A DNA stretch of 63,983 nucleotides, the filler included, from Hausera hauseri (lineage: Eukaryota): assembly GCA_046269625.1 (NCBI GenBank). It is 13 parts of 13 records of this genome, joined end to end, with 100 filler letters (N's around TTAATTAATTAA, not from the genome) between each part and the next. Parts side by side here need not be neighbours in the genome. Positions count along the whole stretch, not along the records: positions 10,308 to 14,806 come from JBJURY010552561.1; positions 14,907 to 20,656 come from JBJURY010195526.1; positions 20,757 to 25,684 come from JBJURY010389368.1; positions 25,785 to 32,081 come from JBJURY010116098.1; positions 32,182 to 36,928 come from JBJURY010451246.1; positions 37,029 to 41,870 come from JBJURY010417033.1; 7 more parts are not named here. One strand, 5' to 3'. Position numbers and translations under genes: made by a program. Positions within the stretch are counted from its first letter, which is position 1, and the number at the start of each line of letters is the position of its first letter. The notes beneath the pieces are model-generated. The model made no database searches. It saw nothing but the letters and a program-made list of their open reading frames with translations, and was not told where the DNA came from. This document shows positions 1-63,983 of the stretch, one piece after another.

Positions 1-215
1 ACGAGCTTAATGGAGAAGAAGCACATTCAGGAATAAATAGGCATAAGATGTACTCTGTCGTTAAGGCACCATTGCCCACGTTACCTCCTACCGCACCATT
101 TTATGAAGATTGTGACAAATGATCCATGAGCTCATGCCAGACGTAAATCTATAAAAGAACAATTAATGTAGAAGATTCTTATGAGGGAACAAAACGTTAC
201 GGAATTCTACGGAAA

Positions 216-1650
216 ATGTGCTATCGACAATCCGCAGATGATCCCAAGATGTTGTATTCACCAAGAGAACCTAAAAATATCGAAACTAGATCGACAGTTT
301 GGGACAACCCAAGATTAAAAACCTTTCAACATACTGAATTACATACAAACAATCGAGAGCCGCTAATCAGTACTCATGAAATGGAAGAACTGCATGTAGA
401 AAACAATGAATTATATCCAAACGAAGAATTAAGACAATTATCGGAAAACATAGTATCCGCCCCAGAAGTACAGATAAACGGACACAAAATATCAGAGACT
501 AGACGTTCGAAAGTAGAATAAAACTGTTTTGGAACAGTGATTGAAGGAAGACCTTTCGTTAAAATCATTATTGAGGATTTGGAAGTTTATGCGTTAATCG
601 ATACGGGTTCCGAGATGTCTTACATCAAAAATGATTCAATACCTCAGACGCTAAGAGGACAGTTATACCCGCCGTCTACGAAAGATCCAGGTAGTACAGG
701 AGCTTTCGGCCAAATGTCAAAACCAATGTTTAAATTGAACCAAGAAGTTTAATTAGTTGGACAAACATGTCGACATGAATTTAGAATCATGGAACAATTA
801 ACTGACGACGTCGTTCTATGGTGCGATTTATTGAAAAGGCTACCAAATATAGCAATTGACTTACAAACAGAAAAATTAATAGAAATCAGACCCAATAAAG
901 GCGTGAAAAACGCTAAGGATAGAAAATTTGGAGACGTATGGATACCAGTAGAGGAGAATATCCCACCAAAAACGGAGATAATAATTTACGTACAAATTCA
1001 GCAAGATGACGATCAGCCAGTATACTTTGAACCAAAGGAAACGTTAAATCCAAATATAACACTTAGTAACATACTTACGAGAGTGCACTCCGGACGTGTA
1101 CCGATCCGAATAGCGAACAATGCACCAACTCCTATCAAACTTCATGCTTACACTACTCTAGGAGATACGTATAGAGTATCGTCAATAACTATTGAAGAAA
1201 AGCCTTATAAGTATGCCGAATTTCCGCCTCATGTTGAAACTAAATTCTCCCCAGAATTTTATGGTCAATTTTACGAATTATTGTGCCGATATAAATCGAT
1301 TATTGCTAAGGATGAAGAGGATATCGGTAAAGCAAAAGCGTTAAAATTAACTATTCCGCTCAAGAAGAATCCGGGTTCAAATGAAGAAATAGATCTGGAG
1401 GATCCGAAGATGCCAAAATGGTATCCTCCACCACATTCGATAAGACCCGAGATAACAAATGAAGTCGAACGGATGCTTAAAGCTGACATAATCAGGCCTA
1501 GTTATAGATACTGGTACTCGCCTATCCTTATGGTTAAAAAGAAAGGCACTACGAAGCACTGATTTTGTATCGATTACAGAGCTCTAAATAATCTTATGAT
1601 GAAAGATTATTTTCCACTACCATCAGTGAAAGAGGCCACATCACAATTTC
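216..1650 (+). pseudogene. pol: gag tail / aspartic protease / start of RT (in-frame stops, truncated at about 1650)
   Basis: ORFs 216-521, 537-752 and 789-1562 are in one frame; DTG motif; RT motif continues past TGA 1560 to about 1650. Confidence 0.85.
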
Positions 1651-2783
1651 GGAAGATTTCAAATCGGCCTATATGATGTAACGACAAAGGAAGTGAAAAA
1701 TTGTAATTTTGAGCCTGGAGAAAATATGCAGTGCTGCGACATAGAGTTTGGACACACGTATAACCTCACATATCGTCTATACTTACCATATTCATCCGAA
1801 GTTTATATTGAAACAAAGCCACATTCTTAATTAGTCATCCCTGCATGGAACAGACATCAAGGAGTAAAACTGAATGAAATATTACGATCCACTGACCCAG
1901 AGATAAGAATACTAGACGAAAATATTCAGAGAATCTCCGTGAATAAGAATAAACGATGCATTCAAGTAGATGCTAGAACAGGATTATCGTTCAGTCAGGA
2001 AATTAGTATCACGTTTGAAGCAACAGTTGGACCGACTCCAAAGATAGAATATTGTTCTATTTGAGCAGGCGTGCAAAAACCATGCTGTAAAATACCCGTA
2101 AACCGAGAATTAAAAATAAGATTTGACTTATATGAAGTACGGCCGAATAAACCGTGTATACAGTTGAGAACCTACTATCCAGAAAATAGAATTTGGGAAA
2201 TTCCAGTAACGACGACCACCAGAAGACCAGCTATCCAAATTAGTACCATTACGTCAATCACTACATCAGCCAGTGTGCCTAAAAGAGAATTATGAAGTAT
2301 CCTATTAAATATTTGGCATATCAGTCTAAGATCGTGTTCCCCGTGGAAGAAAAACAAAATTACGATATATACATAAATTTCCGGACAACGTATAACGAGC
2401 AAGTGGTGACGCTATTTAAAGGTACTTACCAAACAGAGTGCAATCTGTTAAAACCACAAACAACGTATATAGTACAAGTGTGTGCCGAAAACAAACAAAA
2501 TCAGACTGTTACATTGCAAACTTTAGACGAAATTCGTGAAGAATCCTATGTATACGAAGATGTAGATGAGCAGATCACAACTCCGATCACTACACACGCC
2601 CCAATGGGATTAACTACACTATCAATTATATCCATCTCCATACTGTCAACATTTGTTCTCATTATACTAATTGCGATTTTTCGGTTAGTTACCAAAAACT
2701 GCTATTCTAAGAGTTCTAAAAACTCAGAATAGGAATTAATGGAACTGGAAACCTCTGTTGATCCGTATGATAAAATAACCTGA
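1651..2783 (+). pseudogene. Env-position type-I membrane protein: two C-x9-CC modules, FN3-like domain, Thr-rich stalk, TM helix
   Basis: CNFEPGENMQCC and CSI*AGVQKPCC; LKPQTTYIVQVCAEN (FN3 signature); TM LSIISISILSTFVLIILIAIF. Confidence 0.7.
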
Positions 2784-2885
2784 CAACTACAGAGCGGGTT
2801 ATTCTGTCATCTAACAAAGAATTGGTTTAATTTTAAAACCATCCTTTGTCGTAAGATTAACCCTTACTGTTTATTTTTCAGACTG

Positions 2886-4122
2886 ATGAGTAAAGAAAGA
2901 AACATAAAACCGGATAAAGGACGACCTAGGATCGACGGATCACAATCTACCAAAGGGCGAGAACAATGTAACATTAATGAACCATCAAAACGCCGATTTA
3001 GTATCGACAAATTCTTGCAGAATTATGCTACTATCTTCCGCCCAAATTCTAAATCGATATATAGAGAAATACATAATGTGCTACATGAGAAAACCTCCGT
3101 GAAGTATGATCGAACCTGTCAAATTCCTAACAACTTAAAGGGTATAACGGAAGAAAATAGGATTGTTTACCTTTACTCCATGAGAGAAGACAAAGATGTT
3201 CGAGGATACTCACTTAAACAGATGATCACTTACGGGGATAGACAAACTATTTATATTCACCTGGCAGACGGTGAGATATATTATCGATTTAAAGACCAAG
3301 AATGGAACATAAACGATGGAAGACAATGTAAATTCAGTACACTTAGCTTCCGTAGTCAAGATTTGCAACATTATGAGTTAGAATTCAGAGTAGCCGCGCT
3401 TCCCGTAAAAATAATGTTTGAGGTAACGCACGATGGTTACCCATATATCAAATGACTACCCTTGAAGTTCTACAAACAACCGTCAGAAAAGGATTTGGAC
3501 ACATTCCTACAATCGTATAGACTAGTGAAGGATTACAGAAATACCAGAATCATAGCAATTAACTGTGGAGAAGCAGAAAACGCACAGAAAATCCCGATGG
3601 AAGTGTTAGTTCGAGAAACGAACGGAACAGAAGTATATTATACAGTCATCAGCCCAAGAAAACGAGTTCGTGAGACTTATTATGATACGACAGGAATTCG
3701 TAAGGAAACACTCTCGAAAGGCAAAGACATCAAGCTTGTTCAATCCGAATTAGAACATTGTTTATATGGATATATCATAACAGGATATCGTATCAATGAT
3801 ATTGTTGAATTATTAAAAATACCCATGTCAAGCATCGTAGGAATACGGGAGATAGAATCACACCCAGTAGTTGCTGAACAAAGTAAACGAATATTACGAA
3901 AAAGAAACTATCCCGCACCAAAAGTTATGGACGCCTATTTCAAATTAATGGTCGATGCCATGAACAGCGAACATGCTAAGATTAGCAAACTGTTAACTGC
4001 AAGTCAACGTACTCGCTACTTACGCGACATATATGTAGCTTTAAAATGGGACCATGAGTGGACACCTAATAATCCAGAACAAAACTTAAGAAGTACAACC
4101 AAACCGGAAAATATAAATAAAA
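2886..4122 (+). pseudogene. Accessory protein with C-terminal degenerate DEDDh (REX4/ISG20-like) exonuclease fold; one in-frame stop at 3453
   Basis: IIAINCG..NGTEVYYTVISPRKRV..TGI....L..VQSEL...LYGYIITGY..IREI parallels REX4/ISG20; shares QIPNNLKG, ISPR and LKW with ORF 48677-49990. Confidence 0.7.
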
Positions 4123-4222
4123 NNNNNNNNNNNNNNNNNNNNNNNNNNNNNNNNNNNNNNNNNNNNTTAATTAATTAANNNNNNNNNNNNNNNNNNNNNN
4201 NNNNNNNNNNNNNNNNNNNNNN
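4123..4222. other. Artificial contig spacer N44-TTAATTAATTAA-N44. Same spacer at 10208-10307, 14807-14906, 20657-20756, 25685-25784, 32082-32181, 36929-37028, 41871-41970, 46429-46528, 51284-51383, 55805-55904, 59936-60035
   Basis: Identical 100-bp block with stops in all six frames occurs 12 times; contig adjacency cannot be assumed. Confidence 0.98.
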
Positions 4223-5065
4223 TAAAAAGCTGGGTTTATTCCTATAAGATTATAAAAAGCTGGGTTTATTCCTATAAGATTATAAATAGCTGGTAAACAT
4301 TTAAATAGAATTGATAACAAAAACAGTTTAACAATGACAGCTATAAATCTAACTAAAAATGTCCATGTTAACAGGAAGACGTTGAAGAGATTTGTATTCA
4401 GCTTAGGTTTGAAACAATTAGAGCTTTAAAATAAAAAGTCTGAAAGGGTTACACAATTGTTCCCTGACAGAACATTTTAAATGTTGTAAAATTACTGAAC
4501 AAATTTGAGTTTAAAAGAATAACAGCAAAGTTAAATATAAACTAAAGCATTCAGTAAATACATATACATCAATAAAACGTGTTAGCTTCATTTCTTTATT
4601 ATAAACTATCCCTTCAGTTTTAGCTTTGTTTGTTTACCAGCAGCAACACTTAGCTTCAGGCTAGTCCGTTAGCATGAGCCATGCTAACAGAAGTGGTGCT
4701 AAAGAGGCTAGCTTAGCTGCAGCTAAATGATTGAGCTTCAGTAATTTGATGTTTTCTTCTTCTGCAGCTCTGAGGCGGCGCTGCTTCACTACTGTTCTGT
4801 ACGCCACCATGACAGAAGAAGAAGAAAAACTTTGATGCTGAAACTCCTGGAGACACAAAATGTTGTTGATGTAAAACTGGATCCACTGAAGCAGGAAGAA
4901 AACATCAGTTATATTATTCACATAGTTTCTGTAATAAACTGTAAACATCCATATTCATCTGTAAACATCTGTAAGGACCTACATTAATCTGTAAACATCT
5001 GTATTAATCTGTAGTAATCTGTAAACTGCAGCAATTGGTTCAAAACATCACAGCTTTCCGATCTT

Positions 5066-8000
5066 TTACAGAACTGGGAGTAGTGATCCATACTGCATAG
5101 TCAGAATCGACAACGAGGCCATTATAAGGTAACAGTAAAGCTGCTTTCCTGTTTGTCCTAACAGCTCATTATGGATTATATTCAGGGTTTTTGACTGGTC
5201 AGCAATGTGAGGTAGTGCTTTTCCATATTTAATGACTTCTTTGTCTACTTCCTTTTCCTTTTTCCATACAAATGATAGAATGCGTCGTATCACTGCAAAG
5301 ATGCTGCTTTTTGTTTATTTTCTATTAAAGTTTTATAGTTTTGGCTGTACCGGTAAATGTTTCTTTACTCCCATCTTATAATACCATAAACCCAAAAGAA
5401 TGTTTGAATGAAATAATAGAGTTAATTGACTATGTATTTTTTCAAGTGCTTCGTAATATAGTTTAAGGCTCTTTTTATATACCCTTTCTTCCGTATCAAG
5501 CAGTGAATCTTGCCAGGATTTATCATTCCGAGATTTAAAAGAAATGTAATGAAAACTACTTAATATGGATAAAAGGTTTTTATAATTTAACGCTTTGTAG
5601 TCCCATGTGTATCCCTGTTGTATTTTATTTAAATATCGTTTATGCAATGTGGTATAATGCTTTTGTAAGTTATCTTGAGCATCTTTGTATAATTCGAACA
5701 TTCCGGTAAGTAACAATAACCACTTCAATTCATCATTATTTAATTATTGGGATGTTTCTTCGCCTGTAAAAGGTACTACTGTCGGTAGTTATTGGTGTAT
5801 TACTGTTTCGTTAACCCATTGTCAAGTTGTACCAATTAGTACACGCAGTTCATTAATCGTATTCCGGATGTTTCGATTTTGATACTTTAACTTCATTATA
5901 TTGTCGATGGGACAATCCAACGGTCGGAAAACAAATCGATTTGCCAGTATTTCTAATTCTTCACTATTCGTAAGGAGGTTACTGTGGTTCAATCTCAAAT
6001 TATTTATTGCTCTGAAACAATAAATTGTTACACTCGCCGTCGTGTAATTACAACTTAATAAGAAATCTACGTAATTTTCACTAGTTGTTAATATTATTTA
6101 ATTGCGGTGTTCGTTCCGGGTATTTCACATTAAAATCTTAAATCAATTCCATTGTATCTATAATATTTTGCTCCGCGGTTGGTATTCGTTTCTAGTGCCT
6201 TCGCCTTTGATTATTTATTAATACTTTCTTATAATAGTTCAGGTAAATATCTCCACTCTTAGGTGTTAGTACAATTTTCGCGCATTACTAATGTTAAATT
6301 ATGCAATTCTTGATGTATTGCAGTAAAGACGTTTTCAATATAGTGATTATATTCTTCAAAATAAGTTGTGTTAAAAATGCTAGTTCCTTCTTACCTAACT
6401 CGTTGTAAAACTCAAATAGATTGTAATGGTCATTGACTATTTTAGTTTCCAATTTGACTTCCTTTATTCGCTTATACGAATTTTCTTTGTTTTGTAGTCG
6501 TCCACTGTAGAATCGTTATCTTAATTGCAAATTAGTCATCATGAATAGTAAAAATATCTACAGTAGCAATGTAATCCACGAGGAATTAGTCTGTTTTCTT
6601 GTCATTTCTTCTGCATCTACTACCGTAATTAAAGATAGTAAACATTTCCATAAGGGATGATAATCCCGATGAAGGTGAAGAATAAGCCTTTATTCATGAT
6701 GATGTTCGCTTTTGCTCCTTTCTTGGAGATTTTGAATACGCTGTGCTCTAGTTTCATTTGCTATTTCATCTAAGTATTTAATACCTTTACCAGCAAATTG
6801 CAGTTGGCAATTTTCATCCATTGTTCCGAAGGAACATTTCTATCTAGAAGTTGTTCAAATCGTCTATTCCAAGCTTCTTTTCTCGTTTTGCGCCATAGAT
6901 AAGTTCTCCCGCCTATCTTTAAGTTATGATGTTTATAAATTTTTATTGCTCTAGTTGCTGCTATATAGTCGTAGTAATGGGATTTTCCGGATTTTCCTAA
7001 ATCGGGGATTGTGTAGTATACTGCTTCACAACTTATTTTGATCAACAATTTATCCAACGGTGTTATGAAATTGAAATCTAATCTCATCTTCACAAATTAT
7101 TTTTGTGACATTCTTGTATTGATCATCTGTTATTCCATATTTTTCATGGTATTGGGTAAGGAAGTTTCTTAAATCAGTAATATTGTTAATAGGTTCTTTA
7201 ATTAATTGTTGTGCGTGATTAATAGTTATTAGAAAGTTTTCTCATCGGTATTTATTTACACTTTCTTCAGTTAAAGTTCAAGGTAGTAAATTTTTCCTTT
7301 GTGTTGTTGTAATTTGGTGTAACTTAGTTCGGCAATCTCGAATTTCGTTATTGGTAAAGATTGTCTGGTTTCTATCGATTGGTTATTCTTGGTTTCCTCC
7401 TCTGGCCTTATGGGGTTGGTATTTCTTAATTTGTCTTTTAGAATCATACTAGTTTCTTCTGTTTCTTGAAACTCTTTACTTATTGCCGTATAACTTTCAG
7501 GAGCTCGAAAATCAGCTATACACTGAGGCTATCAACGAAGGTCTTGATAAATCTTGAGTAAAATCTCGTAATATTTTCTTTGGCGATGGTGTTGTGCTTG
7601 ATACTGAAGAAGTATACGAATCTGTTATTGAAGGCAAATGTAATTGTATTCGCCTACTGTTAGATGAAAAGGGGGTATCTTTCGTTTTCTCCTTCTTTGT
7701 GATTTTTCCTTGAAACATAGTATATCAACAATATTAACATTATTGTACCATCCCAAGAGCTAAATATAGAATTTGGTATCGTTGATTGGACATATGCACA
7801 GCCGAATATCATAAGTAATAACAGGGTTAATAATATTATTATTGTAGAAAAGCTAAATGGCATTTTAAAAATTGCGTTGGTATTATTAGTTTCCATTACT
7901 CGAGTTTTCTTCAGGATAAAATCAGTGTCTTGTTCGGTTATTTGTTTTAATTCACTGAAATTTTTGGTAGGTGGCACAGTATCTTCTGATGCAAACCACC

Positions 8001-10207
8001 ATTGATCGTTTGGTTGTGGTTTCGTCTGTTGGTATCTTTCGCAATTAAATTTTATGGATCTTCCGTTAGCTTCGAGTCTTGCCACGGTTAATTTGTAGAA
8101 TACATCTAAACGAATAATAAGATCAGTATACGATTCATGTGAATTTGGAAAACAAGTAACAGACGCAAATTTAAGTGAGTTAATGGAATTGTTGGGTCTA
8201 ATTCCGCATTAACGTATTTATCGTAGACTTTAACTAGTGTTGGCATTAAAAGAGGATAATCGTTATAATTTTGGCGATGGTCCATTTTGTACAGTTGTTT
8301 TAATCTTTTTATTTCGTCGTCTAATTTCTTTATATTTTTTGATATTTTTCCAAATCTATGGTTCTTTCTAGGGAATTTCTCGTTACATCTATTTCTATAT
8401 CATAATCTATCGATGTATCTCGATCTATTATACAATGAATTGTAACGTTTTCTAATAAATGATGAAGAATTTTTGTACGTTTATCCTTTAATCTTGTTAA
8501 CGCTATAACTACTCCTATTACCTTCAATTGATTTCCTATTATAAACTTATGATTTATTTCGGTACTTTCAATCTATTTTAGTTTTAAGGTTTCAATTGTA
8601 GTTTTATCTAAATAATTTTGTGATGCTCTTGTAACCAATATGGCTTCTATCTGAGTTTTATTAATTGTTATGCTTGTAGTTACTGAATTATTCGATCCGT
8701 CTTCAATGAACGCCATTATCGTATCGTCATCATCTAATCACATTTGACTTCTCAGATGGTACTTGCATGGTGTTAATTGTTCCAATTTTCGTTTTTAGCT
8801 ACTGGTCCACAATGTTGTACACTCATCCAATGTTGTACACTCAGTTTCATGAGGGTTGGCTAAGTTTTGTAATTCAAGAACGGATTGCGTTACTTGAAGT
8901 ACTTTGTATGGTAACTTTAATTTTGGGCTTTCACCTGGTTTACTGGTTTCATCCAGAATATTAACTGTCGCCAAATCTATATACATGAAGTTTAGTCTTT
9001 TTATCGTATTTACTTTTTAGTTTTTTGATGGTAATAATCCCGCTCTTATCTATGCTTCTTGTAATCTTTCCTGTAAGATTGTTGTATAATTAGGTTCCCC
9101 ATCAGTTGCGACTGTGGTTGTTGGTATTCGAGATCAATTGCCATAATATACCGTCTATCATATAATAAGAAGAATGGTGATTCTCCAGTTGTTGTGTGTG
9201 GACTTTGTCGATAGGCATATGCACATGGTTTTATATATGTGTCGAAATCAGCTGGGTAATTGTATGCATAATTAAAAACCATGATTGAAATTTGTTTGTC
9301 AAACGCTTCTGCTACTCCGTTAGCTTGAGGATGATAAGGCGACGTGAATTTATGGTTAATTCGCAAAATTGCCAACACTTTTCCATAAGATCGCTACAAA
9401 AATTACTTTTTCTATCAGATATCATAGTCATTGGTACTTCATATTCGAAAATTACGTCCTCTACTAATATTCTAGCCATGACTTCTGTAGTTTGATTTAT
9501 CATTGGTATCGTTATTGGAAATTTTAAGTGGTAATCTATTGCTATCAATACTCATGTGTTTCCTCTGTCTGTCGTTGGTAATGGTCAAACTACGTCAACG
9601 CCTATACAAACAAATGGTGATGCTAAGACTGGTACTGGTTTTAATGGTGTTCTTCTTGCTTGAAAATTACCTGTTCTTTTTGAACAAACTTGGCTATTTG
9701 TATACCAATCTTTTACATCATCTGCTATCTTTGGCCAGTAATATTTTTATTTAAGTCTGCCTTGTGTAGCTTTATAGCCTCGATGTCCACCGAGTTGTCT
9801 GTCATGGCAGTGTAATAAAAGTTTTGCGCGCACGTGCTTCGATACAACCATGAGTAAATCTTCACTCTCCTTATAGTAGATATTTCTCTTATCCATTTTA
9901 TATTTTTTTGCTCAATTCTTTGTTTAGACTATTACCAATTTTACGAATATCTTCATCCTTTTCTTGTTCTTTGGCTATTGCTTCGTGTGTAATTGGTATG
10001 GTTAAGAATATGTGCATCTCTTTGTTAACTTCTGCATTACCTACTTCGTCTATCATGGTATGAATTAAGTCAATCATTTTGTAATACTCGTATAAGATGT
10101 CTTCCACTAAGGGATCCTTGTAGTCACTTTGTTTTGTATTTCGTTGATTATCTTTGATGAGTATTTCAATAATCATACTTATGAGTTGGTCTGTATCTTT
10201 TGTTCAT
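5066..10207 (-). mobile_element. Degenerate Ty3/Gypsy element: integrase plus about 3.5 kb of unidentified downstream ORFs
   Basis: IAIDY, MISDRKSNF, TSPYHPQANGVAE, TGESPFFLLY; downstream broken ORFs including a two-TM segment (7660-8085). Confidence 0.8.
8795..9900 (-). pseudogene. Gypsy DDE integrase
   Basis: GHRGYKAT zinc-finger region, catalytic core motifs and LPYKV tail, broken by frameshifts. Confidence 0.85.
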
Positions 10208-10364
10208 NNNNNNNNNNNNNNNNNNNNNNNNNNNNNNNNNNNNNNNNNNNNTTAATTAATTAANNNNNNNNNNNNNNNNNNNNNNNNNNNNNNNNNNNNN
10301 NNNNNNNTCTTGAAATACTATGTCGTGGGCAGTGGCTAATGTGAAACCACTGTGGAAAAGAAGA

Positions 10365-11000
10365 AAAGAAATTTATATTCTGAGGAGTATGGAAAAGAAA
10401 AAGTGTTCTGCTGAAACGATTTAGAATTCCAGGGTGTCAGAAGTTATACCGAAATAATAGCAAAATGTAACACCAACAAACGCCTGTATTTTAGAATTTT
10501 CAGGTGGTAGGACCGAACGGAATCATAGGAAACAAAAAGAGATAATACCTCCAGAACGGGCCGGTAACAAATTCAATAAAATTAAGGCAGCCAATAGAAA
10601 CTACAATAATAGAACTTTTGCCAGCATCAATTTCATTCATACCGGCGTAAATAAGGATGTGATTTGTACGGGAAATTGTCAACATTGCCGTATAAATATG
10701 ATGGAAACGACCGAATTAAACAACCTTGCCCAAAAACGTTCTACATAACATCGGTGTAACAGTGTAAGTCGTGTCATTTGAAATCTTGTATACAATCAAC
10801 AAAGACAACGACACCATTGTCGGAAATAGCAATTTATGTCGCCATTTTAAATCAGGTACATCATTTACAAATCCTAAAGGAGTCATACAACCTATTGACA
10901 ACAAACCTCCGAAATATTGAATAACATCGGTTTGCGCTGGACTCATTGTCGTTAAATTATAACTCAAAGTGAGTATGATACTTATCAGGGCCCGATAAAA
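10365..11000 (-). pseudogene. DPAGT1: DPAGT1/ALG7 (dolichyl-phosphate GlcNAc-1-phosphotransferase) fragment, apparently intronless
   Basis: GGLLSIGCMTPLGFVNDVPDLKWRHKLLFP, TNHILIYAGMNEIDAGKS, MIPFGPTT and GILNRFSRTLFLF match DPAGT1 LGFADDVLNLRWRHKLLLP, TNAINILAGINGLEAGQS and GILGHFSKT. Confidence 0.85.
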
Positions 11001-11079
11001 CATGAATCTCAATTCCTCCTCGATATGAATACTCAAACGTGAAAAGAAATCGGCAATCTCAGATTTACTTATATCTGGA

Positions 11080-13070
11080 AAAAGTAATCCTATAGTGGTA
11101 GACACAAAGCTTTTAGTAAGCAATGTTGTACAAACATTGGCATAAACTGTAATAAAGGAGAAAAATGATAGGAGGGTATTGTTAATAAAAAATGTTAAAA
11201 AAATATTTGTCAAGCGAATAACACAATAATAGCAGTCTCACCCCGTCGTGTTTCCTTAAAAAGGTTGCCGGTGGATATATTTGATTAATTAAAGTCTTTG
11301 AATTGGGACTTTCAGAGAACTTATTCTTCTCTATAGAATCGGTATCAGTTGTATTATCGAGGGGCAAGAGTAGAAGTTTGTTATTGATCGGAGTTTGGAG
11401 TTCAGATCGTGGGAATCGAACCCACGCCCTCAGTCTGGGACCAGATAATCTATTAGCGACAATTATCTCCCATTTATCAAAATAAAATGTATCCAATAAC
11501 CAATCGGTACTTCCGGGGTTTGTCAAGTCAAAGTTTTCATTTAATAAGATATTGGAAAAACATACTTTCGAATGCCAGTTTCTTGGATCAACATCTTTAA
11601 CGCCCCAAACAATGCTCATTTTAATCCAATTTACATCAGTTGGATTGTTACGTTTAAAAATAAAATTCCTTTTCCATTTTTCATACGTCAATAAAGGATG
11701 AGAAGTGCTTATAATGGTTTGCGTTAAAAATGCTGGATATGACAATGTGGGATAGTAGAAAACACTAATAAAATCCACGGATAACACAAGTAAAAATTTG
11801 GCAAAAAAGAAATATTTAAAGGATAATATAAAGTTTACATAGAAACTTAGTAATCGATCATAAATCTTGTTGATTGAGTGTAAATATAAGAACATTCCTT
11901 TAGTCTCAACAATTTTTTGTTTGAACTAAGTGAACAAATCCAATAAACGAGTGATATTAAAAAACATGCAGTAAGGACATAATGAACAATTATTAAAATG
12001 GTACCAAATATGGCAAAACATTTAATTGCAATTATCGATGAATTAAAGCAAGACAGTAAAGATAAAGCAGTTGAAAAACTGGTCGAGAATATGATTATAA
12101 AAGTCGAATCAATCGTCAGAAAATTTTTTGTTTGTACCGATGAATCATACTCAACATATTTCTGCCATTGTAACATGTACACAAAGGTATCATCAGTTCC
12201 CAAAGCCAACAAAATCAAAACGTTCATAAAATTAACATATGGAAATATGTCTAATTGAAAAACTCGAAAGTAAATGATATATGATAGAAAGAATGAATTG
12301 GATAATAGAAAAATTGCCGAAACGGCAAACAAAATCGATTTACCAAAAACGAGTAGCAAAATAATCAATGGTATCAAAATAAAACTTTCATTAAAAAAGT
12401 CCACCATTAGACTGTTTCTCACAGTTTCATTTTCATTCAAAACCGTTGAACCTAACAATTCCACTTTATTGGTTTGCAGAATTTTCAGTAAACGTTGAAA
12501 AACAACAGCGGATTCCGTGGGAATATCGAGGAAAATCATACTAATTCCAGGATGAGACAATTCCATTTTGAGGGAACCTTTTAGTGGAATGAAATTATAG
12601 AACAGACGCATGATCCAACAATCTGTGGTTGTGAATGAAGTTTTCTCTCGTCTATTCATTAGACGTTTTGAGTATGCTTTAACTTTTTTGTTTACGTAGT
12701 TCATGTCAAATTCATCAATTTCAGAACATTTATTTCTGCGTGCAATTCGTCTGTAGACTTCTGCTTTCGATGTTACTGTAATTTCATGCTTACTTATCAA
12801 TTTGGACATCAATCGAATTGCGTCTTCAATCCGACATAAAGTATTTATTTTGTGATGTGAAGATACTGTTTTCTTTGAATTCGTTAATTCTATGCCTTTA
12901 CTTAGAAGCAAATTGTAATGAAAATCTGAGCATATTTCCAGTTTCTTCTTTCCGAATTTCTTCTCTACTCGACCCACAGACAAATGATCGTGGCGTTTAA
13001 ATCTGCCATTCCTATTGAATTTCTGTTTTGAATCTTCTTTCAACTATTCAGGAATGGTTACTGCTTTACC
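11080..13070 (-). pseudogene. disp: Dispatched-like sterol-sensing-domain membrane protein fragment (frameshifted, interrupted)
   Basis: FPYVNFMNVLILLALGTDDTFVY (GxDD), STSFSTALS..SSIIAIKCFAIFG, HPLLTYE and IVWGVKDVD..FDLTNPGSTDWL match Dispatched. Confidence 0.8.
11396..11445 (-). tRNA. Degenerate 3' half of a tRNA-Leu (variable arm, T arm, CCA end); not a functional gene
   Basis: TCTGGTCCCAGACTGAGGGCGTGGGTTCGATTCCCACGATCTGAACTCCA resembles the tRNA-Leu(CAA) 3' half. Confidence 0.65.
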
Positions 13071-13110
13071 CATTTCGTCAAGTATGCCAAAAATGAAAGA
13101 AAGGAAGTCG

Positions 13111-13121
13111 TTCTGACACCA
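13111..13121 (-). promoter_or_regulatory. Putative tRNA-Leu primer-binding site
   Basis: TGGTGTCAGAA lies 1 nt after ..AATAAAACCACA. Confidence 0.5.
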
Positions 13122-13122
13122 A

Positions 13123-13962
13123 TGTGGTTTTATTATTGCAATGACAGATTTCATTAAATCCAAATAACAATTATAGGATATATGAATGCAAATTAACACA
13201 GTTAATCTTTTATTACAATAATTTTTTTAAATTCAAAACAAAACTGTCAATTTATCAATCATGTATATCAAACTCATATCTGCTGTATTTATCTTTATTC
13301 TTTGAATGTACGATCTTGAAAACACTTGTACATTTTGAAGTGAAATGTTAACGTCTAATTCTCTGCTTCGAACAAAAGATTTCATTTTCTTTTATCTGAC
13401 CAAATTTTCTGCATGAACGACTCATAAGAGAATAAACCTCATTAGAGAATAAACCTCTATGTCAAATATTTTCATTTGGAAACACAAAATCTTAGACATC
13501 TTTGTTTTCTCAATTATTTGGTAAAACATTGGCAACAAAATTAACATCATGGACATAAGTACAATAATCTAAGATCAGTATGTTAAAGTCAGATTGTTGA
13601 TTGTTTATTTGTGGAATCTGGAATAGAATCTATTTTCAGGTCATTGTTCGAAAATTTGATGGATAATTTTATTTTGGTAGAACAATCATGAATATTCGAT
13701 CAAAACTTTTACTGACGTATCAGTCGACCTGTCTTTGAACTTTATTGTGATCTTTCCATGTAGTTGTATCGTATCAGGATTTTTATCTCGGACGGGAAAC
13801 CCGAAATTCGAATGATTGTGATTCAGACGAGAAACACTGCACGACGAAGCAGAACGACCAAACCGCCCTATTCCTCGACAAAACAGTAATCAGCAGCAAC
13901 AACAACAACAAAACTATATTAAAAACTATATTAAAACAGCATGTAACTTGTTAAGCACAACA
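13123..13962 (-). repeat. Putative LTR of CsRn1-like element (TGTTGTGC..AACCACA)
   Basis: Follows PPT GGGGGAGGGTGA (13963-13974); ends at ACA before a PBS-like site. Confidence 0.55.
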
Positions 13963-14097
13963 TCACCCTCCCCCGTGTCAAAAGTGGAAACTATAAGGAT
14001 AAAATCACGAAGTAGGATTTGTGGTTGGACTATGATGAACTATACAGAGAAGATGAAATGCAGGCTGAAAATTACGAGGTAGATGGTTTCTATTTGA

Positions 14098-14806
14098 TTA
14101 TTCAATTTTGGTGTGAACCAGACGTTGAATACCTTCATCATTTTTTACTTTACTGTACTTGCTAAAAGTAACAGTTTTGTGCACTCTTTGCTTTAGTTTC
14201 CGTTTGTTGCGATTCTTTGGAAGGGAAGATATTGCAATCTGTCGCATTAAATGTGGTATCATGCTGAAACAAACTCGGAGAAGAAAAAGCAGTGGTCGAA
14301 AAAAAGGTGGGAGGAGGAAATGGGGAAATGGTGGGAGTAGAAATAGTGAGTGGAGTAGGTGTGCGAACAGAAACAGGAACAATAGAAACTGTAGTAGGAG
14401 TAGAAGCAGGGGTAGAAACAGAATGAAATGTAGGAGTTAAAAAATTTGCCTGAGTTTCAGTTGGAGAGGTGTCATCCACAAAAAAGGCAGGTTTCACATT
14501 ATTTATATGGACTGTTAGTTCTTTTCTGTCTTTAAGGATTATAGCGTTGTGAGAAAATAGTTGAACTAGCATATAAGGCCCGAGATACTGCGGTTGAAAG
14601 CCACACGGTGTTTGATTACGCAGCCAAACAAACTGTGCAGAATACAAGTCGTCAGGTAAATATGTTTTATTGTTGTGTAGTATTCTACAGAATGAGTCTT
14701 TACTGACTTCAATGAAATGGTCCTGTGCTGCTTTGATCTTTTCATCTGTAGGCGTATTATCTAGTGCGGTTAACTCGAACAAGGAGCGAACAGGTGTTCC
14801 AAATAA
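14098..14806 (-). pseudogene. CsRn1-like integrase C-terminus with S/T-rich tail
   Basis: FQPQYLGPY, VHINNVKPAFF, terminal KTVTFSKYS..EGIQRLVHTK. Confidence 0.85.
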
Positions 14807-15051
14807 NNNNNNNNNNNNNNNNNNNNNNNNNNNNNNNNNNNNNNNNNNNNTTAATTAATTAANNNNNNNNNNNNNNNNNNNNNNNNNNNNNNNNNNNNNN
14901 NNNNNNTTGATACAGACGCGCCTATTTGGATAGATTACGAATAGGTCACAGAGACAAGAATCCAAAATTTTAAACTTGTAAAACATTTGAAATTTTGGAC
15001 ACTGAACCAACACAGATAAACAAAATTAAATATTAAACAGAAAATTTGTTA

Positions 15052-15602
15052 TTAATGCGAATTCTGATGCTGCATTGATTTTGATAACACTTCCATGCAC
15101 GGTTCAATTTCCGTGGTGCTTAAACCTAAGTAGTTTTCCAAATGTATATCTGTTATTGAAGTTCTGTATTTAGATTTTAGATACTTCATTTTGGAAAATA
15201 ACTGTTCACATCTATTCGTTAAAACGAATAAGTAAATAATCATTGTTATCAACTACATTTAGGAATTCTTGAGCATATAAATTTTTATAAAATTTATGTA
15301 CTTTCAAATTAAACCTTTCTATTAAATCTGCCCTCTCTTTGAGATCCAAAAGTACCATTTGAAACTTTTTAGGGCCATTTTCGATTTCTCCAATTGAAAA
15401 TGGAGAGGAAAATAAATTAAAATAAACACTTTCTTCTAAAAATCTACAAAACTTTCATCAAACTCTGAACTAAGATCTTTAAGTTTTTTAATATACAATT
15501 GTGAATTATATTTATCACGATAGTTCGATAACGTTGAATAATGAAATAAATTTTGTAATATATAGAATTGCCGTAAAATCAGCTTACATTTAAAAGCTTT
15601 AA
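15052..15602 (-). mobile_element. hAT (Charlie/SPIN/GTF2IRD2-like) transposase C-terminal remnant
   Basis: IKAFKCKL..; CEQLFSKMKYLKSKYRTSITDIHLE..QHQNSH dimerisation motif. Confidence 0.8.
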
Positions 15603-16694
15603 TGTGTCTTTGGTTCTTCCATTTATTGTATATGTCGGATTAACAAGGATGATTTTTTTGTGAGACAGATATTCCTTTTTGAAAAAGAATTTCGAATGAA
15701 ATTAAGCACTCAAATATATCTAAAAATCCGCTGTAAAATAACAAGAAATTGTATAGACAAAATGGCTTAAATAATTTATTGATTAATTATTTACATATCT
15801 AAAAAACTCCAAGTTGGAGTATTAAAACAAAAAGTATCACATTTATTTCAGAAACGTTCTTTTTACCCGCATTTCATTTTTTTTCCGGCATTCGTATACG
15901 ATTAAAGAATAATTGATGCGATTGATTATAAAAAGGGAAATAAGATTTCGTTGAAATTTAGCAATTTCCTGGATTAAAGTCACATAGCCATTTGTCGTCT
16001 CAATATGACCATCGTTAAATGCTTTTCTGATGATAGATATTACCCAACGTATAGGAACAAAAGGTTGAGCATGAATTTGTGTTACATTTTCTAGTTATTC
16101 CAGTTCGTGGGGAAATAGTAATCCTTCTGTAAATTAAGATTGAAGATTTGGAAACTTTTCTTTGAATTGAATGCTAATTCTAGACAAACAAAGATTTAGT
16201 GCCAAGAGAAAATAGCGACCACAGGTTCGTCGTAAAAGTCTATGCTGAGGATCATTTGTATGCCAATGTGTTCCACGGAGTTGGAAGCGTTTGATATTCC
16301 ATGGCAAATGGACATCGTAAAATACAAAACGTTTATAGACCAGCGATATGGAGATATTGAGAATAAATGAAATTTTAATCAGATCAAGATTTTTCTAATT
16401 TGTCTGACGACAGCTTCAAATTGTTCTTAATACTTTTCACTCATTTGATATTTCTATTCTAACCAGTTTAACAAGACTACCATCCCATTGAGTGAAAATA
16501 ATTTCCAAAAGTAAAATGGTTTTGGATTACCGGCTTCTGAAAAATATGATACTGTCATAAGGAGTATCGATTTTGATAGGACTCGGCGAAGGAGACCGGC
16601 ACGGTCCGAGGCCTGGGACGCCATTGAGGCGATAACAGGCGCCCGACGTCGCCCAGACACCCGGCCGCGGGGCGTGCAAACGGTTGGCACCGCA
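15603..16694 (-). repeat. Putative cargo-bearing LTR (TGCGGTGCC..AAGACACA)
   Basis: Starts right after PPT GAGGGGATAG; the likely end has AATAAA then ACA at the point where hAT homology begins. Confidence 0.55.
15893..16558 (-). pseudogene. best: Bestrophin N-terminal half, apparently intronless, decayed
   Basis: MTVSYFSE..FWKLF/QWDGSLVKL, FEAVV..LDLIKISFIL, LPW, RLLRRTCGRY, KEKFP, FVPIRW match bestrophin MTITY..WRGSIYKL, LIPISFVL, RLLRRTLIRY, KRFP, WVPWVW. Confidence 0.85.
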
Positions 16695-19600
16695 CTATCC
16701 CCTCGTAGCAAAGTGTAAACTATAAAGGATAAAAAAGAATAAAAGAAAGAAATGCGCGAAACAGGAAAAAGTACATATGAAAGTATATGTTGAGATTGTT
16801 GTATACCCTTGTGATTTTAAAATGAAGTGTCCTGGAACCTTACTGTTTTTTGTGTGGTGTGAGTGTCATATTTGATTGAAAAGCATTTTGGGTAAATCGA
16901 ATGTCGAATTTTGGGTTGTGTTGTGTAAGGGTGGCGATAGAAGATGAGGAGATGAAGAAGAGGAAGTAAACATGGCTGGAGGAGGAGCAGTAGAGGTGAA
17001 AGAGTCGGTGAGGAAGATTGGGGAAAGTGAAAGAGTTGAAGGTGGAAGTGTAGACGTTTGTAAGAGAGTGAATTGAGCAGAATTGTGGAAATGAAAATCA
17101 GCAGCTGTGTGAACGTTTAAGGTTGGAGTATTGTGAAAAGGTGAAGGAGATAAGATGAAAAAAGCGGAAGAAATTTGGTGCTTTGGTGGAGGTTGGTGAG
17201 GTGGATTAAAGAATTGGACCGAAATGGGAGATAGTGAGGTCGATGAAGTGTTAGGCAAAGTATGTGAAGTAGTGGAAGGCGACGAAGGTTGAGATAGAAT
17301 AGCTGGTTGCGTAGATGTTTGTGAGTACTGATTATCAGATTGACTTTGGGTGTTTGCGGAGGTCGACAAAAGAGTAGTTTCAGCTGAAGTGGTATCGTCA
17401 ATAAAGAAAGCTGGTTTTAAGTTACTAAGATGAACCTATTGTTCTTTGTTGTCTTTAAGAATGATAGCGTAACGGGAATGAAGTGAAAGTAGTTTATAGG
17501 GGCCAGTGTACCGTGGCTGAAAACTGACCGGAGTTTTTTTATCCAAACGAATTTAGCTGTGTAGAGGTCGTTAGGAATGTATGGTCGATTGTCATGTAGA
17601 ACTCTGAAAAAAGCGTCTTTACTGATAGTGACAAAATGTTCTTGGGCCCCCCGAATAGTTTCATCAGTAGGTGAGTTGTCCTGTGCAGCTAACTCGAAAA
17701 GGGCACGTAATGGTGTGCCAAATAGGGCCTCCGACGGGGAGCAATCGGTTGATGTGGATGGGGTGTTTCGCCATCCAAGTAAGACAAAAGGTAAAAGGTT
17801 TACCCATTGGGGATTGTGTTCAGCTAGGATTCTGAGACAGGTTCTCATTGTACGATAAAAACGCTCTAAAAGGCCGTTTGACTGGGTGTGGTAGGGTTTT
17901 GTGTGGATGTGGGATATGCCCAGTCGATTTACTAGTGATTTAAAGAGACTCGACTCAAATTGGGGACCTTGGTCGGTGATGATGTGTTTGTGTGAGCCGA
18001 ATCGGCTGAGCCATACACGCATAAAGGAGTCAGCTATGGACTCAGTGTTTGTGGGTCGAAGTGGAACTGCGTCTGGCCATCTAGGCGAACGGTTCATTAG
18101 GGTGAGGATGAATTGGTGACCGTTGTGTGGTGGAAGAGGGCCGCCGATATCAAGGTGGACAGTATCAAAGCGTGACGTACAGGGAAAATGATAAAGTGGC
18201 GGCTTTAGGTGTTTAGTGATTATGAATTTTTGGCACGCCGCACACTCCCTAACCCGTGCCTGTACGTCTGTTTTCATTGATGGCCATGTAACTTGGCGTT
18301 TTAATAGGTGATATGCGGCCTTGGATCCTGGATGGTGTAAGGCATGAATGTTTGTAAAGGCTATTTTTTGGACAGATGGAACTAATATGATTTCAGGCCA
18401 TCCAGGGTTGGTGGTATTGAAGGCCACGCCATTAATGATTACAAAAGATTTATAAGAAGTGAGAGTTTCATCATCCGGTTGATTCCGTCGAAGCGTCTCG
18501 TTGTCTAGAATTGGTTTAAAAGTTACCGAGTCAACTAAACGTGACAAAAAATCAGGTACAACGTTGTCTGTGCCGTTTGTATGTTTTATTGTAAAATTGA
18601 AAGTTAACAAATAGGGTATATGTCTCTCCTGGCGTAGAGAGGGAGATTTCATGTTGAAAATGTGTAGCAGCGGCTTATGGTCTGTTTGAATTGTCAAGGT
18701 GCGTGATATTAAGAGATGATTAAAATGCTTGACTGCGAGGACCATTGCTAAAAGTTTTCTGTCAAAGGCAGAGTACTTTTTCTCTGTTGTAGTAAACTTT
18801 GTAGAAAAGAACTCTAAAGGTTGATGCGTGTTATTTTTAAATTGGTGGAGTACTGCACCTGCAGCGATAGTTGATGCGTCCGTTGTAAGAAAAAGTTCGG
18901 ATGTAGAATCTGGATAGGCTAATATTTCTACTGTTTTGAGATTTGCTTTTAGGTGTTCGAAAGCATTAACAAGTTCAAGTGTCCAAATAATAGGCTGTTT
19001 CTTTTACCAGCGCTTAAGGTAGCAAATGGAGCGGTTAATGTAGAACAATGCGGCACGTATTTATGAATAAAATGCAAGGTACCGAGGAAGGAACGCATTT
19101 CTGAAGTTGTGCGTGGTAATTGAATGTTTTTCAGTTGCGTGATGCGGTCTTGTTGTGGAGCGTGTCCGGTTGGAGTAATAATGTGTCCGAGGAAATTAAT
19201 TTTTTTGTTTAAAGAAGGAGCATTTTGCAAAGTTTACTTGGAGATTGTTTTGGTGGAGTCGTTTGAAAACAATGCGTAGGTGCTCAGTATGCTGTTTAGA
19301 GAATGAGGAGGCAATTAAAATATTATCGATGTAGGGATATGCGAAGTCTAAGTCTGCCAGGACGGTGTCTATGTGCCTTTGAAAGGTTTGGGCTGCACTG
19401 CGTAAGCCAAATGGCATGTATAAATATTTAAAAAGTCCGAAAGGAGTTGTTACTGTCGTTTTTGGAATGTCGGCTGGTGCTACAGGGATTTGGTGGTATG
19501 CCTTATAGAGATCGATGTTTGAGAAAATGGTAGAGCCGTAAAGTCTATGTAGGATGTCATTAATTAGAGGCAAAGGGTAGACGTCCATGGTTGTAATCTG

Positions 19601-20656
19601 ATTCAATTGCCTGTAGTCACCGCATTGGCGAAAAAAATTGTCCTTTTTTGGGACAACATGTAATGGTGAAGCCCATGAAGATTTAGATCTTCTGATGATG
19701 CCTAAGTGTTGCAGTTCTGAAAACTCGGCTTCGACTGCGTGTCTGCGACGTGGGGATAATGGTCGAACTTTTTGTCGTATGGGTCTCTCGTGTTCTGTGA
19801 CAATATGATAAAAAGTGTGCATGGCTGGTTTAAAAGCTTTGTCTTTCTGCAACAAACGAGTGCAAGGAGAAGATACACAAGATTGCAACTCCAGTGGAAG
19901 TGATGATAAAATGGTTGACGGTGATGCTGATGTTGCGATTTGTTTAGCGTCAGTTAGGGAAAAAGTTGTACTATCAAGACTAGGTGGAATTTGGTGCAAT
20001 ATTGTGGAATTAAAAATGGTGTTACGAGCGGTTTCGTTAGCAAAAGGCGTCAAAGAGTTAACATTATCATATTTGTCAACTGTATTATAGTAGTCTCTAA
20101 ATAAGGGATGATTATAAAAATAATTTAAATCAATATATGATTTTTTAAGAGCAGGTTGAAGACCAGTGATCGCCCGCTCGATCACCGAAATGATGTTCAC
20201 GGAATTAGGTTGTTCAAATTTGTTTGAGTTAATCAAGCAACATCGTCTGCAATCCACCATTAGTTGGTAATGGGACAGTAAATCTAATCCCAATATAGGA
20301 GTTTGGACATTGGCAACTGTAAATGTCCAATTGTGTGTTTTTGTTATGTGGTAATGTAAAGGTGATATTGGTAGTGCCGAATATGTTTAATTCTGCTCCT
20401 GATGCAGTGAATAATTTTTTGTGTAAATGTGTTTTGTTATGTACCTCATATTTAGGAGGAAGCAGAGAGACAGCTGCTCCAGTGTCTATGAGGAAGTTAA
20501 TGTTATGTTTCATTGGAGTAACAACAGTTGCCTCCAACGTAAAAACTGCAAATGTTGTGTTTCGGCTGTTATTTTGTAAAGTGGAGCCTTTGCTAGAGGT
20601 GGCCAATGACTCTAGCGGCGTCAATAGTTTTTTTGTGGTGTTTGGTATTGTTTGTT
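16695..20656 (-). mobile_element. pol: CsRn1-clade Gypsy pol (PR-RT-RNase H-INT), degenerate
   Basis: FLIDTGA, WASPLHVVPKK, YIDN (YxDD), TDAS, TDHKPL, HHPG..CAACQK, DQGPQFES. Confidence 0.92.
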
Positions 20657-22099
20657 NNNNNNNNNNNNNNNNNNNNNNNNNNNNNNNNNNNNNNNNNNNN
20701 TTAATTAATTAANNNNNNNNNNNNNNNNNNNNNNNNNNNNNNNNNNNNNNNNNNNNTCCCTAGACTGGTGCAACATTTTACCGCATTATCAATGCTTAAT
20801 TGTAACACCAGTTAAGAGCAAATAGGGTGTATTCGTACATTTTTGAAGGTGCCATGCCCATATTAATAACTTACTAGTACATTATTACTTTTCAAAGTCG
20901 CTCATATGGTTTAAAATGTTTTTATAAAAGAAACCCTAACTTTAACATGTTTATAAAATTGGGTTCTAGTTAAAATTTGTCTATACTTGAAACTGAAACA
21001 ATCATTTCTACCAATATGAAAAATGTAAAAATTAAGTAAAAATAAAATCAAAAAAGATTTTGATTTATTAGCTTTCATACTAAAACACACAATCTTTTCA
21101 TTAAAATAACTCAGTTGTGATCATTTTAACTCTGTTACAAACCGAACACATTTGTCTCCATTTTTCTTTTTTATAGCTTGATTAAACTATGTTCCGTCAT
21201 ACCAATTGCTTAAAAGTGAAGATGAACCTAAATTCTAAATTATTAAACATTTTTAATACAGTAGATACGATATTATTAAAGTGACAATGGAAATAAAAAT
21301 TGTCTCTAAAGTCTTGAATTTTTGGGGCTTTTATTATGGGCGTGTCAATGTTAAAGAAATAAATGCAAGACTATCAGCATAAATCCAAACAGCAGATTAT
21401 GAATATACATAAAATGTCACAATCTAATACTCGATTTTGTATGTATTATTTACCAGTATTTATCCAAAATTTGCAGAATTTTATCTATATAAATTGTCCA
21501 CTTATTGACTTTTGCTGATTGCCCTCCATTATTAAGACAAACCAACACATATGAACATAATCTCGTCTATTATTACAGGTTCGAATATCCCCAAATTCCG
21601 CTTGCATACGCTACTGACAGACTCACTTCAGCCGACAATGCTATTATATAAAATTTTCTGCGTGGGACTGTAGTACAAGTTGCAATCACATATTTTTAAT
21701 ATTACTATTTTAAAAATTAATTGCCAAGTGAATTCTATTTGGATATTTTAGTCAAATACTCGAAATCTAACGTATAAGGACATAGATCTTTAAATTAGCA
21801 GCAATGGAGAAGCAAAAATTAAAAATAATCAAGATTATTATTTATTTTTAATTTGTATAAATATTGTATATAAAAGAAATACATCTTAAAAAATTATTAT
21901 ACTTCAGTTGAACTAATGTGTAACAAGAACCTAAGTGATATTCAAGATTTTGATCCGCTGATTTTGCCGAGCAAAATCTTCTTTAATGGCGGCATAACCA
22001 GCGATATAACTATCACGATCACTTCCGGAAATACTGTGATGCCTCATGTCGGCAATTTGATGGATCATTTACAGATGAAACAAAACGATATCCGGAAGA

Positions 22100-25000
22100 C
22101 ATTATTCATGCGAACAAATTCTTTAGACAGCCGCTTGTGGAGTTATGTAAATTTTAGTTAACGGAACATGCCATAGTTTTGTAGACTGATTTCAAAAAAG
22201 GGAAACCAACCGTCGGACATAGAAGCGTTTATGAGGAAGGTGAAACCTCTCTATGAGGTAGTCGAATTGGCCAACATGTATCAGAAAGAAAGAGGAAAGT
22301 TTCTGACATTTGAAATCAGAGTGCTCCAAGCAACTGACAAAATTTTTCAGTTGAACAAAGAAGATTTTGTCCAAGAAGTGCTAAGGAAACGAACCAGCTC
22401 AAAAGTACTAAGACAGCGGTTTGTTTTTAAACCAAAAATGACGGTAGAAGAGACGAGGGAAGAGGCTAAAATTTTGGAAGATATCCAAGCTGTAGAAGAG
22501 TTCAGAGAAATGGTTCTAGTAAAGGAATCATTTCGGGATGCGGTAAAGTCTCCCAACCAAAATTTCGGAAAGACAACATACGTGAAACCTAAAGAATATG
22601 ACAGAAGACCGTTTATACACAACAGTGGAACAGAGTATTCAAAAAAGAAAGGTTTGAAACAAGGTCGGTAAACAACTTATGTCTGATATGTGGTAAAAGT
22701 AGACACGGTTTAGAATCTGTTTCAAATTACTAGAGGTAAACCTGATTTGTGTGAAAGAGATGTATAAGAACGTCATGTGGACGCAATTGTGCCCTATGGA
22801 GACGAGGTGCAGGAAACTTTAAACACGCGAAACTCTGCTGTGAGCATTTGGTCAGGGGCGTTGACGTAGAAAATCTACAAAATCGAGATGCAGCAATGAT
22901 TGTGTAAAAAGACGGCGGTGGTGGAGTAAAGTCTAGCTAAACAAATGTTGAACAAAATGTTCTTGGATAGTGGAGCCAGTGTGTCAGTAATCAGTGAAAA
23001 GGTTTGCAACGCGATAGGACAACCTAAACTAAGGAAGTGCGCTTTAATATTGAGTGGAGCTTTTCGAAAAGTGATGGATGTTTTTGGAAGGTAAAAGTCA
23101 ACGTGGAGTGGGATAATGAAGTACAAAAGATTAATTTGATAGTAGCAAAAACAATCAGGCCGGAAGTTATTGGGGGGGATAGATATCCTAAAGGCATTTG
23201 GTATGAAATTAATGAAAACTGGCTTTAGTGGGTCTCGAAAGAGAAAAATATCGACGGGGACAATTATGGGAAAATCAAAAATCGGAAAAAATCAATTAGT
23301 GGAAGTTGTAAAACGCTATGATGAGGTGTTTATGAAACATTTAGTATTACGATTTAGGATTTACGGATCTGGTAAAACATAGAATGGAAACTGAGGGAAA
23401 AGCAATTTTTTAGAATCCTAGAAGACAACCAGTACATCTGGAAATTAAAATGGAAGAATTTTTAAAAGACTTGGATAAATCGGATATTATTCGGAAATGC
23501 AAAAGTGAATGTGATTCGTCTTTAGTGGTTGCTCAAAAGAAAGATGGAGGAATCTGAATTTATTTTGATTTTAGAAAGTTAAGTGAAATAGCAAAGAAAA
23601 TTTCTTTTTCAATGCCGGTAAGTCAGACCTTATTTGATGCGTTAGGCGGTTCAAAATTTTTTTCACGTATAGATCTCGGTAAGGCATATAGTAAAGTCAC
23701 GTTGGATGAAGACTCCGAAGAAAAAAACAGCGTTTTTTACGAAATCACAACAATATTGTTTCAAGCGAATACCATTTGGCCTTTCTACGGCCCCTGGAAC
23801 TTTAGAGCATCTGATTAATACATTGTTCGAAGACATACTGTTTGCGGTGTTGTCGTATACTTATACGACGTACTGATTTACTCAAAGAAGATCTCGGAAC
23901 ATTGCAAACTACTAGAAGAGGTAATGAAAAGATTGAATCCTAAAAGTGAATCCAAAAAATGTAGATTTGGTGTCTCGGAGTTGATATTACTTGGATATAC
24001 CATTAGTAATCAGAGAGTGTCAACAAATCAACTAAAAGTAAAGGAGATCCAGAATTTCCCAGTCCCAAAGTACACGTGGTCATTAAGAGAATTTTTACGT
24101 CTGGCTACCTATTACAGAAGGTTTATCAAGAATTACGTGCTCATTGCGGCGCCGTTACTTCAGGCTTGTAAGGGTACGTGTAAAGGGTTATTTTGGTCAA
24201 GGGAGTGTGAAAAAAGTTTCAAGCTATTGAAATTGAAGATATGTGAAGCGCACATACTAACCTTCAGGGATCCAACGAAGGACTTTATTTTGGATACAGA
24301 TGCATCGTTCGGGGCAATAGGAGAAGTACTCACCCAAAAATAGGAAATGAAGAAAAGGTAGTAGCGTATGCGTCTAGAACACTCTCATTATTCGAGAAAG
24401 GCTATTGCGTTACAAGAAAGTAATTAATGGTATTACAAGTGTTTATTCTGCATTTTAAACAGCATTTGTATAGTAAGCACTTCACGGCTAGAACATATCA
24501 TAAGGCTTTGGTATATATGAAGACCGTTACCAAACAAATATCAACACAATTCAGACGTGGCTAGAAAATATGACAGATTTTAATTTTACACTAGAATATG
24601 GAAATGGCGAACAGCATGGAAATGCAAATGGATTGTCGTGGTTGTACGAGGAAATGTTTGCTCAGTGCCAAACTAAGACATGCTGATCAGAAAGAAAAGG
24701 CACGTGTAAAGCATATTAATTCATTATTTGTCAGGTCAACTTTGCAATGGTTAAAACAAGAACATGAAAAATGAACAGAAATACAACAAATAAAATGTCG
24801 ATTAGATGGCTCAACGGTGGAAAAGCACAATTCTCGAAAGAGATTCTCAATATGATCGATAAACTGAAAATGAGAGACTGTTTCCTTTTATATAAAGATC
24901 TGAATCACAGACTACCAGTTGTTCCAGAAAATATGCGGAAAGACTTCATCCGGAAGATACATTTGGATCTATTCCATCTAAGTATGAAGAAGACAAAACT

Positions 25001-25684
25001 ATATATTCGACATCACTTTACAGTTACGTGTCTATCAGAAGTAGTAGAAGATGTCATCGGAAAATGTGAAGAATGCTTATGTCGGAAAATCTAAACAGAA
25101 AAGAAAAAAGAAAAGTTCATTCGTATTAAGAGTGATAATTTTCTGTACCAATTGATAATGGATATTGCGTATGTCGGAGACAAAGATTGCATGTATCTGT
25201 ATATGTTGGTTATTACCGATGCGTTTTTAAGGCAGGTGATTTTAACAAAAATGAGGACGCAGAGGAAGAAATAGTTATCGAATGCAAGCTGGTGAAATCG
25301 ATTTACAGATTTGGAAAACCGAAGTCAATCTTAACGGACAACGGTAAGTGTTTTTCTGGAAGCAAGTTTAGAGTTTTGCAAGGAATAAGGAATTAAGCAA
25401 ATTTTTAGCAGTCCGTTTTAACTTCAATATAACGGGTTGGCAGAAAGGGTCATTCGAACTGTTCGGAATATGTTGGTAACCATTACAGCAGGAACATTGG
25501 GTAGAGCATGTGGAAATCACTACCAAATATTGAATTTTCGATAAATGCCGCAGTCCAAAGCACAAAGGAACATTTGCCGTTTGAAGTTGTTTTTAAATGA
25601 GAAATTAATTTGCACGCAGCTGGAGGAGTCACAAGACAGACCGATAACGGCACACTGACATAAAGTAGTACAAGACATATTACA
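22100..25684 (+). mobile_element. Heavily degenerate Ty3/Gypsy element (gag-PR-RT-RH-INT)
   Basis: MFLDSGASVSVI, FSRIDLGKAY, LDTDASFGAIG, H..H..CEECL, ILTDNGK. Confidence 0.85.
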
Positions 25685-26290
25685 NNNNNNNNNNNNNNNN
25701 NNNNNNNNNNNNNNNNNNNNNNNNNNNNTTAATTAATTAANNNNNNNNNNNNNNNNNNNNNNNNNNNNNNNNNNNNNNNNNNNNGGTAAATCGACAGATT
25801 GCTGTTGCACGGTCGTTTCGTTTAACTTTAAATCCACGTTTAATTGTTCTAGAGCATCAGAAAGTTTATCCAAATTTTCACCCAAAAGCAGTTTTACACG
25901 ATAACTGTACTTAAGTGCATATAGAGACACGGGATCATTCAATGAAATCAGTATGGGCATTTGCAAAAAATGCATTTCGTACTTACGAAAAATTCGTTTC
26001 GGTAAAAATGTGTTTGGCGTGCCGACGGTTCTGATTTTCGTTTACGTATTCCAATCATTGCATTTTGCCTCTTTGTGTCGGTTTTGCTGCTGCTGCTGCT
26101 TTCTGAGCAAGATTCTGTTTCGTTTCCAGACAATCAATCTGCAAACAATCACCCGGTTTTTATAACTGTTGGACAGGTGGTTCAAGCAATTTGACATTAA
26201 AATTGTCCTTCTTATAGCCAAACAACCACGGCCAATCTGAACTTTCATCATTGGCATCATTAAGTAGAATCGTTTTATCGTTGTCGTCGT

Positions 26291-26789
26291 CTACCATGGT
26301 AGTAATGTCTGAATGGGCATGGGAATGGTATTTATAGTTTGTTGTTGTTGTGCACAATGTACATTATTTTGATTCACTAAAACATTTACGTGGTTTTTAA
26401 TTTGATTAATAATCGGTTCATAATCCACTGTTCGAATACCGAGTACAATTTTTCCACTGTTAAACACTGACACAGTCTCAGTGCTGGAAGCAGTTCGGGT
26501 TCATACGTATATTCAGTAACGGCCATTGATAATTTGTACAAATTGATTGTTTGATAGTCTTTCGGTCGTTATTGATTGGATTTTGTCAATGACAATTCCG
26601 AATGGTACTTGTTTATAAGCTGTGATTGGTTTGCGACAACCCATAATACGACACTTTCCCGATTGAAATACGATGCATGTAAAATCCGGTGGACACTTGA
26701 AGACAAACTGCCTCGGCTTCCATTGATTAAAAGGTTGTGTGTTAATGTCACACTCGGTAACGTCCGCGATAGTTAATATTAGCTAACAT
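26291..26789 (-). pseudogene. TATA-binding-protein-like gene of the Maverick
   Basis: TCIVFQSGKCRIMGCR, INLYKL..YEPELLPAL, VFNSGKIVLGIR match the two TBP repeats (ALIFSSGKMVCTGAK; YEPELFPGL; IFVSGKVVLTGAK). Confidence 0.75.
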
Positions 26790-26894
26790 TATGGAAACAG
26801 TGTTTATACTATAGCTATTTATATATGCGTGTGTAACACGATTACAAACAAATTATGTGGTGAGAAAAGGTTGTAGTATTACTATTATTATTAG

Positions 26895-27520
26895 ATGAAG
26901 TTGCAGAATGATGCCATTTTCCAGATTGTATGCCCCAGTGGAAGTGTGTAAATTATTGCAGAACTACCGTGACATGTTCCATTCAGCAATATACAATCAC
27001 ATACTGGCATCAGGGTGTTGGTGATGATGGTGAGTGCGGTCTGACAAATCGGGAATTTTGCAAATTGAAATCGATAACGGTAATTGATGTGTTTGATGAG
27101 AACTGGTCTGAAAGATTATGCAAAGGTGACGTTATTGTCATTGACGATTTATTTCAGGAAGCCGCGAAATAATCGGACTTCAACAACCTATTCACGAAGA
27201 TCGCACGTCAACGTGGTGTGACTGTTACTTTCATTACGCAAAACATGTTCCATCAGGGCAGACAGCATCGAACAAGAAATCTAAACGTACACTGTTTGGT
27301 GTTGTTCAAAAATTCCCGTGATCAAACTATCATTATGTTGCAAGACAAGTATTTCCTCACAATCGAGCCTACTTTATAGATGCATATCATGATGCTACGA
27401 CCGAGCCACATGAATACTTGTTCATCGACTTTACACAACAGTGTCCCGATGACGTGTACAAACAGACATTTTCAATCAGAAAGGTGCTGTATGTGTCTAA
27501 ACATTCAAAAATCGACGACA
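26895..27520 (+). pseudogene. A32/FtsK-like packaging ATPase (Walker A deleted in this copy)
   Basis: VIVIDDL, LFTKIARQRGVTVTFITQNMF, RTRNLN..LFKNSRD, EPHEYLFIDF. Confidence 0.85.
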
Positions 27521-27753
27521 TGATTATGATAAAAATGAAGAATTTCCAAAAAACCATTGTTAAACGTAAACCTACTACCAAGCGGGTGTCCAGCGGCAAG
27601 AAACGTGTATCAAAACGAACCACCGCTACAGTCAAAAGGTTAATCAATTCTGTGTTTCACCGAACAACAGCAGCAAGATGCAAATTACCATCACACTGGC
27701 AACGGTTAAACAACTACGTCTCATCAGAAGCATCAATACGTCCACAAAAAACC

Positions 27754-28075
27754 ATGCGATTCAAACGTAGTCAGCCATACTTTATTGCTTTGCTCAAGGC
27801 ACCTACGAGACATAAGCGAAACATGCTGCGGTCATTCCCACAATTTGTAGTAGACGATTTGATAAAAATTTTATACATTATCGTTGTGTCAGGTTGACAT
27901 TGGTAGTGCAAAGCGGAATTTATTAAAGTATCGAAAACGACTAATTGGCCTTGCCAACTCCCGTAGTAAACGACTAAAACGAGAGGTCATGTAGTGGCAA
28001 GACGGCGGACGCCTTGGTGCAATTCTACCGATTGTTACGTCATTATTGGGTAGGCTCATTGGTGGAAAAGTTTAG
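27754..28075 (+). pseudogene. Small basic Maverick virion-type protein ending QDGG-hydrophobic helix
   Basis: ..KREVM*WQDGGRLGAILPIVTSLLG; homolog at 52110-52440. Confidence 0.5.
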
Positions 28076-28184
28076 TATAAACGATGAAGGTAAGTATAAG
28101 GTTATTTGCTATATGGTGCATGGTTCTCATCTTTCTGTCCCAGTTTATCGAATCTTTCATTTACGTTTCGTTCAAATTGTTGTA

Positions 28185-29241
28185 ATGCAAGCAAAACCGA
28201 CACCATCGACGGCAAAGATGGGCGATGTGTGGTTCGACCCGCGTCATCCGGTCGGGTATACTGCTGTCGACAAACTGGCAAAGACTGTCAAACAGACTCA
28301 GCGACAAACCCAACGTCGGCTCGGGAAACAGTTACCATACAGCCTAAACAAGCCGATAAGGCGATTTCCAACTCGTGCATACCGTGTTGCCGGTGTAAAT
28401 AACGTATGGCAAATGGATCTAATGGAAATGATTCCGTATGCCAGCATCAACGATGGGAATCGCTACGTGCTGACATGCATTGATGTGCTTATTTGTTTTG
28501 CACGTGCAATTGCCGTGAAATCTAAATCCGGGAGAGATTGCCGACGCTGTTCAGACACTAATACAACAACAGCCACCGAAGCATTTACAAAGAAATTTGA
28601 ATAAGGAATTCTACAACTCCCACGTTGAAGCGGTCTTGAAACGGTTCGGCGTAAAACACTACTCGGTGTTTTCCCAATACAAGGCTGCACTCGTTGAACG
28701 ATTTAATCTAACATTGCGCGGTCACCTAAACAAATTCTTTACGAAGCAAAGCAACAAGCACTTGGTCGATGTACTGCCGGATATTATTCATGCATACAAT
28801 CATTCAACATATCGTGGCATCAATGAATTACGGCCGGTTGACGTAATCGATGATATGGACATGTGGCTTTATCAAAACCGAACACAACGACAAACAATTA
28901 AACGCCCAAAATATAAAATCGGTGATTATGGACGTATAACAAAAATATGTACGACACCATTCATTAAGAATTTCAATCAGAACTGGAGCGATGAGGTTTT
29001 CCGCATTTCAGCAATCAACACAAAACAAACACCTGTCATGTACGCTTTAGAGGATGAAAACGGTGAGGAAATATGCGGTAAATTCTACGAACAGGAATTG
29101 CAAGTACTGCCCTAAAAACCCGATGTATATCGTATTCAGGAAATTCTACGTTCACGCGGCAAAGGTTTGAATAAACAATATTTCATCAAGTGGAACTGAT
29201 ACACTACACCGAGTTGGATGTTTGCATCGCAGATTGAGTGA
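28185..29241 (+). pseudogene. Maverick retroviral-like integrase with C-terminal chromodomain
   Basis: WQMDLMEM, YVLTCID, KEFYN, KAALVERFN, NWSDEVF, GKFYEQEL, YRIQEILR..YFIKW..SW. Confidence 0.9.
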
Positions 29242-30297
29242 TGAGCATTTATTTGAAACTTAATAGTAAGTGATTATCAGAACATGACAACAATACCGCT
29301 GAACGGTTTACCATGACGTTGGACCCGCCGCTCGACTTACGCCACGGAGTCTGGGAAGTGGCTTTAGCGGAATTCACGTTTACATTTTCATTAATAACTA
29401 CGTGAGAACAGTGGAATATACTATACCCTAGTAAGACAATCTCCTGCATCTAGTCGTTTGCAGTTAGTCCAAGACTCTAATGGAACATTTTACGTTCGCA
29501 ATTACAAGCGGCAATATTTCCCGGTTTATTTTTCATTTAAACAATCGATTGGTGCTAAAACACAAACATACGATTGAATTGCAATTTAAATCACTAGCCG
29601 ACTCTCAGGCATTGGGTTTTCAATCATCTGCCAATATGCGGTCAAAAGGTCTACAACTCGGTGGACATTGTATAATTAGTGAAAAATTGAACGTTTCCCA
29701 AAAACACCATGAAAACCACCGATATTACAGTGAAATGGCAAAAGACTGAATCATTTTTTACTCTCATACAACAGGAATGGGTTTTCTTACGGAAATGAAA
29801 ACATAATTGTGTACAACTATCAAGGCAGTAGCTAAATTGGCTCTCGAGACATTTGAATTAAACTCTGATGGTCGTATTTCGTTTACACTACACGATAATG
29901 TTACATATTTTGCCTATGATGAACTATTGGCAAGGAATCTGGGTTTTAAGAAACGAGAATTCGGTCAAACCGGCGCCGGACTGCCCATAGTTGCTAAAAA
30001 AACCGTCTCTACGAAACATTTCATCGAATCAATATTTTAACGATCTAACCGAACCCGTATGTCGGCAGGCACAAAAAACAACTATCGGCTTCTATTGGAC
30101 TGGATCCGGACACGTACAAAACACCGGGCGAAACTGCTCATGTAAATATCATCCGGCCCATGAATTTATCGTTGTCTCACAATGTTCTGCACAGTATTTC
30201 CATGCATATAGTAGACGAATTTTGGAAACCCATTAAATTTCTGTTTAGATCAACGACACATTTGACGTTACATTTTCGACGTCGTCAACGTCGATAA
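29241..30297 (+). pseudogene. Minor capsid protein (penton-like), copy 1
   Basis: MSIYL..PPLDL..WEVALAEF; C-terminal LTLHFRRR. Confidence 0.7.
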
Positions 30298-30336
30298 TAA
30301 ACAAACTACGTCATCATCACCATCATCATCGAGATC

Positions 30337-31396
30337 ATGAGTATTTACATGGTGTTACCGAGCAACAGTTGTCCGACTACTCGTTCGAACAATTCCGCTA
30401 GTGAATACGTTGCAGATTGGAACAATCCTTTGGATTTATTTACTGGACAATGGGAGGTTGCACTGACGGAATTTAACTTTCCCTACGCAACGGTAACATT
30501 AAAAGATAGTATGAAAATAACGTACAACAAAACTGTTACAGAAACCAAAACACATTCGTGTCCTCTGACACTTACTAACAATAAAATAACAATTGGAGAA
30601 TCGGGCATTTGCACGACAGAAGCAAATTACGGTATATTCGGCAAGATCGGTGTTTTTATTATAAATCCAAACTTACATTTTATGGAAGATTTTGAATTTA
30701 CCGTTACCTTTGAGTCCTCTGAGATGACTCAGAAATTTGGATTCAAAAATATAAGGTACAAAGATAAAGATATTAAAAGTGAATATGCAGTTGCTCCTGT
30801 GTATTACCAGACAACGGTGAAATTTACCTACACAACAGAAAAGGTGTCGACGTCATACGTATCGAATGGAGACCATGTCTATTTTGAATCTGTAGCACAT
30901 CTCTGTTAACACTTCTTTAAGTGAAAAGTACAAGGCGATATTTACAGTTTCCGAGTCAGATGCAAATGGGTACATTAAATTCGAACTGGCTAAGGATATT
31001 GTTGACATTTCATTGGACAAAGCTTTGGCCATGGTATTGGGTTTTGAAAAGCACCGGCTTGAGACATCATATACGAAGACAGGGGCGGAGATGGCAAATG
31101 TTGCAACACTCAAACCCAAACTAAAAACGGGACTAAGTCAAATGTACATTTACGTGAATGTCACCGAACCGATTTTGGTCGGTGGAGTACGTGTACCGCT
31201 ACTCTGTACAATTTATCCGGAAAGCAGCAAATATACTGCCGGCGACAATGTCATTGTCAATCTCGATAATCCAATGTATCTGCCTGTGGCATCCACATCT
31301 ATAATCAATGTTGAAGTAAATATCCAATGTGACGCGGGCTACCTTATTGAATTTCCGTACTGTACCACAACCAGTATCACTCTTCATTTCCGTTAA
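30337..31396 (+). pseudogene. Minor capsid protein (penton-like), copy 2
   Basis: YMVLPSNS..WEVALTEF; MYIYVNVTEPILVGGVRVPLL; NPMYLPV; ITLHFR. Confidence 0.85.
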
Positions 31397-31403
31397 ATAC
31401 AGC

Positions 31404-31769
31404 ATGATTGACTCTGAAATCGTTTCCATTTACAGTAAGCCTCAGCAGGGTGGATAACTGTCGTATTTCGTTGGTAAACAGTATGGCTCCGGATGGTTAC
31501 GTACATTAGCACATTTAGCAATTCCGGTGTTGAAGTGTGTCGGTGCCATGGCAGCAAAAACAGCACAGGACGTACTATATGAAAACAACTCGATTTTACC
31601 ATCACTGAAGAAACATGCATTGTCCGAAATAAAAAGCGGTGCACCGGGAGTCGTTGAATCAGTCAAAAAACAATTCGTTGGCAGTGCCTTGATGATGAGA
31701 AAACGCCGTAGAGCATCATCGAGTTCAACAGCTATAAACAAACGTCGTCGTCGTACGATTTTCGATTGA
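31404..31769 (+). pseudogene. Small pVI-like virion protein
   Basis: QQGG and QYGSG sites, amphipathic GWLRTLAHLAIPVLK, basic tail KRRRRTIFD. Confidence 0.55.
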
Positions 31770-31784
31770 TTGACAGATAGACAA

Positions 31785-32081
31785 ATGGCATCTGCAAAAT
31801 ATGAATTGTGTACACTGGACAAAGGCGCACCACAAGTTGTTATTGACAATACGGCATTTGAAGAAATCTACCCCGTTGATTCGGTTTCAACGGATGATAA
31901 CATTAACATTCAATTCAACATTATGGCATCGGACAATGATATCTGGATTTGAACGATACGCTACTCTATGTAAAAAAAAACTGTTCAAAAAGATGCATTA
32001 ACAATTCTCGCTGCAACAGACACTGTCACACCGGCCAATTACTTTTTCCTCACACTGTTCCAGGAGGCTTCACTGACTCTG
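31785..32081 (+). pseudogene. Maverick major capsid protein N-terminus
   Basis: FEEIYP..IQFNI..LNDTLLYVK; matches 34312-35535. Confidence 0.8.
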
Positions 32082-32181
32082 NNNNNNNNNNNNNNNNNNN
32101 NNNNNNNNNNNNNNNNNNNNNNNNNTTAATTAATTAANNNNNNNNNNNNNNNNNNNNNNNNNNNNNNNNNNNNNNNNNNNN

Positions 32182-32760
32182 ATCTCGATCAAAGTGTATT
32201 TCGTTATCTATTCGGTTTCTCTGATCATTTCTGCGGTTATCATTTTTACGTGAATCAAAATTTTTCTGATCATTTTCAAAAAATCGATTAACGTTTTTCT
32301 GTCCTTTTGGTGCGGCAAATGATTCTATCATTTGGGCCTATTTACGGCATCAACAAAGTCACTAGGATATTTTGCCTGTACTTTATATTTCAATTTTGTA
32401 CTTAGTCCGTTCAAAAATTGAGTGAGCAATAATATGTCGGTATTTAATTATTTTTTCATAAAATTTCTTTTTTCTTTTTTCTACATCTAGTCGGACTGCT
32501 TCGACGTATTGGGAGACAATTTGTCATAGAGCATAGGCATATAGGGTGGCAGATTCATTATATTGCTGATGTCTGTTTTGTAACTTAATCAATTGTTGGT
32601 GTGGGGATAAGGTAGGATAGAACTTGTCAATAAAGGCAGTCTGTACGTTATGCAATTTGTCCTTTTCTTCATCTGTCAATTCATTGTAAGCCTCAGCTGC
32701 CATGTCTGTGAGGAACAATGGTAGTCGTCTGGCCATCTCGTTCTCTTATAAACCCATAGC
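32182..32760 (-). pseudogene. gag: Gypsy gag remnant
   Basis: RRLPLFLTDMAAEAY..F..QQYNESATLYA; QFLNGL. Confidence 0.65.
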
Positions 32761-33310
32761 TATAAGTAGGGGGGAGTGAGCGCTCCACCGCACTTCTCTG
32801 ATTGATCAGTCGACCAATTTTCTCCACATGATTGGCTATTTCGAGCATTTCGAAAATTTTCTCACAACCCCTCCCCGCGGGGACACGCTTTGGACATCGA
32901 ACCGACTCAAATCGGTAGAGCTCGACAATCTTAACAAAATTTAATAGCGGTGCGGCTTACAGAAATGTAAGAGAGAGGCGCTAGAACAGGAAGAATCAAA
33001 ACAGGAAATGCTAACGTGTAACGTGAAACATGGTGGTAGCATGGAGACAATGTATACAAAGGATAAATCGATGTTGGCGAATCCAATGGACATGGTTGCA
33101 ACTTAATCAGACAATGGGAACATGGGGAAAAATCTATGGGTAAATTTCAAACTAGGAAAATTTCCCCTTACACAAGTCAAACGGTGATGGAAATGGGTTG
33201 AGCATATAGCCCATCAGTAGTTCTGCTAGGGAAAAAAAAGAGTTCTGGACCAAAGGGGGGTCCATCCACGCACCAATTGATTAATCACAAGCGGCTCGCA
33301 TGCTGATTCG

Positions 33311-33671
33311 TCAATTCGACAACGGCGAGTTCATTGGTGCGGTTGGTTTTTGCGTGTCGCAAAAGACAAATCCAAGAAAAATGCAAAAGAACAAAACGAA
33401 CTTTTTGCAGCAGCAAAATGTGAGCAGAAGTGGATAAGAGAAAGTATAGAGTAGAGTATGGGCGTTCTAATGATGTGTGAAACATTGGGTTCGCATGTTT
33501 GGGAAAAGTGGAAAAGTCGGTCAAAGAGAGAAAAAGGTGGCGCCAATGAAAACGCAGGTGAATTTCAATGGATTCATTAATGTTAGCGCCGGTAGGTGAA
33601 TGGTTTGTGTTCAAATCGACAACGGCAAGTTCAGTGGTGCGGTCGGTTTAGCTTGTCGCAGAAGATAAAGC
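33311..33671 (+). repeat. Imperfect direct repeat of about 60 bp, two copies 300 bp apart
   Basis: tcaattcgacaacggcgagttcattggtgcggttggttt (33311) vs tcaaatcgacaacggcaagttcagtggtgcggtcggttt (33611). Confidence 0.8.
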
Positions 33672-33890
33672 CGGGATACGACGAGTTGACACGTGCAATG
33701 GTAAGGCGTAACGTTAAACAAGTGTTCGTTACGCACCAGACATGCCTGCATGCAAAACGAAATAATGAGTTGTGACGTAAAGCGTCTGTTTGTGCGTGTA
33801 GCAAAGGGACGTAGAAGTGATGGCAATAATAACGCATGTATAACAAAATACTGTATTTTTCTCAAAATGAACACAAAGTACAATCATTGT

Positions 33891-34200
33891 TCATCCAAGT
33901 ATCTGTAATGTTGGCCACAGTAAGCAGTAATGTCCACACAATACGGTCAGTGGATGTTGATAATGAAATAGATTGTATTCAACACGATATGACGCTGGTG
34001 ATTGTCTTTCAATTTGAGAAACTAACGATGACGGGTAGTAAAATCCGAGTGGATCGAATACTCTGACGACGTTGGTCAGATGGACGTACACAGCAATCCA
34101 ATGTTCACCTGGCAACAATGAAGTTTGTGTATTGACAATAAAGCCGCCAGTCTGTCGTAAATCACACCACGAAATTTCGCACCCAAGTTCAGTTTTCCGT
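33891..34200 (-). pseudogene. Adenain-type cysteine protease of Maverick
   Basis: VNT..PGEHWIAVY, FDPLG, YQHPLTVLCGHYC. Confidence 0.88.
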
Positions 34201-34311
34201 ACTGACTGCGCTCAGTGGAGCTAAATGTAAAAGAATGTAATAGTAATCAAAATAAATTTCTTCATAGCACCACGACGGCGAAGAAGAAGAAGAGGTGCGG
34301 ATTTTATTTAT

Positions 34312-35535
34312 TTATGCAATGACGGTTCCGTATTTCATTATTTCAACCTCGGCATCAAATACACCGTAAATGTACATCACGGTAAACTGCTCCAACGCTT
34401 TAGCAAAGTGACCCTCCAGTCTCTGTTTTCACTGGTGAGATAGTTGAGTCTGTTCAACGTCATAATTTTCAGCTAGTACAAAGGTGAAGAATGGATAGGT
34501 GGATTTGAAAAAATCCACCGATATGCTATTGTTGATATTTTTGTTCAATGAACCCATGTTGCGCACGATAGATTGCATATATGTGCAAACATAATCGCCG
34601 GTCTCGAAATCCTGCTAGTATGTCTCAACGAAATTCGCATTCGACCCAAACCGATGTAATTTACATTGATATGGGTAAACTTTTCCGAATCGGTGGTATA
34701 ACTTCCCGTTTGTTGAGCAGTCGTTTGAAATGTAACGAACACAAATTTTGGCAATCGCATGTCGCCAAACAGTGCATCTTTGTAAAATGTAGTTGAACCT
34801 TTTGGTATAGTGTAAATCACGAGTTCTATGCGTTGTAATGGGTAACAGGCATTTTGTTTTTTCCAAGCCCAATTGATGTCCCATGGGCACAGATTGTTCT
34901 ACCTTTACACGACGTACGTATAATCGTGCCCCGGTAATTTTCAGAATGGGTTTGAGATTTGCAACTGCAGTTTTCAAACATAAGACATTGTCGCTGAGTT
35001 TGAGTCGAATCATGGATTTAACACCAGGCAGCAGGTATTTCGGCTGATCGAAAAAGTCAAAGTACAGGGGTCCACACATCGTAAGTGCTTTTGATTCTGC
35101 CACCCATGCCTGACGGTTTGCAGCTGTGGCGTCATATCCGATGGTTTTCGTCAAATGAGTCGTTTTCGTGTCTGTACTGTAATTCAGAGCCGTTTCAGTG
35201 AGTGCTTTGATACTGAATAAACTGGTGTTGTCTTCAATTTTGAAGCTGTTTAGAGTCATTGAAGCCTCCTGGAAAAATGTGAGGAAAAGGTAGTTGGCCG
35301 GTGTGACAGTGTCTGTTGCAGCGAGAACCGTTGATGCATCCTTTCTAACAATGACTTTTACATAGAGTATCGTGTCGTTCAAATTGAGATATTCATTGTC
35401 TGATCCCATAATGTTAAATTGAATGTCAATGTTATCGTCCGTTGAAACAGAATCTTCTTCAAATTCTGCATCGTCAATAACAACTTATGGCGCGCCTTTG
35501 TCAAATATACACTATTCATATTTTGCAGAAGCCAT
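34312..35535 (-). pseudogene. Maverick major capsid protein (double jelly-roll, PY)
   Basis: GPLYFDFFDQPKYLLPGV, ARLYVRRVKV, RLPKFVFV, C-terminal YIYGVFDAEVEI. Confidence 0.85.
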
Positions 35536-35541
35536 TTAGTA

Positions 35542-36928
35542 TCAATCAATCGAAAATCGTACGACGACGACATTTGTTTATAGCAGAAAAGTAGCTGATC
35601 TACTACGTTTTTGTTTTCTCAAGCCACTGCCAGCGAATTGTTTTTTGACTGATTCAACGACTTTCGGTACAGTAGTTTTTATTTCTGACAAGGCGTGTTC
35701 CTTCAATGATGGTAAAATCGATTTGTTTTTATATATTACATCTTGTACTATTTTTGCTGCCACGGCTCTAATACGCTTCAACACCGGAAATTCTAAGTGA
35801 GTCAGTGTACGCAACCATCCAGAGCAATACTGTTTACCAACGAAATACGGCAGTTCACCGCCATACTAGGGTTTAGTGTAAATGAAAACGATGTCAGAAT
35901 CAATCAAGTTGTTCGTTTCGACGGAAATGAAGATTCAGACTGGTTGTGGTACCGTACAGAAATTCAATAAGGTAGCCCGGGTCACATATGATATTGACTT
36001 CAACATTGTTTATAGATGTAGTTGCCACAGGTAGGTACATTGGATTATCGAACTTGACAGTGACATTGTCGCCAGGAGTATACTTGCTGCTTTAAGGATA
36101 AATTACACGCAGTAGCGATACGCGTATTCCACCAACCAAAATCGGTTCGGTGACGTTCACGGAAATGTACATTTTACTTAGTCCAGTTTTCAGTTTGGGT
36201 TTAAGTGTTGCAACATGTGCAGCCGTCTTCGTATTCGACGCCTCAATCCGCCGTTTTTCAAAACCCAATACCATGGATAAAACTTTGTCCATTGAAATGT
36301 TGAAAATATCCTTAGCCAGTTCAAATTTAATGTACCCATTTTCACCTGACTCAAAAACTTTAAATACCTCCTTGTACTTTTGATTTGAAGAAAAGTGTTG
36401 ATAGAGATGTGCTACAAATTTGCAATAGACATTGATTCCAATCTATCCGTATGCTGTATAGGTAAATTTCAGCGTTGTCTGCTAATATACGGGATTTAAT
36501 CTGCGAACAACTGCATATTCACTTTTAATATGTTTACCATTGTACTCTGTATTTTTGAGTCAAAATTGATGCGCCATATCAGAGGACTCAAAAGTGACAG
36601 CAAATTTAAAATCTGCCATAAAATGTAAGTTTTCCCCTAAAATAAAAACACTGATCTTGCCGTATAAACCGTAATTTTTACTGGTCGTGCCAATGGGCGA
36701 TTCTCCAACTATTATTTTATTGTCAGTAAGTGTCAGAGGACAAAAATGCGTTTTGGTTTCAGTAACAATCTTTTTGTACCTTATCTTCATACTATCTTTC
36801 AATGTCACTGGTGCGTAGGGAAAGTTAGATTGCGCCAGTGCAACCTCCAATTTTCCAGATAAATACAAAGGATTGTTCCAATCTACAACGTATTCACTAG
36901 CTGAATTGTTCGGAAGAGTCGTCGGACA
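35542..36928 (-). pseudogene. Maverick pVI-like gene and minor capsid copy 2 (second element copy)
   Basis: Colinear homology with 30337-31769. Confidence 0.8.
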
Positions 36929-37988
36929 NNNNNNNNNNNNNNNNNNNNNNNNNNNNNNNNNNNNNNNNNNNNTTAATTAATTAANNNNNNNNNNNNNNNN
37001 NNNNNNNNNNNNNNNNNNNNNNNNNNNNCTGACATCCTTAAATCTTTTAAATCGTGCAAAACCATCGACGGTGTGGCCTTTGACACCTCCAAACCTAATA
37101 ATCCTTTCTGAATCGCTTCAAAAAGAGGCATTCAACAACATCCATTCGTTGCACCATCCTGGTGCCAAGGCCACTTTTCAACTCTTACAACGCCAAGTAG
37201 TATGGCCGTCGATGCGCTCTGACGTGCAGGCATGGGTCAGGCAGTGTGTGGCATGCCAAAAATACAAAGTTACTAAGCATTTAAAGCCACCACTCTATCA
37301 TTTTCCCTGCACGTCTCGTTTTGAATCCGTTTACATTGACCTTGTAGGCCCACTACCCTTAGACAACGGCCATCAGTTCATCCTCACAATGATGGACAGT
37401 TCCTCGCGATGGACAGAGGCTGTCCCGCTTCGGAGCACCAATACAAACAATCGCAGACGTTTTCATCCGCACTTGGATCAGCAGGTTTCGATCACCTCGC
37501 CACATCATTTCGGACCAACGTCCACAGTTCGAATCCAACCTGTTTAAAGCTCTTGTCAATGGATTGGGAATTAACCACATTCACGTCACTATATCATACC
37601 CAATCGAATGGCCTTGAACGCTTTCACCGAACGATAAAAACGTCTCTCAAAATCCTTGCTGAGTCTAATCGCAGTTGGACTACACTGCTTCTGTACGTTC
37701 TGCTTGGCTGGCGGAATACACCATCTACTTCTACAGGCTGTTCACCTGCAGAAGCATTATTTGGCACTTCCATCAAACAATTATTCGAGCTGACTGAGCT
37801 GGACACTATTCCTACAGATGAAACCATGCAAGCGGCACAGACACTTCGTTGAAATCAGCAGACTCATTTTGTAGACTATTACACGGAAATAAACCTTACA
37901 TACCCGACGATGTATATACTGTAAAGTTCGTTTGGTTAGAATCAGACGCAGTGTGGTTTTCAACCTCAGTATGTCTGCCCGTACAAAG

Positions 37989-39264
37989 TGTAGTGCCCAC
38001 ATTCACCCAATAGGTGATGTTAAAAAAAATTTTTATTGAATTTTTAAATAGACTATTCGAAAGAAATTTTTTCTAAAACAATTCTAATTCTGAGATACAT
38101 GTCGGAGTCAATTTATTTTCGTCTATTCTTCAAACAATTTAGCAATGACAATGGGGAAATAAGTCCCGATGCTCTTTAGGCATTGTCCAAATGCTATCCG
38201 GACGTTGATAATGATAAAATAATGAGGGTCTAGAAAAATTGGCAAGCCAATCCACAAATCTGGAATTTCAAAGCCATTCAATCGATAGTTATTCTAAATA
38301 ACAAGTTTACTGCGCCAAAAACAGATGATTCAATTGTTCGGAGTAAACAATCAGTGACGATAAATCTGACGAACAAAACATCATTATTCACGTCTGATGA
38401 ACCAAAGAAATTGAAGATTTCGTTTGTACAAAGAAACTCCTTGTCAAAGAAATGCGTTGCTTCGCTCATTATTTTTCAGCGGAAAGTGAGTCATATGAAG
38501 ATGTTGGCATATCAGTCCATTGTGATATCAATATATTTGACTGGCTCATGAAGTGTTAGAAGAGAACAGTTGTCAGAATGCGACAGAGTATCAGTTTCAT
38601 CATTAAAACCAAGTAATGTTTCGATATTAATATCATCCGACTTTTTAAAAATGGATACTTTGGTTGATGATTGCATCGAATACATTCATTCGAATATAAA
38701 TGATCTGCTGTCGACATCGTACAACATAAATTGTGTAAATTCTTCGCTTATCGAAAAGATTGCAGAACGATTCACTGATTTAGAAATAGATGCCATTGTC
38801 GACGAAAAAGATAAAATAAGAAATAAATTATTTCGAATCAAAATGGGGCAGCTAAAGTCTGATAATATTCCTGGTGATTTGTACGTCATTACTGAATATC
38901 CCGAAGATGGACACTATATTACAATCACTGATCCATCAAGTGATACTATTTTTGAACGATTAGGTAGCATTGGCGACAAAATTCAAATTGAAATTATGGG
39001 CAATTCAGTGGAATATAAAATTGAGGGTCTTAATGTTGATAAAACTTGTCGACAAACCCGTGTACTTTCATAATTCTCATACGGCTAAGTCCAACGAAAC
39101 GTTCAATGGTCAACCGGTCCAATATATAATGGCAAACGATAGCATCGGGCCGAACGTAAAACAATCTGATGGTGGCGGTAATGAAGAATATGCCGTAGTT
39201 GAAAGAACCGTGTTAATCGATTCAAGGAATAAACAAATGGCTTCACTAACTGAAAAACCTCACA
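37989..39264 (+). mobile_element. 1276-bp solo-LTR-like insertion (TGTAGTGCCCA..CCTCACA) with 5-bp TSD CAAAG, filled with host gene fragments
   Basis: CAAAG at 37984-37988 and 39265-39269; TG..CA termini; start resembles LTR start TGTGGTGCCCA at 40302. Confidence 0.85.
38080..38845 (+). pseudogene. SANBR: SANBR/KIAA1841 (SANT-BTB, DUF3342) fragment, apparently intronless
   Basis: IIHV..EDFVCTKKLLVKEMRCFAHY..VGISVHCDINIFDWLM; LKPSNVSILISSDFLKMDTLVDDCIEY..NINCVN..DEKDKIRNKLF. Confidence 0.85.
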
Positions 39265-40301
39265 CAAAGTAATTCGTTTACACTCCCACATCATCATCCT
39301 GAAGGACGACAAAGTAACAGTCAACATCAACAACGCTAAACCGGCTTTCTTCATTGACGACATGTCGCCCATCGAAACCACTTCATCAACATCTTCACAC
39401 GACGCGCAGCAATCCAACAATGCACCTTCCATCTCTGCTCAATTTCTTAATCCACTTTTGCCTACGCTTTCTCCCAAGACTTCTACTTGAATTTCTTCTG
39501 ACAATTCAGCCTCATTTTTCCCATCCGATTTTGCACCCTAAAGCCTTTTCACACCTGATAACAACCTGCGTTCTCCTCTTACAATACCTCCTCCATCAAA
39601 TACCACTTCGACTTCACCAATCTCTCCATCCATCCCTCTCATCATTCCAGCCTCTTGCATACCACCCTCCAACTACTTTCCTTCGCCTTCTCCATCTTAC
39701 TCTTTTCCGTTTTGTCCCTCTTCGCCGTTCTCTCTTTCTCCTTCCACACCTTCCTCATCTTCGGCGCTTTCTTCCTTTCTCCTCACACATCATTTTTAAT
39801 CCCCTTCATTTCCGCTCCGCAACTTCCCCTTTTTACTTCTATCCCTCTCTTCCTCTCTCTACCACTACCTCTGTGTCATCTTCCACTTCCGTTCTTTCAC
39901 CCAATTAAATTCCGACTTTTACTCCAACATTTTCTCTTTCTTTATCCGTCACTACACCTTTTATCATTCCTTCATCTTCTAACACTCTCTTGAATACCTC
40001 TAATCATCCGTCTCCAACAATCTCTTTCTCCTTCACCTTTTTTTATTCTGATTCATCTTCGCACGACACAACACTTACCACAAAATCCGACAATTTTTTC
40101 CCCAACTTCAACCTCTGCAAGCAAACACATCGCATAAAGACAAAACACGCAGTCACATTTAGCAAGTATAGCAGGAAAAAATCAGTAGAAGGCATCCAAC
40201 GTCTTGTCCACACTAAGACCAACTGACAGTTTTTCGTTTAGCGATTTTTTCTTGCCGTCTATTTTGGTCTTCATAGTTTTCACTTTGCCACGGGGGAGTG
40301 G

Positions 40302-40400
40302 TGTGGTGCCCATAGCGGCCGGCGCCCTTTGGCCCATTTGATTGGGCACGGTCGGGCTTCCTTTGCCGCCGCGTCGGGCCCGATCTCCCTCCTCGAAAGT
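40302..40400 (+). repeat. Start of 3' LTR (GC-rich); right boundary not determined
   Basis: TGTGGTGCCCA directly after the PPT. Confidence 0.7.
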
Positions 40401-40469
40401 GTCTTAGAGTACTGAGAAATTTTCCACTCTTCCAAGTGTTCTGGAAAGTAGTCAGTTTAGTGATGTAGT

Positions 40470-40676
40470 AGATTCTGTGTTCAAATATTAAAGAATGTTG
40501 TGTCAAAGAAATCGAAATTTGTAAAATCATTTTACTAATTGGTTAGAGTTTTTCCAGCTTCATCTTTGAGAATTCACAGAATCGAATTTGACATACTTGA
40601 TAAAAACGATTATTCACCAGTTTTCAAGGAAATTTATATCGAAGTGCAAAAAGTTGCAGAAACAATTGCAATCTAA
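40470..40676 (+). pseudogene. Protocadherin/cadherin EC1-EC2 junction fragment
   Basis: LC..ECC....C..LRIHRIEFDILDKNDYSPVF..VAE (DxNDNxPxF motif). Confidence 0.55.
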
Positions 40677-41486
40677 AATAAAGGTTTAATGAATTGAAAT
40701 TAATTCACAAAACAGTGTCAAATTACAAAAATTATACAAAACTTCTCAGTTTGATTCCGATGAGTCTGACACGGAAAACAAATCGAAGACGCACAAATCT
40801 GTTGCCGTACCAATTGGTAGCGATGACTCCTCATCAGAAAGCGATGTCATGCAGTCGATTGATGCAGGTGGCAAATCTCGTGAAGAAATAACCGGGACTA
40901 TAGAAAATATTCATCCGATTTTGTGGAAATTTAGAAAAATGAAATAAGACTAAATAAGTGCAGAGAATATTGCATGACCAATTACCTGACCTTTATGCAA
41001 AAAATGTGATTTGACGTTTACGCTTTTAACTATTGCAAAAGCAGAATAAAAATTTTTTTATTTGAATTGTGAAAATATTCAGACATTTTTTTAAAATATA
41101 TCAATCAGTTTCTACTTCATTGTGGACATTATCAAAGAATTTGTTGTCAGTTATAATTTGGAAATTTCTAGCTTCAATTCGAATTTAACATTTTTGAAAC
41201 TAAATCGTAATTTTAAATTGTGGATTTTGGCTGTTGTGGCCTCGAAAATGATAACTGTGGTTAGTTCTTTACACGTTTTTTTCTGGAACAGACGAAAATG
41301 AACCGTCTCGTTATCTGTTACGGATAAATAATCTTATTTGTCTACTTCACTGTGGATGGGACTCAAATTTTAGCAATTCATAATTCAATCAAATAACCAA
41401 GAACGCTAAAAGGGTCGACGCTGTTCTTCAGTCACACGCTGATGTTCGTCATTGGGGGCTTGTCTCGCTTCGTTGGAAAATGTGAT

Positions 41487-41870
41487 CTAAGTTGTCGAAT
41501 GTATGCTAGTCTTCCACCTCCTAGAAAGGGTCATTATCCCGTTCGGATTACGCAATAATTGCATTTTATGTTTATGCAATTTCGCCTTGTGTCCTTGCTG
41601 ACTACACCCATAGCATATTATGGATTTCCTTTCTGAGCAATTCCTGTTAATGTGCCCTTCTTTTCCGCAACCAAAGCACCTTGGTGCTTGTTGGAGGTTG
41701 CATGTCCTGCTTGTATACCCGTCTTTCTGGCACGACCAGCATTTCATCCTATTCTTTACCTGCGTATTTTGCAGTTTGAAATCCCTTCTTTCCTGTCTTG
41801 GTTTGTCAAGTTTCTGCATTGCCACATCCCGGTAACTCCGTCGACCCTCTCTAGTGTATTCTTTGACTGT
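41487..41870 (-). pseudogene. gag: gag nucleocapsid remnant with three CCHC knuckles
   Basis: CWSCQKDGYTSRTC, CFGCGKEGHINRNC, CYGCSQQGHKAKL. Confidence 0.7.
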
Positions 41871-44800
41871 NNNNNNNNNNNNNNNNNNNNNNNNNNNNNN
41901 NNNNNNNNNNNNNNTTAATTAATTAANNNNNNNNNNNNNNNNNNNNNNNNNNNNNNNNNNNNNNNNNNNNCACGGTTAGCAAGTCATTCTACGACCGTTG
42001 TCCCACCAGAAAGTTGCATCATTCACAACCCCCTGTGGTCACACCCTATTGTCAGCTATTGACACACAAAAACCAACATTGTCAAATCGACACGGTCCAT
42101 CTCGAGACCACTCACTCAAATGCCTGGTTGCACGCAGCGCAAACGCTGCACCAAAACAGGTGGGGATCGAACCCACAGTGCCGATACCGGCACTCACTCA
42201 TGCCGTTTTTTATAGGCGGCGAGTACGCTCCATGCATCCATGCAACGTGCAGAATAACCTGACTCAAGTGCTAAATCGACAAACACTAGCATTTTACTCA
42301 AAAACACTGTGTATTGCCAAGAGCGCAAAATGCCGTCGACAATGGCGCATTAAGAAACTCCCCGAACAGTCTATCAAACATCGGTTTCAATTTGAAACAG
42401 TCGGCGAGTCAGTCGACAACCAGTGTCACCCTACGGAAACTAATCAAACTCATAGACAAAACCTTCGTGAATTAAAATGAAGGGTAAAATGGATTTCAAA
42501 ATTCTACGGAGGCATATTTTGCGAGAGGGAATAGTTCATGCAACTTTCAATCTGCCCAAGCTCATTTATAGCTCAAATATTGAGACGAAAGAGGCGCCAC
42601 AAAATCATCTAACTATATACAGAATAAGCTTTTCAATTTCGTTGTAGACATTTCTCAATTGGGGAAGGGATACTGCATGGGTGCCCACATGGCATTTTAT
42701 ATAGTGTGCACGAGTTGATGAGCAAATTAGTTTTCATCTGCATCTGTACTCTAGGTGACATTGTGACATGATTCTGCAAACATTTAATTTCGTCAAAAAA
42801 GACGACATCCTGTGTATTACATTTGAAATAGCGGTAATTCATAATTATACACCAATATGTCGATAAAATGTTCACAAACAAATGTCACATAAATTCCCAT
42901 GCAACGTCCTCATCACGAAATGACGAATTCGAATTTGTGCCACATTCGGGTTCATCTAATTTATTATATAATTTGTCAAATTTCATTAATAATGAAACTG
43001 ATGAAAAATCGCTACACATTGTTAGCAGATGAATTTTATGTCAAAATCGAAAAACAAAATTTTCGTAGAAATTCAAAATTGTGTGTATTTCTGAAAACAC
43101 TATATAGTCCTAATCTAATGTATAATTATTTAATTTTCCAATAAACAATTCTGTCCATTTCCTATAATTGTCATAAACTGTACAATGGAACTCAATGAAA
43201 TATACAAAATCTTAAAAATCTAAATGAGAGAAGCAAACAATGTTTGAGAGTTCATGTGGTCTTTTACAAAACCCAACTAATGTTCGGATATTTTAAACAC
43301 CTTTGGGATACGATTCAACGTCCAATTGAAACAATAAATGATATTTTATAAATATTTACAAATCAAATGTAAATGGGTATATTTTAAACGACACAACTGA
43401 CTTTCGTTACTAAACTGCCAAACATGCTATGAAGTCCAACAAGAGTAAAAATCGATAAAATTCAATGAAGATAATTAACACTCGCCCCATTCAATAATAA
43501 AGCTTCACTAAGAAAATGTGGTATAAAACAGTTGGATATTGAATAAATATTGACTCTGTAAAGAAAATATTATTAAAATATTGCGTATAAAAATATTATC
43601 AAATACTCAGAAAAAACCGCTTCTGCTATTAATAGATTTTCAAATTGGTAATTTACAAAATGCAAACAAAAATACCCTGATATTTCCTTTGATCTCATTT
43701 TTCACTATTCTCATTGGAGTTCCAAATAATTCTAAATTCAAAACATTTCAACTCGATTTTAAATATACAAGATTATTCTAATAGTCTTAAATAGACGACT
43801 ATATATACCAAAAAAGCAAAACTCCAAAAAACCTCTTGCTACTTCAATGACATCGTCAATTTAAAAAATCTGGTCTATCTAATAATTTATGCACTGATTT
43901 GATTGAGAAATATTTTTATGCTCATTAACTACGATCAATTAAAGCACCTGAAAAACAAAACGATTGTAAACATCGCAACAAACTTTGAACTAAAATTACC
44001 ATTTATAATCATCGCACGCATCCGCAAATTCCACCTCGACACGAATGCCCAAAAACGTCAGAGATGGATAAATTTCATTCTTAATCTACGAATCCAAAAA
44101 CAGAAACTTAGATTTAAAAATCCGAAATAAACAATTGAATATTCAAACAAATTTATAATAACAGTGGGACCAGGGAAACATTTAAGAAGGCCATGAATTT
44201 GTGAAATCTAATATACTTGAACGAAAATTGGAATGAGTTAAAAGTATTTACCACCAAATATTTTCGAATTCTGATTTCAATAACGGCTTTCGATTTTTTA
44301 AACTACATAATTAAATTTTGTAAGCGGAATATGCAGTATTCTAATTTTTTCATAAATTTCTGCAGCTACCATATTGACGTGTTACACTCATTAATTGTAA
44401 AATAGGTTAAAACTTTGTACGAACGAAGTCTAAAAATACAATGCATAATATTGGGCGAATATGATAGATTTAAATGTTCGTTAAAATAACTTAAATTTCA
44501 AATAAAATAACAAATCAAACCAACTTTGTTTCATACCAAGTTATGTAATATTTAAAATATGCCATACACAAATGATGAAATAGATGACACAATTTAATTC
44601 TATACCCCAAACTTCTAAATTACCTCAAATCAAAACGCCTTTCACATTATTACCAGTCTCATTATAATTTTTTGTAAACATCTAGGAAATCTAAAACATT
44701 AATTGGTCAGCGTAATATGCGATTAAATTGTGGCACATTTTCATAAAAGTCAAAGCAAACAATTTACATGAGTAAATATTGTTAAAAATTAAAATCTGTT

Positions 44801-45218
44801 TCAATTTTTTAGGCGGGGGAGTCTTGTAAGGTTCCACCTTACAAAAAAATATGAAATTACCGAAACATACTAAAATTTAAAACCTCAAAATTTAGTATCA
44901 TGGAGTCGATCAAATAAAATTAAAATACAAAAACCACGAATTTAAAATTTTTTTCCTCTTGAAATTTTAAACATACCAAATAGTAGTAACAAAACCAGGG
45001 ATTCGCCCAACATCAAACAAAAAATATATAAATAAATTAAAAAGCAAATAAGGGATTGCAAGTGCTGGGGCTATCAGCACTTGTAGCCAACAAAAATATT
45101 ACAAACACAAAGCTGTGGATTTAAACTCATTTTGTTTAAATCCACAGTTTTAAGAAGACCACTTACATTCAAAGTATAAAAAATTCCAGCAGCACCGAAA
45201 GCGTTCGAAAAGGGCCAG

Positions 45219-45824
45219 ATGTCGGCAACCAAGATAGCGAAACCCGGCGAACCTACTGTCCGACAAGCCGCCAAGGCCCACCTAGGCGATGCGCCAGACC
45301 AACCAGATACCACGGCGAACGAAAAGAAGACCGTTCCGTTTACGGGATACCGCATTCCCAAGGTACCCCGACCTACACACGCCGGAGCGGAAAATGGAAC
45401 CGACGGGCATACAGCTTCAACGGAACAAACCAAATCCGAAGATAGGAGACACACAGCCCGGCGAGACACCGTCTCTAGCGGAAAGCGACATCGGATCCGG
45501 GACCGTCAAGCTCCGTACCGCTCGTATTCGGATTATCAGACGGTTCGAGAGCTGCTGCAGCGGAGCAGATTCGTGCGGCACTTCAACAGGCTGCCCGAGA
45601 ACGACCCGTACTGCCTCCCAACCGGACATCTTCGACGGTTCTACGCCGATGGAGATCACCGGCAGTTGTTCGATTCCTCCGCCTTCTTACCAGTCTTTAT
45701 AAGACTGATGGCGGCAACCGATCGGCTTTTCGAGTCATTGGTTCCATTGCAGAGCCAGTTGATTCCTAACCTCCAAACCGCTGACAAGTGGCTGGCTAGG
45801 ACAGTAAGCCCCAGCCCAGACTAA
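45219..45824 (+). CDS. Unidentified GC-rich basic ORF (201 aa), possibly continuing to 46307
   Basis: ATG-initiated intact ORF in a GC island within AT-rich DNA; no recognisable motif. Confidence 0.35.
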   Translation: MSATKIAKPGEPTVRQAAKAHLGDAPDQPDTTANEKKTVPFTGYRIPKVPRPTHAGAENGTDGHTASTEQTKSEDRRHTARRDTVSSGKRHRIRDRQAPYRSYSDYQTVRELLQRSRFVRHFNRLPENDPYCLPTGHLRRFYADGDHRQLFDSSAFLPVFIRLMAATDRLFESLVPLQSQLIPNLQTADKWLARTVSPSPD

Positions 45825-47207
45825 GTTCCCGTACCGCGCCGTCGACGCCGGTTGGAGCCGCCGAGACTTGGCCGAACATCCACTGAGTCCAGTTCGGACG
45901 ACGGTTCGACTCGTCCGCGCCGAAGCCCGAGGATCCATCCGGTCCTCTCCTCTACCGAGGACTCGTACGCCTCGGCGGACGAACCGATTGCGGATAAAAA
46001 TAAAATTTTCAAACTTTGTTTGATTTTCGTTTATTGTTTGACGTTGTACCCGTTGGTTTTGCTCGACCGTTTTATAAAATGTAAAACCATGAAAATGGTG
46101 GCAGCGGTTACCGCATTTACGACTTTCAATACAAATTCAGCCATTGAAATCAATCCGGCTCGAACACTGCACACGGCAGTTGATAAAAGTCCGGCTAAAA
46201 GTCGCACAAGTGCCGTCGAAATTAATCCGGTCACACAATCGTATATCAGCAAGTATGATCACGTAACACCCACTGACAGTTTTACTAGTAAAATCAACTG
46301 CAATTAGAAAATCACAATGAGTGATTCTGAACAAGTGCTAAAATATCCTAGCACTAACACACGTGACAACATAATTCACTATGGTGAAACACCATCGACC
46401 GATAGTACGCCAAACGAAGTACAACTCANNNNNNNNNNNNNNNNNNNNNNNNNNNNNNNNNNNNNNNNNNNNTTAATTAATTAANNNNNNNNNNNNNNNN
46501 NNNNNNNNNNNNNNNNNNNNNNNNNNNNTATATGACATTATGAAGATATTAAAGTTACGATCCACACCGGGACATCCGGAGAATAATGGAATGGTTGAGA
46601 GATATATTGGAGACTTGAAAGGGAAATTACAAACGGTAGTAAATACTAGGCAAAATGATTGGGGCGAATATATCAATGCATGTGTTTTCGTAAATCGGAC
46701 ATCGGTTTATGAATCCACTAAAGAGACACCCTTCTACTTTATGTATTTACGGGACGCAAGGTTACCGATTGATCTAGATTTTAATGTGAAACCCATTTCA
46801 CACTTAATGGAAGTAGAAGATTATATGCAGTTAATGCAGGAACGCCTACAGTTAGTATATAAAATGATTGGTGAAAATCAGAAAGATTATAAACTAAGAT
46901 ATGAAAAATATTATGATCAAAAGACCAAACAGCAAAAATTAAAATAGGCAACCAAGTAATGTTATATTCACCGGTAATTAAAAAGGGTAAAACGTCTAAG
47001 TTAGATAGACCATATAAAGGACCGTATGAAGTAGAAAAAATAGATTTACCGAATATTTGTTTGAAGAAAAATAATACTTCTGTAAAAGTCCATGTTAATA
47101 GATGTAAACCCTATGCCAAAGAGAGCAAACTAAGAAAAGGTGAAAAAGAGTCGGTATGTAGCATCAGTAAATAGGTAATCGAAATAAGTTCAACAAGTAA
47201 ACTTCAG

Positions 47208-48565
47208 ATAAAGGAGGTCCTACTACTAATCATTATATTGTTATCTTCCCTAGTGATAGGACAGATAACGAATTCGGAAATCGAACGTGCAAAAATAAGA
47301 CATGCCATAGCTGTACAAGAAGATCTGTTAATGAAAGCTTTACGGTACAAAATAACATATTCAGAGAAAGGTCAGAAAGTAATAATTTGGAGTATGTTAG
47401 ACCAAATGCCGTCCACATATATTATGGGAATACAAATGATACCTTGTCACGATAACAAAAGAGACCCTAATGAGCGACAGTATAATTGCCTATTCCACGC
47501 AGGGACCAATCACACAGAACATCTAGTACAAGACTCAGGTGTTTATTATATATATCTGACACTCATAAGAAAACAAGGAGACTACTATAGAAGCAGGGAA
47601 ACAAAATTGCCAGATAAATAGTAATCCCTACCAGACAACAGATGAACGAAACGTTATTATATGAAATAATATTCAATCAGTTGATAACAAGGCCGATGGG
47701 ATTTAAAAGCGGGATACGATTAGAAAATACTCGAAGAATAACAATAAAGCTAATAGACACAGTGATTTCAGAAGTCAAAGTTTGCAGGATTAAAGGTAAT
47801 CAGCAACGAGTTTGTTGTACGGTTACGAGAGGAAAAATATATCATGTTTATTATCTTCTGTTTCGAAAAAAGAATGGTAAATTCAGGTATCCAGTAGAAC
47901 GAAAAGGACCAACAATGTTCATACGATATAAAAATCAAAAAGAGTACTATGATATACCAGAAAAGATCACGATGCCATCTGTGCAATTCTCGGCTGATAA
48001 AAAAGAGATTACTATCTTAATTAAACCTTACGCTTCATATTATCGTCAAAAACGTTCCATAGGGGATAACGTAACTATCATAGCAGCCCCCACTGCATTA
48101 ATTATATCCGTTAAATTTTATCTTGATTTTGTAAGAATTAACTTTAGTTGTAAGAAACAAGATACCATAGTAGCAAAAGGAGTTATAACCCCCGATGATC
48201 TGATAGTGTCATGTGCGGCCTTGGAGTCTGATACGAAACACACGGTCATTCTACAATTGTTAGATTACAATGACAAAATAACCTCTACAAAAGTAATGTC
48301 CGCTATCACAAAAAGTAACAAAGTAGAATCACCACATGGGATAAATACAGTTAAAAGTAAAACAACTAAACAGCCATCACGATCGGTGTATAAGTATTCT
48401 CGCCTAGAAATAATCATAATAGGTTCAATAGTTCCAATAGCAGTTGCAATAATAGTAGTGATATTGTTTAAGGTGATACGACGACGACACAAGAGGAAAC
48501 GAAGCTGCGTACGAATTAACCTACGTGAGCTAACGAACCCGTTAGCAACTGACAATTCCAGCTGA
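47208..48565 (+). pseudogene. Env-position type-I membrane protein (signal peptide, C-x9-CC, FN3-like, TM, basic tail); one frameshift near 47630
   Basis: (ATA)KEVLLLIIILLSSLVIG|Q, CRIKGNQQRVCC, LESDTKHTVIL, IIIIGSIVPIAVAIIVVILF-KVIRRRHKRKR. Confidence 0.75.
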
Positions 48566-48746
48566 CGGTTAAGTCTAGGGATTGCTGTTTATGCAACCCT
48601 TTTAATAGAGATAACCACATGTCACCAGGTTACCTACAAGAATAAGTTAAAATATAAAACTACAACGATTACCATTGTGTGTTTGATAACCATTGTGCTG
48701 CGTGTAGATATCTGTAATGACTTTTTATTGACATTTCTTTCTACAG

Positions 48747-49990
48747 TATCAACTTCAACCGCTAACCAGATACAATCAATCACCAGGTCGAAACATTGGT
48801 TCAGTAACGCCAAAACCCACCTCATCAATGCCACCCCAGCCAGTCAATATTACGTAGTCCACAACGACTATACCTATAGTCTAAATTATCCCCAGACGCT
48901 ACAGATCCCAAATAATCTCAAAGGCTACAGTATGGGCAATCGGTCCTTAGCCATAATTCAGTTAACGAAAGCAACATCATTCTATCTCCAGGACCTAATA
49001 ATTCTGCCGGAAAGATTTCACTATATGAACATCTATAACATTGCGGGCAAATTCCATATTAAGTCGACAAGCCGCAAAACCTCAATACAGAGAGAGCTAA
49101 TTAATATGGATCCAAATCGTGCTCTCGCCTTTAAATCCAAATTTATAAAGGACATTACATTAATGATTCGCTTCCTTTCAAATCGAATTATGATCGCATT
49201 TGAGATCATCAAACATGAGACCTTTCAACCAAGCGTCCCAGAGGGTAGATGTTTCCATCTTCCGGAACCCGACTATCTTCGCTACAAGACAGTCCCTTAC
49301 AGACGAATACAAAACGTCACAAACGCAGATATGGTCATAGCCGCCGTCAACTTAGCGTATGACCAATGGAGTCAGATGCAGCCAATCCAATGCTCGGTCA
49401 TAATGCTAGATGGTCAAACCCTCTTCTATAGCGTCATCTCTCCTCGACAAAGGATCAATAATTTTGATACCCATCTGACGGGTTTAGCGGAATCACACAT
49501 AAATAATCAGATGGATACCAACGAGTTTTATCGAAAGATCACGGAGATTCTAACGGCCAAAATTATAATCGGAGCTGATGTTCTTGAAATGGTAATTAAC
49601 CACTGTAAGTGTCCAGTCAGACGGATAGCCGGAGATCGTGATATCTTTTATCACGAAGAGGCTATCCGTAAGTATCAATTGACTACAAATACTTATAAGG
49701 AGTTGGCAAAGAAATTCTACGATACTTGTGGAATGCCATTCCGAAGCACTGCCTTGGTACAATGCCACCAGGTCATATACAAGCAACTTAAATGGACTGA
49801 TGAAGTTATCACTCAGACCACGGCCTCCGATCCGGTGCGAATAAAACCCACCTCTGGTAGTAGAAAAAGAAAGTTCCAAGCAGATGAATCGGTGGTGATT
49901 GACAACGAAGTTTATGAACCAGAGGCAATCAGATACAAAAGCAGGACCTCGGATAAATTTATACACGTTCAACTATCATTAGACCAATAA
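48747..49990 (+). CDS. Spliced accessory exon encoding an N-terminal domain plus an inactive DEDDh exonuclease-like domain
   Basis: Open for about 414 codons; acceptor TTGACATTTCTTTCTACAG ends at 48746; LDGQTLFYSVISPRQRINNFDTHLTGL..KIIIG..RD resembles REX4/ISG20. Confidence 0.7.
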
Positions 49991-50139
49991 CATTCTCGCG
50001 ACTCTCTCACTTTCTCCAGTTATTAAAATTTGTGGCAATTTTCTTTAACCCCGATCCTTTCTGATGACTTTTAACCCCAACTGATCTTAAAAATAGACAT
50101 TCCATTACTATGACAATTTAAAAATAGACTACTTTGTGT

Positions 50140-50473
50140 TGATAATGTTAAAGCTGATTTAGTTTATTGCACTATTCATAATTTGGACATATTTGATATG
50201 GTTATTTTATCACAATTGTATTTTGTCCTAATTTGGACATATTCGATGTAGTTATTTTATCACAATTGTATTAACTTAAACATATTTGGCATTACGTGTC
50301 CTAATTTGGACATTTCGATGATAATGTAAAAGCTGATTTAGTTTATTGCACTCGTCCTAATTTGGACAGATTGGATGTTGTTATTTTATCGCAACTGTAT
50401 TAATTTAAACATATTTGGCATTACGTGTCCTAATATGGACATTTTGGTGAACAGACAGGGACTATATATATAA
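50140..50473 (+). promoter_or_regulatory. U3 enhancer: tandem duplications with four perfect CArG boxes, then a TATA box
   Basis: CCTAATTTGG at 50227, 50300 and 50356; CCTAATATGG at 50429; TATATATATAA at 50463. Confidence 0.75.
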
Positions 50474-50966
50474 CATACGGTAGTCCTTCAGACCATAAGC
50501 AGACGTTGTCTATTTGTAAAACTTTGATACGATCATCTATCTCCATGTCTACCTGTAAGTGTAATGTTTGATTTCATATTTTGCTTGTTAACAATATACA
50601 GTCATATCTTTTTGAAATTATATTATTATTTTATTGAAGTCTTTTTACTAAATCAAGAGAGTAATTAATTAATCGATAATTAATTAATCGATAATTAATT
50701 TGGTATTTGGTCGACCAGGTCTAACACTACCTGACGACCGCCCGTATAATTTTCAGTAAAGTATATGGTAGTAAACCATGTAAATAATTTAATAAATCGA
50801 AGACTGGCCCATACACATTACCTACTAATAGTTAGGTAGGTCAACGCAACGCCTCTATGCATATCCACTCACAGCGGCTAATCAAGTTAAAGTTAATTGT
50901 TCGTCCCATTAATTAACCATTTACGTAGAAGCCTCTCCCAAAGTAATTAGTGAGGATTGAACAAAT

Positions 50967-50984
50967 TGGTGCCGTAACCCGGGA
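50967..50984 (+). promoter_or_regulatory. tRNA-His primer-binding site
   Basis: TGGTGCCGTAACCCGGGA is near-complementary to the tRNA-His 3' end. Confidence 0.85.
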
Positions 50985-51112
50985 TCATTATTTCAAGACC
51001 TTTGGGTTAAGAAAGTATCACCATTACCACAAGAAAAGGAACAATTTATCACCCAGAGGAAAACAAACCCTTCGGACTAGAGTATTTAAGAAATCTAAGT
51101 GAGGGCGAACTA

Positions 51113-51283
51113 ATGGCTAACCATAACGTAGAGCAGGTGATTCAGTCGAAGGCTGATTTCACTTTACCGAAGAAAAAATTTTCGGGCAATGAGGATATAG
51201 AGGATTTTATGATGGAATATGAAGTATATTCCAAAAGTTTCGGCTGGGACGACAAGCAAAGAATAGAAAGATTACCCCTTCAT
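51113..51283 (+). CDS. gag: gag N-terminus (cut by contig end)
   Basis: KFSGNEDIEDFMMEYE....GWDD....RLP. Confidence 0.8.
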
Positions 51284-51383
51284 NNNNNNNNNNNNNNNNN
51301 NNNNNNNNNNNNNNNNNNNNNNNNNNNTTAATTAATTAANNNNNNNNNNNNNNNNNNNNNNNNNNNNNNNNNNNNNNNNNNNN

Positions 51384-52074
51384 TATATTTTTGGAGTTTA
51401 GTTGCTCGTTGTCGGTTTTGATAGTCACATGTCCAAATCATCGATTACGTCAACCGGGTGCGTTCCGTTGATTCCACGGCGTGTCGAATGATTGTATGCA
51501 TGAATAATATTTGGAAGTACATTTATCCAGTATTTGGTGCCTTGCTTCGTAAAAAATTTCTTTAGGCGACCGCGCAATGTTCGATTAAATCGTTGTATTG
51601 GGAAAACACAGAGTAGTTGTTTTCACCGAACCGTTTCAACACCGCTGAAACGTGGGTGTTGTAGAATTCCTTACCCAAATCCCTTTGTAAATGCTGCGGC
51701 TGTTGTTGTATCAGTGTCTGAACAGCGTCTGCAATCTCTTTACCGGATTTAAATTTGAGAGCAATTGAACGCACAAAACGACTAAACCCATCAATATATG
51801 TCAACACGTACCGATATTCATCGTTAATGCTGGCGTACGGAATCATTTCCATCAGATCCATTTGCCATACATTATTTACACCGGCAGCGCAGTATGAAAG
51901 AGTTGGACACCGACTTCTTATCGGTTTGTTTAGGCTGTATGCTAACTGTTTCCCCAGCCAACGTTGGATTTGTCGCCGAATTTGTTTGGCAGTCTTTGCC
52001 AGTTTGTCGCCGCCAGTATACCCGACGGCATGACACAGATCGAAATACACATCGCGCATCGCTTTTATTTGCAT
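51384..52074 (-). pseudogene. Maverick integrase
   Basis: WQMDLMEM, YVLTYIDGFSRF, LQRDLGKEFYN. Confidence 0.88.
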
Positions 52075-52667
52075 TGCAGAAATGAAACGTTAATGAAAGA
52101 TTCATATACTTACAGTAATTGTTTATAATATGCTGCAGAATCACTGAGTCTAACCAGTAATGACATGACAATCGGTAGAATTGCACCACCATCTTGATGA
52201 TACATGACCTCTCGTTTTAGTAGTTTTCTACGAGCGTTAGCAAGGCCAATGAATCGTTTTCGATACTTTAGTAAATATTGCTTCCCACTACCAATGTCAA
52301 CGTGACCCACAAATATATTGTACAAATGTTCCATGAAATTGTCTACTACAAATTGCGGGAATGATCGTAGAATGTTTCGCTTATGTCTCATGTGCCTTGA
52401 GTAAAGCAATAAAGTACGGCTGACTACGTTTCAATCGCATTTTTGGACGTATTGATGCTTAGACGTACTTGTTTACAACCGTTGCCACTGAGATGGTAAT
52501 TTCCATTTAATTGCTGCTGCTGCTGCTGCTGTTTATCGAAGCACATAATTGATTAATCGCTTGACTCTAGCGGCTCCTTTTAATACATGTTTATTGCCGG
52601 GCACCCGCCTGGTATATTTATGTTTAACAATTGTTTTTCGGACATTCTTAATTTTATAACTATCGTG

Positions 52668-53315
52668 TTAATTTTTGAATTTGTTTATAGACACATATAC
52701 CTTTCTGATTGAAAATGTCTGTTTATCCACACATGTCATCGTCCCACTGTTTTGTAAAGTCAATAAACGGATATCCATGTGGTTGTTCGTAGAATCACAA
52801 TATGTATCTCTCATGTAGGCTCGTTTGTGATTAAATGCTTGTCGTGCAACATAATCAATGAAAGTCTGATCACGAGGATTTTTAAGCAACACCAAATAGT
52901 GTACGTTTAGATTTCGTGTTTGATTCTGTCCGCCCTAATGGAACATGTTTTGCGTAATGAAAATAACCATCACACCACGGTGTTATGCAATCTTCGTTAA
53001 CAGATTGTTGAATTCCGATTGTTTCGCGGCTTCCTAAGATAAATTGTCAATGGCAATAAGATCACCGTTGCGTAATCTCTGAGACCAGTTTTCATCAAAC
53101 TAATCAATTACCGCTATCGATTTCAATTTACAAAATTCCCGATGTGTCAAATTGGACTCACCATCATCAGCAATTCCCTGATGCCATTAAATATGATTGT
53201 ATCGCGGTGAATGGAACATGCTACGGTAGTTCTGCAATAATTTACACACAAAGTGTGTTTTACCCGTTGCACTGGGGCCCACAATCTGTAGAATTGCGTC
53301 ATTGTGCAGCTTTAT
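52668..53315 (-). pseudogene. Packaging ATPase
   Basis: Walker A IVGPSATGKT, LIAIDNL, ITQNMF, KNPRD. Confidence 0.88.
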
Positions 53316-53403
53316 TTAAATAATAATACAACCTTTCCTCACATGATTTGTTTAAAATCGTGTTACACATATAAATAGCTATAATATAAACTCTGTTTCC
53401 ATA

Positions 53404-53900
53404 ATTTGAGCTAATATCAACTATCGCGGATATGTTACCGAGTGTGACATTAACATACTACCTTTTAATCAATGGAAGTCGAGGAAGTATATCCTCAAGT
53501 GTCCACAGGATTTTACATGCATCATATTTCAATCGGGAAAGTGTCGTATTATGGGTTGTCGCAAACCAATCACAGCTGAGAGTGACAGTAAACTTCTGCC
53601 ATTCCGAATTGTCATTGTCCAAATCCAATCAGTAACAGTAACGACTCATTTAGACTACCAAACAATCAATCCGTACAAATTAGAAATGGCCACTGAATGT
53701 ACGAATGAACCTGAACTGCTTCCTGCACTGAGACTGATATTGTTTTGCCCACTTTGTCTCAATGTGTTTAGCAGAGGAAAATTGTTGTACTCGGTATTCG
53801 GACAGTGGACTATGATCCGATTCGTAATCAAATTACAAACCACGCAAATGTTTTAGTGAGTCAAAATAATGTACTCTACACAACAAGAACAAATGATAAA
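53404..53900 (+). pseudogene. TBP-like gene, second copy
   Basis: TCIIFQSGKCRIMGCRK..IQSVTVTTHLDYQTINPYKL..EPELLPAL..PLCLNVFSRGK. Confidence 0.75.
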
Positions 53901-54746
53901 TACCATTCTCATGGTCATTCAGACATTATTGCCACGGAAGACGACGATAAAACGATTGTACTCAATTATGATGGATGTTGAATGATAAAAGTTAAGATTG
54001 GTCGTGGTTTTTTGGCTACAAAAGGATAATTCTACTGTCAAATTTCTGGAGACGAAAACAGAACCTGTCCAACAAATAAAAAAACCGTTTTACTGTTTGC
54101 GGGGAGATTATGATGTCGACTGTCTGGAAAGGAAAAAGGAACTTGCTCAGAAATTATCAGCAGTAGCAGCAAAATCGACGTTAAAACGAAAAAATGCAAT
54201 GATTGGAATAAATAAAGGAAAATCAAAATCGTCGCACCAAACAGACATTTTTACAGAAACGAATTTTTCGCAAGTATGAAATGCATTCTCTGCAAACGCC
54301 CGTACTGATTTCATTCAATGCTTCCGTCTCTCTATGTGCACCTACATGCAGTTGTCGTATAAAACGGATTTTGGATGAAAATTTGGATAAACTTTCTTAT
54401 GCTGTGCATCAATTAAACGTGGATTTAAAGTTGAACGAAACGACTGTGCAACAGTAATCTGTCGATTTACCGGTTCATGAAATCAAATTGTTTATTTTAT
54501 CGGTCGCGAAATGTCTCATGTATCCTATGGTGATTTAAAGTGTCGACTGAATATTGAATTACAAGGATGCAAGGAAAAAGCAGGTATCAAAAGCCCTATT
54601 TGGCGTGTAGCTGAAGCACATTTTAATTATCAATAAATATTGTTGTTGTTGTTTTGTTTTATCTTTCTTCTTCTTTCATTAACCCAATTAATGAGTATAA
54701 ATATACGTGTAATTTTAATATTGGTATAGGAATAAGAATAATTCTA

Positions 54747-55210
54747 ATGAATGATGTAAAGATTATCTTAACAGACTGAAATGCCTTTTTACAGAAACTT
54801 GTTACAGCAAACAGTGCAGGCTACGATGTGTTTTCCAATGTCAATACGACAATTTCTCACAGCAAAATCAAATGCATAAAGACTGGGATTTGATTGGCGA
54901 TGCCATCCGGTTTCTACGACCAACTTTTATCGAAAAGAGCATTGGAAAACTCGGACTGACGGTTGTGGGCGGTGTCATTGATTCAGACTTTCGTGATAAA
55001 ATTAAGGTGTTGCTGGAAAACCAATCGGGACTATTGTATGATATTGCGAAAGGCAATGCAATAGCACAAATCGCATTTCTTCGATTTGAAGAGGCGGAAT
55101 TCAGTGTAATGTCACCTGAACAATGGAGATTGTTTTGCGTCAATGAATCGACACGAAATGAGCGCAAAGAATTTGGCTTTGATTATATGGACAAAACCAC
55201 TTATGTTTAA
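54747..55210 (+). pseudogene. dut: dUTPase
   Basis: SAGYD, IKTGI, GVIDSDFRDKIKVLL, KGNAIAQ, ERKEFGF. Confidence 0.9.
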
Positions 55211-55287
55211 TGATTGTGATAATAATAATAATAGTTAGTTGTTTTGCTTGTGTTATAAACCAAAAATGATTTTGTACATGATAAGTA

Positions 55288-55776
55288 ATGGCGACAGGAT
55301 TTATAGATATTGAAGATTTACAAGATGATAATGCTCGGTACATAATAAAGGAATTATGCATTATGGTCATCGGTGACATTTTCAAACCGATTGTGTACGT
55401 ATTCAACCTCGGTGTTGTGTGGAATGACCTGACGGAAAAGGCGCAATTTACAAATTGATTTCTCTTTCCATATCGTCATGGATTTCATTGGTATGAAGGC
55501 AATTCAATTTTCTGTGTGACGTGTGTTATAGGAGAGATTTGCGATCGTTTTGGCATTGGAAATATAATATTTTACATTAGAGATCAAATTGACGAACAAA
55601 AGTTTACACAACTACATTCACACTTTCCCGAGTTGCGAATTACGACTTATTCAACATCGAAGGGCTCGCTGACGATGGTCCTTGACAATTGTAGATGTCC
55701 GTATCGTGATCATGGACCACATTATGCTTACAAAATATGTCTACGGCTTTGTATTGACTATATTTCATGCAAATAA
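55288..55776 (+). pseudogene. DnaQ/DEDD-like exonuclease typical of Mavericks
   Basis: GFIDIED..YIIKELC..HGFHWYEG..CPYRDH. Confidence 0.55.
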
Positions 55777-55904
55777 ATAAATGTATTTCTCTGTTTCTTT
55801 CTTTNNNNNNNNNNNNNNNNNNNNNNNNNNNNNNNNNNNNNNNNNNNNTTAATTAATTAANNNNNNNNNNNNNNNNNNNNNNNNNNNNNNNNNNNNNNNN
55901 NNNN

Positions 55905-58308
55905 GTTCTTTCGTTCGTTCGTTCGTTCGTTCGTTCGTTCTTTCGATATTTCCCCCTTTTGTTTATTCGTTCGCTCCTTTGTTCCTTCGTTCCTTCTTTC
56001 ATTCGTTCGTTCATTCGGTTTTTCATTTGTACTTTCCTTCCTTCATTCCTGCATTCCTTCGTTTTTTTGTTCTTTCTTTCTTTGGATCGTCACTTCCTTT
56101 GTTCCTTCCTTCCTTCCTTCCTTCTTTCTTTCGTTCCTTCCTTCGTTCGTTCGTTCTTTCGTTCGCTCGTTCGTTTTATCATTTGTTCGTTCGTTCCTTC
56201 GTTTGTTCATTTGTTCGTTCCATCCTTTGTTTGTTTCTTCGTTCCTTCCTTCCTTCTTTCACTCCTGCGTTCATTCGGTTGTTCCTTCTTTCTTTCCTTC
56301 CTTCCTCCCTTCATATCTTCATTCGTTTGTTCTTTCCTTCGATGGTTCGATCGTTCGTTCTTCCTTTCTTTGTTTCGTTCATTCGTTTAATTGTTCGTTT
56401 GTTCATTCCATACTTCTTTTGTTCCTTCTTTCCTTCCTTCCTTCTTTCGTTCCTGCTATCACTCGGTCTTTCCTTCGTTCTTTCCTTTTTTCCTTCTTTC
56501 TTTTGTTCATTCCTTCGTTCGTTCGTTCATTCGCTTATTCCTTTGTTCTTTCGTTTATTATTTCGTTTGTTCGTTCGTTCTTTCTTTCTTTCATTCTTTC
56601 TTTCTTTTTTCCTTCGTTTGTTCGTTTGTTCGTTCTTTCCTTCCTTTGTACCTTCGTTCCTTCCTTCCTTCTTTCGTTCGTGCGTTCATTCGTTCTTTCC
56701 TTCGTTCCTTTATTCGTTAGTTCGTTCGTTTGTCTTTTCTTTCGATCGTTAGTTTCTTTGTTCCTTCCTTCCGTCCTTCTTTCTTTCGTTCGTTCTATCG
56801 TTCATTCGTTCGTTGGTTCTTTCATTCTTTCGTTTGTTCCTCCTTTCCTTTGTTCGCTCGCTCCTTTGTTTCTTTGTTTTTTCCTTCCTTCTTTCGTTCG
56901 TTCGTTCCTTCATTCTTTCTTTCGTTCGTTCCTTTACTCCTTCGTTCCTTCCTTGCTTTCTTTCTTCCTTCGTGCATTCATTTCTTTGTTATTTCTTTCC
57001 TTCCTTCCTTCACTCCTTTGTTCTTTCGTTCGTTCGTTTTTGCTTTCGTTCATTCGTTCTTTCCTTCGTTTTTTCGTTTTTTCCTTCCTTCATTCGTTCG
57101 TTCTTTCATTCTTCCTTTCGTTCGTATATTTGTTCCTCCGTTCGTTCGTTTGTTCGTTCCATCCTTCCTTTGTTCCTTCGTTCCTTCCTTCCTTTTTTCA
57201 TTCCTGCGTTCATTCTCTCTTTCCTTCCTTCATTCCTTCATTCGTTCGTTCGTTCGTTCGTTTTTAAGATCGCTCGCTCGTTCTTTCGTTCGTTCGTTCA
57301 GTCGTTCATTCCTTTGTTCTTTCATTTTTTCGTTCGTTCCTCCTTTCTTTTATTCGTCCTTTTCTTTGTTCCTTTGTTTTTTCCTTCCTTCTTTCCTTCG
57401 TTCCTTCCTTCATTCGTTTGTTCGTTCGTTACTTCTTTCTTTGGTTCTTTCTATCGTTCCTTCTTTCTTTCCTTTGTTTATTCGTTTATTTTTTCGTTCG
57501 TTCTTTCGATTGTTCCTTCGTTCTTTCGTTCGTTCGTTTGTTCGTTCGATCGTTCTTTCTTGATTTCGTTTTTTCGTTCGTTCCTTCGTTTTTTGTTCGT
57601 TCGTTCGTTTGTTTGTTTGTTCTTTCTTTCCTTCTTTTGTTCCTTTGTTCCTTTTTTCCTTCTTTCGTTCGTACGTTCATTCGGTCTTTCCTTTGTTCTT
57701 TCCTTTTTTCCTTCATTCCTTCCTTCGTTCGTTTCTCCTTTCTTTCGATCGTTAGTTCCTTTGTTTTTTCCTTCCTTCCTTCTTTCTTTCGTTCATTCCT
57801 TCGTTTGTTCGTTCATTCGTTTGTTCGTTCGTTCGTTATTTCGTTGCTTCGTTCATTCTTTCGTTCGTTCGTTCTTTCTTTCGTTCGTTCCTTTTCTCCT
57901 TCGCTCCTTCCTTCCTTTCTTCCTTCGTGCATTCATTCGTTCGATATTTCCTTCCTTCTTTGCTTCATTTTTCCGTTCGTTCGTTCATTCTTTCTTTCGT
58001 TATTTCGTTTGTTCGTTAATTTCTTCGCTCGTTGTTTCGATTGTTCCTTTGTTCGTTCGTTCGTTCGTTCGTTTGTTCGTTCGTTCGTTATTTCTTTCTT
58101 TTTTTATTTCCTTCCTTCGTTCATTCGTTCATTCGTTCGTTCGTTCGTTATATCATTCCTTCTTTCGTTCGTTCCTGTTTTCGTTCTTTCGTTCGTTCAT
58201 TCGTTCGTTCGTTCGTTGTTTTGTTGTTTCGTTTTTTCGTTTGTTCGTTCGTTTGTTCGTTCTTTCGTCCTTGCGTTCATTTATTCGTTCTTTCCTTCTT
58301 TCATTTTC
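55905..58308. repeat. 2.4-kb degenerate tetranucleotide microsatellite (TTCG/TTCC/TTCT/TTCA)n
   Basis: Directly visible. Confidence 0.97.
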
Positions 58309-58477
58309 TAAAATGTGGTGTGAATTTTTTTGTACATCTAACTCATAATTGAGTACTTCTACTCCTACTACTATTCACAAGAAAAATGAATGTGACATTG
58401 TATTATTTCTCATTATTTGTTCGCTCTTTGGTACATGAAACAGCAGCAATTAAATAATACAGATATATTTTACAAAA

Positions 58478-58800
58478 TTCATTGTAATGTAGACCACATT
58501 AAGCAATAATGTCCACATAGTATATTCATTGGATGTTGATAATGAACTCGATTATATTCAACACGGTATTATGATGATGATGCTTGCAGTTCAATTTGAG
58601 AAACTAACGATAACGGATAGTAAAATCCGAGTGGATCAAATATTCTGATAACGTTGGTCGGATGGACGTACACAACAATCCAATGTTCGCCCGGCAACGA
58701 TGAAGCGTGTGTATTGACAATGAAGTCGTCGCCACCAGTTTGTCGTAAATCACACCGCACACAATCCAGTGGAAACACTCCACGAAATTTCGCGCTCAAG
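58478..58800 (-). pseudogene. Adenain-type cysteine protease
   Basis: FRGVFPLD, FIVNT..PGEHW, FDPLG, YQ..CGHYC. Confidence 0.88.
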
Positions 58801-58931
58801 AGCAGTTTTTTGTTGTGACTGAGTTCAGTGAAGCTAAATGTGAATTAAGTATAATAGTAATAGTATTAAATTACTTCATAGTATGACGAAGAAGAAGAAG
58901 ACGTACGACGGTGCGACACAGCAGATTTTAT

Positions 58932-59935
58932 TTATCTATACAATACGGTTCCGTTTTTCGTTATTTCAACCTTGGCATCAAATACGCCGTAAATGTACAT
59001 TAAGGTAAACTGCTCCAACGCTTTAGTAAAGTAAATCTCCAGTCGTATGTTTCCCTGCTGAGATAGTTGAGCCTGCTCAACGTCATAGTCTGAAGCCAGG
59101 ACAAATGTGAAGAATGGATAGGTGGACTTGAACAAATCCATCGATATGCCATTGTTGACAATTTTTTTTCAGCAAATCCATGTTACGCATGATAGATTGA
59201 ATATCTGTGCAAACGTAATCGCCGGTCTCGAAATCCCGCTTGTATGTCTCAACTGAATCCGCATTCCGACCTAAACTAATGTAATCCACATTGCTATGGG
59301 TAAACGTTTCCGAATCGGTGGTAAAACTGCCCGTTTGTTGAACAGTCGTTTAAAATGTAACGAGCGCAAATTTTGGTAATCACATGTCGCCAAACAGTGC
59401 ATCTTTATAAAATGTAGTTGAACCTTTCAGTATGGTGTAAAAGACGAGTTCTGTGCGTTGTGTCGGGCAACAGACATTTTGCATTTCCAAGCCCAATCGA
59501 TGTCCCATGGGCACAGATGGTTCCACCTTTAATCGGCGTACGTATAATCGTACCACAGTAATTTTCAGTATGGGTGTAAGCTGTGCAACGGCGGTTTTTA
59601 AACAAAAAAATTGTTACTGCGTTTGAGCCGAATAATGGCTTTAACACCAAGCAGTAGGTATTTGAACTGATCGAAAAAGTCAAAGTACAGCGGTCCACAC
59701 ATTGTAAGTGCTTTTGATTCTGCCACCTATACTTGACGGTTTGCCGCTGTGGCATCGTATCCGATGGTTTTCGTCAAATGAGTCGTGTTCATATATGTGC
59801 TGTAATTCAGAGCCGTTTCAATGAGTGCTTTGATACTGTATAGACTGGTATTGCCTTTGATTTTGACGCTGTTCAGAGTCAGTGAAGCCTCCTGGAACAG
59901 TGTGAGGAAAAAGTAATTGGCCGGTGTGACAGTGT
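58932..59935 (-). pseudogene. Maverick major capsid protein
   Basis: Homologous to 34312-35535; QGNIRLEIYFTKAL. Confidence 0.85.
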
Positions 59936-60035
59936 NNNNNNNNNNNNNNNNNNNNNNNNNNNNNNNNNNNNNNNNNNNNTTAATTAATTAANNNNNNNNN
60001 NNNNNNNNNNNNNNNNNNNNNNNNNNNNNNNNNNN

Positions 60036-63000
60036 AAGAAACCTCAAAGGAAATATTTATGAAGTTTTTGTGTGAATCATGTGTTGTATTCCTTCAGAAT
60101 TAAGTTGTCTACTGTAGGTACTAAATGTCACTGACTTATGATGTCTCAATGTTTTGGTGTCTGGTTGTCGGAGTGGGTTTGGAAGAATAATATCAGCTTC
60201 TGTAGAATTGGATGTTATCTCCGGCGAATGTAAATCAGAAGGGAAAGAAGTGGCTAAGGGTGTATGGTTGATGTTATCTCGTAAAGTACTATAGAATAAT
60301 GAGTCGGAAGAATGAGGAAGGTTTTCAGTGACAAAAATATAGTCTGGAGTAGGAATATGAAGACAATTGAAAGGTGAAGTAGAGGTAGAAACAGAGACAG
60401 GGAGAGAAGATGTAGGAGTCAGAAAAAGAGTTGATGTTTCAATAGGAGTTGTATCATCAACGAAAAAGTCAGGTTTTACTTTGTTATTACGAACTGCGAT
60501 TTTCATGCCGTCTTTAAATATTATGGCGTTGAGAGTGTAATAGGATCAGTTTATATGGTCTCAAATACTGTTGTTGAAAACTGCTCGGCGTTTGATTTTT
60601 TAGCTAAACGAATTTTGCTGAATATAGGTCGTCTGGTAAATATGTCTTATCATTGTGTAACAATCTACAAAATGAGTCTTTACTGACTGTAACGAAGTGG
60701 TTTTGTGCCGCTCCTATTGTTTCGTCTGTAGGTGCGTCTTCTAAAGCGGCCTGTTCGAACAATGACCATACAGGAGCACCAAATAGGGCTTCACTAGGTG
60801 AGCATCCTGTAGAAGTGGATGGAGTGTTCCGCCAGCCAAGTAGAACGAACGGTAGGGGAGTTGTCTAGTTTGCATTGGATTCTGACAGAATTTTAAGCGA
60901 TGTTTTTAGCGTTCGATGAAACTGTTTAAGAAGGCTGTTCGATTGAGGATGATAAGGTGTCGTATGGATGTGGCTTATCCTCAGTCGGTTAACCAGAGAT
61001 TTAAACAAATTTGATTCAAATTGAGGACCTTGGTCCGAGATGACGAAATGAGGAAATCTGAACCTACTAATCCACGTACGAATGAAAGCATCCGCTATTG
61101 TGTCAGTGTTTGTGCTCCGCAGAGGGATGGCTTTGGGCCATTGCGACGAACGATCCATCGTGGTCAGAATGAATTGATGACTATTGTCTAGTGGAAGAGG
61201 GCCGACGCGATCGATATGTACGGATTCAAAACGTGATGTGCAAGTGAAGTAATATAGTGGTGGTTTTAAATGTTTCACGATTTTATATTTCTGACAAGCC
61301 ACGCACTCCTTAACCCATGCTTGCACATCGGAACGCATTGACGGTCAAACTACCTGACGTTGAAGTAAGCGGAAAGTTGCCTTGGCACCAGGATGGTGTA
61401 ATGAATGTACGTTATCAAATGGTTGTTTTTGTAAAGATGGAGCAAGAATTATTTTGGGTTGTCCTGGTTTAGAAGTGTCTAAGGCCACGCCATCAACGAT
61501 GTTGTGAGACTTAAACCAATTAGGAAAGTCTTTAGATGGCTGGTTTTCTTGAAGCTTTGCCTGGGTAAAAATTGGTAGAAAATTGATTGAACTAACCGAC
61601 CTAGATAAAAAATCGGCAACTAAATTATTAACGCCGTTGATATATTTGATATCGAAACTAAATGTTGACAGATACGACATTTGTCGCTCTTGATGTGTAG
61701 ATGGGTATTTCATAGACATAATATTGACTAAAGGTTTGTGATCAGTTTGGATAATAAAACTTCGAGCTGTGAGTGAGAGAAATGTTTTAAGGCCAGAACT
61801 ATCGCCAGTAGTTCTAGATCGAATGTAGAATACTTAGTTTTGAATGATTGGTTTTCGCCTTTGTATAACTGATGTAACAGCACCTACTGGAGTGGTTGAA
61901 GCGTCTGTGGTGAGAATAAGTTCAGCGTCAGTTTTAGGAAATGCCAGAATTTCTACGGTTTTGAGTCCTTTGCGCAGAGACCTCAAGCAATTCAGGTGTC
62001 CACTGAATAGATTGATGTTTTTTTCCAATGCTGAAATGTGCGAAAGGTGCCGTCAGTTCTGAACAATATGGAACATTTGTGGACGAAATGTAAAGTCCCC
62101 AAGAAACTCCTCATTTTCGTGGTGGATCTTGGTAGTTGTATACGTTTGAGAGCTTCAACACGTTCTGGCTGGGGAGAATGACCATTTGCTGAAATCATGT
62201 GTCCGAGAAAGTTAATATGCTTTTGGAAGAAGTGATATTTCGTAAAATTCATTTGTAAATTATGGTGGTTGAGTCGTTGGAAAATAGAACGAAGGTGTTC
62301 CTCAAGCTGTTTGGTTGAAGACGAAGCAATTAAGATATCGTCGATATATGGATGCGCGAAAGTGAAATCCGAGAGGATGGAATCGATGTGATGTTGGAAA
62401 GTCTGCTCAGCGTTGCGTAAACTAAAAGGCATATAAATGTATTCATACGGGCCGAAAGGTGTCGTAACGGCAGTTTTCTCGATGTCCTCGGGTGCTACAG
62501 GAATTTGATGATATGTCATGGCTAAGTCTATGGTTGAATATACTGTAGTGGAATTGAGCCGGTGCAGAATATCCTTAATTAGTGGTAAAGGATATGCATC
62601 CATAATAGTTAGTGTTTAGCTGACGGTAATCGCCGCATGGTCGCAAGGACCCATCTTTTTTGGACACCGTGCAAAGGCGAAGACCACGGCGATTTAGATC
62701 TGCGTACAATGTCGGAGCGTTCAAGGTCTAGAAATTCCGCTTCGACAGCTTGCCTACGACGAGGTGACAATGGACGTACCTTTTGACGTATAGTTCTTTG
62801 GTGTTGCGTTATGATGTGATGAAAAGTGCTGTTTGTAGGTGTGAAGGTTCGGTTCTTCTGGATTAAGCGGGTGTATGAAGTGTGTATGTATTGCCGTAGA
62901 CTTGCAGACAATTGCGAGAGATTGAGTGATAGTGGTGGTGTTGAGTCAATATGTGCAGTGACGAGTGATGTTTGCGAGTTATTGAAATCAAGGGGAATTT

Positions 63001-63983
63001 GGTGTAGGATAGCAGTATTAAAATAGTGTTTGAAGAGGTAATTTTGTCTAGTGAATGTACCGAACCAACACAATCATAGTTGTCAAAACCAAATCTCGAC
63101 GGAATATCCATATTATCATTGAAAAATTTACGAAATGATAAATACTTGTTGAAGAAGTTTGGATTACTTACAGGATTTTTGAGTATAGACTTCCGCGAGA
63201 AGATCGTTTGCGCCTTAGCGGATATACTATTTATTTGCTTAGTAAGATATCCAATAATGTTACGTTTCAGATATTGTTGTTTGCAATCAACTAAAAGATT
63301 ATATTTCGATAAGAAATCCGAACCTAGGATTGCTGTGCGGACGTTAGCGATGGTAAACATTCAATGAAACGTGGAATGAAATTTTGGTTAGGTGAACGAC
63401 AATTTAGATGTACCTGAAATGCCAAGCGGTTGTCCTGAAGCCGTAAATAACGATTTAGCTTTAAATGGTGAATTTTGTACAGGGAAAATGAGTGGTATCA
63501 GAGAAACCGCAGCGCCTGTGTCGATAAGGAAGTCTATGGATTGATTTGTTGATATGGTTATCGAAGCCTTTAGTGTGAAGACTGCAAAAGAAGTGTGTCG
63601 GCAGGTAGTATTAGAGAAGTTGCCTTTGCTAGACTCTGCCGGCGGCTAAATTAGTTTTTTTTGGATTGGTGAGATTGGCCGACTATTACTAGGGGAAATA
63701 GAACGTCTGTACTAGTATGGTTAGCGGTGTTCTTATAGTTGCAGCCTGAAGCAAACAATCTTGTCTGAATGTAAATTTGGAGTGTAATATCTACAACCTA
63801 AACAGCATTTATTAGCTTTATTATTAAGTTTGCTATGATAATTGCACACAAAATATCGTGTAGGCGATGGTGACCTGTTTCTGGAAACAGAATGAGTAAG
63901 ATTATAAATAGGAACACTTCGTCGTGGTAATGAAAGATCGTTCAACCTATTATTAATGTTATTTATTGTCTGTTGTAGTGCTA
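60036..63983 (-). mobile_element. CsRn1-clade Gypsy element (gag CHCC, PR, RT, RH, INT, tail), degenerate
   Basis: CNYH..ANKCCLGC gag motif, FLIDTGA, YIDD, TDAS, HHPG..CVACQK, KSVTFSTYS. Confidence 0.92.

Follow-up and report, generated by a model that had tools for sequence, protein, structure and literature searches.

Homologous cupin-DEDDh genes without catalytic residues in two Gypsy elements of Hausera hauseri

The DNA analysed here (the window) is a stretch of 63,983 nucleotides from Hausera hauseri (GCA_046269625.1), made up of 13 pieces from separate assembly records with N-spacers between them, so that the two gene copies described below are not neighbours. Copy A (2886-4122; 412 codons including one TGA at 3453-3455) lies on piece 1, and copy B lies on piece 10, where the frame is open over 48566-49990. 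The internal TGA, together with a frame that runs off the end of the piece, identifies copy A as a broken, cut copy. Both copies come after pol remnants and a broken gene for a membrane-anchored surface protein. The features of the two loci were as follows.

549..1673, plus strand: remnant of the copy A pol, running from the protease through a spacer domain into the beginning of the reverse transcriptase [RT], with stops; BLASTP to the polyproteins of metagenome loci L018 and L019, E 1e-32 to 3e-32
1651..2732, plus strand: copy A surface-protein gene with stops and a frameshift; E 4e-5 in comparison with its copy B counterpart
2862..2888, plus strand: pyrimidine tract resembling a splice acceptor, with its CAG ending at 2881, and an ATG at 2886 (sequence pattern)
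2886..4122, plus strand: copy A cupin-DEDDh gene with TGA at 3453-3455, truncated on its 3' side where the piece ends (frame, BLASTP)
3102..3434, plus strand: copy A cupin domain with the IPNxLK motif (family profile; fold taken from the copy B model)
3543..4061, plus strand: copy A DEDDh-like domain, ExoI codons at 3555-3569, with no ExoI acids and no ExoIII His/Asp (alignments)
46531..47130, plus strand: C-terminal part of the copy B integrase, frameshifted (rve_3 E 0.008; BLASTP to the L018/L019 integrases, E 1e-19 to 9e-19)
47175..48565, plus strand: copy B surface-protein gene, frameshift near 47618 (homology to the copy A surface gene)
48747..49990, plus strand: copy B cupin-DEDDh gene (the open frame extends upstream to 48566; an acceptor-like CAG ends at 48746)
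48884..49222, plus strand: copy B cupin domain (predicted model, Foldseek E 5.7e-6)
49322..49807, plus strand: copy B DEDDh-like domain, ExoI A-V-N at 49343-49351, no ExoIII His/Asp (structural match to ISG20)
49991..50963, plus strand: non-coding LTR-like stretch that includes three repeats of ~97 nt (50175-50450); the coordinates are those of the non-coding stretch, not LTR bounds
50967..50984, plus strand: PBS-like motif beginning TGG, three bases past a CA end (sequence)
51113..51283, plus strand: start of a gag-like ORF of a downstream element (BLASTP to the L017 gag, E 0.003)

The pol remnant of copy A held 6 stops in 566 codons and its RT broke off near 1633-1673. Beyond 1633, 26 contigs of other copies continued with different letters, and an internal deletion in the copy A RT at 1633-1673 appears probable. 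The copy A family is multi-copy, with 9160 contigs of sequencing run X1 aligning on piece 1. The copy A surface gene comprised a weak FN3-like stretch (fn3 E 0.091), a Thr-rich stalk, and a transmembrane helix at 2625-2681 (hydropathy 2.94), and that of copy B comprised a signal-peptide-like stretch (47202-47258) and a transmembrane helix (48410-48466). An in-frame ATG upstream of the copy B cupin was looked for and none was found. Contig depth over 2761-2898, from the surface gene to the start of the cupin-DEDDh gene, was far above that of its neighbours in both runs, summed depth being a poor measure; this segment may be a cis-element conserved across subfamilies. An Rfam search of the window gave no match.

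Downstream of copy B, the non-coding stretch at 49991-50963 is probably an LTR, judging from its position before the PBS-like motif, which we take to resemble tRNA-His. No second copy of this stretch was found in the copy B piece, and no LTR pair was found in any piece or locus, none of which spans a whole element. The gag-like ORF that follows would belong to the next element in a tandem arrangement; locus L017 shows the same order, with the nuclease gene followed by gag. Because copy B is followed by the LTR-like stretch, its CA end, the PBS-like motif, and gag, the cupin-DEDDh gene would be the last ORF of its element, inside the putative 3' LTR boundary. This is the cargo position of Ty3/Gypsy elements, between pol and the 3' LTR, and L018 and L019 present protease, RT, RNase H, and integrase followed by the gene.

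Several other segments of the window were characterized. Piece 2 (4223-10207) carries a third Gypsy remnant on the minus strand, with an integrase, a membrane-protein-like ORF, and unknown ORFs; its layout is similar to that of the two copies, but searches of this piece for cupin and DEDDh domains gave no match. The remnant passes, with no LTR to be seen, into DNA of different appearance that holds an exon-like stretch at ~5070-5130, whose peptide we take to be vertebrate RASA4-like and which had no match in Pfam or the PDB. Piece 2 may be a chimeric contig or may reflect a host-plus-parasite sample. Segments 25785-36928, 51384-55804, and 58350-59935 contain integrase-like ORFs, an adenovirus-type protease match (E 0.017), a dUTPase (E 1e-8), and a TBP-like match (E 2e-5), with stretches 79-94% alike, and are probably decayed Polinton/Maverick-like elements. 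Divergent host-like genes encoding a sterol-sensing/Patched-family membrane protein (11185-13043, minus strand) and a SANBR BTB fragment (38552-39070, plus strand) are consistent with an animal host.

The first-pass annotation of this DNA proposed that 2886-4122 and copy B are distant homologs, and this was borne out. The two proteins shared 24% identity over 272 columns (BLASTP E 6e-14), and their Smith-Waterman score of 160 exceeded all 1000 shuffles (mean 39, maximum 69). The motifs that had been quoted for the pair were present in their alignment. A third cupin-DEDDh copy was searched for within the window and none was found.

When searched alone, the window DEDDh domains matched PolC exonuclease (E 0.012), ISG20L2 (E 0.008), and ISG20 (E 0.048), and language-model features placed the window domain with RNase_T clusters (0.95); the window proteins alone were below match level against Pfam RNase_T (PF00929). 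A family profile built from a 60-sequence alignment matched ISG20L2 with an E of 4e-34. The predicted model of copy B was confident (pLDDT 89.3, pTM 0.87) and comprised two domains. Residues 154-319 matched ISG20 best (Z 16.3, rmsd 2.6, 154 aligned), and according to this model the DnaQ/ISG20 DEDDh fold is kept in copy B. A single-sequence fold of the copy A DEDDh domain reached a pLDDT of 37, too low to be informative. The profile matches and the copy B model agree with the first-pass annotation in placing a REX4/ISG20-like DEDDh domain in both genes, and the structure search that it had recommended (a predicted model with Foldseek) returned a DnaQ/ISG20 fold match for copy B.

Residues 1-125 of the copy B model matched the CENP-C cupin (Z 10.1, rmsd 3.6, 95 aligned), effectively on a par with several other cupins, many of which scored Z 8.6-9.7; the cupin match by Foldseek had an E of 5.7e-6. 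The N-terminal half of the gene is thus modelled as a cupin (double-stranded beta-helix) domain. The N-terminal homology noted earlier (QIPNNLKG) stands, although the motif belongs to this separate domain and not to the DEDDh domain. Metal-binding cupin enzymes carry several conserved His plus Glu ligands. The family lacks such a set: of residues of these two kinds, one His (44/51; Tyr in copy B) and one Glu (44/55) are conserved, and a classical cupin metal site is thus unlikely. A homodimer prediction, run without an alignment and with the fold of the protein itself uncertain, scored 0.00 and speaks neither for nor against a dimer.

DEDD nucleases use a two-metal site. Neither copy carries the ExoI D-x-E or the ExoIII H-x4-D of an active DEDDh exonuclease. 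ExoI of copy B reads A-V-N (49343-49351) by both MAFFT and hmmalign, and the VNL register previously given for it was rejected. ExoI of copy A reads A-I-N (3555-3563) by MAFFT and N-C-G by hmmalign, so that the NCG reading in the earlier annotation is reproduced by one aligner and not by the other; neither is acidic, and the absence of ExoI acids from both copies stands. The ExoII sites are Ile and Met, with an acid one position earlier in both copies that may represent ExoII. At the ExoIII His/Asp positions copy A has L/R and copy B has F/L, a call that rests on MAFFT since hmmalign with an active-only profile leaves the region unaligned; the reported loss of ExoIII H..D from both copies was corroborated by the catalytic-site alignments. 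With the ExoI and ExoIII residues gone, the usual DEDD two-metal site cannot form. The view that the fold was kept without its active site is therefore upheld by the ISG20L2 profile match, the ISG20 structural match, and the missing residues, and the observation of homologous dead-site DEDDh genes in two Gypsy elements is confirmed as real.

A word-based protein search with copy A alone gave no match, and relatives came from profile searches. A profile of the two copies yielded 89 protein matches, comprising family members and cellular REX4-like proteins. The cupin was detected at 25 bits or more in 40 of 91 proteins, 22 of which had seeded the profile. Among these 40 cupin proteins, 18 had all five catalytic residues, 1 was partial and intact as far as present, and 21 (dead members, including copies A and B) were without them. 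The dead DEDDh gene pictured earlier is instead a two-domain cupin-DEDDh gene that is catalytically intact in about half of the family. Since about half of the family keeps all catalytic residues, the dead state is derived and appears to have arisen repeatedly. Relatives were sought in viral contigs and prokaryote genomes and none were found, and 20 clusters that were looked up in ENA, JGI, MetaClust, and Logan records carried no name beyond 'hypothetical protein'. Four proteins of 730-800 aa (P0009, P0016, P0063, and P0064) contain several tandem REX4-like domains, some without catalytic residues; these proteins carry no cupin, and the trees described below do not include them.

An invariant Pro-Arg, an invariant Asp, and mostly also G-I-R-D and W-x-D are kept alike in 18 dead and 18 intact members. 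It seems quite improbable that the dead domain retains nucleic-acid cleavage by means of a reconstructed site of the Maelstrom type, where DEDD is absent and an ECHC motif is present (PMC7968707, available text). One of the shared residues, the Asp, is invariant in 36/36 members and might serve such a site, as might the acid one position before ExoII, which occurs in both window copies and in P0003 (57% to copy B). That acid is missing, however, from P0004, the nearest full relative of copy A, and no new motif is restricted to dead members, whose five sites vary freely.

Dead members had a mean identity of 23%, compared to 39% for intact members. The mean net charge of dead domains was +0.9 (copy A +7, copy B +1), that of the REX4-like cellular matches was +7.0, and the lack of a basic charge on average gives no extra support for RNA binding. 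P0004, itself dead, ends in a C-terminal RING finger (residues 744-794, E 2.6e-7). These properties also bear on a doubtful alternative, in which the dead domain acts through protein-protein contacts, as a decoy or scaffold imitating or binding a host REX4/ISG20-like nuclease or the partners of one, without any requirement to bind RNA. The absence of a basic net charge and the fast divergence of dead domains would fit such a decoy, and the RING finger of P0004 would suit the targeting of a host protein. Yet the residues kept in dead members are those kept in intact members, which suggests a shared surface or core and not a new interface.

A metagenome scan with patterns from intact members recovered 20 loci, 19 of which carry the two-domain gene; the DNA context of dead members is that of copies A and B (n=2). 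The layout of the contigs that are long enough repeats that of the window copies. A membrane-anchored surface gene lies upstream of the intact gene in six loci (L001, L002, L011, L014, L018, and L019), RT-RNase H-integrase lies upstream of it in L018 and L019, and gag lies downstream of it in L017. In L018 and L019 a gB-type env precedes pol (Monjiviricetes_fusion E 5e-94 and 8e-84); the window pieces start downstream of this region, and gB env is known from these two loci.

Other characteristics of these loci were recorded. L018:1-9657 and L019:2-8935 are single open polyproteins of 3219 and 2978 aa, in which a gB-type env is followed by two or three protease-like domains, RT, RNase H, and integrase and then, in the same frame, by a stretch resembling a signal peptide, a repeated ectodomain, and a membrane-spanning helix. 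They thus have a second, non-fusogen-like surface protein fused behind the integrase, and L018 has an extra copy of the surface module between its proteases. In L002:3-1679, a retroviral-type protease leads straight into a surface module and then an intact cupin-DEDDh gene, RT and integrase being absent from the interval; this locus may be a non-autonomous derivative in which the nuclease gene was retained. The nuclease gene is preceded by one or two small ORFs at L017:226-1344, L019:9105-9770, L014:2669-3058, and L013:588-1166, and those of L014 and L017 are coiled-coil-like. In L017, a TTTTAG acceptor-like motif stands just upstream of the ATG at three ORF starts.

An acceptor-like AG directly precedes an in-frame ATG in 8 of the 19 loci, compared to 71 of 1640 ATGs, and also in copy A; several of the 19 are near-duplicates and therefore not independent cases. 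This pattern suggests that the cupin-DEDDh gene is likely expressed from a spliced mRNA. The hydrophobic N-termini of P0002 and P0003 were considered as signal peptides, and are here taken to be, more probably, translated pyrimidine tracts upstream of a splice acceptor.

Phylogenetic reconstruction was used to evaluate how often catalysis was lost, with three quick trees that all have long branches. In the nuclease-domain tree, which included the catalytic columns and used 67 of the 91 rows after removal of those that were short, gapped, or multi-domain, all 20 dead rows fell on one side of a branch with an SH-aLRT of 94, corresponding to 1 change of catalytic state. The cupin tree (40 rows) and a two-domain tree without catalytic columns (36 rows) each gave 4 changes, and a single dead clade was rejected by the AU test (p 0.0014). 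A long, fully supported branch separates the family from REX4-like cellular proteins, and the intact members lie nearest to it, so that the intact state is ancestral. Collectively, the trees suggest that catalysis was likely lost more than once.

To distinguish selection from decay, variants of the copy A family were tabulated from 279 contigs of run X1 on 3501-3800, with 31 places at 20% of depth or more. The 24 variants segregating among copies comprised 17 silent and 7 replacement changes (33% silent expected from transitions, p 2e-4), subject to the use of a single run, contigs weighted by depth, a filter at 80% likeness, linkage among sites, and a cut of 0.85 chosen after the table was viewed. 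The rough dN/dS of the dead domain in this family was 0.2. At 7 places nearly all copies differ from copy A, and the 3 silent and 4 replacement changes there (p 0.43) are as expected of the window copy's own decay. These data, which cover the copy A family, show that its dead domain is under purifying selection, and the neutral evolution that a dN/dS check across copies might have revealed was not what was observed. The family accordingly displays, with selection observed in the copy A family, the Exuperantia-like combination of a DEDD fold, no catalytic residues, and selection.

The predominance of silent changes among the shared variants of the dead domain means that catalysis was not lost through decay of copies. 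It is very hard to credit that the missing residues merely reflect post-insertion decay of two old copies of active nucleases. Such decay is certainly present, with stops or frameshifts in pol and the surface gene of both elements and one stop in gene A itself. Nevertheless, at ExoI (codons 3555-3569) the variants recorded among the run X1 copies are all silent, one site being represented by 24 contigs, five of five catalytic sites are changed in each copy, and the stop-free proteins P0003 and, closest to copy A, P0004 and P0005 share an ExoI without acids.

For pairs of intact members, six domain values of dN/dS could be computed; five lay at 0.03-0.05 and the other was 0.29, with dS saturated elsewhere. 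The weaker selection on, and faster divergence of, dead domains fit relaxation as well as conflict. They also touch on the rather improbable explanation that the cupin alone is functional and the DEDDh domain is a relic, packed against the cupin, that must stay folded. The weaker selection on the dead domain is in keeping with a relic, and in the cupin the conservation of IPNxLK, of an Arg, and of a Glu is no lower among dead members than among intact ones. However, none of the 40 cupin proteins is a dead member without a DEDDh domain, an outcome that the two-domain search profile favours, and the polar Pro-Arg, Asp, and Arg-Asp stay fixed in dead members.

The reading that we prefer, and hold at slightly better than an even chance, is that of an accessory Gypsy gene that joins a cupin to an ISG20/REX4-like DEDDh fold without catalysis, a probable RNA-binding pseudo-nuclease that would blunt host RNA defence. 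An ancestral element would have captured a cellular REX4-like nuclease, which would then have been fused to a cupin with a non-enzymatic scaffold role and expressed as an accessory protein from a spliced mRNA. Cutting would have been lost repeatedly while the fold and fixed residues (Pro-Arg, Asp, G-I-R-D, and W-x-D) were retained, and the dead protein would hold RNA ends instead of trimming them, most likely against host RNA defence. By analogy to Exuperantia and Egalitarian, which bind RNA through DEDD folds without need of catalysis (PMC5785220, available text), the dead type probably binds RNA. Its purpose is less readily assigned. Arenavirus ExoN serves immune suppression (PMC7968707, in the portion available), and counter-silencing or shielding of element RNA is a possible role here, if a tentative one; RNP assembly, export, or packaging is an unlikely role, and any other purpose is more unlikely still. 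Equally tentative is a broader scenario in which a large virus-like Gypsy lineage captured the REX4-like nuclease, joined it to a cupin, and put it to use against small-RNA or RNA-decay defence of the host, and several of its branches changed, each independently, from destroying a target RNA to binding it. Copies A and B are both damaged, and the function belongs to their parent lineages. Taken together, the interpretation offered by the first-pass annotation is partly supported.

Few counter-defence proteins are known from animal LTR retrotransposons, and the role of nuclease cargo in rotifers is still open (PMC5408684, available text). The family provides a natural experiment, in which the same two-domain gene occupies the same position with and without an active site, and suggests that elements may need substrate binding rather than cutting from a nuclease. 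Were the silencing-suppressor role true, this would be a transposon-encoded pseudo-nuclease suppressor with matched active and dead natural variants for comparison. The cupin-DEDDh fusion is unnamed and was missed by Pfam in the window proteins.

The published systems compared here are cited from the portions of each source that were available. A cupin-DEDDh gene or a dead DEDD gene in a retroelement was not found in the literature covered, which lay outside Repbase and most subscription journals. Nuclease cargo in LTR elements is already known. The present family stands out by its REX4/ISG20 origin, its fusion to a cupin, and an apparently repeated loss of catalysis under selection; neither the fusion nor its repeated disarming was seen in the literature covered. 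The gB-type errantiviruses of GAG-ENV-POL organization are described from flatworms, nematodes, and bryozoans (PMC13524379), and L018 and L019 resemble them in having a gB-type env in frame before pol, here within a polyprotein of ~3000 aa; on visual comparison, the L018 env looks like the Schmidtea row of that source. The terms 'exonuclease', 'DEDD', and 'cupin' are absent from its main text, as is 'exonuclease' from 7 of its supplements, and no exonuclease is mentioned among the domains of the planarian Burro elements in the passages covered (PMC6431247).

The closest known cargo is that of the bdelloid Juno and Vesta LTR retrotransposons, whose ORF3 is a DEDDy gene with intact catalytic residues (DEED) and unknown function (Rodriguez et al., 2017, PMC5408684) that is cited as a known accessory domain (PMC6338049). 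Like ORF3, the gene described here has a DnaQ-like 3'-5' exonuclease fold and occupies an ORF of its own behind pol in elements of Gypsy type; ORFs in that position are typically expressed from spliced messages (PMC5408684). Unlike ORF3, which is RNase D-like, DEDDy, and intact, the present family is REX4/ISG20-like, DEDDh, cupin-fused, and located behind a surface gene, and its intact members carry the ExoIII His of DEDDh nucleases and match ISG20/REX4. The DNA transposon KolobokD likewise carries a DEDDh gene as cargo, but that gene is likened to Exuperantia, TREX, and ERI1 and presumed active, and a cupin is not mentioned in the available description (PMC9587614).

Among cellular proteins, REX4/REXO4, ISG20, ISG20L2, and SDN1 share the fold, and the intact members share with them D-x-E, D/E, H, and D; the family differs in its N-terminal cupin, its retroelement location, and its often having Glu at ExoII. 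The dead members resemble the RNA-binding DEDD derivatives Exuperantia, Egalitarian, Maelstrom, and EXD1 in having a DEDD fold without need of catalysis (PMC5785220, PMC5408684, PMC7968707), whereas those four are host genes with other partner domains and the gene here is a cupin-fused retroelement gene. The copy B model matched Exuperantia with a Z of 9.4 and is far closer to ISG20 (Z 16.3), so that the retroelement pseudo-nuclease has a separate origin.

Follow-up and report, generated by a model that had tools for sequence, protein, structure and literature searches.

The third of the 13 unplaced contigs in the analyzed stretch of Hausera hauseri DNA (63,983 nucleotides, contigs joined by N spacers; hereafter the window) carries a mosaic of host-gene pieces. 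Parts of a Dispatched gene, the 3′ half of a tRNA-Leu and part of DPAGT1 follow one another on the minus strand, all in sense, as the earlier note had stated. The mosaic lies on a 4.5-kb contig (contig 3, positions 10308–14806), which stops within DPAGT1 at 10308. The source organism is an animal with a repeat-rich genome, and at least three contigs of the window carry decayed host-gene pieces adjoining gypsy sequence. We consider it somewhat probable that the mosaic is a chimeric retrocopy, built stepwise by template switching in Ty3/gypsy particles, a known kind of LTR-mediated retroposition.

Two public runs contain the stretch, X1 (0.63 of its words) and X2 (0.05), both in the form of contigs and not of reads; no RNA run was among those listed. 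Depth in X1 is the summed depth of the matching contigs, a rough measure, and 16 of 1589 matching pieces were listed. X2 is patchy and of low depth over Dispatched, and holes in its coverage were excluded as evidence.

Read along the minus strand, contig 3 begins with the C-terminal end of a Ty3/gypsy integrase region and its 3′ tail (14108–14806), 71% identical to the pol of contig 13 over 430 bp and present in very high copy (X1 depth 470–14500). A polypurine tract (PPT; 13966–13974) aligns with the equivalent tract in contigs 4 and 8, and a TG start behind it opens the 3′ LTR of this element (13595–13962, its limit near 13595 being a guess). X1 depth over this LTR is 110–246 and drops to 84 in bin 13458–13607; no inverted-end match was found for it in contig 3 at 6 of 8 bases. 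The integrase-PPT-LTR series belongs to a far more abundant family, with integrase depth in the thousands, and the LTR depth falls about 450 bp before the primer binding site (PBS). The intervening low-copy stretch (13123–13595, minus strand) ends in ..AAAACCACA and is a candidate 3′ part of a 5′ LTR. It is near single copy in the 220 bp upstream of the PBS (X1 depth 17–20 at the listed sites 13207–13320, and 34 at 13344), and had no match in Pfam or PDB. X2, a run labelled as another organism, matches 13117–13343 with only 2 changes and 2 gaps; the gypsy and DPAGT1 matches in X2 are mostly 82–90% alike, among the matches listed.

The PBS-like site that had been proposed, ..CA followed by TGGTGTCAGAA, was recovered at 13121–13111 on the minus strand. 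It is complementary to tRNA-Leu(CAA) and shares 11 of 12 bases with the PBS of Steamer, whose LTR ends the preceding bases resemble. By chance, 0.001 copies of the exact 11-base word would be expected on this strand of contig 3, or about 0.045 when 40 tRNAs are allowed. A one-mismatch search of the window found 2 sites (0.20 expected), the second inside DPAGT1 on the opposite strand, so look-alikes do occur. Within contig 3 the sequence preceding the PBS is not repeated and no paired LTR was found; neither a 3′ end nor a target site duplication (TSD) was seen before the contig ends inside DPAGT1. The region had been read as the internal part of a non-autonomous LTR element. The PBS-like site is in keeping with this, but given the missing LTR partner, the low copy number upstream of the PBS, the contig end inside DPAGT1 and the lack of a listed contig across the tRNA joint, it is no more than a candidate reading. 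The unit was not seen in several copies as a whole: in X1 its DPAGT1 side is multi-copy and its Dispatched side single-copy.

After the PBS, a Dispatched-like coding region was found as proposed, in two frames with one frameshift (approximately 12945–11488, minus strand). ORF1 (398 aa; 11847–13043, homology from approximately 12945) encodes the sterol-sensing region (PDB E 1.4e-16), and a profile of 102 homologues (151 bits) adds extracellular domain 1. The continuation in the other frame (11488–11925, within ORF 11182–11925) reaches a WLLD motif at 11488 (PDB E 2e-6; 46 bits with the 102-homologue profile). The profile match stops at position 587 of 954; extracellular domain 2 was not detected after 11488, where a remnant beyond the tRNA was matched by 102 of 500 shuffles. 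Both extracellular domains, twelve transmembrane (TM) helices and a single frame, as expected of a functional Dispatched, are not all present. A first TM helix running across the PBS was considered and rejected (285 and 299 of 1000 shuffles scored as high).

The frame change near 11850–11925 is common to the window and X1 (record 3, 11613–12030, 0 gaps). A short intron at this place was rejected as well, as the 5 GT-AG candidates have poor donor sites and would leave loops of 21–41 residues, where homologues have a median of 56. All 8 homologous loci checked encode this part of Dispatched without an intron, in a single frame of 877–1039 residues; these loci were taken from 61 fetched for their long flanks and near-full matches, a scan that favors uninterrupted loci. 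Absent introns therefore prove nothing here, and an mRNA source is not required for Dispatched. X1 depth over this part is 9–36 (bins 11508–13007), with haplotype contigs at 6–9, two of which sum to 13.6, and no second locus of at least 80% likeness was seen in X1, indicating a single locus and not a parent with its copy.

The protein encoded by the Dispatched part has changed at 9 of 34 conserved columns, of which homologues keep a median of 96–100% (minimum 43–65%). Under simulated neutral drift of 10%, ORF1 stayed stop-free in only 6 of 300 trials. Of the ORF1 sites at which every X1 contig departs from the window sequence, 7 were listed, and 5 of these differences are synonymous, against 21–28% expected (p 0.006–0.02), the 7 sites coming from the best 40 of 554 differences ranked by support. 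These data fit either selection that kept the frame open while constraint on the protein was relaxed, or a real gene that evolves fast and broke recently.

Dispatched is interrupted, as had been noted, by sequence that contains the tRNA half, although over about 290 bp and not 250. The first 38 bp (11450–11487, minus strand) combine T-rich and purine tracts with a TGT start; from a motif scan they are a candidate PPT plus LTR start, or else a gene scrap. One X2 contig matches this piece, with unlike sequence on both sides, and could do so by chance at 80% likeness. The tRNA-Leu(CAA) 3′ half follows at 11445–11396 (minus strand), with variable arm, T arm, a damaged acceptor strand and a CCA-like end. 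It was recognized by a T-arm match and, in a by-eye comparison, shares 28 of 31 bases with a published tRNA-Leu(CAA) probe, with 2 gaps; ARAGORN reported 0 tRNA genes. The tRNA species is the one matched by the PBS. tRNA-Leu(CAA) genes have an intron at about the position where the piece begins, and three X1 contigs, among the pieces listed, depart from it at 11445 into other sequence, which is probably this intron. The piece looks like a 3′ exon, or like a mature tRNA copy halted at the anticodon loop. Its bin has an X1 depth of 35815 and represents a very high-copy repeat, so that a DNA source of the piece is possible. No X1 contig spans the tRNA joint among the 16 of 1589 pieces listed, and RNA folds of the junction regions were no better than those of shuffles.

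Beyond the tRNA half lies a multi-copy, coding-like piece (11211–11395, minus strand; X1 depth 137) in which the ORF2 frame is open throughout, and which matched nothing in protein-family and atlas searches. Dispatched had been thought to resume here in its second TM region. What we found is a marginal match of 20–30 codons, a possible remnant at 11210–11121 (minus strand; p about 0.02–0.04), with a profile score of 4.4 bits (12 of 300 shuffles as high), an ungapped score of 18.4 bits (as high in 10 of 500 shuffles and in 0 of 237 segments of real membrane proteins) and a mean z of 1.1 over 79 correlated homologues. The next stretch (10992–11120, minus strand) is open and in frame with DPAGT1, shows no significant likeness to DPAGT1 N-termini and has no match in Pfam or atlas searches; atlas searches on the middle pieces gave no usable match. 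Two candidates were discarded in this part: that ORF 10716–11237 is wholly DPAGT1, since its first 92 codons are unlike DPAGT1 N-termini (28 of 300 shuffles; mean z −0.32, 60 homologues), and an hnRNP F/H-type RRM at 11100–11030, which had no match in the searches run. An in-frame fusion to DPAGT1 had also been claimed; the ORF is open from stop to stop (10716–11237), but about 50 codons of unmatched sequence intervene, so there is no direct joint between Dispatched and DPAGT1.

DPAGT1 itself runs from about 10990 to the contig end (10308–10991, minus strand; PDB E 2e-32, profile 155 bits; X1 depth 63–363) and covers about residues 90–306, approximately 215 codons, without an intron. Human DPAGT1 has three introns within this span, and the contig end, at about residue 306, presumably lies close to a human exon border. 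The closest relative is P0001, with which the window sequence groups in a DPAGT1 tree on a very long branch; an internal block of 37 residues is missing from its gene model, a hint of exon borders within the span. Together, the absent introns, the P0001 model and the human introns make an RNA origin of the DPAGT1 piece likely. The copy is decayed, with several stops, one frame change, no N-terminus and 39 of 60 near-invariant residues kept (homologue minimum 68%), and so has neither the intact frame nor the conserved residues of a functional DPAGT1. X1 depth over DPAGT1 and the middle pieces (10458–11357) is 135–363; one X1 contig contains 283 bases identical to the DPAGT1 copy and another differs at 21 of 228. 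The depth and the divergent contigs indicate that this side, unlike Dispatched, is a family of diverged copies.

Several joints lie within open frames. They were compared with single-base shuffles, which may overstate significance. A run of 60 codons without a stop crosses the PBS (81 of 20000 shuffles), one of 101 codons carries the second Dispatched frame across the 38-bp piece, the tRNA half and the following scrap (14 of 20000), and one of 92 codons precedes DPAGT1 (48 of 20000). Upstream of the PBS (13123–13595), the Dispatched frame is stop-poor, with 6 stops against 14.3 expected.

The tenfold step in copy number and the unequal decay of the two sides disfavor a single event and point to separate histories. 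The common sense strand, the processed-looking, multi-copy and decayed DPAGT1 and the tRNA half fit an origin from several templates at the RNA level. To this extent the multiple template switches between mRNAs that had been proposed find support; Dispatched is single-copy, and intronless over this span in the homologues checked, and need not derive from mRNA. In the retrocopy scenario that we favor, reverse transcriptase would first have joined a piece of DPAGT1 mRNA and other scraps into a non-autonomous unit, which multiplied. Later, in one lineage, it would have left the DPAGT1 unit for a packaged tRNA-Leu(CAA), copied this back as far as the anticodon loop and then switched to Dispatched RNA and a PBS-bearing 5′ end. 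We infer the role of the tRNA as a bridge from its being the PBS's own primer species and hence abundant in particles. The SANBR-carrying insert with TG..CA ends on contig 8 and the known LTR retrocopies from two and four genes also speak for this scenario. The upstream gypsy integrase-PPT-LTR would be a separate element, nested or in tandem, and the unit may be translated, now or until lately, its frames kept open while Dispatched lost conserved residues.

The strongest alternative, which we hold to be possible but doubtful, is that Dispatched is the host's own gene, with a large exon and lately broken, that a DPAGT1-carrying repeat was inserted or recombined as DNA, that the gypsy element merely lies upstream and that the PBS is a look-alike. 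The single-copy depth with its two summed haplotype contigs, the absence of a second locus in X1 and the excess of synonymous differences all agree with this, as do homologues that encode Dispatched in one genomic frame and the chance PBS-like word within DPAGT1. Such a gene would nevertheless have to accommodate the frame change found in both X1 and the window, for which the candidate introns are poor, the loss of conserved columns, a frame open through the supposed insertion edge and, if real, a Dispatched-like TM remnant on the multi-copy side.

Rather unlikely, in our judgment, is a more far-reaching reading: that the genome has LTR elements whose long LTRs and leaders carry host mRNA mosaics, with one translated frame under selection and the primer tRNA as bridging template. 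The 38-bp piece would then be a PPT with an LTR starting at 11462, Dispatched would be internal cargo with a frame that passes through the PBS, and the insert on contig 8 (described below) would be a solo LTR of like kind. A long 3′ LTR, present in many copies, would enclose both the tRNA half and DPAGT1 and account for their copy number. The contig 8 insert speaks for the occurrence of units of this type.

A chimera of assembly or amplification, joining single-copy Dispatched to a DPAGT1 repeat via the high-copy tRNA-like sequence, is less plausible again and seems to us improbable. The contig is short and unplaced, the copy-number step falls within the tRNA bin and no listed piece spans it. 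On the other hand, the repeat is only 50 bp long, the 101-codon frame runs across the joint, all 30 bins are covered and only 0.01 of the matching X1 sequence continues unlike the window. We regard as very unlikely that another capturing machine (LINE template jumps, a Helitron or a Pack-type DNA transposon) built a mosaic that merely adjoins LTR sequences. Fusions of tRNA halves with LINE-1 are common, mostly in antisense, according to the portions of PMC13174262 used here, and no LTR pair was found in contig 3; yet the tRNA half here is sense and matches the PBS, no poly(A), LINE or Helitron piece was seen in contig 3 (which stops short of the 3′ end of the mosaic), and the contig 8 insert is bounded by TG..CA with a 5-bp duplication of its site. 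That Dispatched and DPAGT1 are truly adjacent single-copy genes with sequencing frameshifts, an objection raised in the earlier note, can practically be dismissed: both are of housekeeping type and on one strand, but DPAGT1 is multi-copy and decayed, without its N-terminus, with stops and with invariant residues lost, and Dispatched is without most of its second half.

That LTR retrotransposons can capture pieces of several genes is already established. The parts of Tan et al. (2016; PMC5131818) drawn on here describe two-gene LTR retrocopies in flies and a mouse copy derived from four genes plus an Alu, and also maize Bs1, with pieces of three unlinked genes within an LTR element. Judged by its sequence, the locus combines partial host sequences from more than one parent, as LTR retrocopies do, and it also shares with those cases the sense strand, open frames and amplification as non-autonomous units (PMC5131818, in part). 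By analogy, the mosaic would work like known LTR-mediated retrocopies, its membership among them being unproven. In those sections of PMC5131818 the cargo is flanked by recognizable LTR-element sequence and junction microsimilarity was measured, and Bs1 has defined LTRs, whereas the contig 3 mosaic is without recognized borders and has broken frames. Steamer, as far as the excerpted text of PMC8905726 goes, likewise has a Leu-tRNA PBS straight after an LTR ending in ..ACA, but its LTRs (153–219 bp) are paired and enclose gag-pol, and no such pair or coding region occurs here. Helenus TRIMs (Kojima, 2024; PMC10886601) also hold tRNA-derived sequence in a non-autonomous LTR element; as portrayed in the extracts used, they are short, with A and B boxes in both LTRs, no host cargo and a tRNA part that is not PBS-complementary, as opposed to the single, PBS-matching tRNA 3′ half and the unit of over 2.8 kb found here, which does not fit Helenus. 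LINE-1 chimeras share the fusion of tRNA halves in retro-insertions, though these form at the insertion site and mostly antisense to the element (PMC13174262, in part). Literature searches gave no direct report of a captured primer tRNA or of host mosaics inside animal LTRs, and nothing informative on the exon structure of Dispatched; the word tRNA is absent from the main text of Tan et al. (PMC5131818), and its supplements may hold similar cases.

Another decayed multi-gene capture is of modest value by itself. Its interest would be greater if the unusual features hold: the primer tRNA captured at a switch point would document which RNAs are packaged and at which sites reverse transcriptase stalls, and mosaics within LTRs that keep their frame would offer a route of exon shuffling that spreads with every insertion. 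The genome may provide enough cases for testing cargo bias.

Other cargo occurs elsewhere in the window; as the 13 contigs are separate records, these genes have no physical link to the contig 3 mosaic. An insert of 1276 bp on contig 8 (37989–39264, plus strand) lies inside a gypsy integrase region, has TG..CA ends, a 5-bp duplicated site and no internal repeat, and includes part of SANBR (Pfam BTB_SANBR, E 1e-5); it resembles a solo LTR that has taken up host cargo. Its ends may also be read as a 7-bp repeat, and it holds other coding-like scraps, one of them cadherin-like by eye only. A decayed, apparently intronless bestrophin piece (15846–16394, minus strand; Pfam positions 72–232) lies approximately 300 bp past a gypsy LTR start on the same strand, in a layout that resembles contig 3. 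The protocadherin cargo reported earlier had no Pfam or PDB match. A bias towards membrane-protein cargo had been suggested, and three of the four confirmed cargo types (Dispatched, DPAGT1 and bestrophin; not SANBR) agree with it, at p about 0.05–0.08 by hand calculation against a background of 25–30%; the comparison is post hoc and across unlinked contigs, and leaves an enrichment unsupported. Ty1 particles nucleate on ER-targeted RNA, according to the portion of PMC3945221 consulted, which makes assembly near the ER plausible; the present cargo does not support it.

The window contains further repeats. Decayed Polinton-like pieces (integrase core, a weak adenovirus-type protease match and dUTPase) occur at 25785–36928, 51384–55804 and 58483–59935, and are 81–83% alike between contigs 6, 7 and 12. 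At 753–4121 and 46531–49990 (plus strand), protease or integrase pieces precede several additional long ORFs that had no Pfam match, some membrane-anchored or exonuclease-like by eye, possibly representing large gypsy elements with accessory genes. A weak TBP-family match (E 2e-5) lies at 53410–53853 (plus strand) on a contig rich in repeats, related sequence occurs near 26360–26760, and a long satellite array with a 4-base unit spans 55905–58350.

Follow-up and report, generated by a model that had tools for sequence, protein, structure and literature searches.

Same-sense host-gene fragments at the LTR starts of decayed Gypsy copies in Hausera hauseri: a possible outcome of reverse-transcriptase template switching

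The window, that is, the whole stretch of 63,983 nucleotides of Hausera hauseri DNA analysed here, is built of 13 contigs (c1 to c13) of 4-6 kb each and contains decayed copies of a Gypsy family. A broken pol with protease, reverse transcriptase, RNase H and integrase lies in c4 (17394..20561, minus strand), and a gag motif of the CHCC type, CX2HX9CX3C, is found in c13 (63793..63846, minus strand), whose pol DNA is common to c3, c4 and c8. Identity in pol between the copies is 64-73%, which makes them separate subfamilies, and at this level unalignable LTRs are expected in any case. The closest proteins to the family are P0014 and P0020 (59-62% identity), and no relatives were found in viral contigs. 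In a metagenome scan with the integrase, in which 80 of 300 loci were kept, the best segments were 24-38% identical; the two best matches are elements with CHCC gag and a Trp PBS. The LTR pieces had no match among these 80 of 300 loci, and a scan of the metagenome contigs for the pre-LTR motif gave 0 matches.

As the sequence-only reading had proposed, three copies share a pre-LTR motif, at 13970-13994 (minus), 16700-16723 (minus) and 40273-40296 (plus), with 0.00 occurrences expected and none in 100 shuffles. The common LTR start that it described does occur, at 13962, 16694, 40302 and 37989, but the nine-letter start is weak by itself (7 matches vs 3.0 expected). That similarity vanishes past this start, in turn, proved inaccurate for c4 vs c8, where the GC-rich tracts of 105-118 bp that follow it align weakly with each other (3 in 300 shuffles over 250 bp and 22 in 300 over 140 bp). 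Both tracts have AAA close to their end, and neither AATAAA nor a common terminal motif was found in them, whereas two CHCC/Trp-PBS elements have AATAAA ahead of their PBS. An LTR 3' end is identifiable in c3 and in a solo-LTR-like insert only; none was seen in the 1.8 kb behind c4 or the 1.2 kb behind c8. Alignment of the LTR 3' ends with each other gave no result, and the 3' part of the solo insert showed no clear alignment to c4 or c8 (6 and 5 of 100 shuffles). The proposal that every LTR has its own cargo is conjectural as a property of the family: the window offers four LTR-like sequences from divergent subfamilies, with no 5'/3' pair among them; one is without identified cargo and two are without a visible 3' end.

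In c4, the pre-LTR motif, the polypurine tract and the GC-rich LTR start occupy 16575..16723 (minus strand; the LTR begins at 16694) and are followed in the same sense by a bestrophin fragment (15885..16558, minus). The fragment runs from the start codon, is truncated at its 3' end and contains stops and frameshifts. Its ATG lies 136 bp into the 3' LTR (Pfam E 2.5e-28), in agreement with the earlier placement, and it aligns without gaps to residues 70-205 of a solved BEST1. A run of eight A follows it (15877-15884), and LTR-element sequence lies on the upstream side of this cargo.

Within the integrase of c8 sits the solo-LTR-like insert, of 1,276 bp (37989-39264; 37984..39269 with its TSD, plus strand). 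It ends in TGT…ACA, has AATAAA at 39228 and is flanked by the 5-bp TSD CAAAG, which was confirmed against an empty site by alignment to c13 and, in the public contigs described below, by a joint from 37981 to 39263. Its start equals that of the c8 LTR at 10 of 11 letters, and this match is the one link of the insert to the pol family. A SANBR fragment lies inside it (38099..38860, plus), beginning at the first Met of the homolog, colinear with it over 756 bp and truncated at the 3' end. The sequence-only reading was correct in placing SANBR in the solo LTR; its alignment begins 110 bp in, however, and not about 90. The remaining 3' part (38860..39264, plus; left edge between 38860 and 38919) has no assigned content, and identity searches with it gave no identification.

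The public contigs aligned to this region, X1 and X2, have no recorded type, and their depth and joints cover c8 only. Depth in X1 is 3,083-3,445 over the last third of the insert vs 97-136 over SANBR. Directly past the c8 GC tract, depth drops from 15,648 to 94. Element ends are thus at high depth and cargo at low depth, and the cargo is therefore not amplified, with the proviso that depth is not copy number. One X2 contig has the 3' part of the insert from 38919, preceded by 128 differing letters. Among the 15 of 74 joints listed, none connects the c8 LTR start with the solo 3' part and none spans SANBR. LTR-element sequence lies on both sides of SANBR, and there is no poly(A) tail behind it. 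The 6-mer GGTGAT occurs near both sides, and was considered and rejected as a TSD of SANBR, as the depth step and the X2 contig place the boundary anywhere in 38860-38919.

Further along c8, the pre-LTR motif, polypurine tract and GC-rich LTR start (40273..40400, plus; LTR from 40302; high depth), with LTR-element sequence on the upstream side, lead into pieces of three genes in the element's sense. The first is a protocadherin EC1-type fragment (40418..40676, plus), in which 40542-40676 is a weak match and the upstream part was recognised by eye. The earlier assignment to protocadherin agrees with the type of the matches, 10 of 10 being protocadherin-type by title or entry, and is weak in score (best PDB E 0.015). 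Then come the C-terminal end of TBP with its stop (40864..40947, plus; 28 codons, weak, E 0.32) and an N-terminal fragment of CPSF2 (41264..41464, plus; E 3.5e-9). A TBP-like ORF in c11, in DNA that this contig has in common with c6, was excluded from the cargo.

The c3 copy differs in having a delimited LTR. After the integrase 3' end and tail, the pre-LTR motif and polypurine tract (13963..13994, minus) precede an 840-bp LTR-like segment (13123..13962, minus) of the form TGT…ACA with AATAAA near its end. The content of this LTR had been described as lacking an identity, and this holds: no credible Pfam match, no hit among 1.84 billion representatives (one of three frames), no Atlas match and, for a 52-aa piece, no PDB match. 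Positions 13518-13742 weakly resemble DEPDC5 (E 0.71, then 0.023), which we do not accept as firm cargo, the match being weak, narrowed post hoc and inflated by a doubled chain. One base past the CA end stands TGGTGTCAGAA (13111..13121, minus; 1 match, 0.04 expected), the sole PBS-like site after a family-linked LTR and presumably of the tRNA-Leu type. Beyond it lies a Dispatched fragment in the element's sense (11500..13043, minus), matched over 11946-12416 (E 1.3e-16); the rest we tentatively take to be Dispatched by resemblance. A broken DPAGT1 fragment (10308..10934, minus), also sense, reaches the contig end; homolog residues 77-285 fit within 600 bp. Compared with the window and with 3 of 3 other homologs, P0034, the nearest DPAGT1 record, is short of about 46 residues, a gap of the kind that a skipped exon would leave. 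Between the two genes, a hairpin resembling the T-arm of a tRNA lies in the sense orientation (11409..11426, minus; below the gathering score, E 5e-4 to 6e-3), and ARAGORN found no tRNA.

Taken as a whole, the cargo has several features in common. A Pfam read-through, which for 10308-13050 covered the minus strand only, found four host genes in the 8.4 kb adjoining family LTR starts; control DNA, 7.6 kb read in 24 translations, gave no credible host gene and a single match below the cutoff. The proposal that all cargo is in the element's sense is upheld for the identified fragments, with 5 of 5 firm (bestrophin, SANBR, CPSF2, Dispatched and DPAGT1) and 2 of 2 weak (protocadherin and TBP) being sense; with loci as the unit, 4 of 4 are sense (p 0.06). 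Two loci hold more than one gene, namely c3 (Dispatched and DPAGT1) and c8 (CPSF2 with the weak protocadherin and TBP). CPSF2, the TBP end, Dispatched and DPAGT1 go beyond the cargo named in the sequence-only reading. The coding start is preserved and the 3' end lost in bestrophin, SANBR and CPSF2, and in c4 and c8 alike no more than about 20 bp separate the GC tract from the start of the fragments. Introns are likewise not visible, as had been claimed: 408-756 bp of three genes have no intron-sized gaps vs homolog proteins, and this host may have few introns. Stops, frameshifts and deletions occur in the fragments, and the X1 differences are mostly transitions.

We interpret these loci as decayed Gypsy copies, CsRn1-type in gag, in which the LTR starts lead into mosaics of host-gene fragments in the same sense, likely acquired by template switching of reverse transcriptase onto co-packaged mRNAs, a reading to which we give a probability of roughly one half. 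The RNA intermediate and the switching are inferred steps, as is the placing of the c4 and c8 cargo inside the LTR and not behind it. Synthesis of the minus strand, primed at the end of the element, would copy U5/R; the nascent strand would then move to a cellular RNA, or to several of them, and return to U3 of the element at a point within about 20-135 nt of the polypurine tract. This would yield an LTR in which cargo stands between a constant start and a constant 3' end; integrase would insert the element bearing it, and recombination could leave a solo LTR with cargo. The captures look recurrent, independent and mostly dead-end. The sequence-only reading had put forward the same switching, and the sense mosaics, the 3' truncation, the codon colinearity without intron-sized gaps and the cargo between TG…CA ends with a TSD speak in its favour; on the other side, an LTR of about 100 bp followed by flanking DNA is still a live account of c4 and c8.

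In this regard, the CsRn1-like copies could have truncated LTRs, or very short ones of about 100-125 bp, and be set in pre-existing mosaics of gene fragments. A second LTR family with ACA ends, a 5-bp TSD and another primer would then make the mosaics, and to it would belong the SANBR insert as well as the c3 LTR end with its PBS. This arrangement, which we regard as possible though rather doubtful, would fit the fall in depth directly past the c8 GC tract, the modest by-locus orientation statistic (p 0.06-0.125), and the departure of the solo and c3 ends from published CsRn1-like elements, detailed below. It accords poorly, however, with GC tracts that have no AATAAA and no common end, with the near-identity of the solo and c8 starts, with the close spacing of tract and fragments in c4 as well as c8, and with control DNA free of such fragments.

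In a genome with few introns, the fragments could instead have been captured as DNA, through a Helitron- or Pack-type process or during repair of a gap in a broken LTR. This would dispense with an mRNA step, and we consider it unlikely. Maize Helitrons, in the sections of bioRxiv 10.1101/777037 used here, often hold at least two fragments (68%) and favour the sense orientation (78.6%), and GGTGAT occurs near SANBR on both sides. However, the SANBR insert, the one insert assessed, has TGT…ACA ends and a 5-bp TSD and not the ends of a Helitron or Pack-TIR element, its terminal inverted repeat does not exceed 3 bp, and its ends share no direct repeat; the three genes are without intron-sized gaps, and the c3 mosaic includes the weak tRNA-type arm in sense. 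It is quite improbable that no process recurs here and that each junction goes back to a single rearrangement of an old, decayed copy or to a chimera of short-read assembly. In favour of this, the window consists of short contigs, the elements are heavily broken and no aligned public record spans the c8 stretch; against it, the stops, frameshifts, deletions and mostly-transition X1 differences fit old DNA and not live genes joined in error, the ends of the SANBR insert are exact and come with a TSD, and the pattern is seen at four loci.

Returning to template switching, known LTR-mediated retrocopies are, to our knowledge, rare and replace internal ORFs. Cargo inside an LTR would instead be copied to both ends, would persist as solo LTRs and would lie beside the promoter and the poly(A) signal of the element, a position from which it could be transcribed and contribute to silencing of the parent genes. 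At a rate like that of four loci per 13 contigs, template switching would be open to counting within a single genome, in its sites, packaged RNAs and frequency. A bolder and rather speculative extension is that U3 serves as a cargo bay, reverse transcriptase routinely traversing one or more host mRNAs at first-strand transfer and then returning to a brief constant stretch at the start of U3, so that most insertions carry a different mosaic in both LTRs; such a family would be a genome-wide source of exon shuffling and host-matching small RNAs. Were the LTRs very short instead, the source of multi-gene sense mosaics and of one cargo-bearing solo LTR would still be unexplained.

With respect to known elements, the CsRn1-like label proposed earlier fits the family in part. 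As described in the portion of PMC2582038 consulted, published CsRn1-like elements (PwRn1, AgCR1-14) have a 4-bp TSD, a Trp PBS and LTRs of 146-407 bp beginning with TGT and ending in AAA or ATA. The CHCC gag and the PR-RT-RH-IN order agree with them; unlike them, the solo and c3 LTRs end in ACA and measure 1,276 and 840 bp, and the TSD of the solo insert is 5 bp. As for the Trp PBS, the window includes no 5' end of a gag-bearing copy, and the PBS-like site of c3 is another one.

In the part of bioRxiv 10.1101/777037 drawn on here, gene capture by maize Helitrons, Pack-MULEs and Sireviruses resembles the present case in that several gene fragments occur per element. Helitrons are biased to sense, only 3% of Sireviruses carry gene fragments, with no orientation bias, and siRNA cross-talk is proposed for maize captures. 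The LTR-type ends and TSD of the SANBR insert are unlike Helitron or TIR ends.

LTR-mediated retrocopies in metazoans (Tan et al., 2016; PMC5131818, in the sections available) are partial, more truncated at the 3' end and free of L1 hallmarks. The loci described here share with them partial copies, 3' truncation, sometimes several genes, and joining to LTR-element sequence. In contrast to the 15 Drosophila cases reported there, in which cargo replaced part of the internal ORFs, cargo here begins 110-136 bp into the LTR, with the proposed switch points in U3, and one piece sits inside a solo-LTR-like insert. Finally, the BARE-2/Veju chimeras, in the passages of PMC13317346 considered, likewise involve an abnormal switch between co-packaged RNAs that brings foreign sequence into an LTR; there the insert came from another retrotransposon and was later amplified, whereas here it is host coding sequence, locus-specific and at low depth.

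We find the host-gene pieces at these Gypsy LTR starts to be a real feature, most firmly in a 1,276-bp solo-LTR-like insert (37989-39264, +) lodged in the integrase of contig c8. The insert has TGT…ACA ends, an AATAAA 37 bp from its end (conventions as in the accessible part of PMC3601003) and a CAAAG target duplication; when both flanks are aligned to the gag-bearing contig c13, the empty site holds a single CAAAG, and a contig of the public sequence run X1 joins 37981 to 39263. Inside lies a 3'-truncated SANBR fragment (38099-38860), whose colinearity with the homolog P0001 begins at the first residue of that protein. Its best named matches are from molluscs and the closest records are 63-68% identical, which places the host among the animals.

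Sequencing depth, taken for c8 from X1 and a second run, X2, both of unrecorded kind, was read as high versus low and does not measure copy number. In X1 it reaches 9,600-122,000 over the integrase, 97-136 in the SANBR bins, 3,083-3,445 over the 3' third of the solo insert and 15,648 in the bin with the c8 LTR start, with 30-140 in the six bins after; X2 has the same shape (2.7-9.8, 25-39, 151, 0-2.7). The ends are thus repetitive and the cargo is not, so that each cargo would be a rare or private event. Every X1 contig departs from the window at nine listed positions within SANBR, one of them the in-frame stop, as expected of an intact parent gene. The 3' part of the insert is matched from 38919 on by a single X2 contig, in which 128 other letters come first, and among the joints listed (15/74) none links the GC-rich tract that begins the c4 and c8 LTRs to this 3' part or skips SANBR.

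The window comprises 13 contigs of 3.9-6.3 kb (GC 33-40%) with spacers between them. Contigs c3, c4, c8 and c13 share a broken pol whose DNA identity of only 64-73% marks them as divergent subfamilies, and c13 has the gag motif CX2HX9CX3C, a CsRn1-like signature according to the part of PMC2582038 available. The pre-LTR motif that the sequence-only reading had described in three copies indeed occurs three times (0.00 expected); behind each copy stands a purine tract, and then a TG start (13962, 16694, 40302). A fourth LTR-like start, at 37989, shares 10/11 letters with that of c8. The proposed common start has these four instances, although its 9-mer consensus is weak by itself (7 matches vs 3.0 expected). 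The claimed loss of similarity beyond it describes the other five pairs, which are unalignable (at least 17/300 shuffles), but not c4 and c8, whose common GC-rich tract of 105-118 bp aligns weakly (3/300 shuffles at 250 bp, 22/300 at 140 bp). Pol divergence of this size makes unalignable LTRs unsurprising; the part needing explanation is the host-gene content.

In c4, bestrophin begins where it had been placed, with an ATG 136 bp into the LTR (Pfam E 2.5e-28), and aligns gap-free with a solved BEST1 structure over its residues 70-205. Behind it, on the same strand (15090-15400, -), lies a fragment that we take to be hAT-transposase-like, with no Pfam support. In c8, the expected protocadherin piece does follow the LTR start, but its EC1 match is weak (E 0.015), and a weak TBP end of 28 codons (E 0.32) and a CPSF2 N-terminus (E 3.5e-9) come after it; a further piece upstream is presumably protocadherin. 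An acidic, serine-rich reading frame in the protocadherin/TBP interval (40700-40863, +) is coding-like and gave no identifiable match. The c8 mosaic is then interrupted by the zinc-knuckle gag of a different element (41490-41870, -), with very high depth in both runs. In c3, an 840-bp LTR-like segment with terminal letters AATAATAAAACCACA precedes a PBS-like site (0.04 expected by chance), presumably of tRNA-Leu type, and then a Dispatched fragment (E 1.3e-16, 11946-12416; we assume that it extends further), a tRNA-type T-arm of sub-threshold score and a DPAGT1 fragment. A weak DEPDC5 match is the sole identification in the 840-bp body, further protein searches of it being negative.

Read-through Pfam searches recovered four host genes in 8.4 kb adjoining the LTR starts (27 translations) versus nothing above cutoff, and one sub-cutoff match, from 24 translations that covered 7.6 kb of control sequence; 75 further segments gave only four matches, all sub-cutoff. 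All pieces are in the element's sense, as anticipated (4/4 loci, p 0.06). Uptake at the DNA level, and not via mRNA, yields sense mosaics too, as the accessible part of a study of maize Helitrons indicates (bioRxiv 10.1101/777037). For the supposed loss of introns DPAGT1 offers the sole hint: its nearest record lacks ~46 residues that three other homologs and the window copy keep, which we read as a probable skipped exon in the relative's gene model.

Alternatively, the solo insert and the c3 ends may belong to a second family, and the LTRs of c4 and c8 may be short or truncated and lie next to mosaics that were already in place. CsRn1-like LTRs, in the descriptions accessible, are as short as 146 bp, with AAA/ATA ends, a 4-bp TSD and a Trp PBS; the solo and c3 ends depart from this pattern, so that a second family is possible and the LTR-bearing family, despite CsRn1-like pol and gag, is not filed as a CsRn1 member. 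However, the c4 and c8 GC tracts have neither an AATAAA nor a common end, and in two CHCC/Trp-PBS elements the AATAAA lies 136-137 bp before the PBS. Near-complete Gypsy elements of this type on metagenome contigs (L001 1-4966, L002 1-5356) served for comparison only.

Other elements share the window. Pieces at 25785-32081, 32182-36928, 51384-55804 and 58483-59935, 77-83% alike and with an integrase, are presumably Polinton/Maverick-like; among their genes are an ORF resembling TBP (53413-53856, Pfam E 1.9e-5) as well as a dUTPase (54755-55207). Gypsy elements of another family (46529-51283 in c10; 1-4122 in c1) have long extra ORFs behind pol, one apiece with a terminal transmembrane-like stretch; that of c1 matches fn3 faintly (E 0.08), and the end of c10 holds an LTR and the beginning of a gag, with a PBS-like site (50967). 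There are also a long stretch of tandemly repeated units of 8 and 12 bp (55866-58350), a GC-rich island in an otherwise AT-rich contig, whose overlapping ORFs have no Pfam match (45100-46000), and a non-coding, repeat-like stretch (4223-5300), blank in the Pfam scan, which we take to resemble fish-type repeats.

The feature is likely a positional variant of known LTR-mediated retroposition, with one locus solid, two plausible and one uncertain; that each copy throughout the family bears different cargo is rather unlikely. We infer as best fit that the element's RT would switch template onto packaged mRNAs and re-enter U3 close to the purine tract. Among the listed matches of full-text searches, which exclude subscription papers, we found no report of an animal Gypsy family whose LTR recurrently holds host-mRNA mosaics; the supplements of PMC5131818 may contain switch points inside LTRs. 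The nearest LTR-located precedent is BARE-2, in which, from what is accessible of PMC13317346, the foreign LTR sequence derives from another retrotransposon, whereas here the cargo is from host genes. The LTR-mediated retrocopies of Drosophila are alike in their sense orientation, multi-gene mosaics, retained coding starts and lost 3' ends; in the part of PMC5131818 available, they had lost more at the 3' end than at the other end and the cargo replaced internal ORFs.

Follow-up and report, generated by a model that had tools for sequence, protein, structure and literature searches.

A probable solo LTR carrying a decayed SANBR fragment within a Ty3/gypsy element of Hausera hauseri

The insertion and its recipient element

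The locus lies in a 63,983-nucleotide stretch of Hausera hauseri DNA (GCA_046269625.1; hereafter the window), which consists of ~5-kb contigs chained by 12 spacers of 100 N each, so that no feature can be followed past the end of a contig. The window is rich in Polinton-like DNA elements. On one of its contigs, the integrase region of a decayed Ty3/gypsy element is interrupted by a unit of 1276 bp (table 1). An earlier note on this DNA had described the unit as bounded by TG..CA, flanked by a perfect CAAAG target site duplication (TSD) and inserted as a whole, all of which is borne out. The insertion at 37989-39264 is real. Its 5' end at 37989 reads TGTAGTGCCCA and its 3' end at 39264 reads CCTCACA; the direct repeat can be extended to 6 bp (ACAAAG), not to 7, and only the 5-bp reading yields TG..CA termini. 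The recipient integrase region is 71% identical to that of a sister element at 61515-60547. There the alignment of the insert's left flank stops at 60550 and that of its right flank begins at 60552, and thus the same sister bases serve both flanks. The flanks are adjacent or overlapping on all sisters tested (3/3 collinear). Two sequencing runs, X1 and X2, were also available, neither derived from the individual behind the assembly (words present: 0.41 and 0.07); contigs of X1 omit 1281 nt at the insert and represent uninterrupted family copies.

Table 1. Coordinates of the insert, its recipient and the sister elements (positions in the window; TSD, target site duplication; PPT, polypurine tract).
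Feature	Position	Strand	Evidence
Integrase region of decayed Ty3/gypsy element hosting the insertion	37029..37983	+	Integrase_H2C2, E 8e-18
Left TSD copy, CAAAG, 5 bp	37984..37988	+	flanks overlap on sister copies
Inserted unit, TGT..ACA, 1276 bp, single-LTR anatomy, probable solo LTR	37989..39264	+	1281-nt skip in run X1
LTR 5' tip	37989..37999	+	10/11 identity to family LTR start at 40302
AT-rich leader ahead of SANBR ATG (LTR remnant and/or host 5' UTR)	38000..38098	+	
Decayed SANBR/KIAA1841 fragment, codons 1 to ~257 from ATG, 3'-truncated, low copy	38099..38845	+	
Multi-copy 3' block, coding-like, two long stop-free frames, ends CACA	38846..39264	+	
Right TSD copy, CAAAG	39265..39269	+	
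PPT, recipient element	40292..40301	+	motif shared with two sisters
3' LTR start, recipient; GC/CpG-rich high-copy block, ~110-130 nt	40302..40430	+	
Low-copy, partly coding-like sequence after recipient LTR start, cargo or flank	40431..41402	+	depth 30-140
DPAGT1 fragment, PDB chain residues 96-305, collinear, with stops, sense to sister 1	10314..10925	-	E 1.7e-32
Dispatched (DISP1-like) fragment, sense to sister 1, frameshifted, 3'-truncated	11488..12416	-	E 1e-16, E 2e-6
Sister 1 PPT and LTR start, TG at 13962	13951..13974	-	
Bestrophin fragment, sense to sister 2, profile positions 64-231 collinear, with stops	15912..16558	-	E 2.4e-29
Sister 2 PPT and GC-rich LTR start, TG at 16694	16580..16704	-	
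CX2HX9CX3C gag motif, sister 3, CsRn1-like signature	63793..63846	-	

That the insert starts like the family LTR at 40302 also holds, over the first 11 nt: given the TG start, such a match has a chance probability of ~4e-5, and on both strands of the window these two starts are the only sites within one mismatch of the tip. Past base 11 the two sequences are unrelated (11/49 identical). The GC-rich block found at the LTR starts of two sisters is absent from the insert, the first 110 nt of which have a GC content of 25%. The corresponding block of the recipient (64% GC) has a depth of 15648 in bin 40269-40430, with 94 in the next bin, and among five terminal stretches that were folded it was the only notable one (z -2.2). 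By eye, it contains neither AATAAA nor an ACA end. The low-copy sequence that follows it has no significant match in Pfam.

Within the insert we found no terminal inverted repeat (TIR; complementarity of the ends at 3/5, 4/20 and 6/30 positions), primer binding site (PBS), PPT, second LTR, internal ORF or terminal direct repeat. It has neither a self-match nor an Rfam match (the Rfam search gave only a T-loop-like hit), and no tRNA genes were found. The absence of TIR, PBS, PPT and second LTR leaves a single-LTR anatomy. Together with the LTR tip and the TSD this supports an integrase-type insertion of a single LTR, which is probably the solo LTR proposed earlier; no two-LTR counterpart element is present in the window.

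The recipient family appears to be CsRn1-like, to judge from its PR-RT-RH-IN domain order and from the gag motif of sister 3, the sole copy with gag in the window; this motif serves to define CsRn1-like elements (PMC2582038). As far as the accessible part of that source describes CsRn1, PwRn1 and AgCR, the likeness covers the gag motif, the domain order, a G-rich PPT and TGT..ACA-type ends. In contrast, the published LTRs measure 146-381 bp and the TSDs 4 bp, against a unit of 1276 bp and a TSD of 5 bp here, and host cargo, present here, is not mentioned in the same part of the source. In searches for relatives with full LTRs, one metagenome scan gave nothing and another a single distant locus (L001, 38%), and viral contigs gave none. 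A set of 25 loci retrieved with a PPT-plus-tip pattern was discarded, since neither reverse transcriptase (RT) nor integrase is encoded there and none of the loci resembles the insert.

Host-gene pieces in the insert and in sister elements

The SANBR/KIAA1841 fragment recognised earlier in the insert is confirmed by the Pfam domain BTB_SANBR, matched in two frames (E 9.8e-14 and 1.2e-5), and by the homologue P0001, residues 1-257 of which align to 38099-38845 (E 8e-41). Its ATG lies 110 nt from the LTR start; in bin 38001-38162, just after the tip, the summed depth is 719 in X1, with no rise in X2. The fragment is collinear with the homologous protein and has no intron-sized gap, and "intronless" refers here to that comparison only. 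The in-frame fusion to a second coding fragment holds for the last SANBR segment only; upstream of it the reading frame is disrupted by at least two frameshifts and three stops, and so the insert copy makes no fusion protein. With the SANBR piece dead, there is no reason to infer a new protein function. In run contigs the stop at 38231-38233 is missing and extra bases are present at the frameshift near 38413, indicating that these defects arose after capture. No poly(A) or A-run is found at the 3' border of SANBR, and its two borders share no repeat longer than 6 nt, a length expected by chance. A fragment that starts at the ATG, is 3'-truncated and has no 3' A-run does not conform to an L1-type processed pseudogene.

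The second coding fragment is indeed coding-like, its second-longest open frame being reached by none of 2000 base shuffles, but it is itself in two frames and multi-copy. In both runs the depth steps up at ~38850 (3083-3445 versus 97-136 in X1; 25-39 versus 3-10 in X2), and the last ~420 bp, being ~25-30x deeper than the low-copy SANBR, are a shared block. The unit thus combines a short tip, SANBR as its low-copy passenger, and this multi-copy, coding-like block of ~420 bp, the host origin of which is putative. An AATAAA lies at 39228-39233, 31 nt ahead of the insert end. The block, a candidate for the LTR end of the family, has no other match within the window. Pfam and word-indexed homologue searches gave no match for it, the ESM Atlas no usable hit and a PDB profile search none. 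Of ten hits in a HMMER search of representatives, nine were rejected as long repeat proteins scoring by summed short stretches; the one kept, P0010 (38%, one stretch, E 1.5e-5), is not matched by the second frame. AlphaFold models P0010 with a six-strand core of good confidence, for which no matching fold was found (best E 0.14 in Foldseek; best Z 5.7 in VIA). Resemblances considered to fatty-acid-binding proteins or viral minor capsid proteins proved unsupported.

Pieces of identified host genes also lie downstream of the PPT in two of the three sisters with a PPT in the window, with pol upstream of the PPT and the cargo beyond both PPT and LTR start; in the third, low-copy DNA follows the LTR start. 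Sister 1 carries two different genes in tandem, a truncated Dispatched and then DPAGT1, which extends to the contig end; ~1.5 kb separate the LTR start from the first significant Dispatched match. In sister 2, the probable ATG of Bestrophin at 16558 is 136 nt from the LTR start; the N-terminal match is weak, and the N-terminal frame searched alone gave no significant match. All four pieces (SANBR, BEST, DISP, DPAGT1) are sense, decayed and devoid of intron-sized gaps over their aligned parts. The window contains no full-length element with two matching LTRs, nor a sister 5' LTR, LTR 3' end or TSD. The earlier proposal that host sequence becomes the LTR body itself is supported in part, by the position of these pieces after the PPT and LTR start, but the insert is not simply host sequence throughout.

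Origin of the chimeric unit

With moderate confidence we interpret the insert as a single LTR of the CsRn1-like Ty3/gypsy family that gained a piece of host mRNA during reverse transcription. In this scenario, SANBR mRNA would have been co-packaged with element RNA, and early in minus-strand synthesis RT would have left the LTR 3' block for the mRNA near codon 257, copied it to its 5' end and returned to the element just downstream of the PPT. By the standard LTR cycle, PPT-primed plus-strand synthesis and the second strand transfer would then place the chimeric LTR at both ends, with gag-pol untouched. Integrase would have inserted this element into the integrase gene of an older member, the product of which is the 5-bp duplication observed; recombination between LTRs would have left one of them, and the cargo has decayed. 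The sisters with Bestrophin or Dispatched and DPAGT1 would represent the predicted unrecombined forms, and if so capture at the LTR position has been repeated. The 3' truncation of SANBR without poly(A) agrees with the LTR-mediated retrocopies described in PMC5131818. Against this reading stand the loss of identity to the 40302 LTR after 11 nt, the missing GC-rich block, the absence from the window of a two-LTR element and of a second match to the 3' block, the absence of filled-site junctions among the run joints and contig pieces listed, and a TSD of 5 bp where published CsRn1-like elements have 4 bp (PMC2582038). Overall, the data suggest a family that copies host mRNAs into its terminal repeats rather than its interior.

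A more ambitious version, which we put forward only tentatively, is an autonomous gypsy family whose LTR grows by serially adding the 5' ends of host mRNAs. Minus-strand strong-stop DNA would jump to a co-packaged mRNA, run off its 5' end and land at the U3/R border, each round setting a new fragment just behind the ~110-130-nt promoter block. R would consequently be a chain with the newest cargo on its 5' side and the oldest on its 3' side; the low-copy SANBR before the high-copy coding-like block, and Dispatched before DPAGT1, could be examples. Pol would stay intact, each insertion would bring two cargo copies, and solo LTRs would spread gene fragments with their own start codon.

In an alternative scenario, which we regard as unlikely, the insert descends from an internal-cargo retrocopy, a pseudo-LTR element of the type described by Tan et al. 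(2016), and deletions reduced it to a 5' LTR tip, the SANBR internal cargo and a distal 3' LTR, the sisters being separate internal or read-through captures. Such a mechanism is common and published (PMC5131818), it agrees with an anatomy of tip, low-copy mRNA and multi-copy end, and the known LTR start is matched over no more than 11 nt. Nevertheless, two deletions would be needed that removed PBS, PPT and LTR duplication while sparing both tips, and in the sisters an intact PPT and LTR tip is preceded by pol and followed by the cargo, whereas internal ORFs were replaced in 15/15 Drosophila cases in PMC5131818.

Also unlikely, and ranked next, is a family with short LTRs that has the 5' ends of Pol II genes as its targets, in which case the host sequence in sisters would be flank or read-through (3'-transduced) and the insert a one-off chimera of read-through RNA. 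The drop of the high copy number ~130 nt past 40302 would then mark the LTR end, in keeping with published CsRn1-like LTRs as short as 146 bp (PMC2582038), and insertion at transcription starts would likewise be compatible with ATGs located 110-136 nt behind the tip. However, the pieces are decayed, truncated and intron-free, with one chimeric, unlike native loci; in the insert the duplication encloses the cargo, which is not bordered left and right by an R-U5 repeat; and the 40302 block has, by eye, no AATAAA or ACA end.

It is improbable that the cargo entered an existing LTR as a retrocopy or DNA fragment, by LINE machinery or the repair of a double-strand break, before being copied to both LTRs. 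This route, which gives the same solo-LTR anatomy, has been proposed for SINEs in Cassandra, Helenus and Ajax (PMC10886601). Yet in SANBR the 5' end is present whereas the 3' end and poly(A) are missing, the opposite of L1-type retrocopies; the border repeat is at most 6 nt; and the route would not explain why the cargo of several copies is sense only and occupies the same position.

Ginger-type elements have TGT..ACA ends with TSDs of 4-6 bp, and Polinton-like elements are common in the window; even so, a Pack-type DNA transposon (Ginger/TDD, Mutator, hAT, Transib) or a Helitron with captured DNA, one of the refutations named in the earlier note, is very improbable, being largely refuted by the absence of TIRs and opposed by a tip that matches a retroelement LTR start and by cargo free of intron-sized gaps. 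Helitrons are not known to make a TSD, and one is present here. Least probable of all is an assembly chimera: the assembly is fragmented and repeat-rich, the runs come from other individuals and no filled-site junction of the insert appears among the run joints and contig pieces listed, but a mis-join would not jointly yield a 5-bp duplication (chance ~1e-3), TG..CA ends (~3e-3) and the family tip.

Known systems and implications

LTR-mediated retroposition by RT template switching has been published for metazoans (Tan et al. 2016; PMC5131818). According to the accessible text of that work, it joins partial, sense, 3'-truncated mRNA without poly(A) to LTR-retrotransposon sequence, and includes multi-gene chimeras and further mobilisation. 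The insert similarly holds a partial host mRNA, with neither poly(A) nor a TSD of its own, joined to LTR-element sequence. In PMC5131818, however, retrocopies replace internal ORFs and give a non-autonomous two-LTR element, whereas here the PPT-proximal tip and the CA end enclose the cargo, with pol upstream in the sisters and a single-LTR product; neither in the insert nor in the sisters does cargo stand in for the internal ORFs of a two-LTR element. Retroviral oncogene transduction, maize Bs1 and HERV-K/FAM8A1 share with the present case host RNA, co-packaged or read-through, joined by RT template switching, but their cargo is internal (both per PMC5131818).

Host-RNA-derived sequence at both ends, and solo LTRs with 4-5 bp TSDs, are features of the TRIMs Cassandra, Helenus and Ajax, whose LTRs contain 5S rRNA or tRNA sequence (PMC10886601). 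As portrayed in the part of that source available, these miniatures are non-autonomous and have a single fixed small-RNA promoter, attributed to SINE insertion; here, in contrast, elements with pol carry cargo that is protein-coding, decayed and different from copy to copy. The insert has no two short LTRs with PBS and PPT and no Rfam match, and is thus neither a TRIM nor a TRIMp3. In the full texts searched, which cover few subscription papers and, for PMC5131818, only main text, we found no gypsy element with pol described as having protein-coding mRNA in its LTRs. The present case is a variant of known LTR-mediated retroposition, in which the position of the cargo is the unusual part.

Should the LTRs turn out to be short, with the cargo as flank, what is left is one odd retrocopy and a possible integration preference. 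In LTR-mediated gene capture as known so far, the element loses its coding region. If capture into the LTR is true, the element would remain autonomous, with the cargo doubled at each insertion and surviving as solo LTRs. Such cargo would also be a trap for gene annotation and LTR finders, and the process would provide a natural record of misdirected first-strand transfer. For the host, it would amount to a potentially high-throughput scattering and shuffling of gene fragments.

Anatomy of the insert

Short contigs chained by twelve 100-nt N spacers make up the window, and decayed transposable elements fill most of them; the host genes found there are of animal type. One Ty3/gypsy family has four copies (approximately 64-73% DNA identity from copy to copy), alongside Polinton-like pieces and other gypsy-like elements. 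Within the integrase gene of one decayed copy, the recipient, lies the insert, whose direct repeat is also readable as 6 bp, TG..CA ends appearing only with the 5-bp reading. Aligned separately, its flanks are collinear with all three sister copies and share the same bases in the best of them, so that CAAAG represents a genuine target duplication and the site is clean. Together with contigs of run X1, which jump exactly 1281 nt here, this bears out the ends and TSD proposed in the earlier note. The proposed likeness to the family LTR start at 40302 also holds: of the insert's first 11 nt, 10 are identical to those that follow the recipient PPT (chance ~4e-5 given TG), with no second site within one mismatch elsewhere in the window. 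Two more sisters start with TGTTGTGC and TGCGGTGC, each after the same G-rich tract.

A search of the insert found no TIR (4/20 complementary), PBS- or PPT-like motif, terminal direct repeat or 3' A-run, while AATAAA lies 31 nt from its end. Given these absences, the ends, the duplication and the family tip, the insert has the anatomy of one LTR.

The single gag-bearing sister shares with CsRn1-like elements the CX2HX9CX3C motif ascribed to them, whereas their TSDs are 4 bp (PMC2582038) and that of the insert is 5 bp. The Ser/Pro/Thr-coding tail behind integrase differs in length among copies (run contigs have many internal skips), and a conserved basic stretch separates it from the PPT.

Coordinates of the features
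Position	Feature	Details
37029-41870	Contig holding the insert	
37989-39264	Insert	First bases TGTAGTGCCCA, last CCTCACA; CAAAG on either side
38099-38845	SANBR fragment	P0001 (BTB_SANBR) residues 1-257, E 8e-41
38846-39264	3' block	P0010, 38%, E 1.5e-5
39330-40150; sisters 16870-17400, 14200-14440	Long C/T-rich, Ser/Pro/Thr-coding tail	Downstream of integrase
40302(+)	LTR tip, recipient	
16694(-)	LTR tip, sister	73%-GC block, then Bestrophin, collinear over profile positions 64-231, E 2e-29
13962(-)	LTR tip, sister	~1.5 kb without significant match, Dispatched, T-loop-like stretch, DPAGT1
40302-40420; 16580-16694	GC/CpG-rich LTR starts	64% and 73% GC; background 37%
11409-11460(-)	tRNA T-arm-like stretch	Rfam tmRNA T-loop, E 0.003, below gathering score; no tRNA gene by ARAGORN
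14950-15450(-)	Degenerate coding stretch behind Bestrophin	No Pfam match
41403-41870(-)	gag zinc knuckle of a different, very high-depth element	Ends the low-copy stretch behind the 40302 LTR start
25785-36928; 51384-55804; 58483-59935	Copies of one DNA element	77-83% identical
1-4122; 4223-10207; 46529-51283	gypsy-like, long extra ORFs behind integrase	e.g., 47175-49990, 2283-4122
55860-58350	T/C-rich microsatellite-like array	~2.5 kb; 8- and 12-nt units

The SANBR fragment and the 3' block

The alignment to the SANBR homologue (segments with 27/77, 28/50 and 58/92 identities, spread over two frames) has no intron-sized gap, and the fragment is broken by at least two frameshifts and three stops. 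The final segment does continue in frame into the 3' block, as the earlier note had it; the upstream breaks nevertheless prevent any fusion protein from being made. The stop at 38231-38233 is missing from contigs of X1 and X2 alike, which also have additional bases where the reading frame shifts near 38413, and thus a less damaged version exists, in the parent or other copies.

Summed contig depth, which is not copy number, is 97-136 over 38163-38810 and 3083-3445 over 38811-39296 in run X1, and 3-10 versus 25-39 across the same step in run X2. In both runs this sharp step falls where SANBR homology ends, and so the 3' block is common to many loci without SANBR. It is coding-like (none of 2000 base shuffles reached its second-longest open frame) and has one credible homologue; Pfam, PDB, Atlas and fold searches returned no identity. 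It may be an older host capture or the element's own sequence.

Cargo behind the PPT in sister copies

Pol-bearing sisters carry cargo downstream of the PPT, recognisably of host origin in two of the three copies whose PPT lies in the window; copies whose cargo is unique may be over-represented in so fragmented an assembly, and these counts are therefore not a family-wide rate. The Bestrophin ATG, placed by a weak N-terminal match, probably lies 136 nt from the LTR tip. Behind 13962(-), the Dispatched piece is truncated and frameshifted, and DPAGT1 (residues 96-305) is collinear and reaches the contig end; the T-arm-like stretch between them may be what is left of a tRNA, or the head of a SINE, within the chimera. 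Behind 40302(+), high depth persists for ~130 nt and then falls to 30-140 over ~1 kb, a stretch with no significant Pfam match. A long hairpin is predicted for the 40302 block (z -2.2).

All four identified family cargo pieces lie in sense orientation, show decay and have no gap of intron size. Vertebrate orthologues of these genes have introns in the captured regions, which may not hold for the host's own genes. The degenerate stretch behind Bestrophin, which we take to resemble a hAT/Buster transposase C-terminus, may be additional cargo, or else an insertion nested there.

Elsewhere, the DNA element encodes an rve integrase, dUTPase, and ATPase-, capsid-, protease- and TBP-like ORFs, and is presumably Polinton/Maverick-like. 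Some extra ORFs of the gypsy-like elements have membrane segments predicted by eye and no Pfam match; these elements may make up another family bearing cargo or env.

Possible routes into the LTR

The insert combines integrase-type ends and duplication, the family tip, a low-copy mRNA-like passenger and a multi-copy 3' block. On balance we lean towards a scenario in which RT would copy the 3' part of the LTR, quit the element RNA, copy a co-packaged mRNA up to its 5' end and rejoin the element immediately 3' of the PPT; second-strand transfer would place the chimeric LTR at both element ends, and recombination would leave the solo LTR. The gene-packaging reading of the earlier note is partly supported, by the ends, the tip and the sister cargo, but part of the insert is the multi-copy 3' block, only possibly of host origin.

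In its partial, 3'-truncated, multi-gene, sense pieces, capture by this family resembles LTR-mediated retroposition (PMC5131818). There, cargo replaced internal ORFs in 15/15 Drosophila cases, whereas here it lies on the LTR side, after the PPT; the word "solo" is absent from the main text of that paper. A retrocopy that carried its cargo internally and then lost sequence in two deletions is unlikely. Next come short LTRs in a family that targets promoters, combined with read-through, also unlikely, and then some other way of inserting sequence into an LTR, which is improbable. A DNA transposon, for an insert with no TIR, is very improbable, and misassembly the least probable of all.

Cassandra, Helenus and Ajax hold host small RNAs inside LTRs (PMC10886601), but these are non-autonomous with one fixed promoter sequence, in contrast to the variable protein-coding cargo and pol-bearing sisters described here. 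A literature search, largely of journals outside subscription, returned nothing on pol-bearing elements whose LTRs hold variable protein-coding cargo. More tentatively, in autonomous elements the R region of the LTR may grow serially as 5' ends of mRNAs are added, although we regard this as rather doubtful.

What the first reader, a model, noticed from the sequence alone, without database searches (positions are those of the whole stretch)
53404..53900. Maverick/Polinton encoding its own TATA-binding-protein-like factor
Seen in two independent copies (26291-26789 -, 53404-53900 +) at the same position, head-to-head with the packaging ATPase. Both TBP repeats are recognisable: N-terminal NINY strand, TCIIFQSGKCRIMGC, IQS.T, IN.YKL, (Y)EPELLPAL, VF..GK(I)V.G. 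The ORF track shows only part of it. Established: TBP homologs occur in some NCLDVs, while Maverick core genes are pPolB, INT, ATPase, PRO and capsids. Inference: a divergent viral TBP that may redirect host Pol II to element promoters (a late-gene switch) or act as a decoy.
Basis: partly seen in the sequence, partly recalled or inferred. Interest (0 to 1): 0.85.

Follow-up and report, generated by a model that had tools for sequence, protein, structure and literature searches.

The report
Polinton virus's own stripped-down TATA-binding protein
Virus-like Maverick/Polinton elements carry their own shortened TATA-binding protein gene (two broken copies lie in this window), and many of their packaging and putative capsid genes sit behind a shared TATAAAC box that this protein likely reads, which would give these small viruses a built-in switch from early to late genes.

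Summary
Two decayed copies of a TBP-family gene lie head-to-head with the packaging ATPase of a high-copy Maverick/Polinton (Pfam TBP above cut-off). Intact relatives are 68-71% identical. One relative's model superposes on TBP (Z 14, 146 residues aligned) but lacks both repeat-1 helices. The family (175 non-redundant proteins) forms its own branch, and 27 of 57 metagenome loci carry Polinton core genes. It keeps three intercalating Phe and the TFIIB-contact glutamates, and has near-fixed substitutions on the DNA face. In these elements ATAAAC precedes 42 of 70 packaging/virion-type genes (shuffle mean 3.7), mostly 31-37 nt before the ATG. TATAAAC precedes 0 of 37 TBP genes, which often have a host-type TATA plus initiator. 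Best reading (0.65, inferred): an early viral TBP that reads TATAAAC and recruits host TFIIB/Pol II to late genes, like herpesvirus ORF24. No binding or expression data exist, and the TBP-less control is one element. In print I found only a figure-legend label (Starrett 2021). This scan reported the same gene and box before in another genome (e1-7879962).

The parts
53404..53885 (+). TBP-like gene, copy B (broken: no ATG at the start position, one frameshift near 53780)
   Evidence: Pfam TBP E 1.9e-5 above cut-off; 71% to P0001
26360..26789 (-). TBP-like gene, copy A (broken: several frameshifts and deletions)
   Evidence: tblastn to P0001/P0002; translations
53370..53377 (+). Canonical TATA box (TATAAATA) before copy B, in the roughly 100-bp divergent intergenic region
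   Evidence: sequence
26816..26823 (-). Canonical TATA box (TATAAATA) before copy A
   Evidence: sequence
53385..53391 (+). TATAAAC about 19 nt before copy B; the same in copy A at 26802-26808 (-). Closer to the start than the 31-37 nt peak; unexplained
52681..53309 (-). Packaging ATPase (A32/FtsK-like), broken, head-to-head with copy B
   Evidence: tblastn 58% to the L008 ATPase, which hits Pox_A32
26901..27456 (+). Packaging ATPase, broken, head-to-head with copy A
   Evidence: tblastn E 6e-58
54233..54442 (+). Fragment of a predicted T7 gp2.5/Enc34-type single-stranded DNA-binding protein gene, downstream of copy B
   Evidence: HMM of alignment A6, E 1.6e-5; family model Z 8.3 to Enc34 SSB
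25814..26029 (-). Same SSB-like gene downstream of copy A
   Evidence: HMM E 7.9e-10
28218..29235 (+). Polinton integrase, broken (second copy at 51446-52053, -)
   Evidence: tblastn E 6e-94 to the L008 integrase, Pfam rve
30346..31393 (+). Putative minor capsid protein, broken (label recalled from resemblance and gene order; no Pfam hit)
   Evidence: tblastn
31785..32081 (+). Start of putative major capsid protein (label recalled; no Pfam hit); continues at 58941-59930 (-) on a contig that overlaps this one by 62 identical bases
31733..31739 (+). TATAAAC box about 50 nt before the putative major capsid gene
34318..35535 (-). Putative major capsid gene of a further copy, with TATAAAC at 35576-35582; protease fragment at 33915-34148
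   Evidence: protease reference hits Peptidase_C5
55254..55260 (+). TATAAAC box about 34 nt before the DEDD-nuclease-like gene (55288-55767; label recalled)

Best explanation
The window holds two decayed copies of a Polinton-encoded TBP-family gene whose intact form likely acts as the element's late-gene initiation factor. Shown: TBP fold, Polinton context, loss of both repeat-1 helices in this subfamily, conserved C-terminal stirrup (EPELFP), near-fixed substitutions at positions that face DNA in TBP, and two promoter-like sequence classes. Inferred steps: (1) host TFIID transcribes the TBP gene early from a TATA + initiator promoter. (2) The viral protein binds (T/C)ATAAAC(A/G), a TATA variant with C at position 7 that host TBP uses poorly. 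(3) It recruits host TFIIB and Pol II through the two stirrup glutamates. (4) Lacking the basic helix 2 of repeat 1, it escapes TAF1, Mot1/BTAF1, TFIIA and Brf control. (5) ATPase, core and capsid genes start about 30 nt downstream, so their leaders would be only a few bases long.
For: Fold: Pfam; profile hits 35 PDB sequences, all TBPs or TBP fusions, best E 3e-18; AF2 of P0002 pLDDT 96, pTM 0.86, no helix before residue 84; VIA Z 14.1, rmsd 2.5, 146 aligned. Context: 27 of 57 loci and 18 of 24 loci of 3 kb or more carry ATPase, integrase, capsid, polymerase or protease genes. Residues in 175 proteins chosen without a motif filter (yeast numbering): kept N69 160, F116 172, F190 174, F207 174, E188 173, E186 165 (+7 D); changed V122R 171, T124M 174, N159S/T 174, V161T/S 172, L205N 174, V71N 144. 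F99 is P in 132 of 136. The helix-2 span is 27 residues or fewer (35 in TBP) in 138 of 175. Motif: ATAAAC in 42 of 70 upstream windows (shuffle mean 3.7, max 10), ATPase 13 of 14, core 8 of 9; TATAAAC before 0 of 37 TBP genes, which have TATAWAWR in 17 of 37 (shuffle mean 2.9). Of 21 TBP genes with a TATA, 16 have an initiator-like TCA 24-36 nt later. 58 of 138 TATAAAC sites lie 29-45 nt before a first ATG, against 2 of 138 for the reverse complement and 0 of 58 for GTAAACA. Sites occur outside ORFs (41 of 80) and in all three frames. L058, fetched after the motif was seen, has three such sites. The TBP-less element L061 has none at 33 ORF starts. No TFIIB or RNA polymerase Pfam hit among 89 other neighbour ORFs. 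From papers: C at position 7 inactivates the yeast HIS3 TR element (PMC4457894); the N-lobe basic patch binds TFIIA, TAF1, Mot1 and Brf, and the two C-lobe glutamates bind TFIIB (PMC7221094).
Against: No binding, expression or start-site data; 'early' and 'late' are inferred from gene type. The TBP-less control is one decayed element plus a 926-bp relative, so the motif is not shown to depend on the gene. The motif was found and first tested on the same loci, many of them related. It is rare within -60..-20 of integrase (1 of 4), pVI-like (1 of 6) and protease (1 of 5) genes, in about half of capsid genes (4 of 9 and 5 of 9), and present before a non-structural DEDD-like gene (8 of 13). In the window the ATPase copies have only near-matches, and both TBP copies have an exact TATAAAC 19 nt upstream. 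Wild-type TBP has been crystallised on the C(-25) adenovirus box (1qn3 title; that this reads TATAAAC is my recall), so host TBP can bind it. Loss of F99, N159, R196 and K201 could mean weak DNA binding. The F99 column misaligned, and one search's set was motif-filtered.
Confidence: 0.65

Rival explanations
1. The TATAAAC box is read by host TBP or another host factor, and the viral TBP is a decoy that sequesters host TFIIB through its stirrup to dampen host or antiviral transcription.
For: The TFIIB-contact glutamates are among the best-kept residues; F99, N159 and several basic backbone contacts are lost; host TBP binds a position-7 C variant in crystals (1qn3).
Against: The DNA face has near-fixed alternative residues rather than drift. 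A host-TBP promoter would be expected to use TATAAAA/T, as the TBP gene does. The forkhead-type GTAAACA shows no positional signal, 0 of 58.
Confidence: 0.15
2. The viral TBP reads TATAAAC but works with a second, unrecognised element-encoded or helper-virus factor or polymerase rather than host TFIIB/Pol II alone.
For: Known viral TBPs mostly come with their own TFIIB (PMC7221094) or several viral activators (PMC12529657); most neighbour ORFs have no Pfam family; no element is complete.
Against: Both host-type glutamates are kept; no TFIIB or polymerase hit in 89 ORFs; the one conserved neighbour is predicted to be an SSB; the TBP gene has a host Pol II-type promoter.
Confidence: 0.12
3. The protein binds AT-rich element DNA for another purpose (terminal-repeat bending in replication, integration or packaging), and the motif is an unrelated promoter or translation signal.
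For: The SSB-like gene is its most frequent neighbour; the motif keeps a tight distance to the ATG, not to a mapped start site.
Against: The TFIIB stirrup is conserved; the motif is a one-base variant of the TATA box and is strand-specific.
Confidence: 0.06
4. It is a recently captured host TBP pseudogene or a chance match with no function.
For: Both window copies are broken; the window's frame has a long end branch, 0.34 against 0.05 for its intact sisters.
Against: Many intact relatives with near-invariant residues, a separate clade and consistent Polinton context. The neighbouring ATPase and integrase are decayed too.
Confidence: 0.02

Closest known systems
Cellular TBP (Pfam PF00352; eukaryotic and archaeal)
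   Same: Saddle fold, Z 14 over 146 residues; N69, F116, F190, P191, F207, E186, E188 kept.
   Different: About 150 residues; both repeat-1 helices absent in this subfamily; F99P, V122R, T124M, N159S/T, V161T, L205N; 20-28% identity in structural alignments.
Beta/gammaherpesvirus vTBP (KSHV ORF24, EBV BcRF1, HCMV UL87)
   Same: Viral TBP-fold protein with a more polar DNA face, paired with a TATA variant at late genes (TATTWAA there; PMC12529657). Weak Foldseek matches to BcRF1/UL87, E 0.007-0.05.
   Different: ORF24 is 752 residues, keeps all four Phe, lacks the TFIIB glutamates, binds Pol II directly and needs five more viral proteins. This protein is a bare saddle that keeps the glutamates. 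A functional analogue, not shown to be an orthologue.
TBP-like proteins of nucleocytoviruses
   Same: TBP fold; best BFVD hits, E 1.6e-7; N-lobe regulatory signature not conserved (PMC7221094).
   Different: Those viruses mostly encode their own TFIIB and conserve the stirrup glutamate at about 40%; no TFIIB was found here.
Adintoviruses / Maverick-Polintons (Starrett et al. 2021, PMC8502044)
   Same: [quoted passage not shown]
   Different: The text I searched has no other mention of TBP and none of promoters. I could not see the figure, so which virus carries the label, and whether it is this family, is unknown.
TRF2/TBPL1
   Same: Divergent TBP paralogue that does not bind TATA boxes and contacts TFIIB (PMC4422821).
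   Different: TRF2 binds TFIIA, whose site is missing here. It is a host gene with both lobes complete (recalled). No TRF2 sequence was in my tree.

Membership tests
TBP family (PF00352) | Pfam TBP score above the gathering cut-off | tested here: met
   24.8 bits against 22.9 for the window frame; 47-64 bits for four intact loci
TBP family (PF00352) | Two-repeat saddle fold | tested here: met
   AF2 model; 44 Foldseek hits at E<=0.001, the listed ones all TBP-containing entries; VIA Z 14.1
Canonical eukaryotic TBP | Four intercalating Phe and two central Asn | tested here: not met
   Three Phe and one Asn kept; F99 is P in 132 of 136, N159 is S/T in 174 of 175
Canonical eukaryotic TBP | Repeat-1 helices with the basic patch for TFIIA, TAF1, Mot1 and Brf | tested here: not met
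   No helix before residue 84 in the model; helix-2 span shortened in 138 of 175
Canonical eukaryotic TBP | C-terminal stirrup glutamates for TFIIB | tested here: met
   E186 165 and E188 173 of 175; binding itself not tested
Canonical eukaryotic TBP | Binds TATAWAWR | not testable with these tools
   needs a binding assay
TRF2/TBPL1 | Groups with TRF2 in a tree | not tested
   no TRF2 sequence was returned by the searches
Maverick/Polinton | A32-like packaging ATPase and rve integrase beside the gene | tested here: met
Maverick/Polinton | Adenoviral-type protease and protein-primed polymerase B | tested here: met
   Protease fragments in the window; polymerase only in related loci such as L048, not in the window
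Maverick/Polinton | Double jelly-roll major and single jelly-roll minor capsid proteins | tested here: inconclusive
   Conserved ORFs in the expected order, but no Pfam hit and no fold test
Maverick/Polinton | Terminal inverted repeats and target-site duplication | not tested
   contigs are 4-6 kb fragments and no genome is held
Herpesvirus-type vTBP late system | Distinct TATA variant before late-type genes and not before the factor's own gene | tested here: met
   (sequence only; the window's own TBP copies carry the variant 19 nt upstream)
Herpesvirus-type vTBP late system | Pol II-binding N-terminal domain and C-terminal domain in the same protein | tested here: not met
   The protein is a bare saddle of about 150 residues
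Herpesvirus-type vTBP late system | Late-gene expression depends on the factor | not testable with these tools
   no RNA holder listed

The most novel reading that the evidence does not exclude
A large group of Polintons runs a one-protein late-transcription switch: a minimal, helix-deleted TBP that reads its own TATAAAC box, plugs directly into host TFIIB/Pol II without TFIID or any viral partner, and is immune to Mot1/TAF1 control. This would be the simplest orthogonal Pol II promoter system known and direct evidence of a temporal, virus-like gene programme in elements long filed as transposons.
Probability: 0.45. Interest if true: 0.9.

Novelty: new variant of a known kind. Interest (0 to 1): 0.76.

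Why it matters
How Mavericks/Polintons time their genes, and whether they run a true viral cycle, is an open question. A paired factor and box makes it testable: one 150-residue protein, one 7-base motif. The protein is also a natural dissection of TBP. It drops the regulatory lobe helices, keeps the TFIIB stirrup and rewires the DNA face, so it could show how TATA specificity is changed and might serve as an orthogonal Pol II promoter system. The box also marks gene starts and candidate virion genes in these elements.

Tried and rejected
Single-sequence PDB search with the window frame found nothing; the profile was needed. Six scans of viral contigs found no relatives, and the phage collection gave no ATPase match and only haloarchaeal virus TBPs, so a proper TBP-less control set could not be built. 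No RNA holder was listed; this says nothing on expression. Co-variation of the motif's first base with short or long TBP form was not significant (33 of 48 against 3 of 8 T, P 0.12). A forkhead-site reading was rejected (GTAAACA 0 of 58, reverse strand 2 of 138). A coding-frame artefact was rejected (41 of 80 sites outside ORFs, the rest in all frames). A conserved head-to-head arrangement was rejected (0 of 18). The conserved neighbour was examined as a possible transcription partner and is predicted to be an SSB (Foldseek had no hit at E<=0.001). The careful tree did not finish; the quick tree is reported. The two named eukaryotic hits are ordinary TBPs by sequence. Patikoglou 1999 was not held. 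The search for TATAAAC + Hoogsteen + TBP found 0 papers. No complex was predicted, as no host TFIIB sequence was in hand. Earlier-finding look-ups by sequence and by place were empty.

Full report
Setting. The window is 13 contigs of 4-6 kb joined by N spacers; no genome is held. Four contigs carry Maverick/Polinton fragments (25785-32081, 32182-36928, 51384-55804, 55905-59935). Several others hold retrotransposon fragments, and one holds a Patched/SSD-like ORF.

Observation. The open frame 53410-53856 hits Pfam TBP above the cut-off (E 1.9e-5). Intact relatives P0001 and P0002 are 71% and 68% identical. Against P0001, copy B covers residues 3-123 in one frame and 121-157 in another; copy A covers the protein on the minus strand at 26360-26789 in several frames with deletions. 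Both are therefore dead copies. Each lies head-to-head with a broken packaging ATPase across 100-120 bp. The two contigs are 77% identical over 3,261 nt. The two TBP copies are 89% identical and the ATPase and integrase parts 84-87%, all with frame-breaking indels. In public run X1, 26,352 contigs lie on the stretch at every level of identity. This is one high-copy family, not two independent captures.

Family and fold. A six-sequence profile found 39 representatives at E<=1e-30 and 251 at E<=1e-10, the latter including canonical TBPs. A 67-sequence profile found 289 proteins at E<=1e-10 among 1,914 candidates. The listed members come from metagenome and read assemblies; names, where given, are automatic 'TBP' labels. 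The profile hits 35 PDB sequences, all TBPs or TBP fusions. AlphaFold2 on intact P0002 gave pLDDT 96 and pTM 0.86, with no helix before residue 84. The model matches TBP at Z 14.1, rmsd 2.5 over 146 residues, with the first non-TBP entry at Z 6.5. A quick tree of 73 rows (26 of the short proteins, 26 long ones, 8 loci, the window frame, 12 canonical TBPs; no TRF2; unnamed rows classed by eye) separates all 61 family rows from canonical TBPs at SH-aLRT 100. The short form is a clade at 99 among longer forms, and the window frame is sister to P0001/P0002.

Anatomy. Numbering is by a plant-type TBP plus 41, which agrees with the yeast positions in Table 1 of PMC12529657. Of 208 candidates of 140-200 residues, 175 remained after dereplication at 80% with no motif filter. 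Kept: N69 (160), F116 (172), F190 (174), P191 (158), F207 (174), E186 (165, plus 7 D), E188 (173). Changed: V71N (144), V122R (171), T124M (174), N159S/T (174), V161T/S (172), L205N (174). F99 misaligned in that run; in the motif-filtered run it was P in 132 of 136 (the filter fixed other positions, not this one). The helix-2 span is 27 residues or fewer in 138 of 175, against 35 in TBP. So the regulatory lobe has lost its helices, the TFIIB stirrup is intact, and the DNA face is rewired rather than decayed.

Context. Of 57 metagenome loci, 27 carry ATPase, integrase, capsid, polymerase or protease genes, as do 18 of the 24 loci of 3 kb or more; 45 carry some element-associated gene. Pfam confirms the ATPase, integrase, protease and one polymerase reference; the capsid, core, pVI-like and DEDD labels are recalled from resemblance and gene order. 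The gene's position varies: 0 of 18 loci with an ATPase are directly head-to-head. The commonest neighbour, present in the window too, folds like T7 gp2.5/Enc34 SSB (Z 8.3, 8.2, 7.2). None of 89 other ORFs hit TFIIB or RNA polymerase.

Two promoter classes. I saw the pattern and tested it on dereplicated upstream regions. ATAAAC lies within -60..-14 of 42 of 70 packaging/virion-type genes (500 dinucleotide shuffles: mean 3.7, max 10) and TATAAAC of 31 of 70 (mean 1.0). By gene, within -60..-20: ATPase 13 of 14, core 8 of 9, major capsid 5 of 9, minor capsid 4 of 9, DEDD-like 8 of 13, integrase 1 of 4, pVI-like 1 of 6, protease 1 of 5, SSB 1 of 16, TBP 2 of 37. TBP genes have TATAAAC in 0 of 37 and TATAWAWR in 17 of 37 (mean 2.9). 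Of 21 TBP genes with a TATA, 16 have an initiator-like TCA 24-36 nt later, peaking at 29-32; only 7 of 80 ATAAAC sites do. Over all 57 loci, 58 of 138 TATAAAC sites lie 29-45 nt before a first ATG; the reverse complement scores 2 of 138, TATAAAA 4 of 188, GTAAACA 0 of 58. Of 80 unique sites, 61 lie 31-37 nt before the ATG. Positioned sites occur in 37 of 58 TBP loci and 22 of 25 loci of 3 kb or more, including deeply divergent long-form elements and L058, which was fetched later. A decayed Maverick with no TBP match (L061) has none at 33 ORF starts. In the window the box precedes two putative major capsid genes and the DEDD-like gene. The ATPase copies have only near-matches, and both TBP copies have a TATA box and also a TATAAAC 19 nt before the start, which the model does not explain.

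Mechanism. Most likely (0.65) the gene is expressed early by host TFIID, and its product replaces host TBP at TATAAAC boxes, recruits host TFIIB and Pol II, and escapes the regulators that bind the missing helix. The supporting chemistry is from papers. C at position 7 inactivates one yeast TATA element and forces a Hoogsteen pair (PMC4457894, one passage). The stirrup glutamates contact TFIIB, and the N-lobe basic patch binds TFIIA, TAF1, Mot1 and Brf (PMC7221094, passages and section 12). KSHV ORF24 pairs a polar DNA face with a TATT late box (PMC12529657, passages and section 15). If the box sits at -31/-30 like a TATA box (PMC4422821, passages), late transcripts would have leaders of a few bases. 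All functional steps are inferred. Rivals: TFIIB decoy with a host-read box (0.15), a viral TBP needing another viral partner (0.12), a non-transcriptional role (0.06), a neutral pseudogene family (0.02).

Prior knowledge. Searches pairing polinton, maverick or adintovirus with TBP, TATA, TFIID or late promoter (listings seen) gave one relevant work, Starrett et al. (PMC8502044 and bioRxiv 10.1101/697771). [quoted passage not shown] I could not see the figure. Its supplement was truncated with slides unreadable; two term searches of the held part were empty, and I read part 1 of 400, so unseen supplements may bear on novelty. The viral TBP survey PMC7221094 does not mention polintons in its main text; its supplements were not read. 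PMC13193136 was seen as passages only. Subscription journals are largely outside the library. An earlier AI report of this scan (e1-7879962) describes the same gene and TATAAAC box in another genome. I saw it; it agrees but is not independent support.

Verdict. A real Polinton gene family of short TBP-fold proteins, represented here by two dead copies, with a matching promoter-like box. It is a new variant of a known kind (viral TBP-directed late transcription), barely noted in the papers I could search. Interest 0.76.

Noticed in passing
window 54233-54442 (+) and 25814-26029 (-); L008:1788-2135: Conserved small gene next to the TBP gene in many loci, predicted to be a T7 gp2.5/Enc34-type SSB (Z 8.3); upstream sequences in some loci look like a short intron.
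   Followed up: partly
window 32020-32081 and 59874-59935: Two contigs overlap by 62 identical bases, so they are probably one insertion that runs on through capsid and protease genes into a long TC-rich simple repeat (55905-58350).
   Followed up: partly
window 54755-55210 and 55288-55776: dUTPase fragment (Pfam) and a DEDD-nuclease-like gene (label recalled) on the copy B contig.
   Followed up: partly
L034, L035, L040, L043, L046 and others, about 50 nt before the TBP gene: TBP genes without a TATA box often have a TTTGTTTTA-like motif upstream and still an initiator-like TCA; possibly a second early promoter type.
   Followed up: no
L029, L030, L036, L045 (LRR); L028:225-719 (E2); L009:4008-4316 (DSP); L041:1710-2168 (RING); L048, L056 (KilA-N, PLA2-like): Host-like accessory genes in related elements: leucine-rich-repeat proteins, a ubiquitin-conjugating enzyme, a dual-specificity phosphatase, a RING finger, KilA-N and PLA2-like domains.
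   Followed up: no
window 147-4122 and 46529-51283: Retrotransposon-like fragments followed by long ORFs with no Pfam match (2784-4121, 47618-49987), one set with a predicted membrane segment; unexplained.
   Followed up: no
window 10719-13043 (-): Patched/sterol-sensing-domain-like ORFs, weak Pfam match below cut-off; probably a host gene or retrocopy.
   Followed up: no
L058, L059, L060, L061: Maverick fragments sit inside four bacterial genome bins, probably host contamination.
   Followed up: partly
P0112, P0036, P0038, P0043: Some family members are longer than 200 residues; P0112 appears to carry an extra C-terminal TBP repeat.
   Followed up: no
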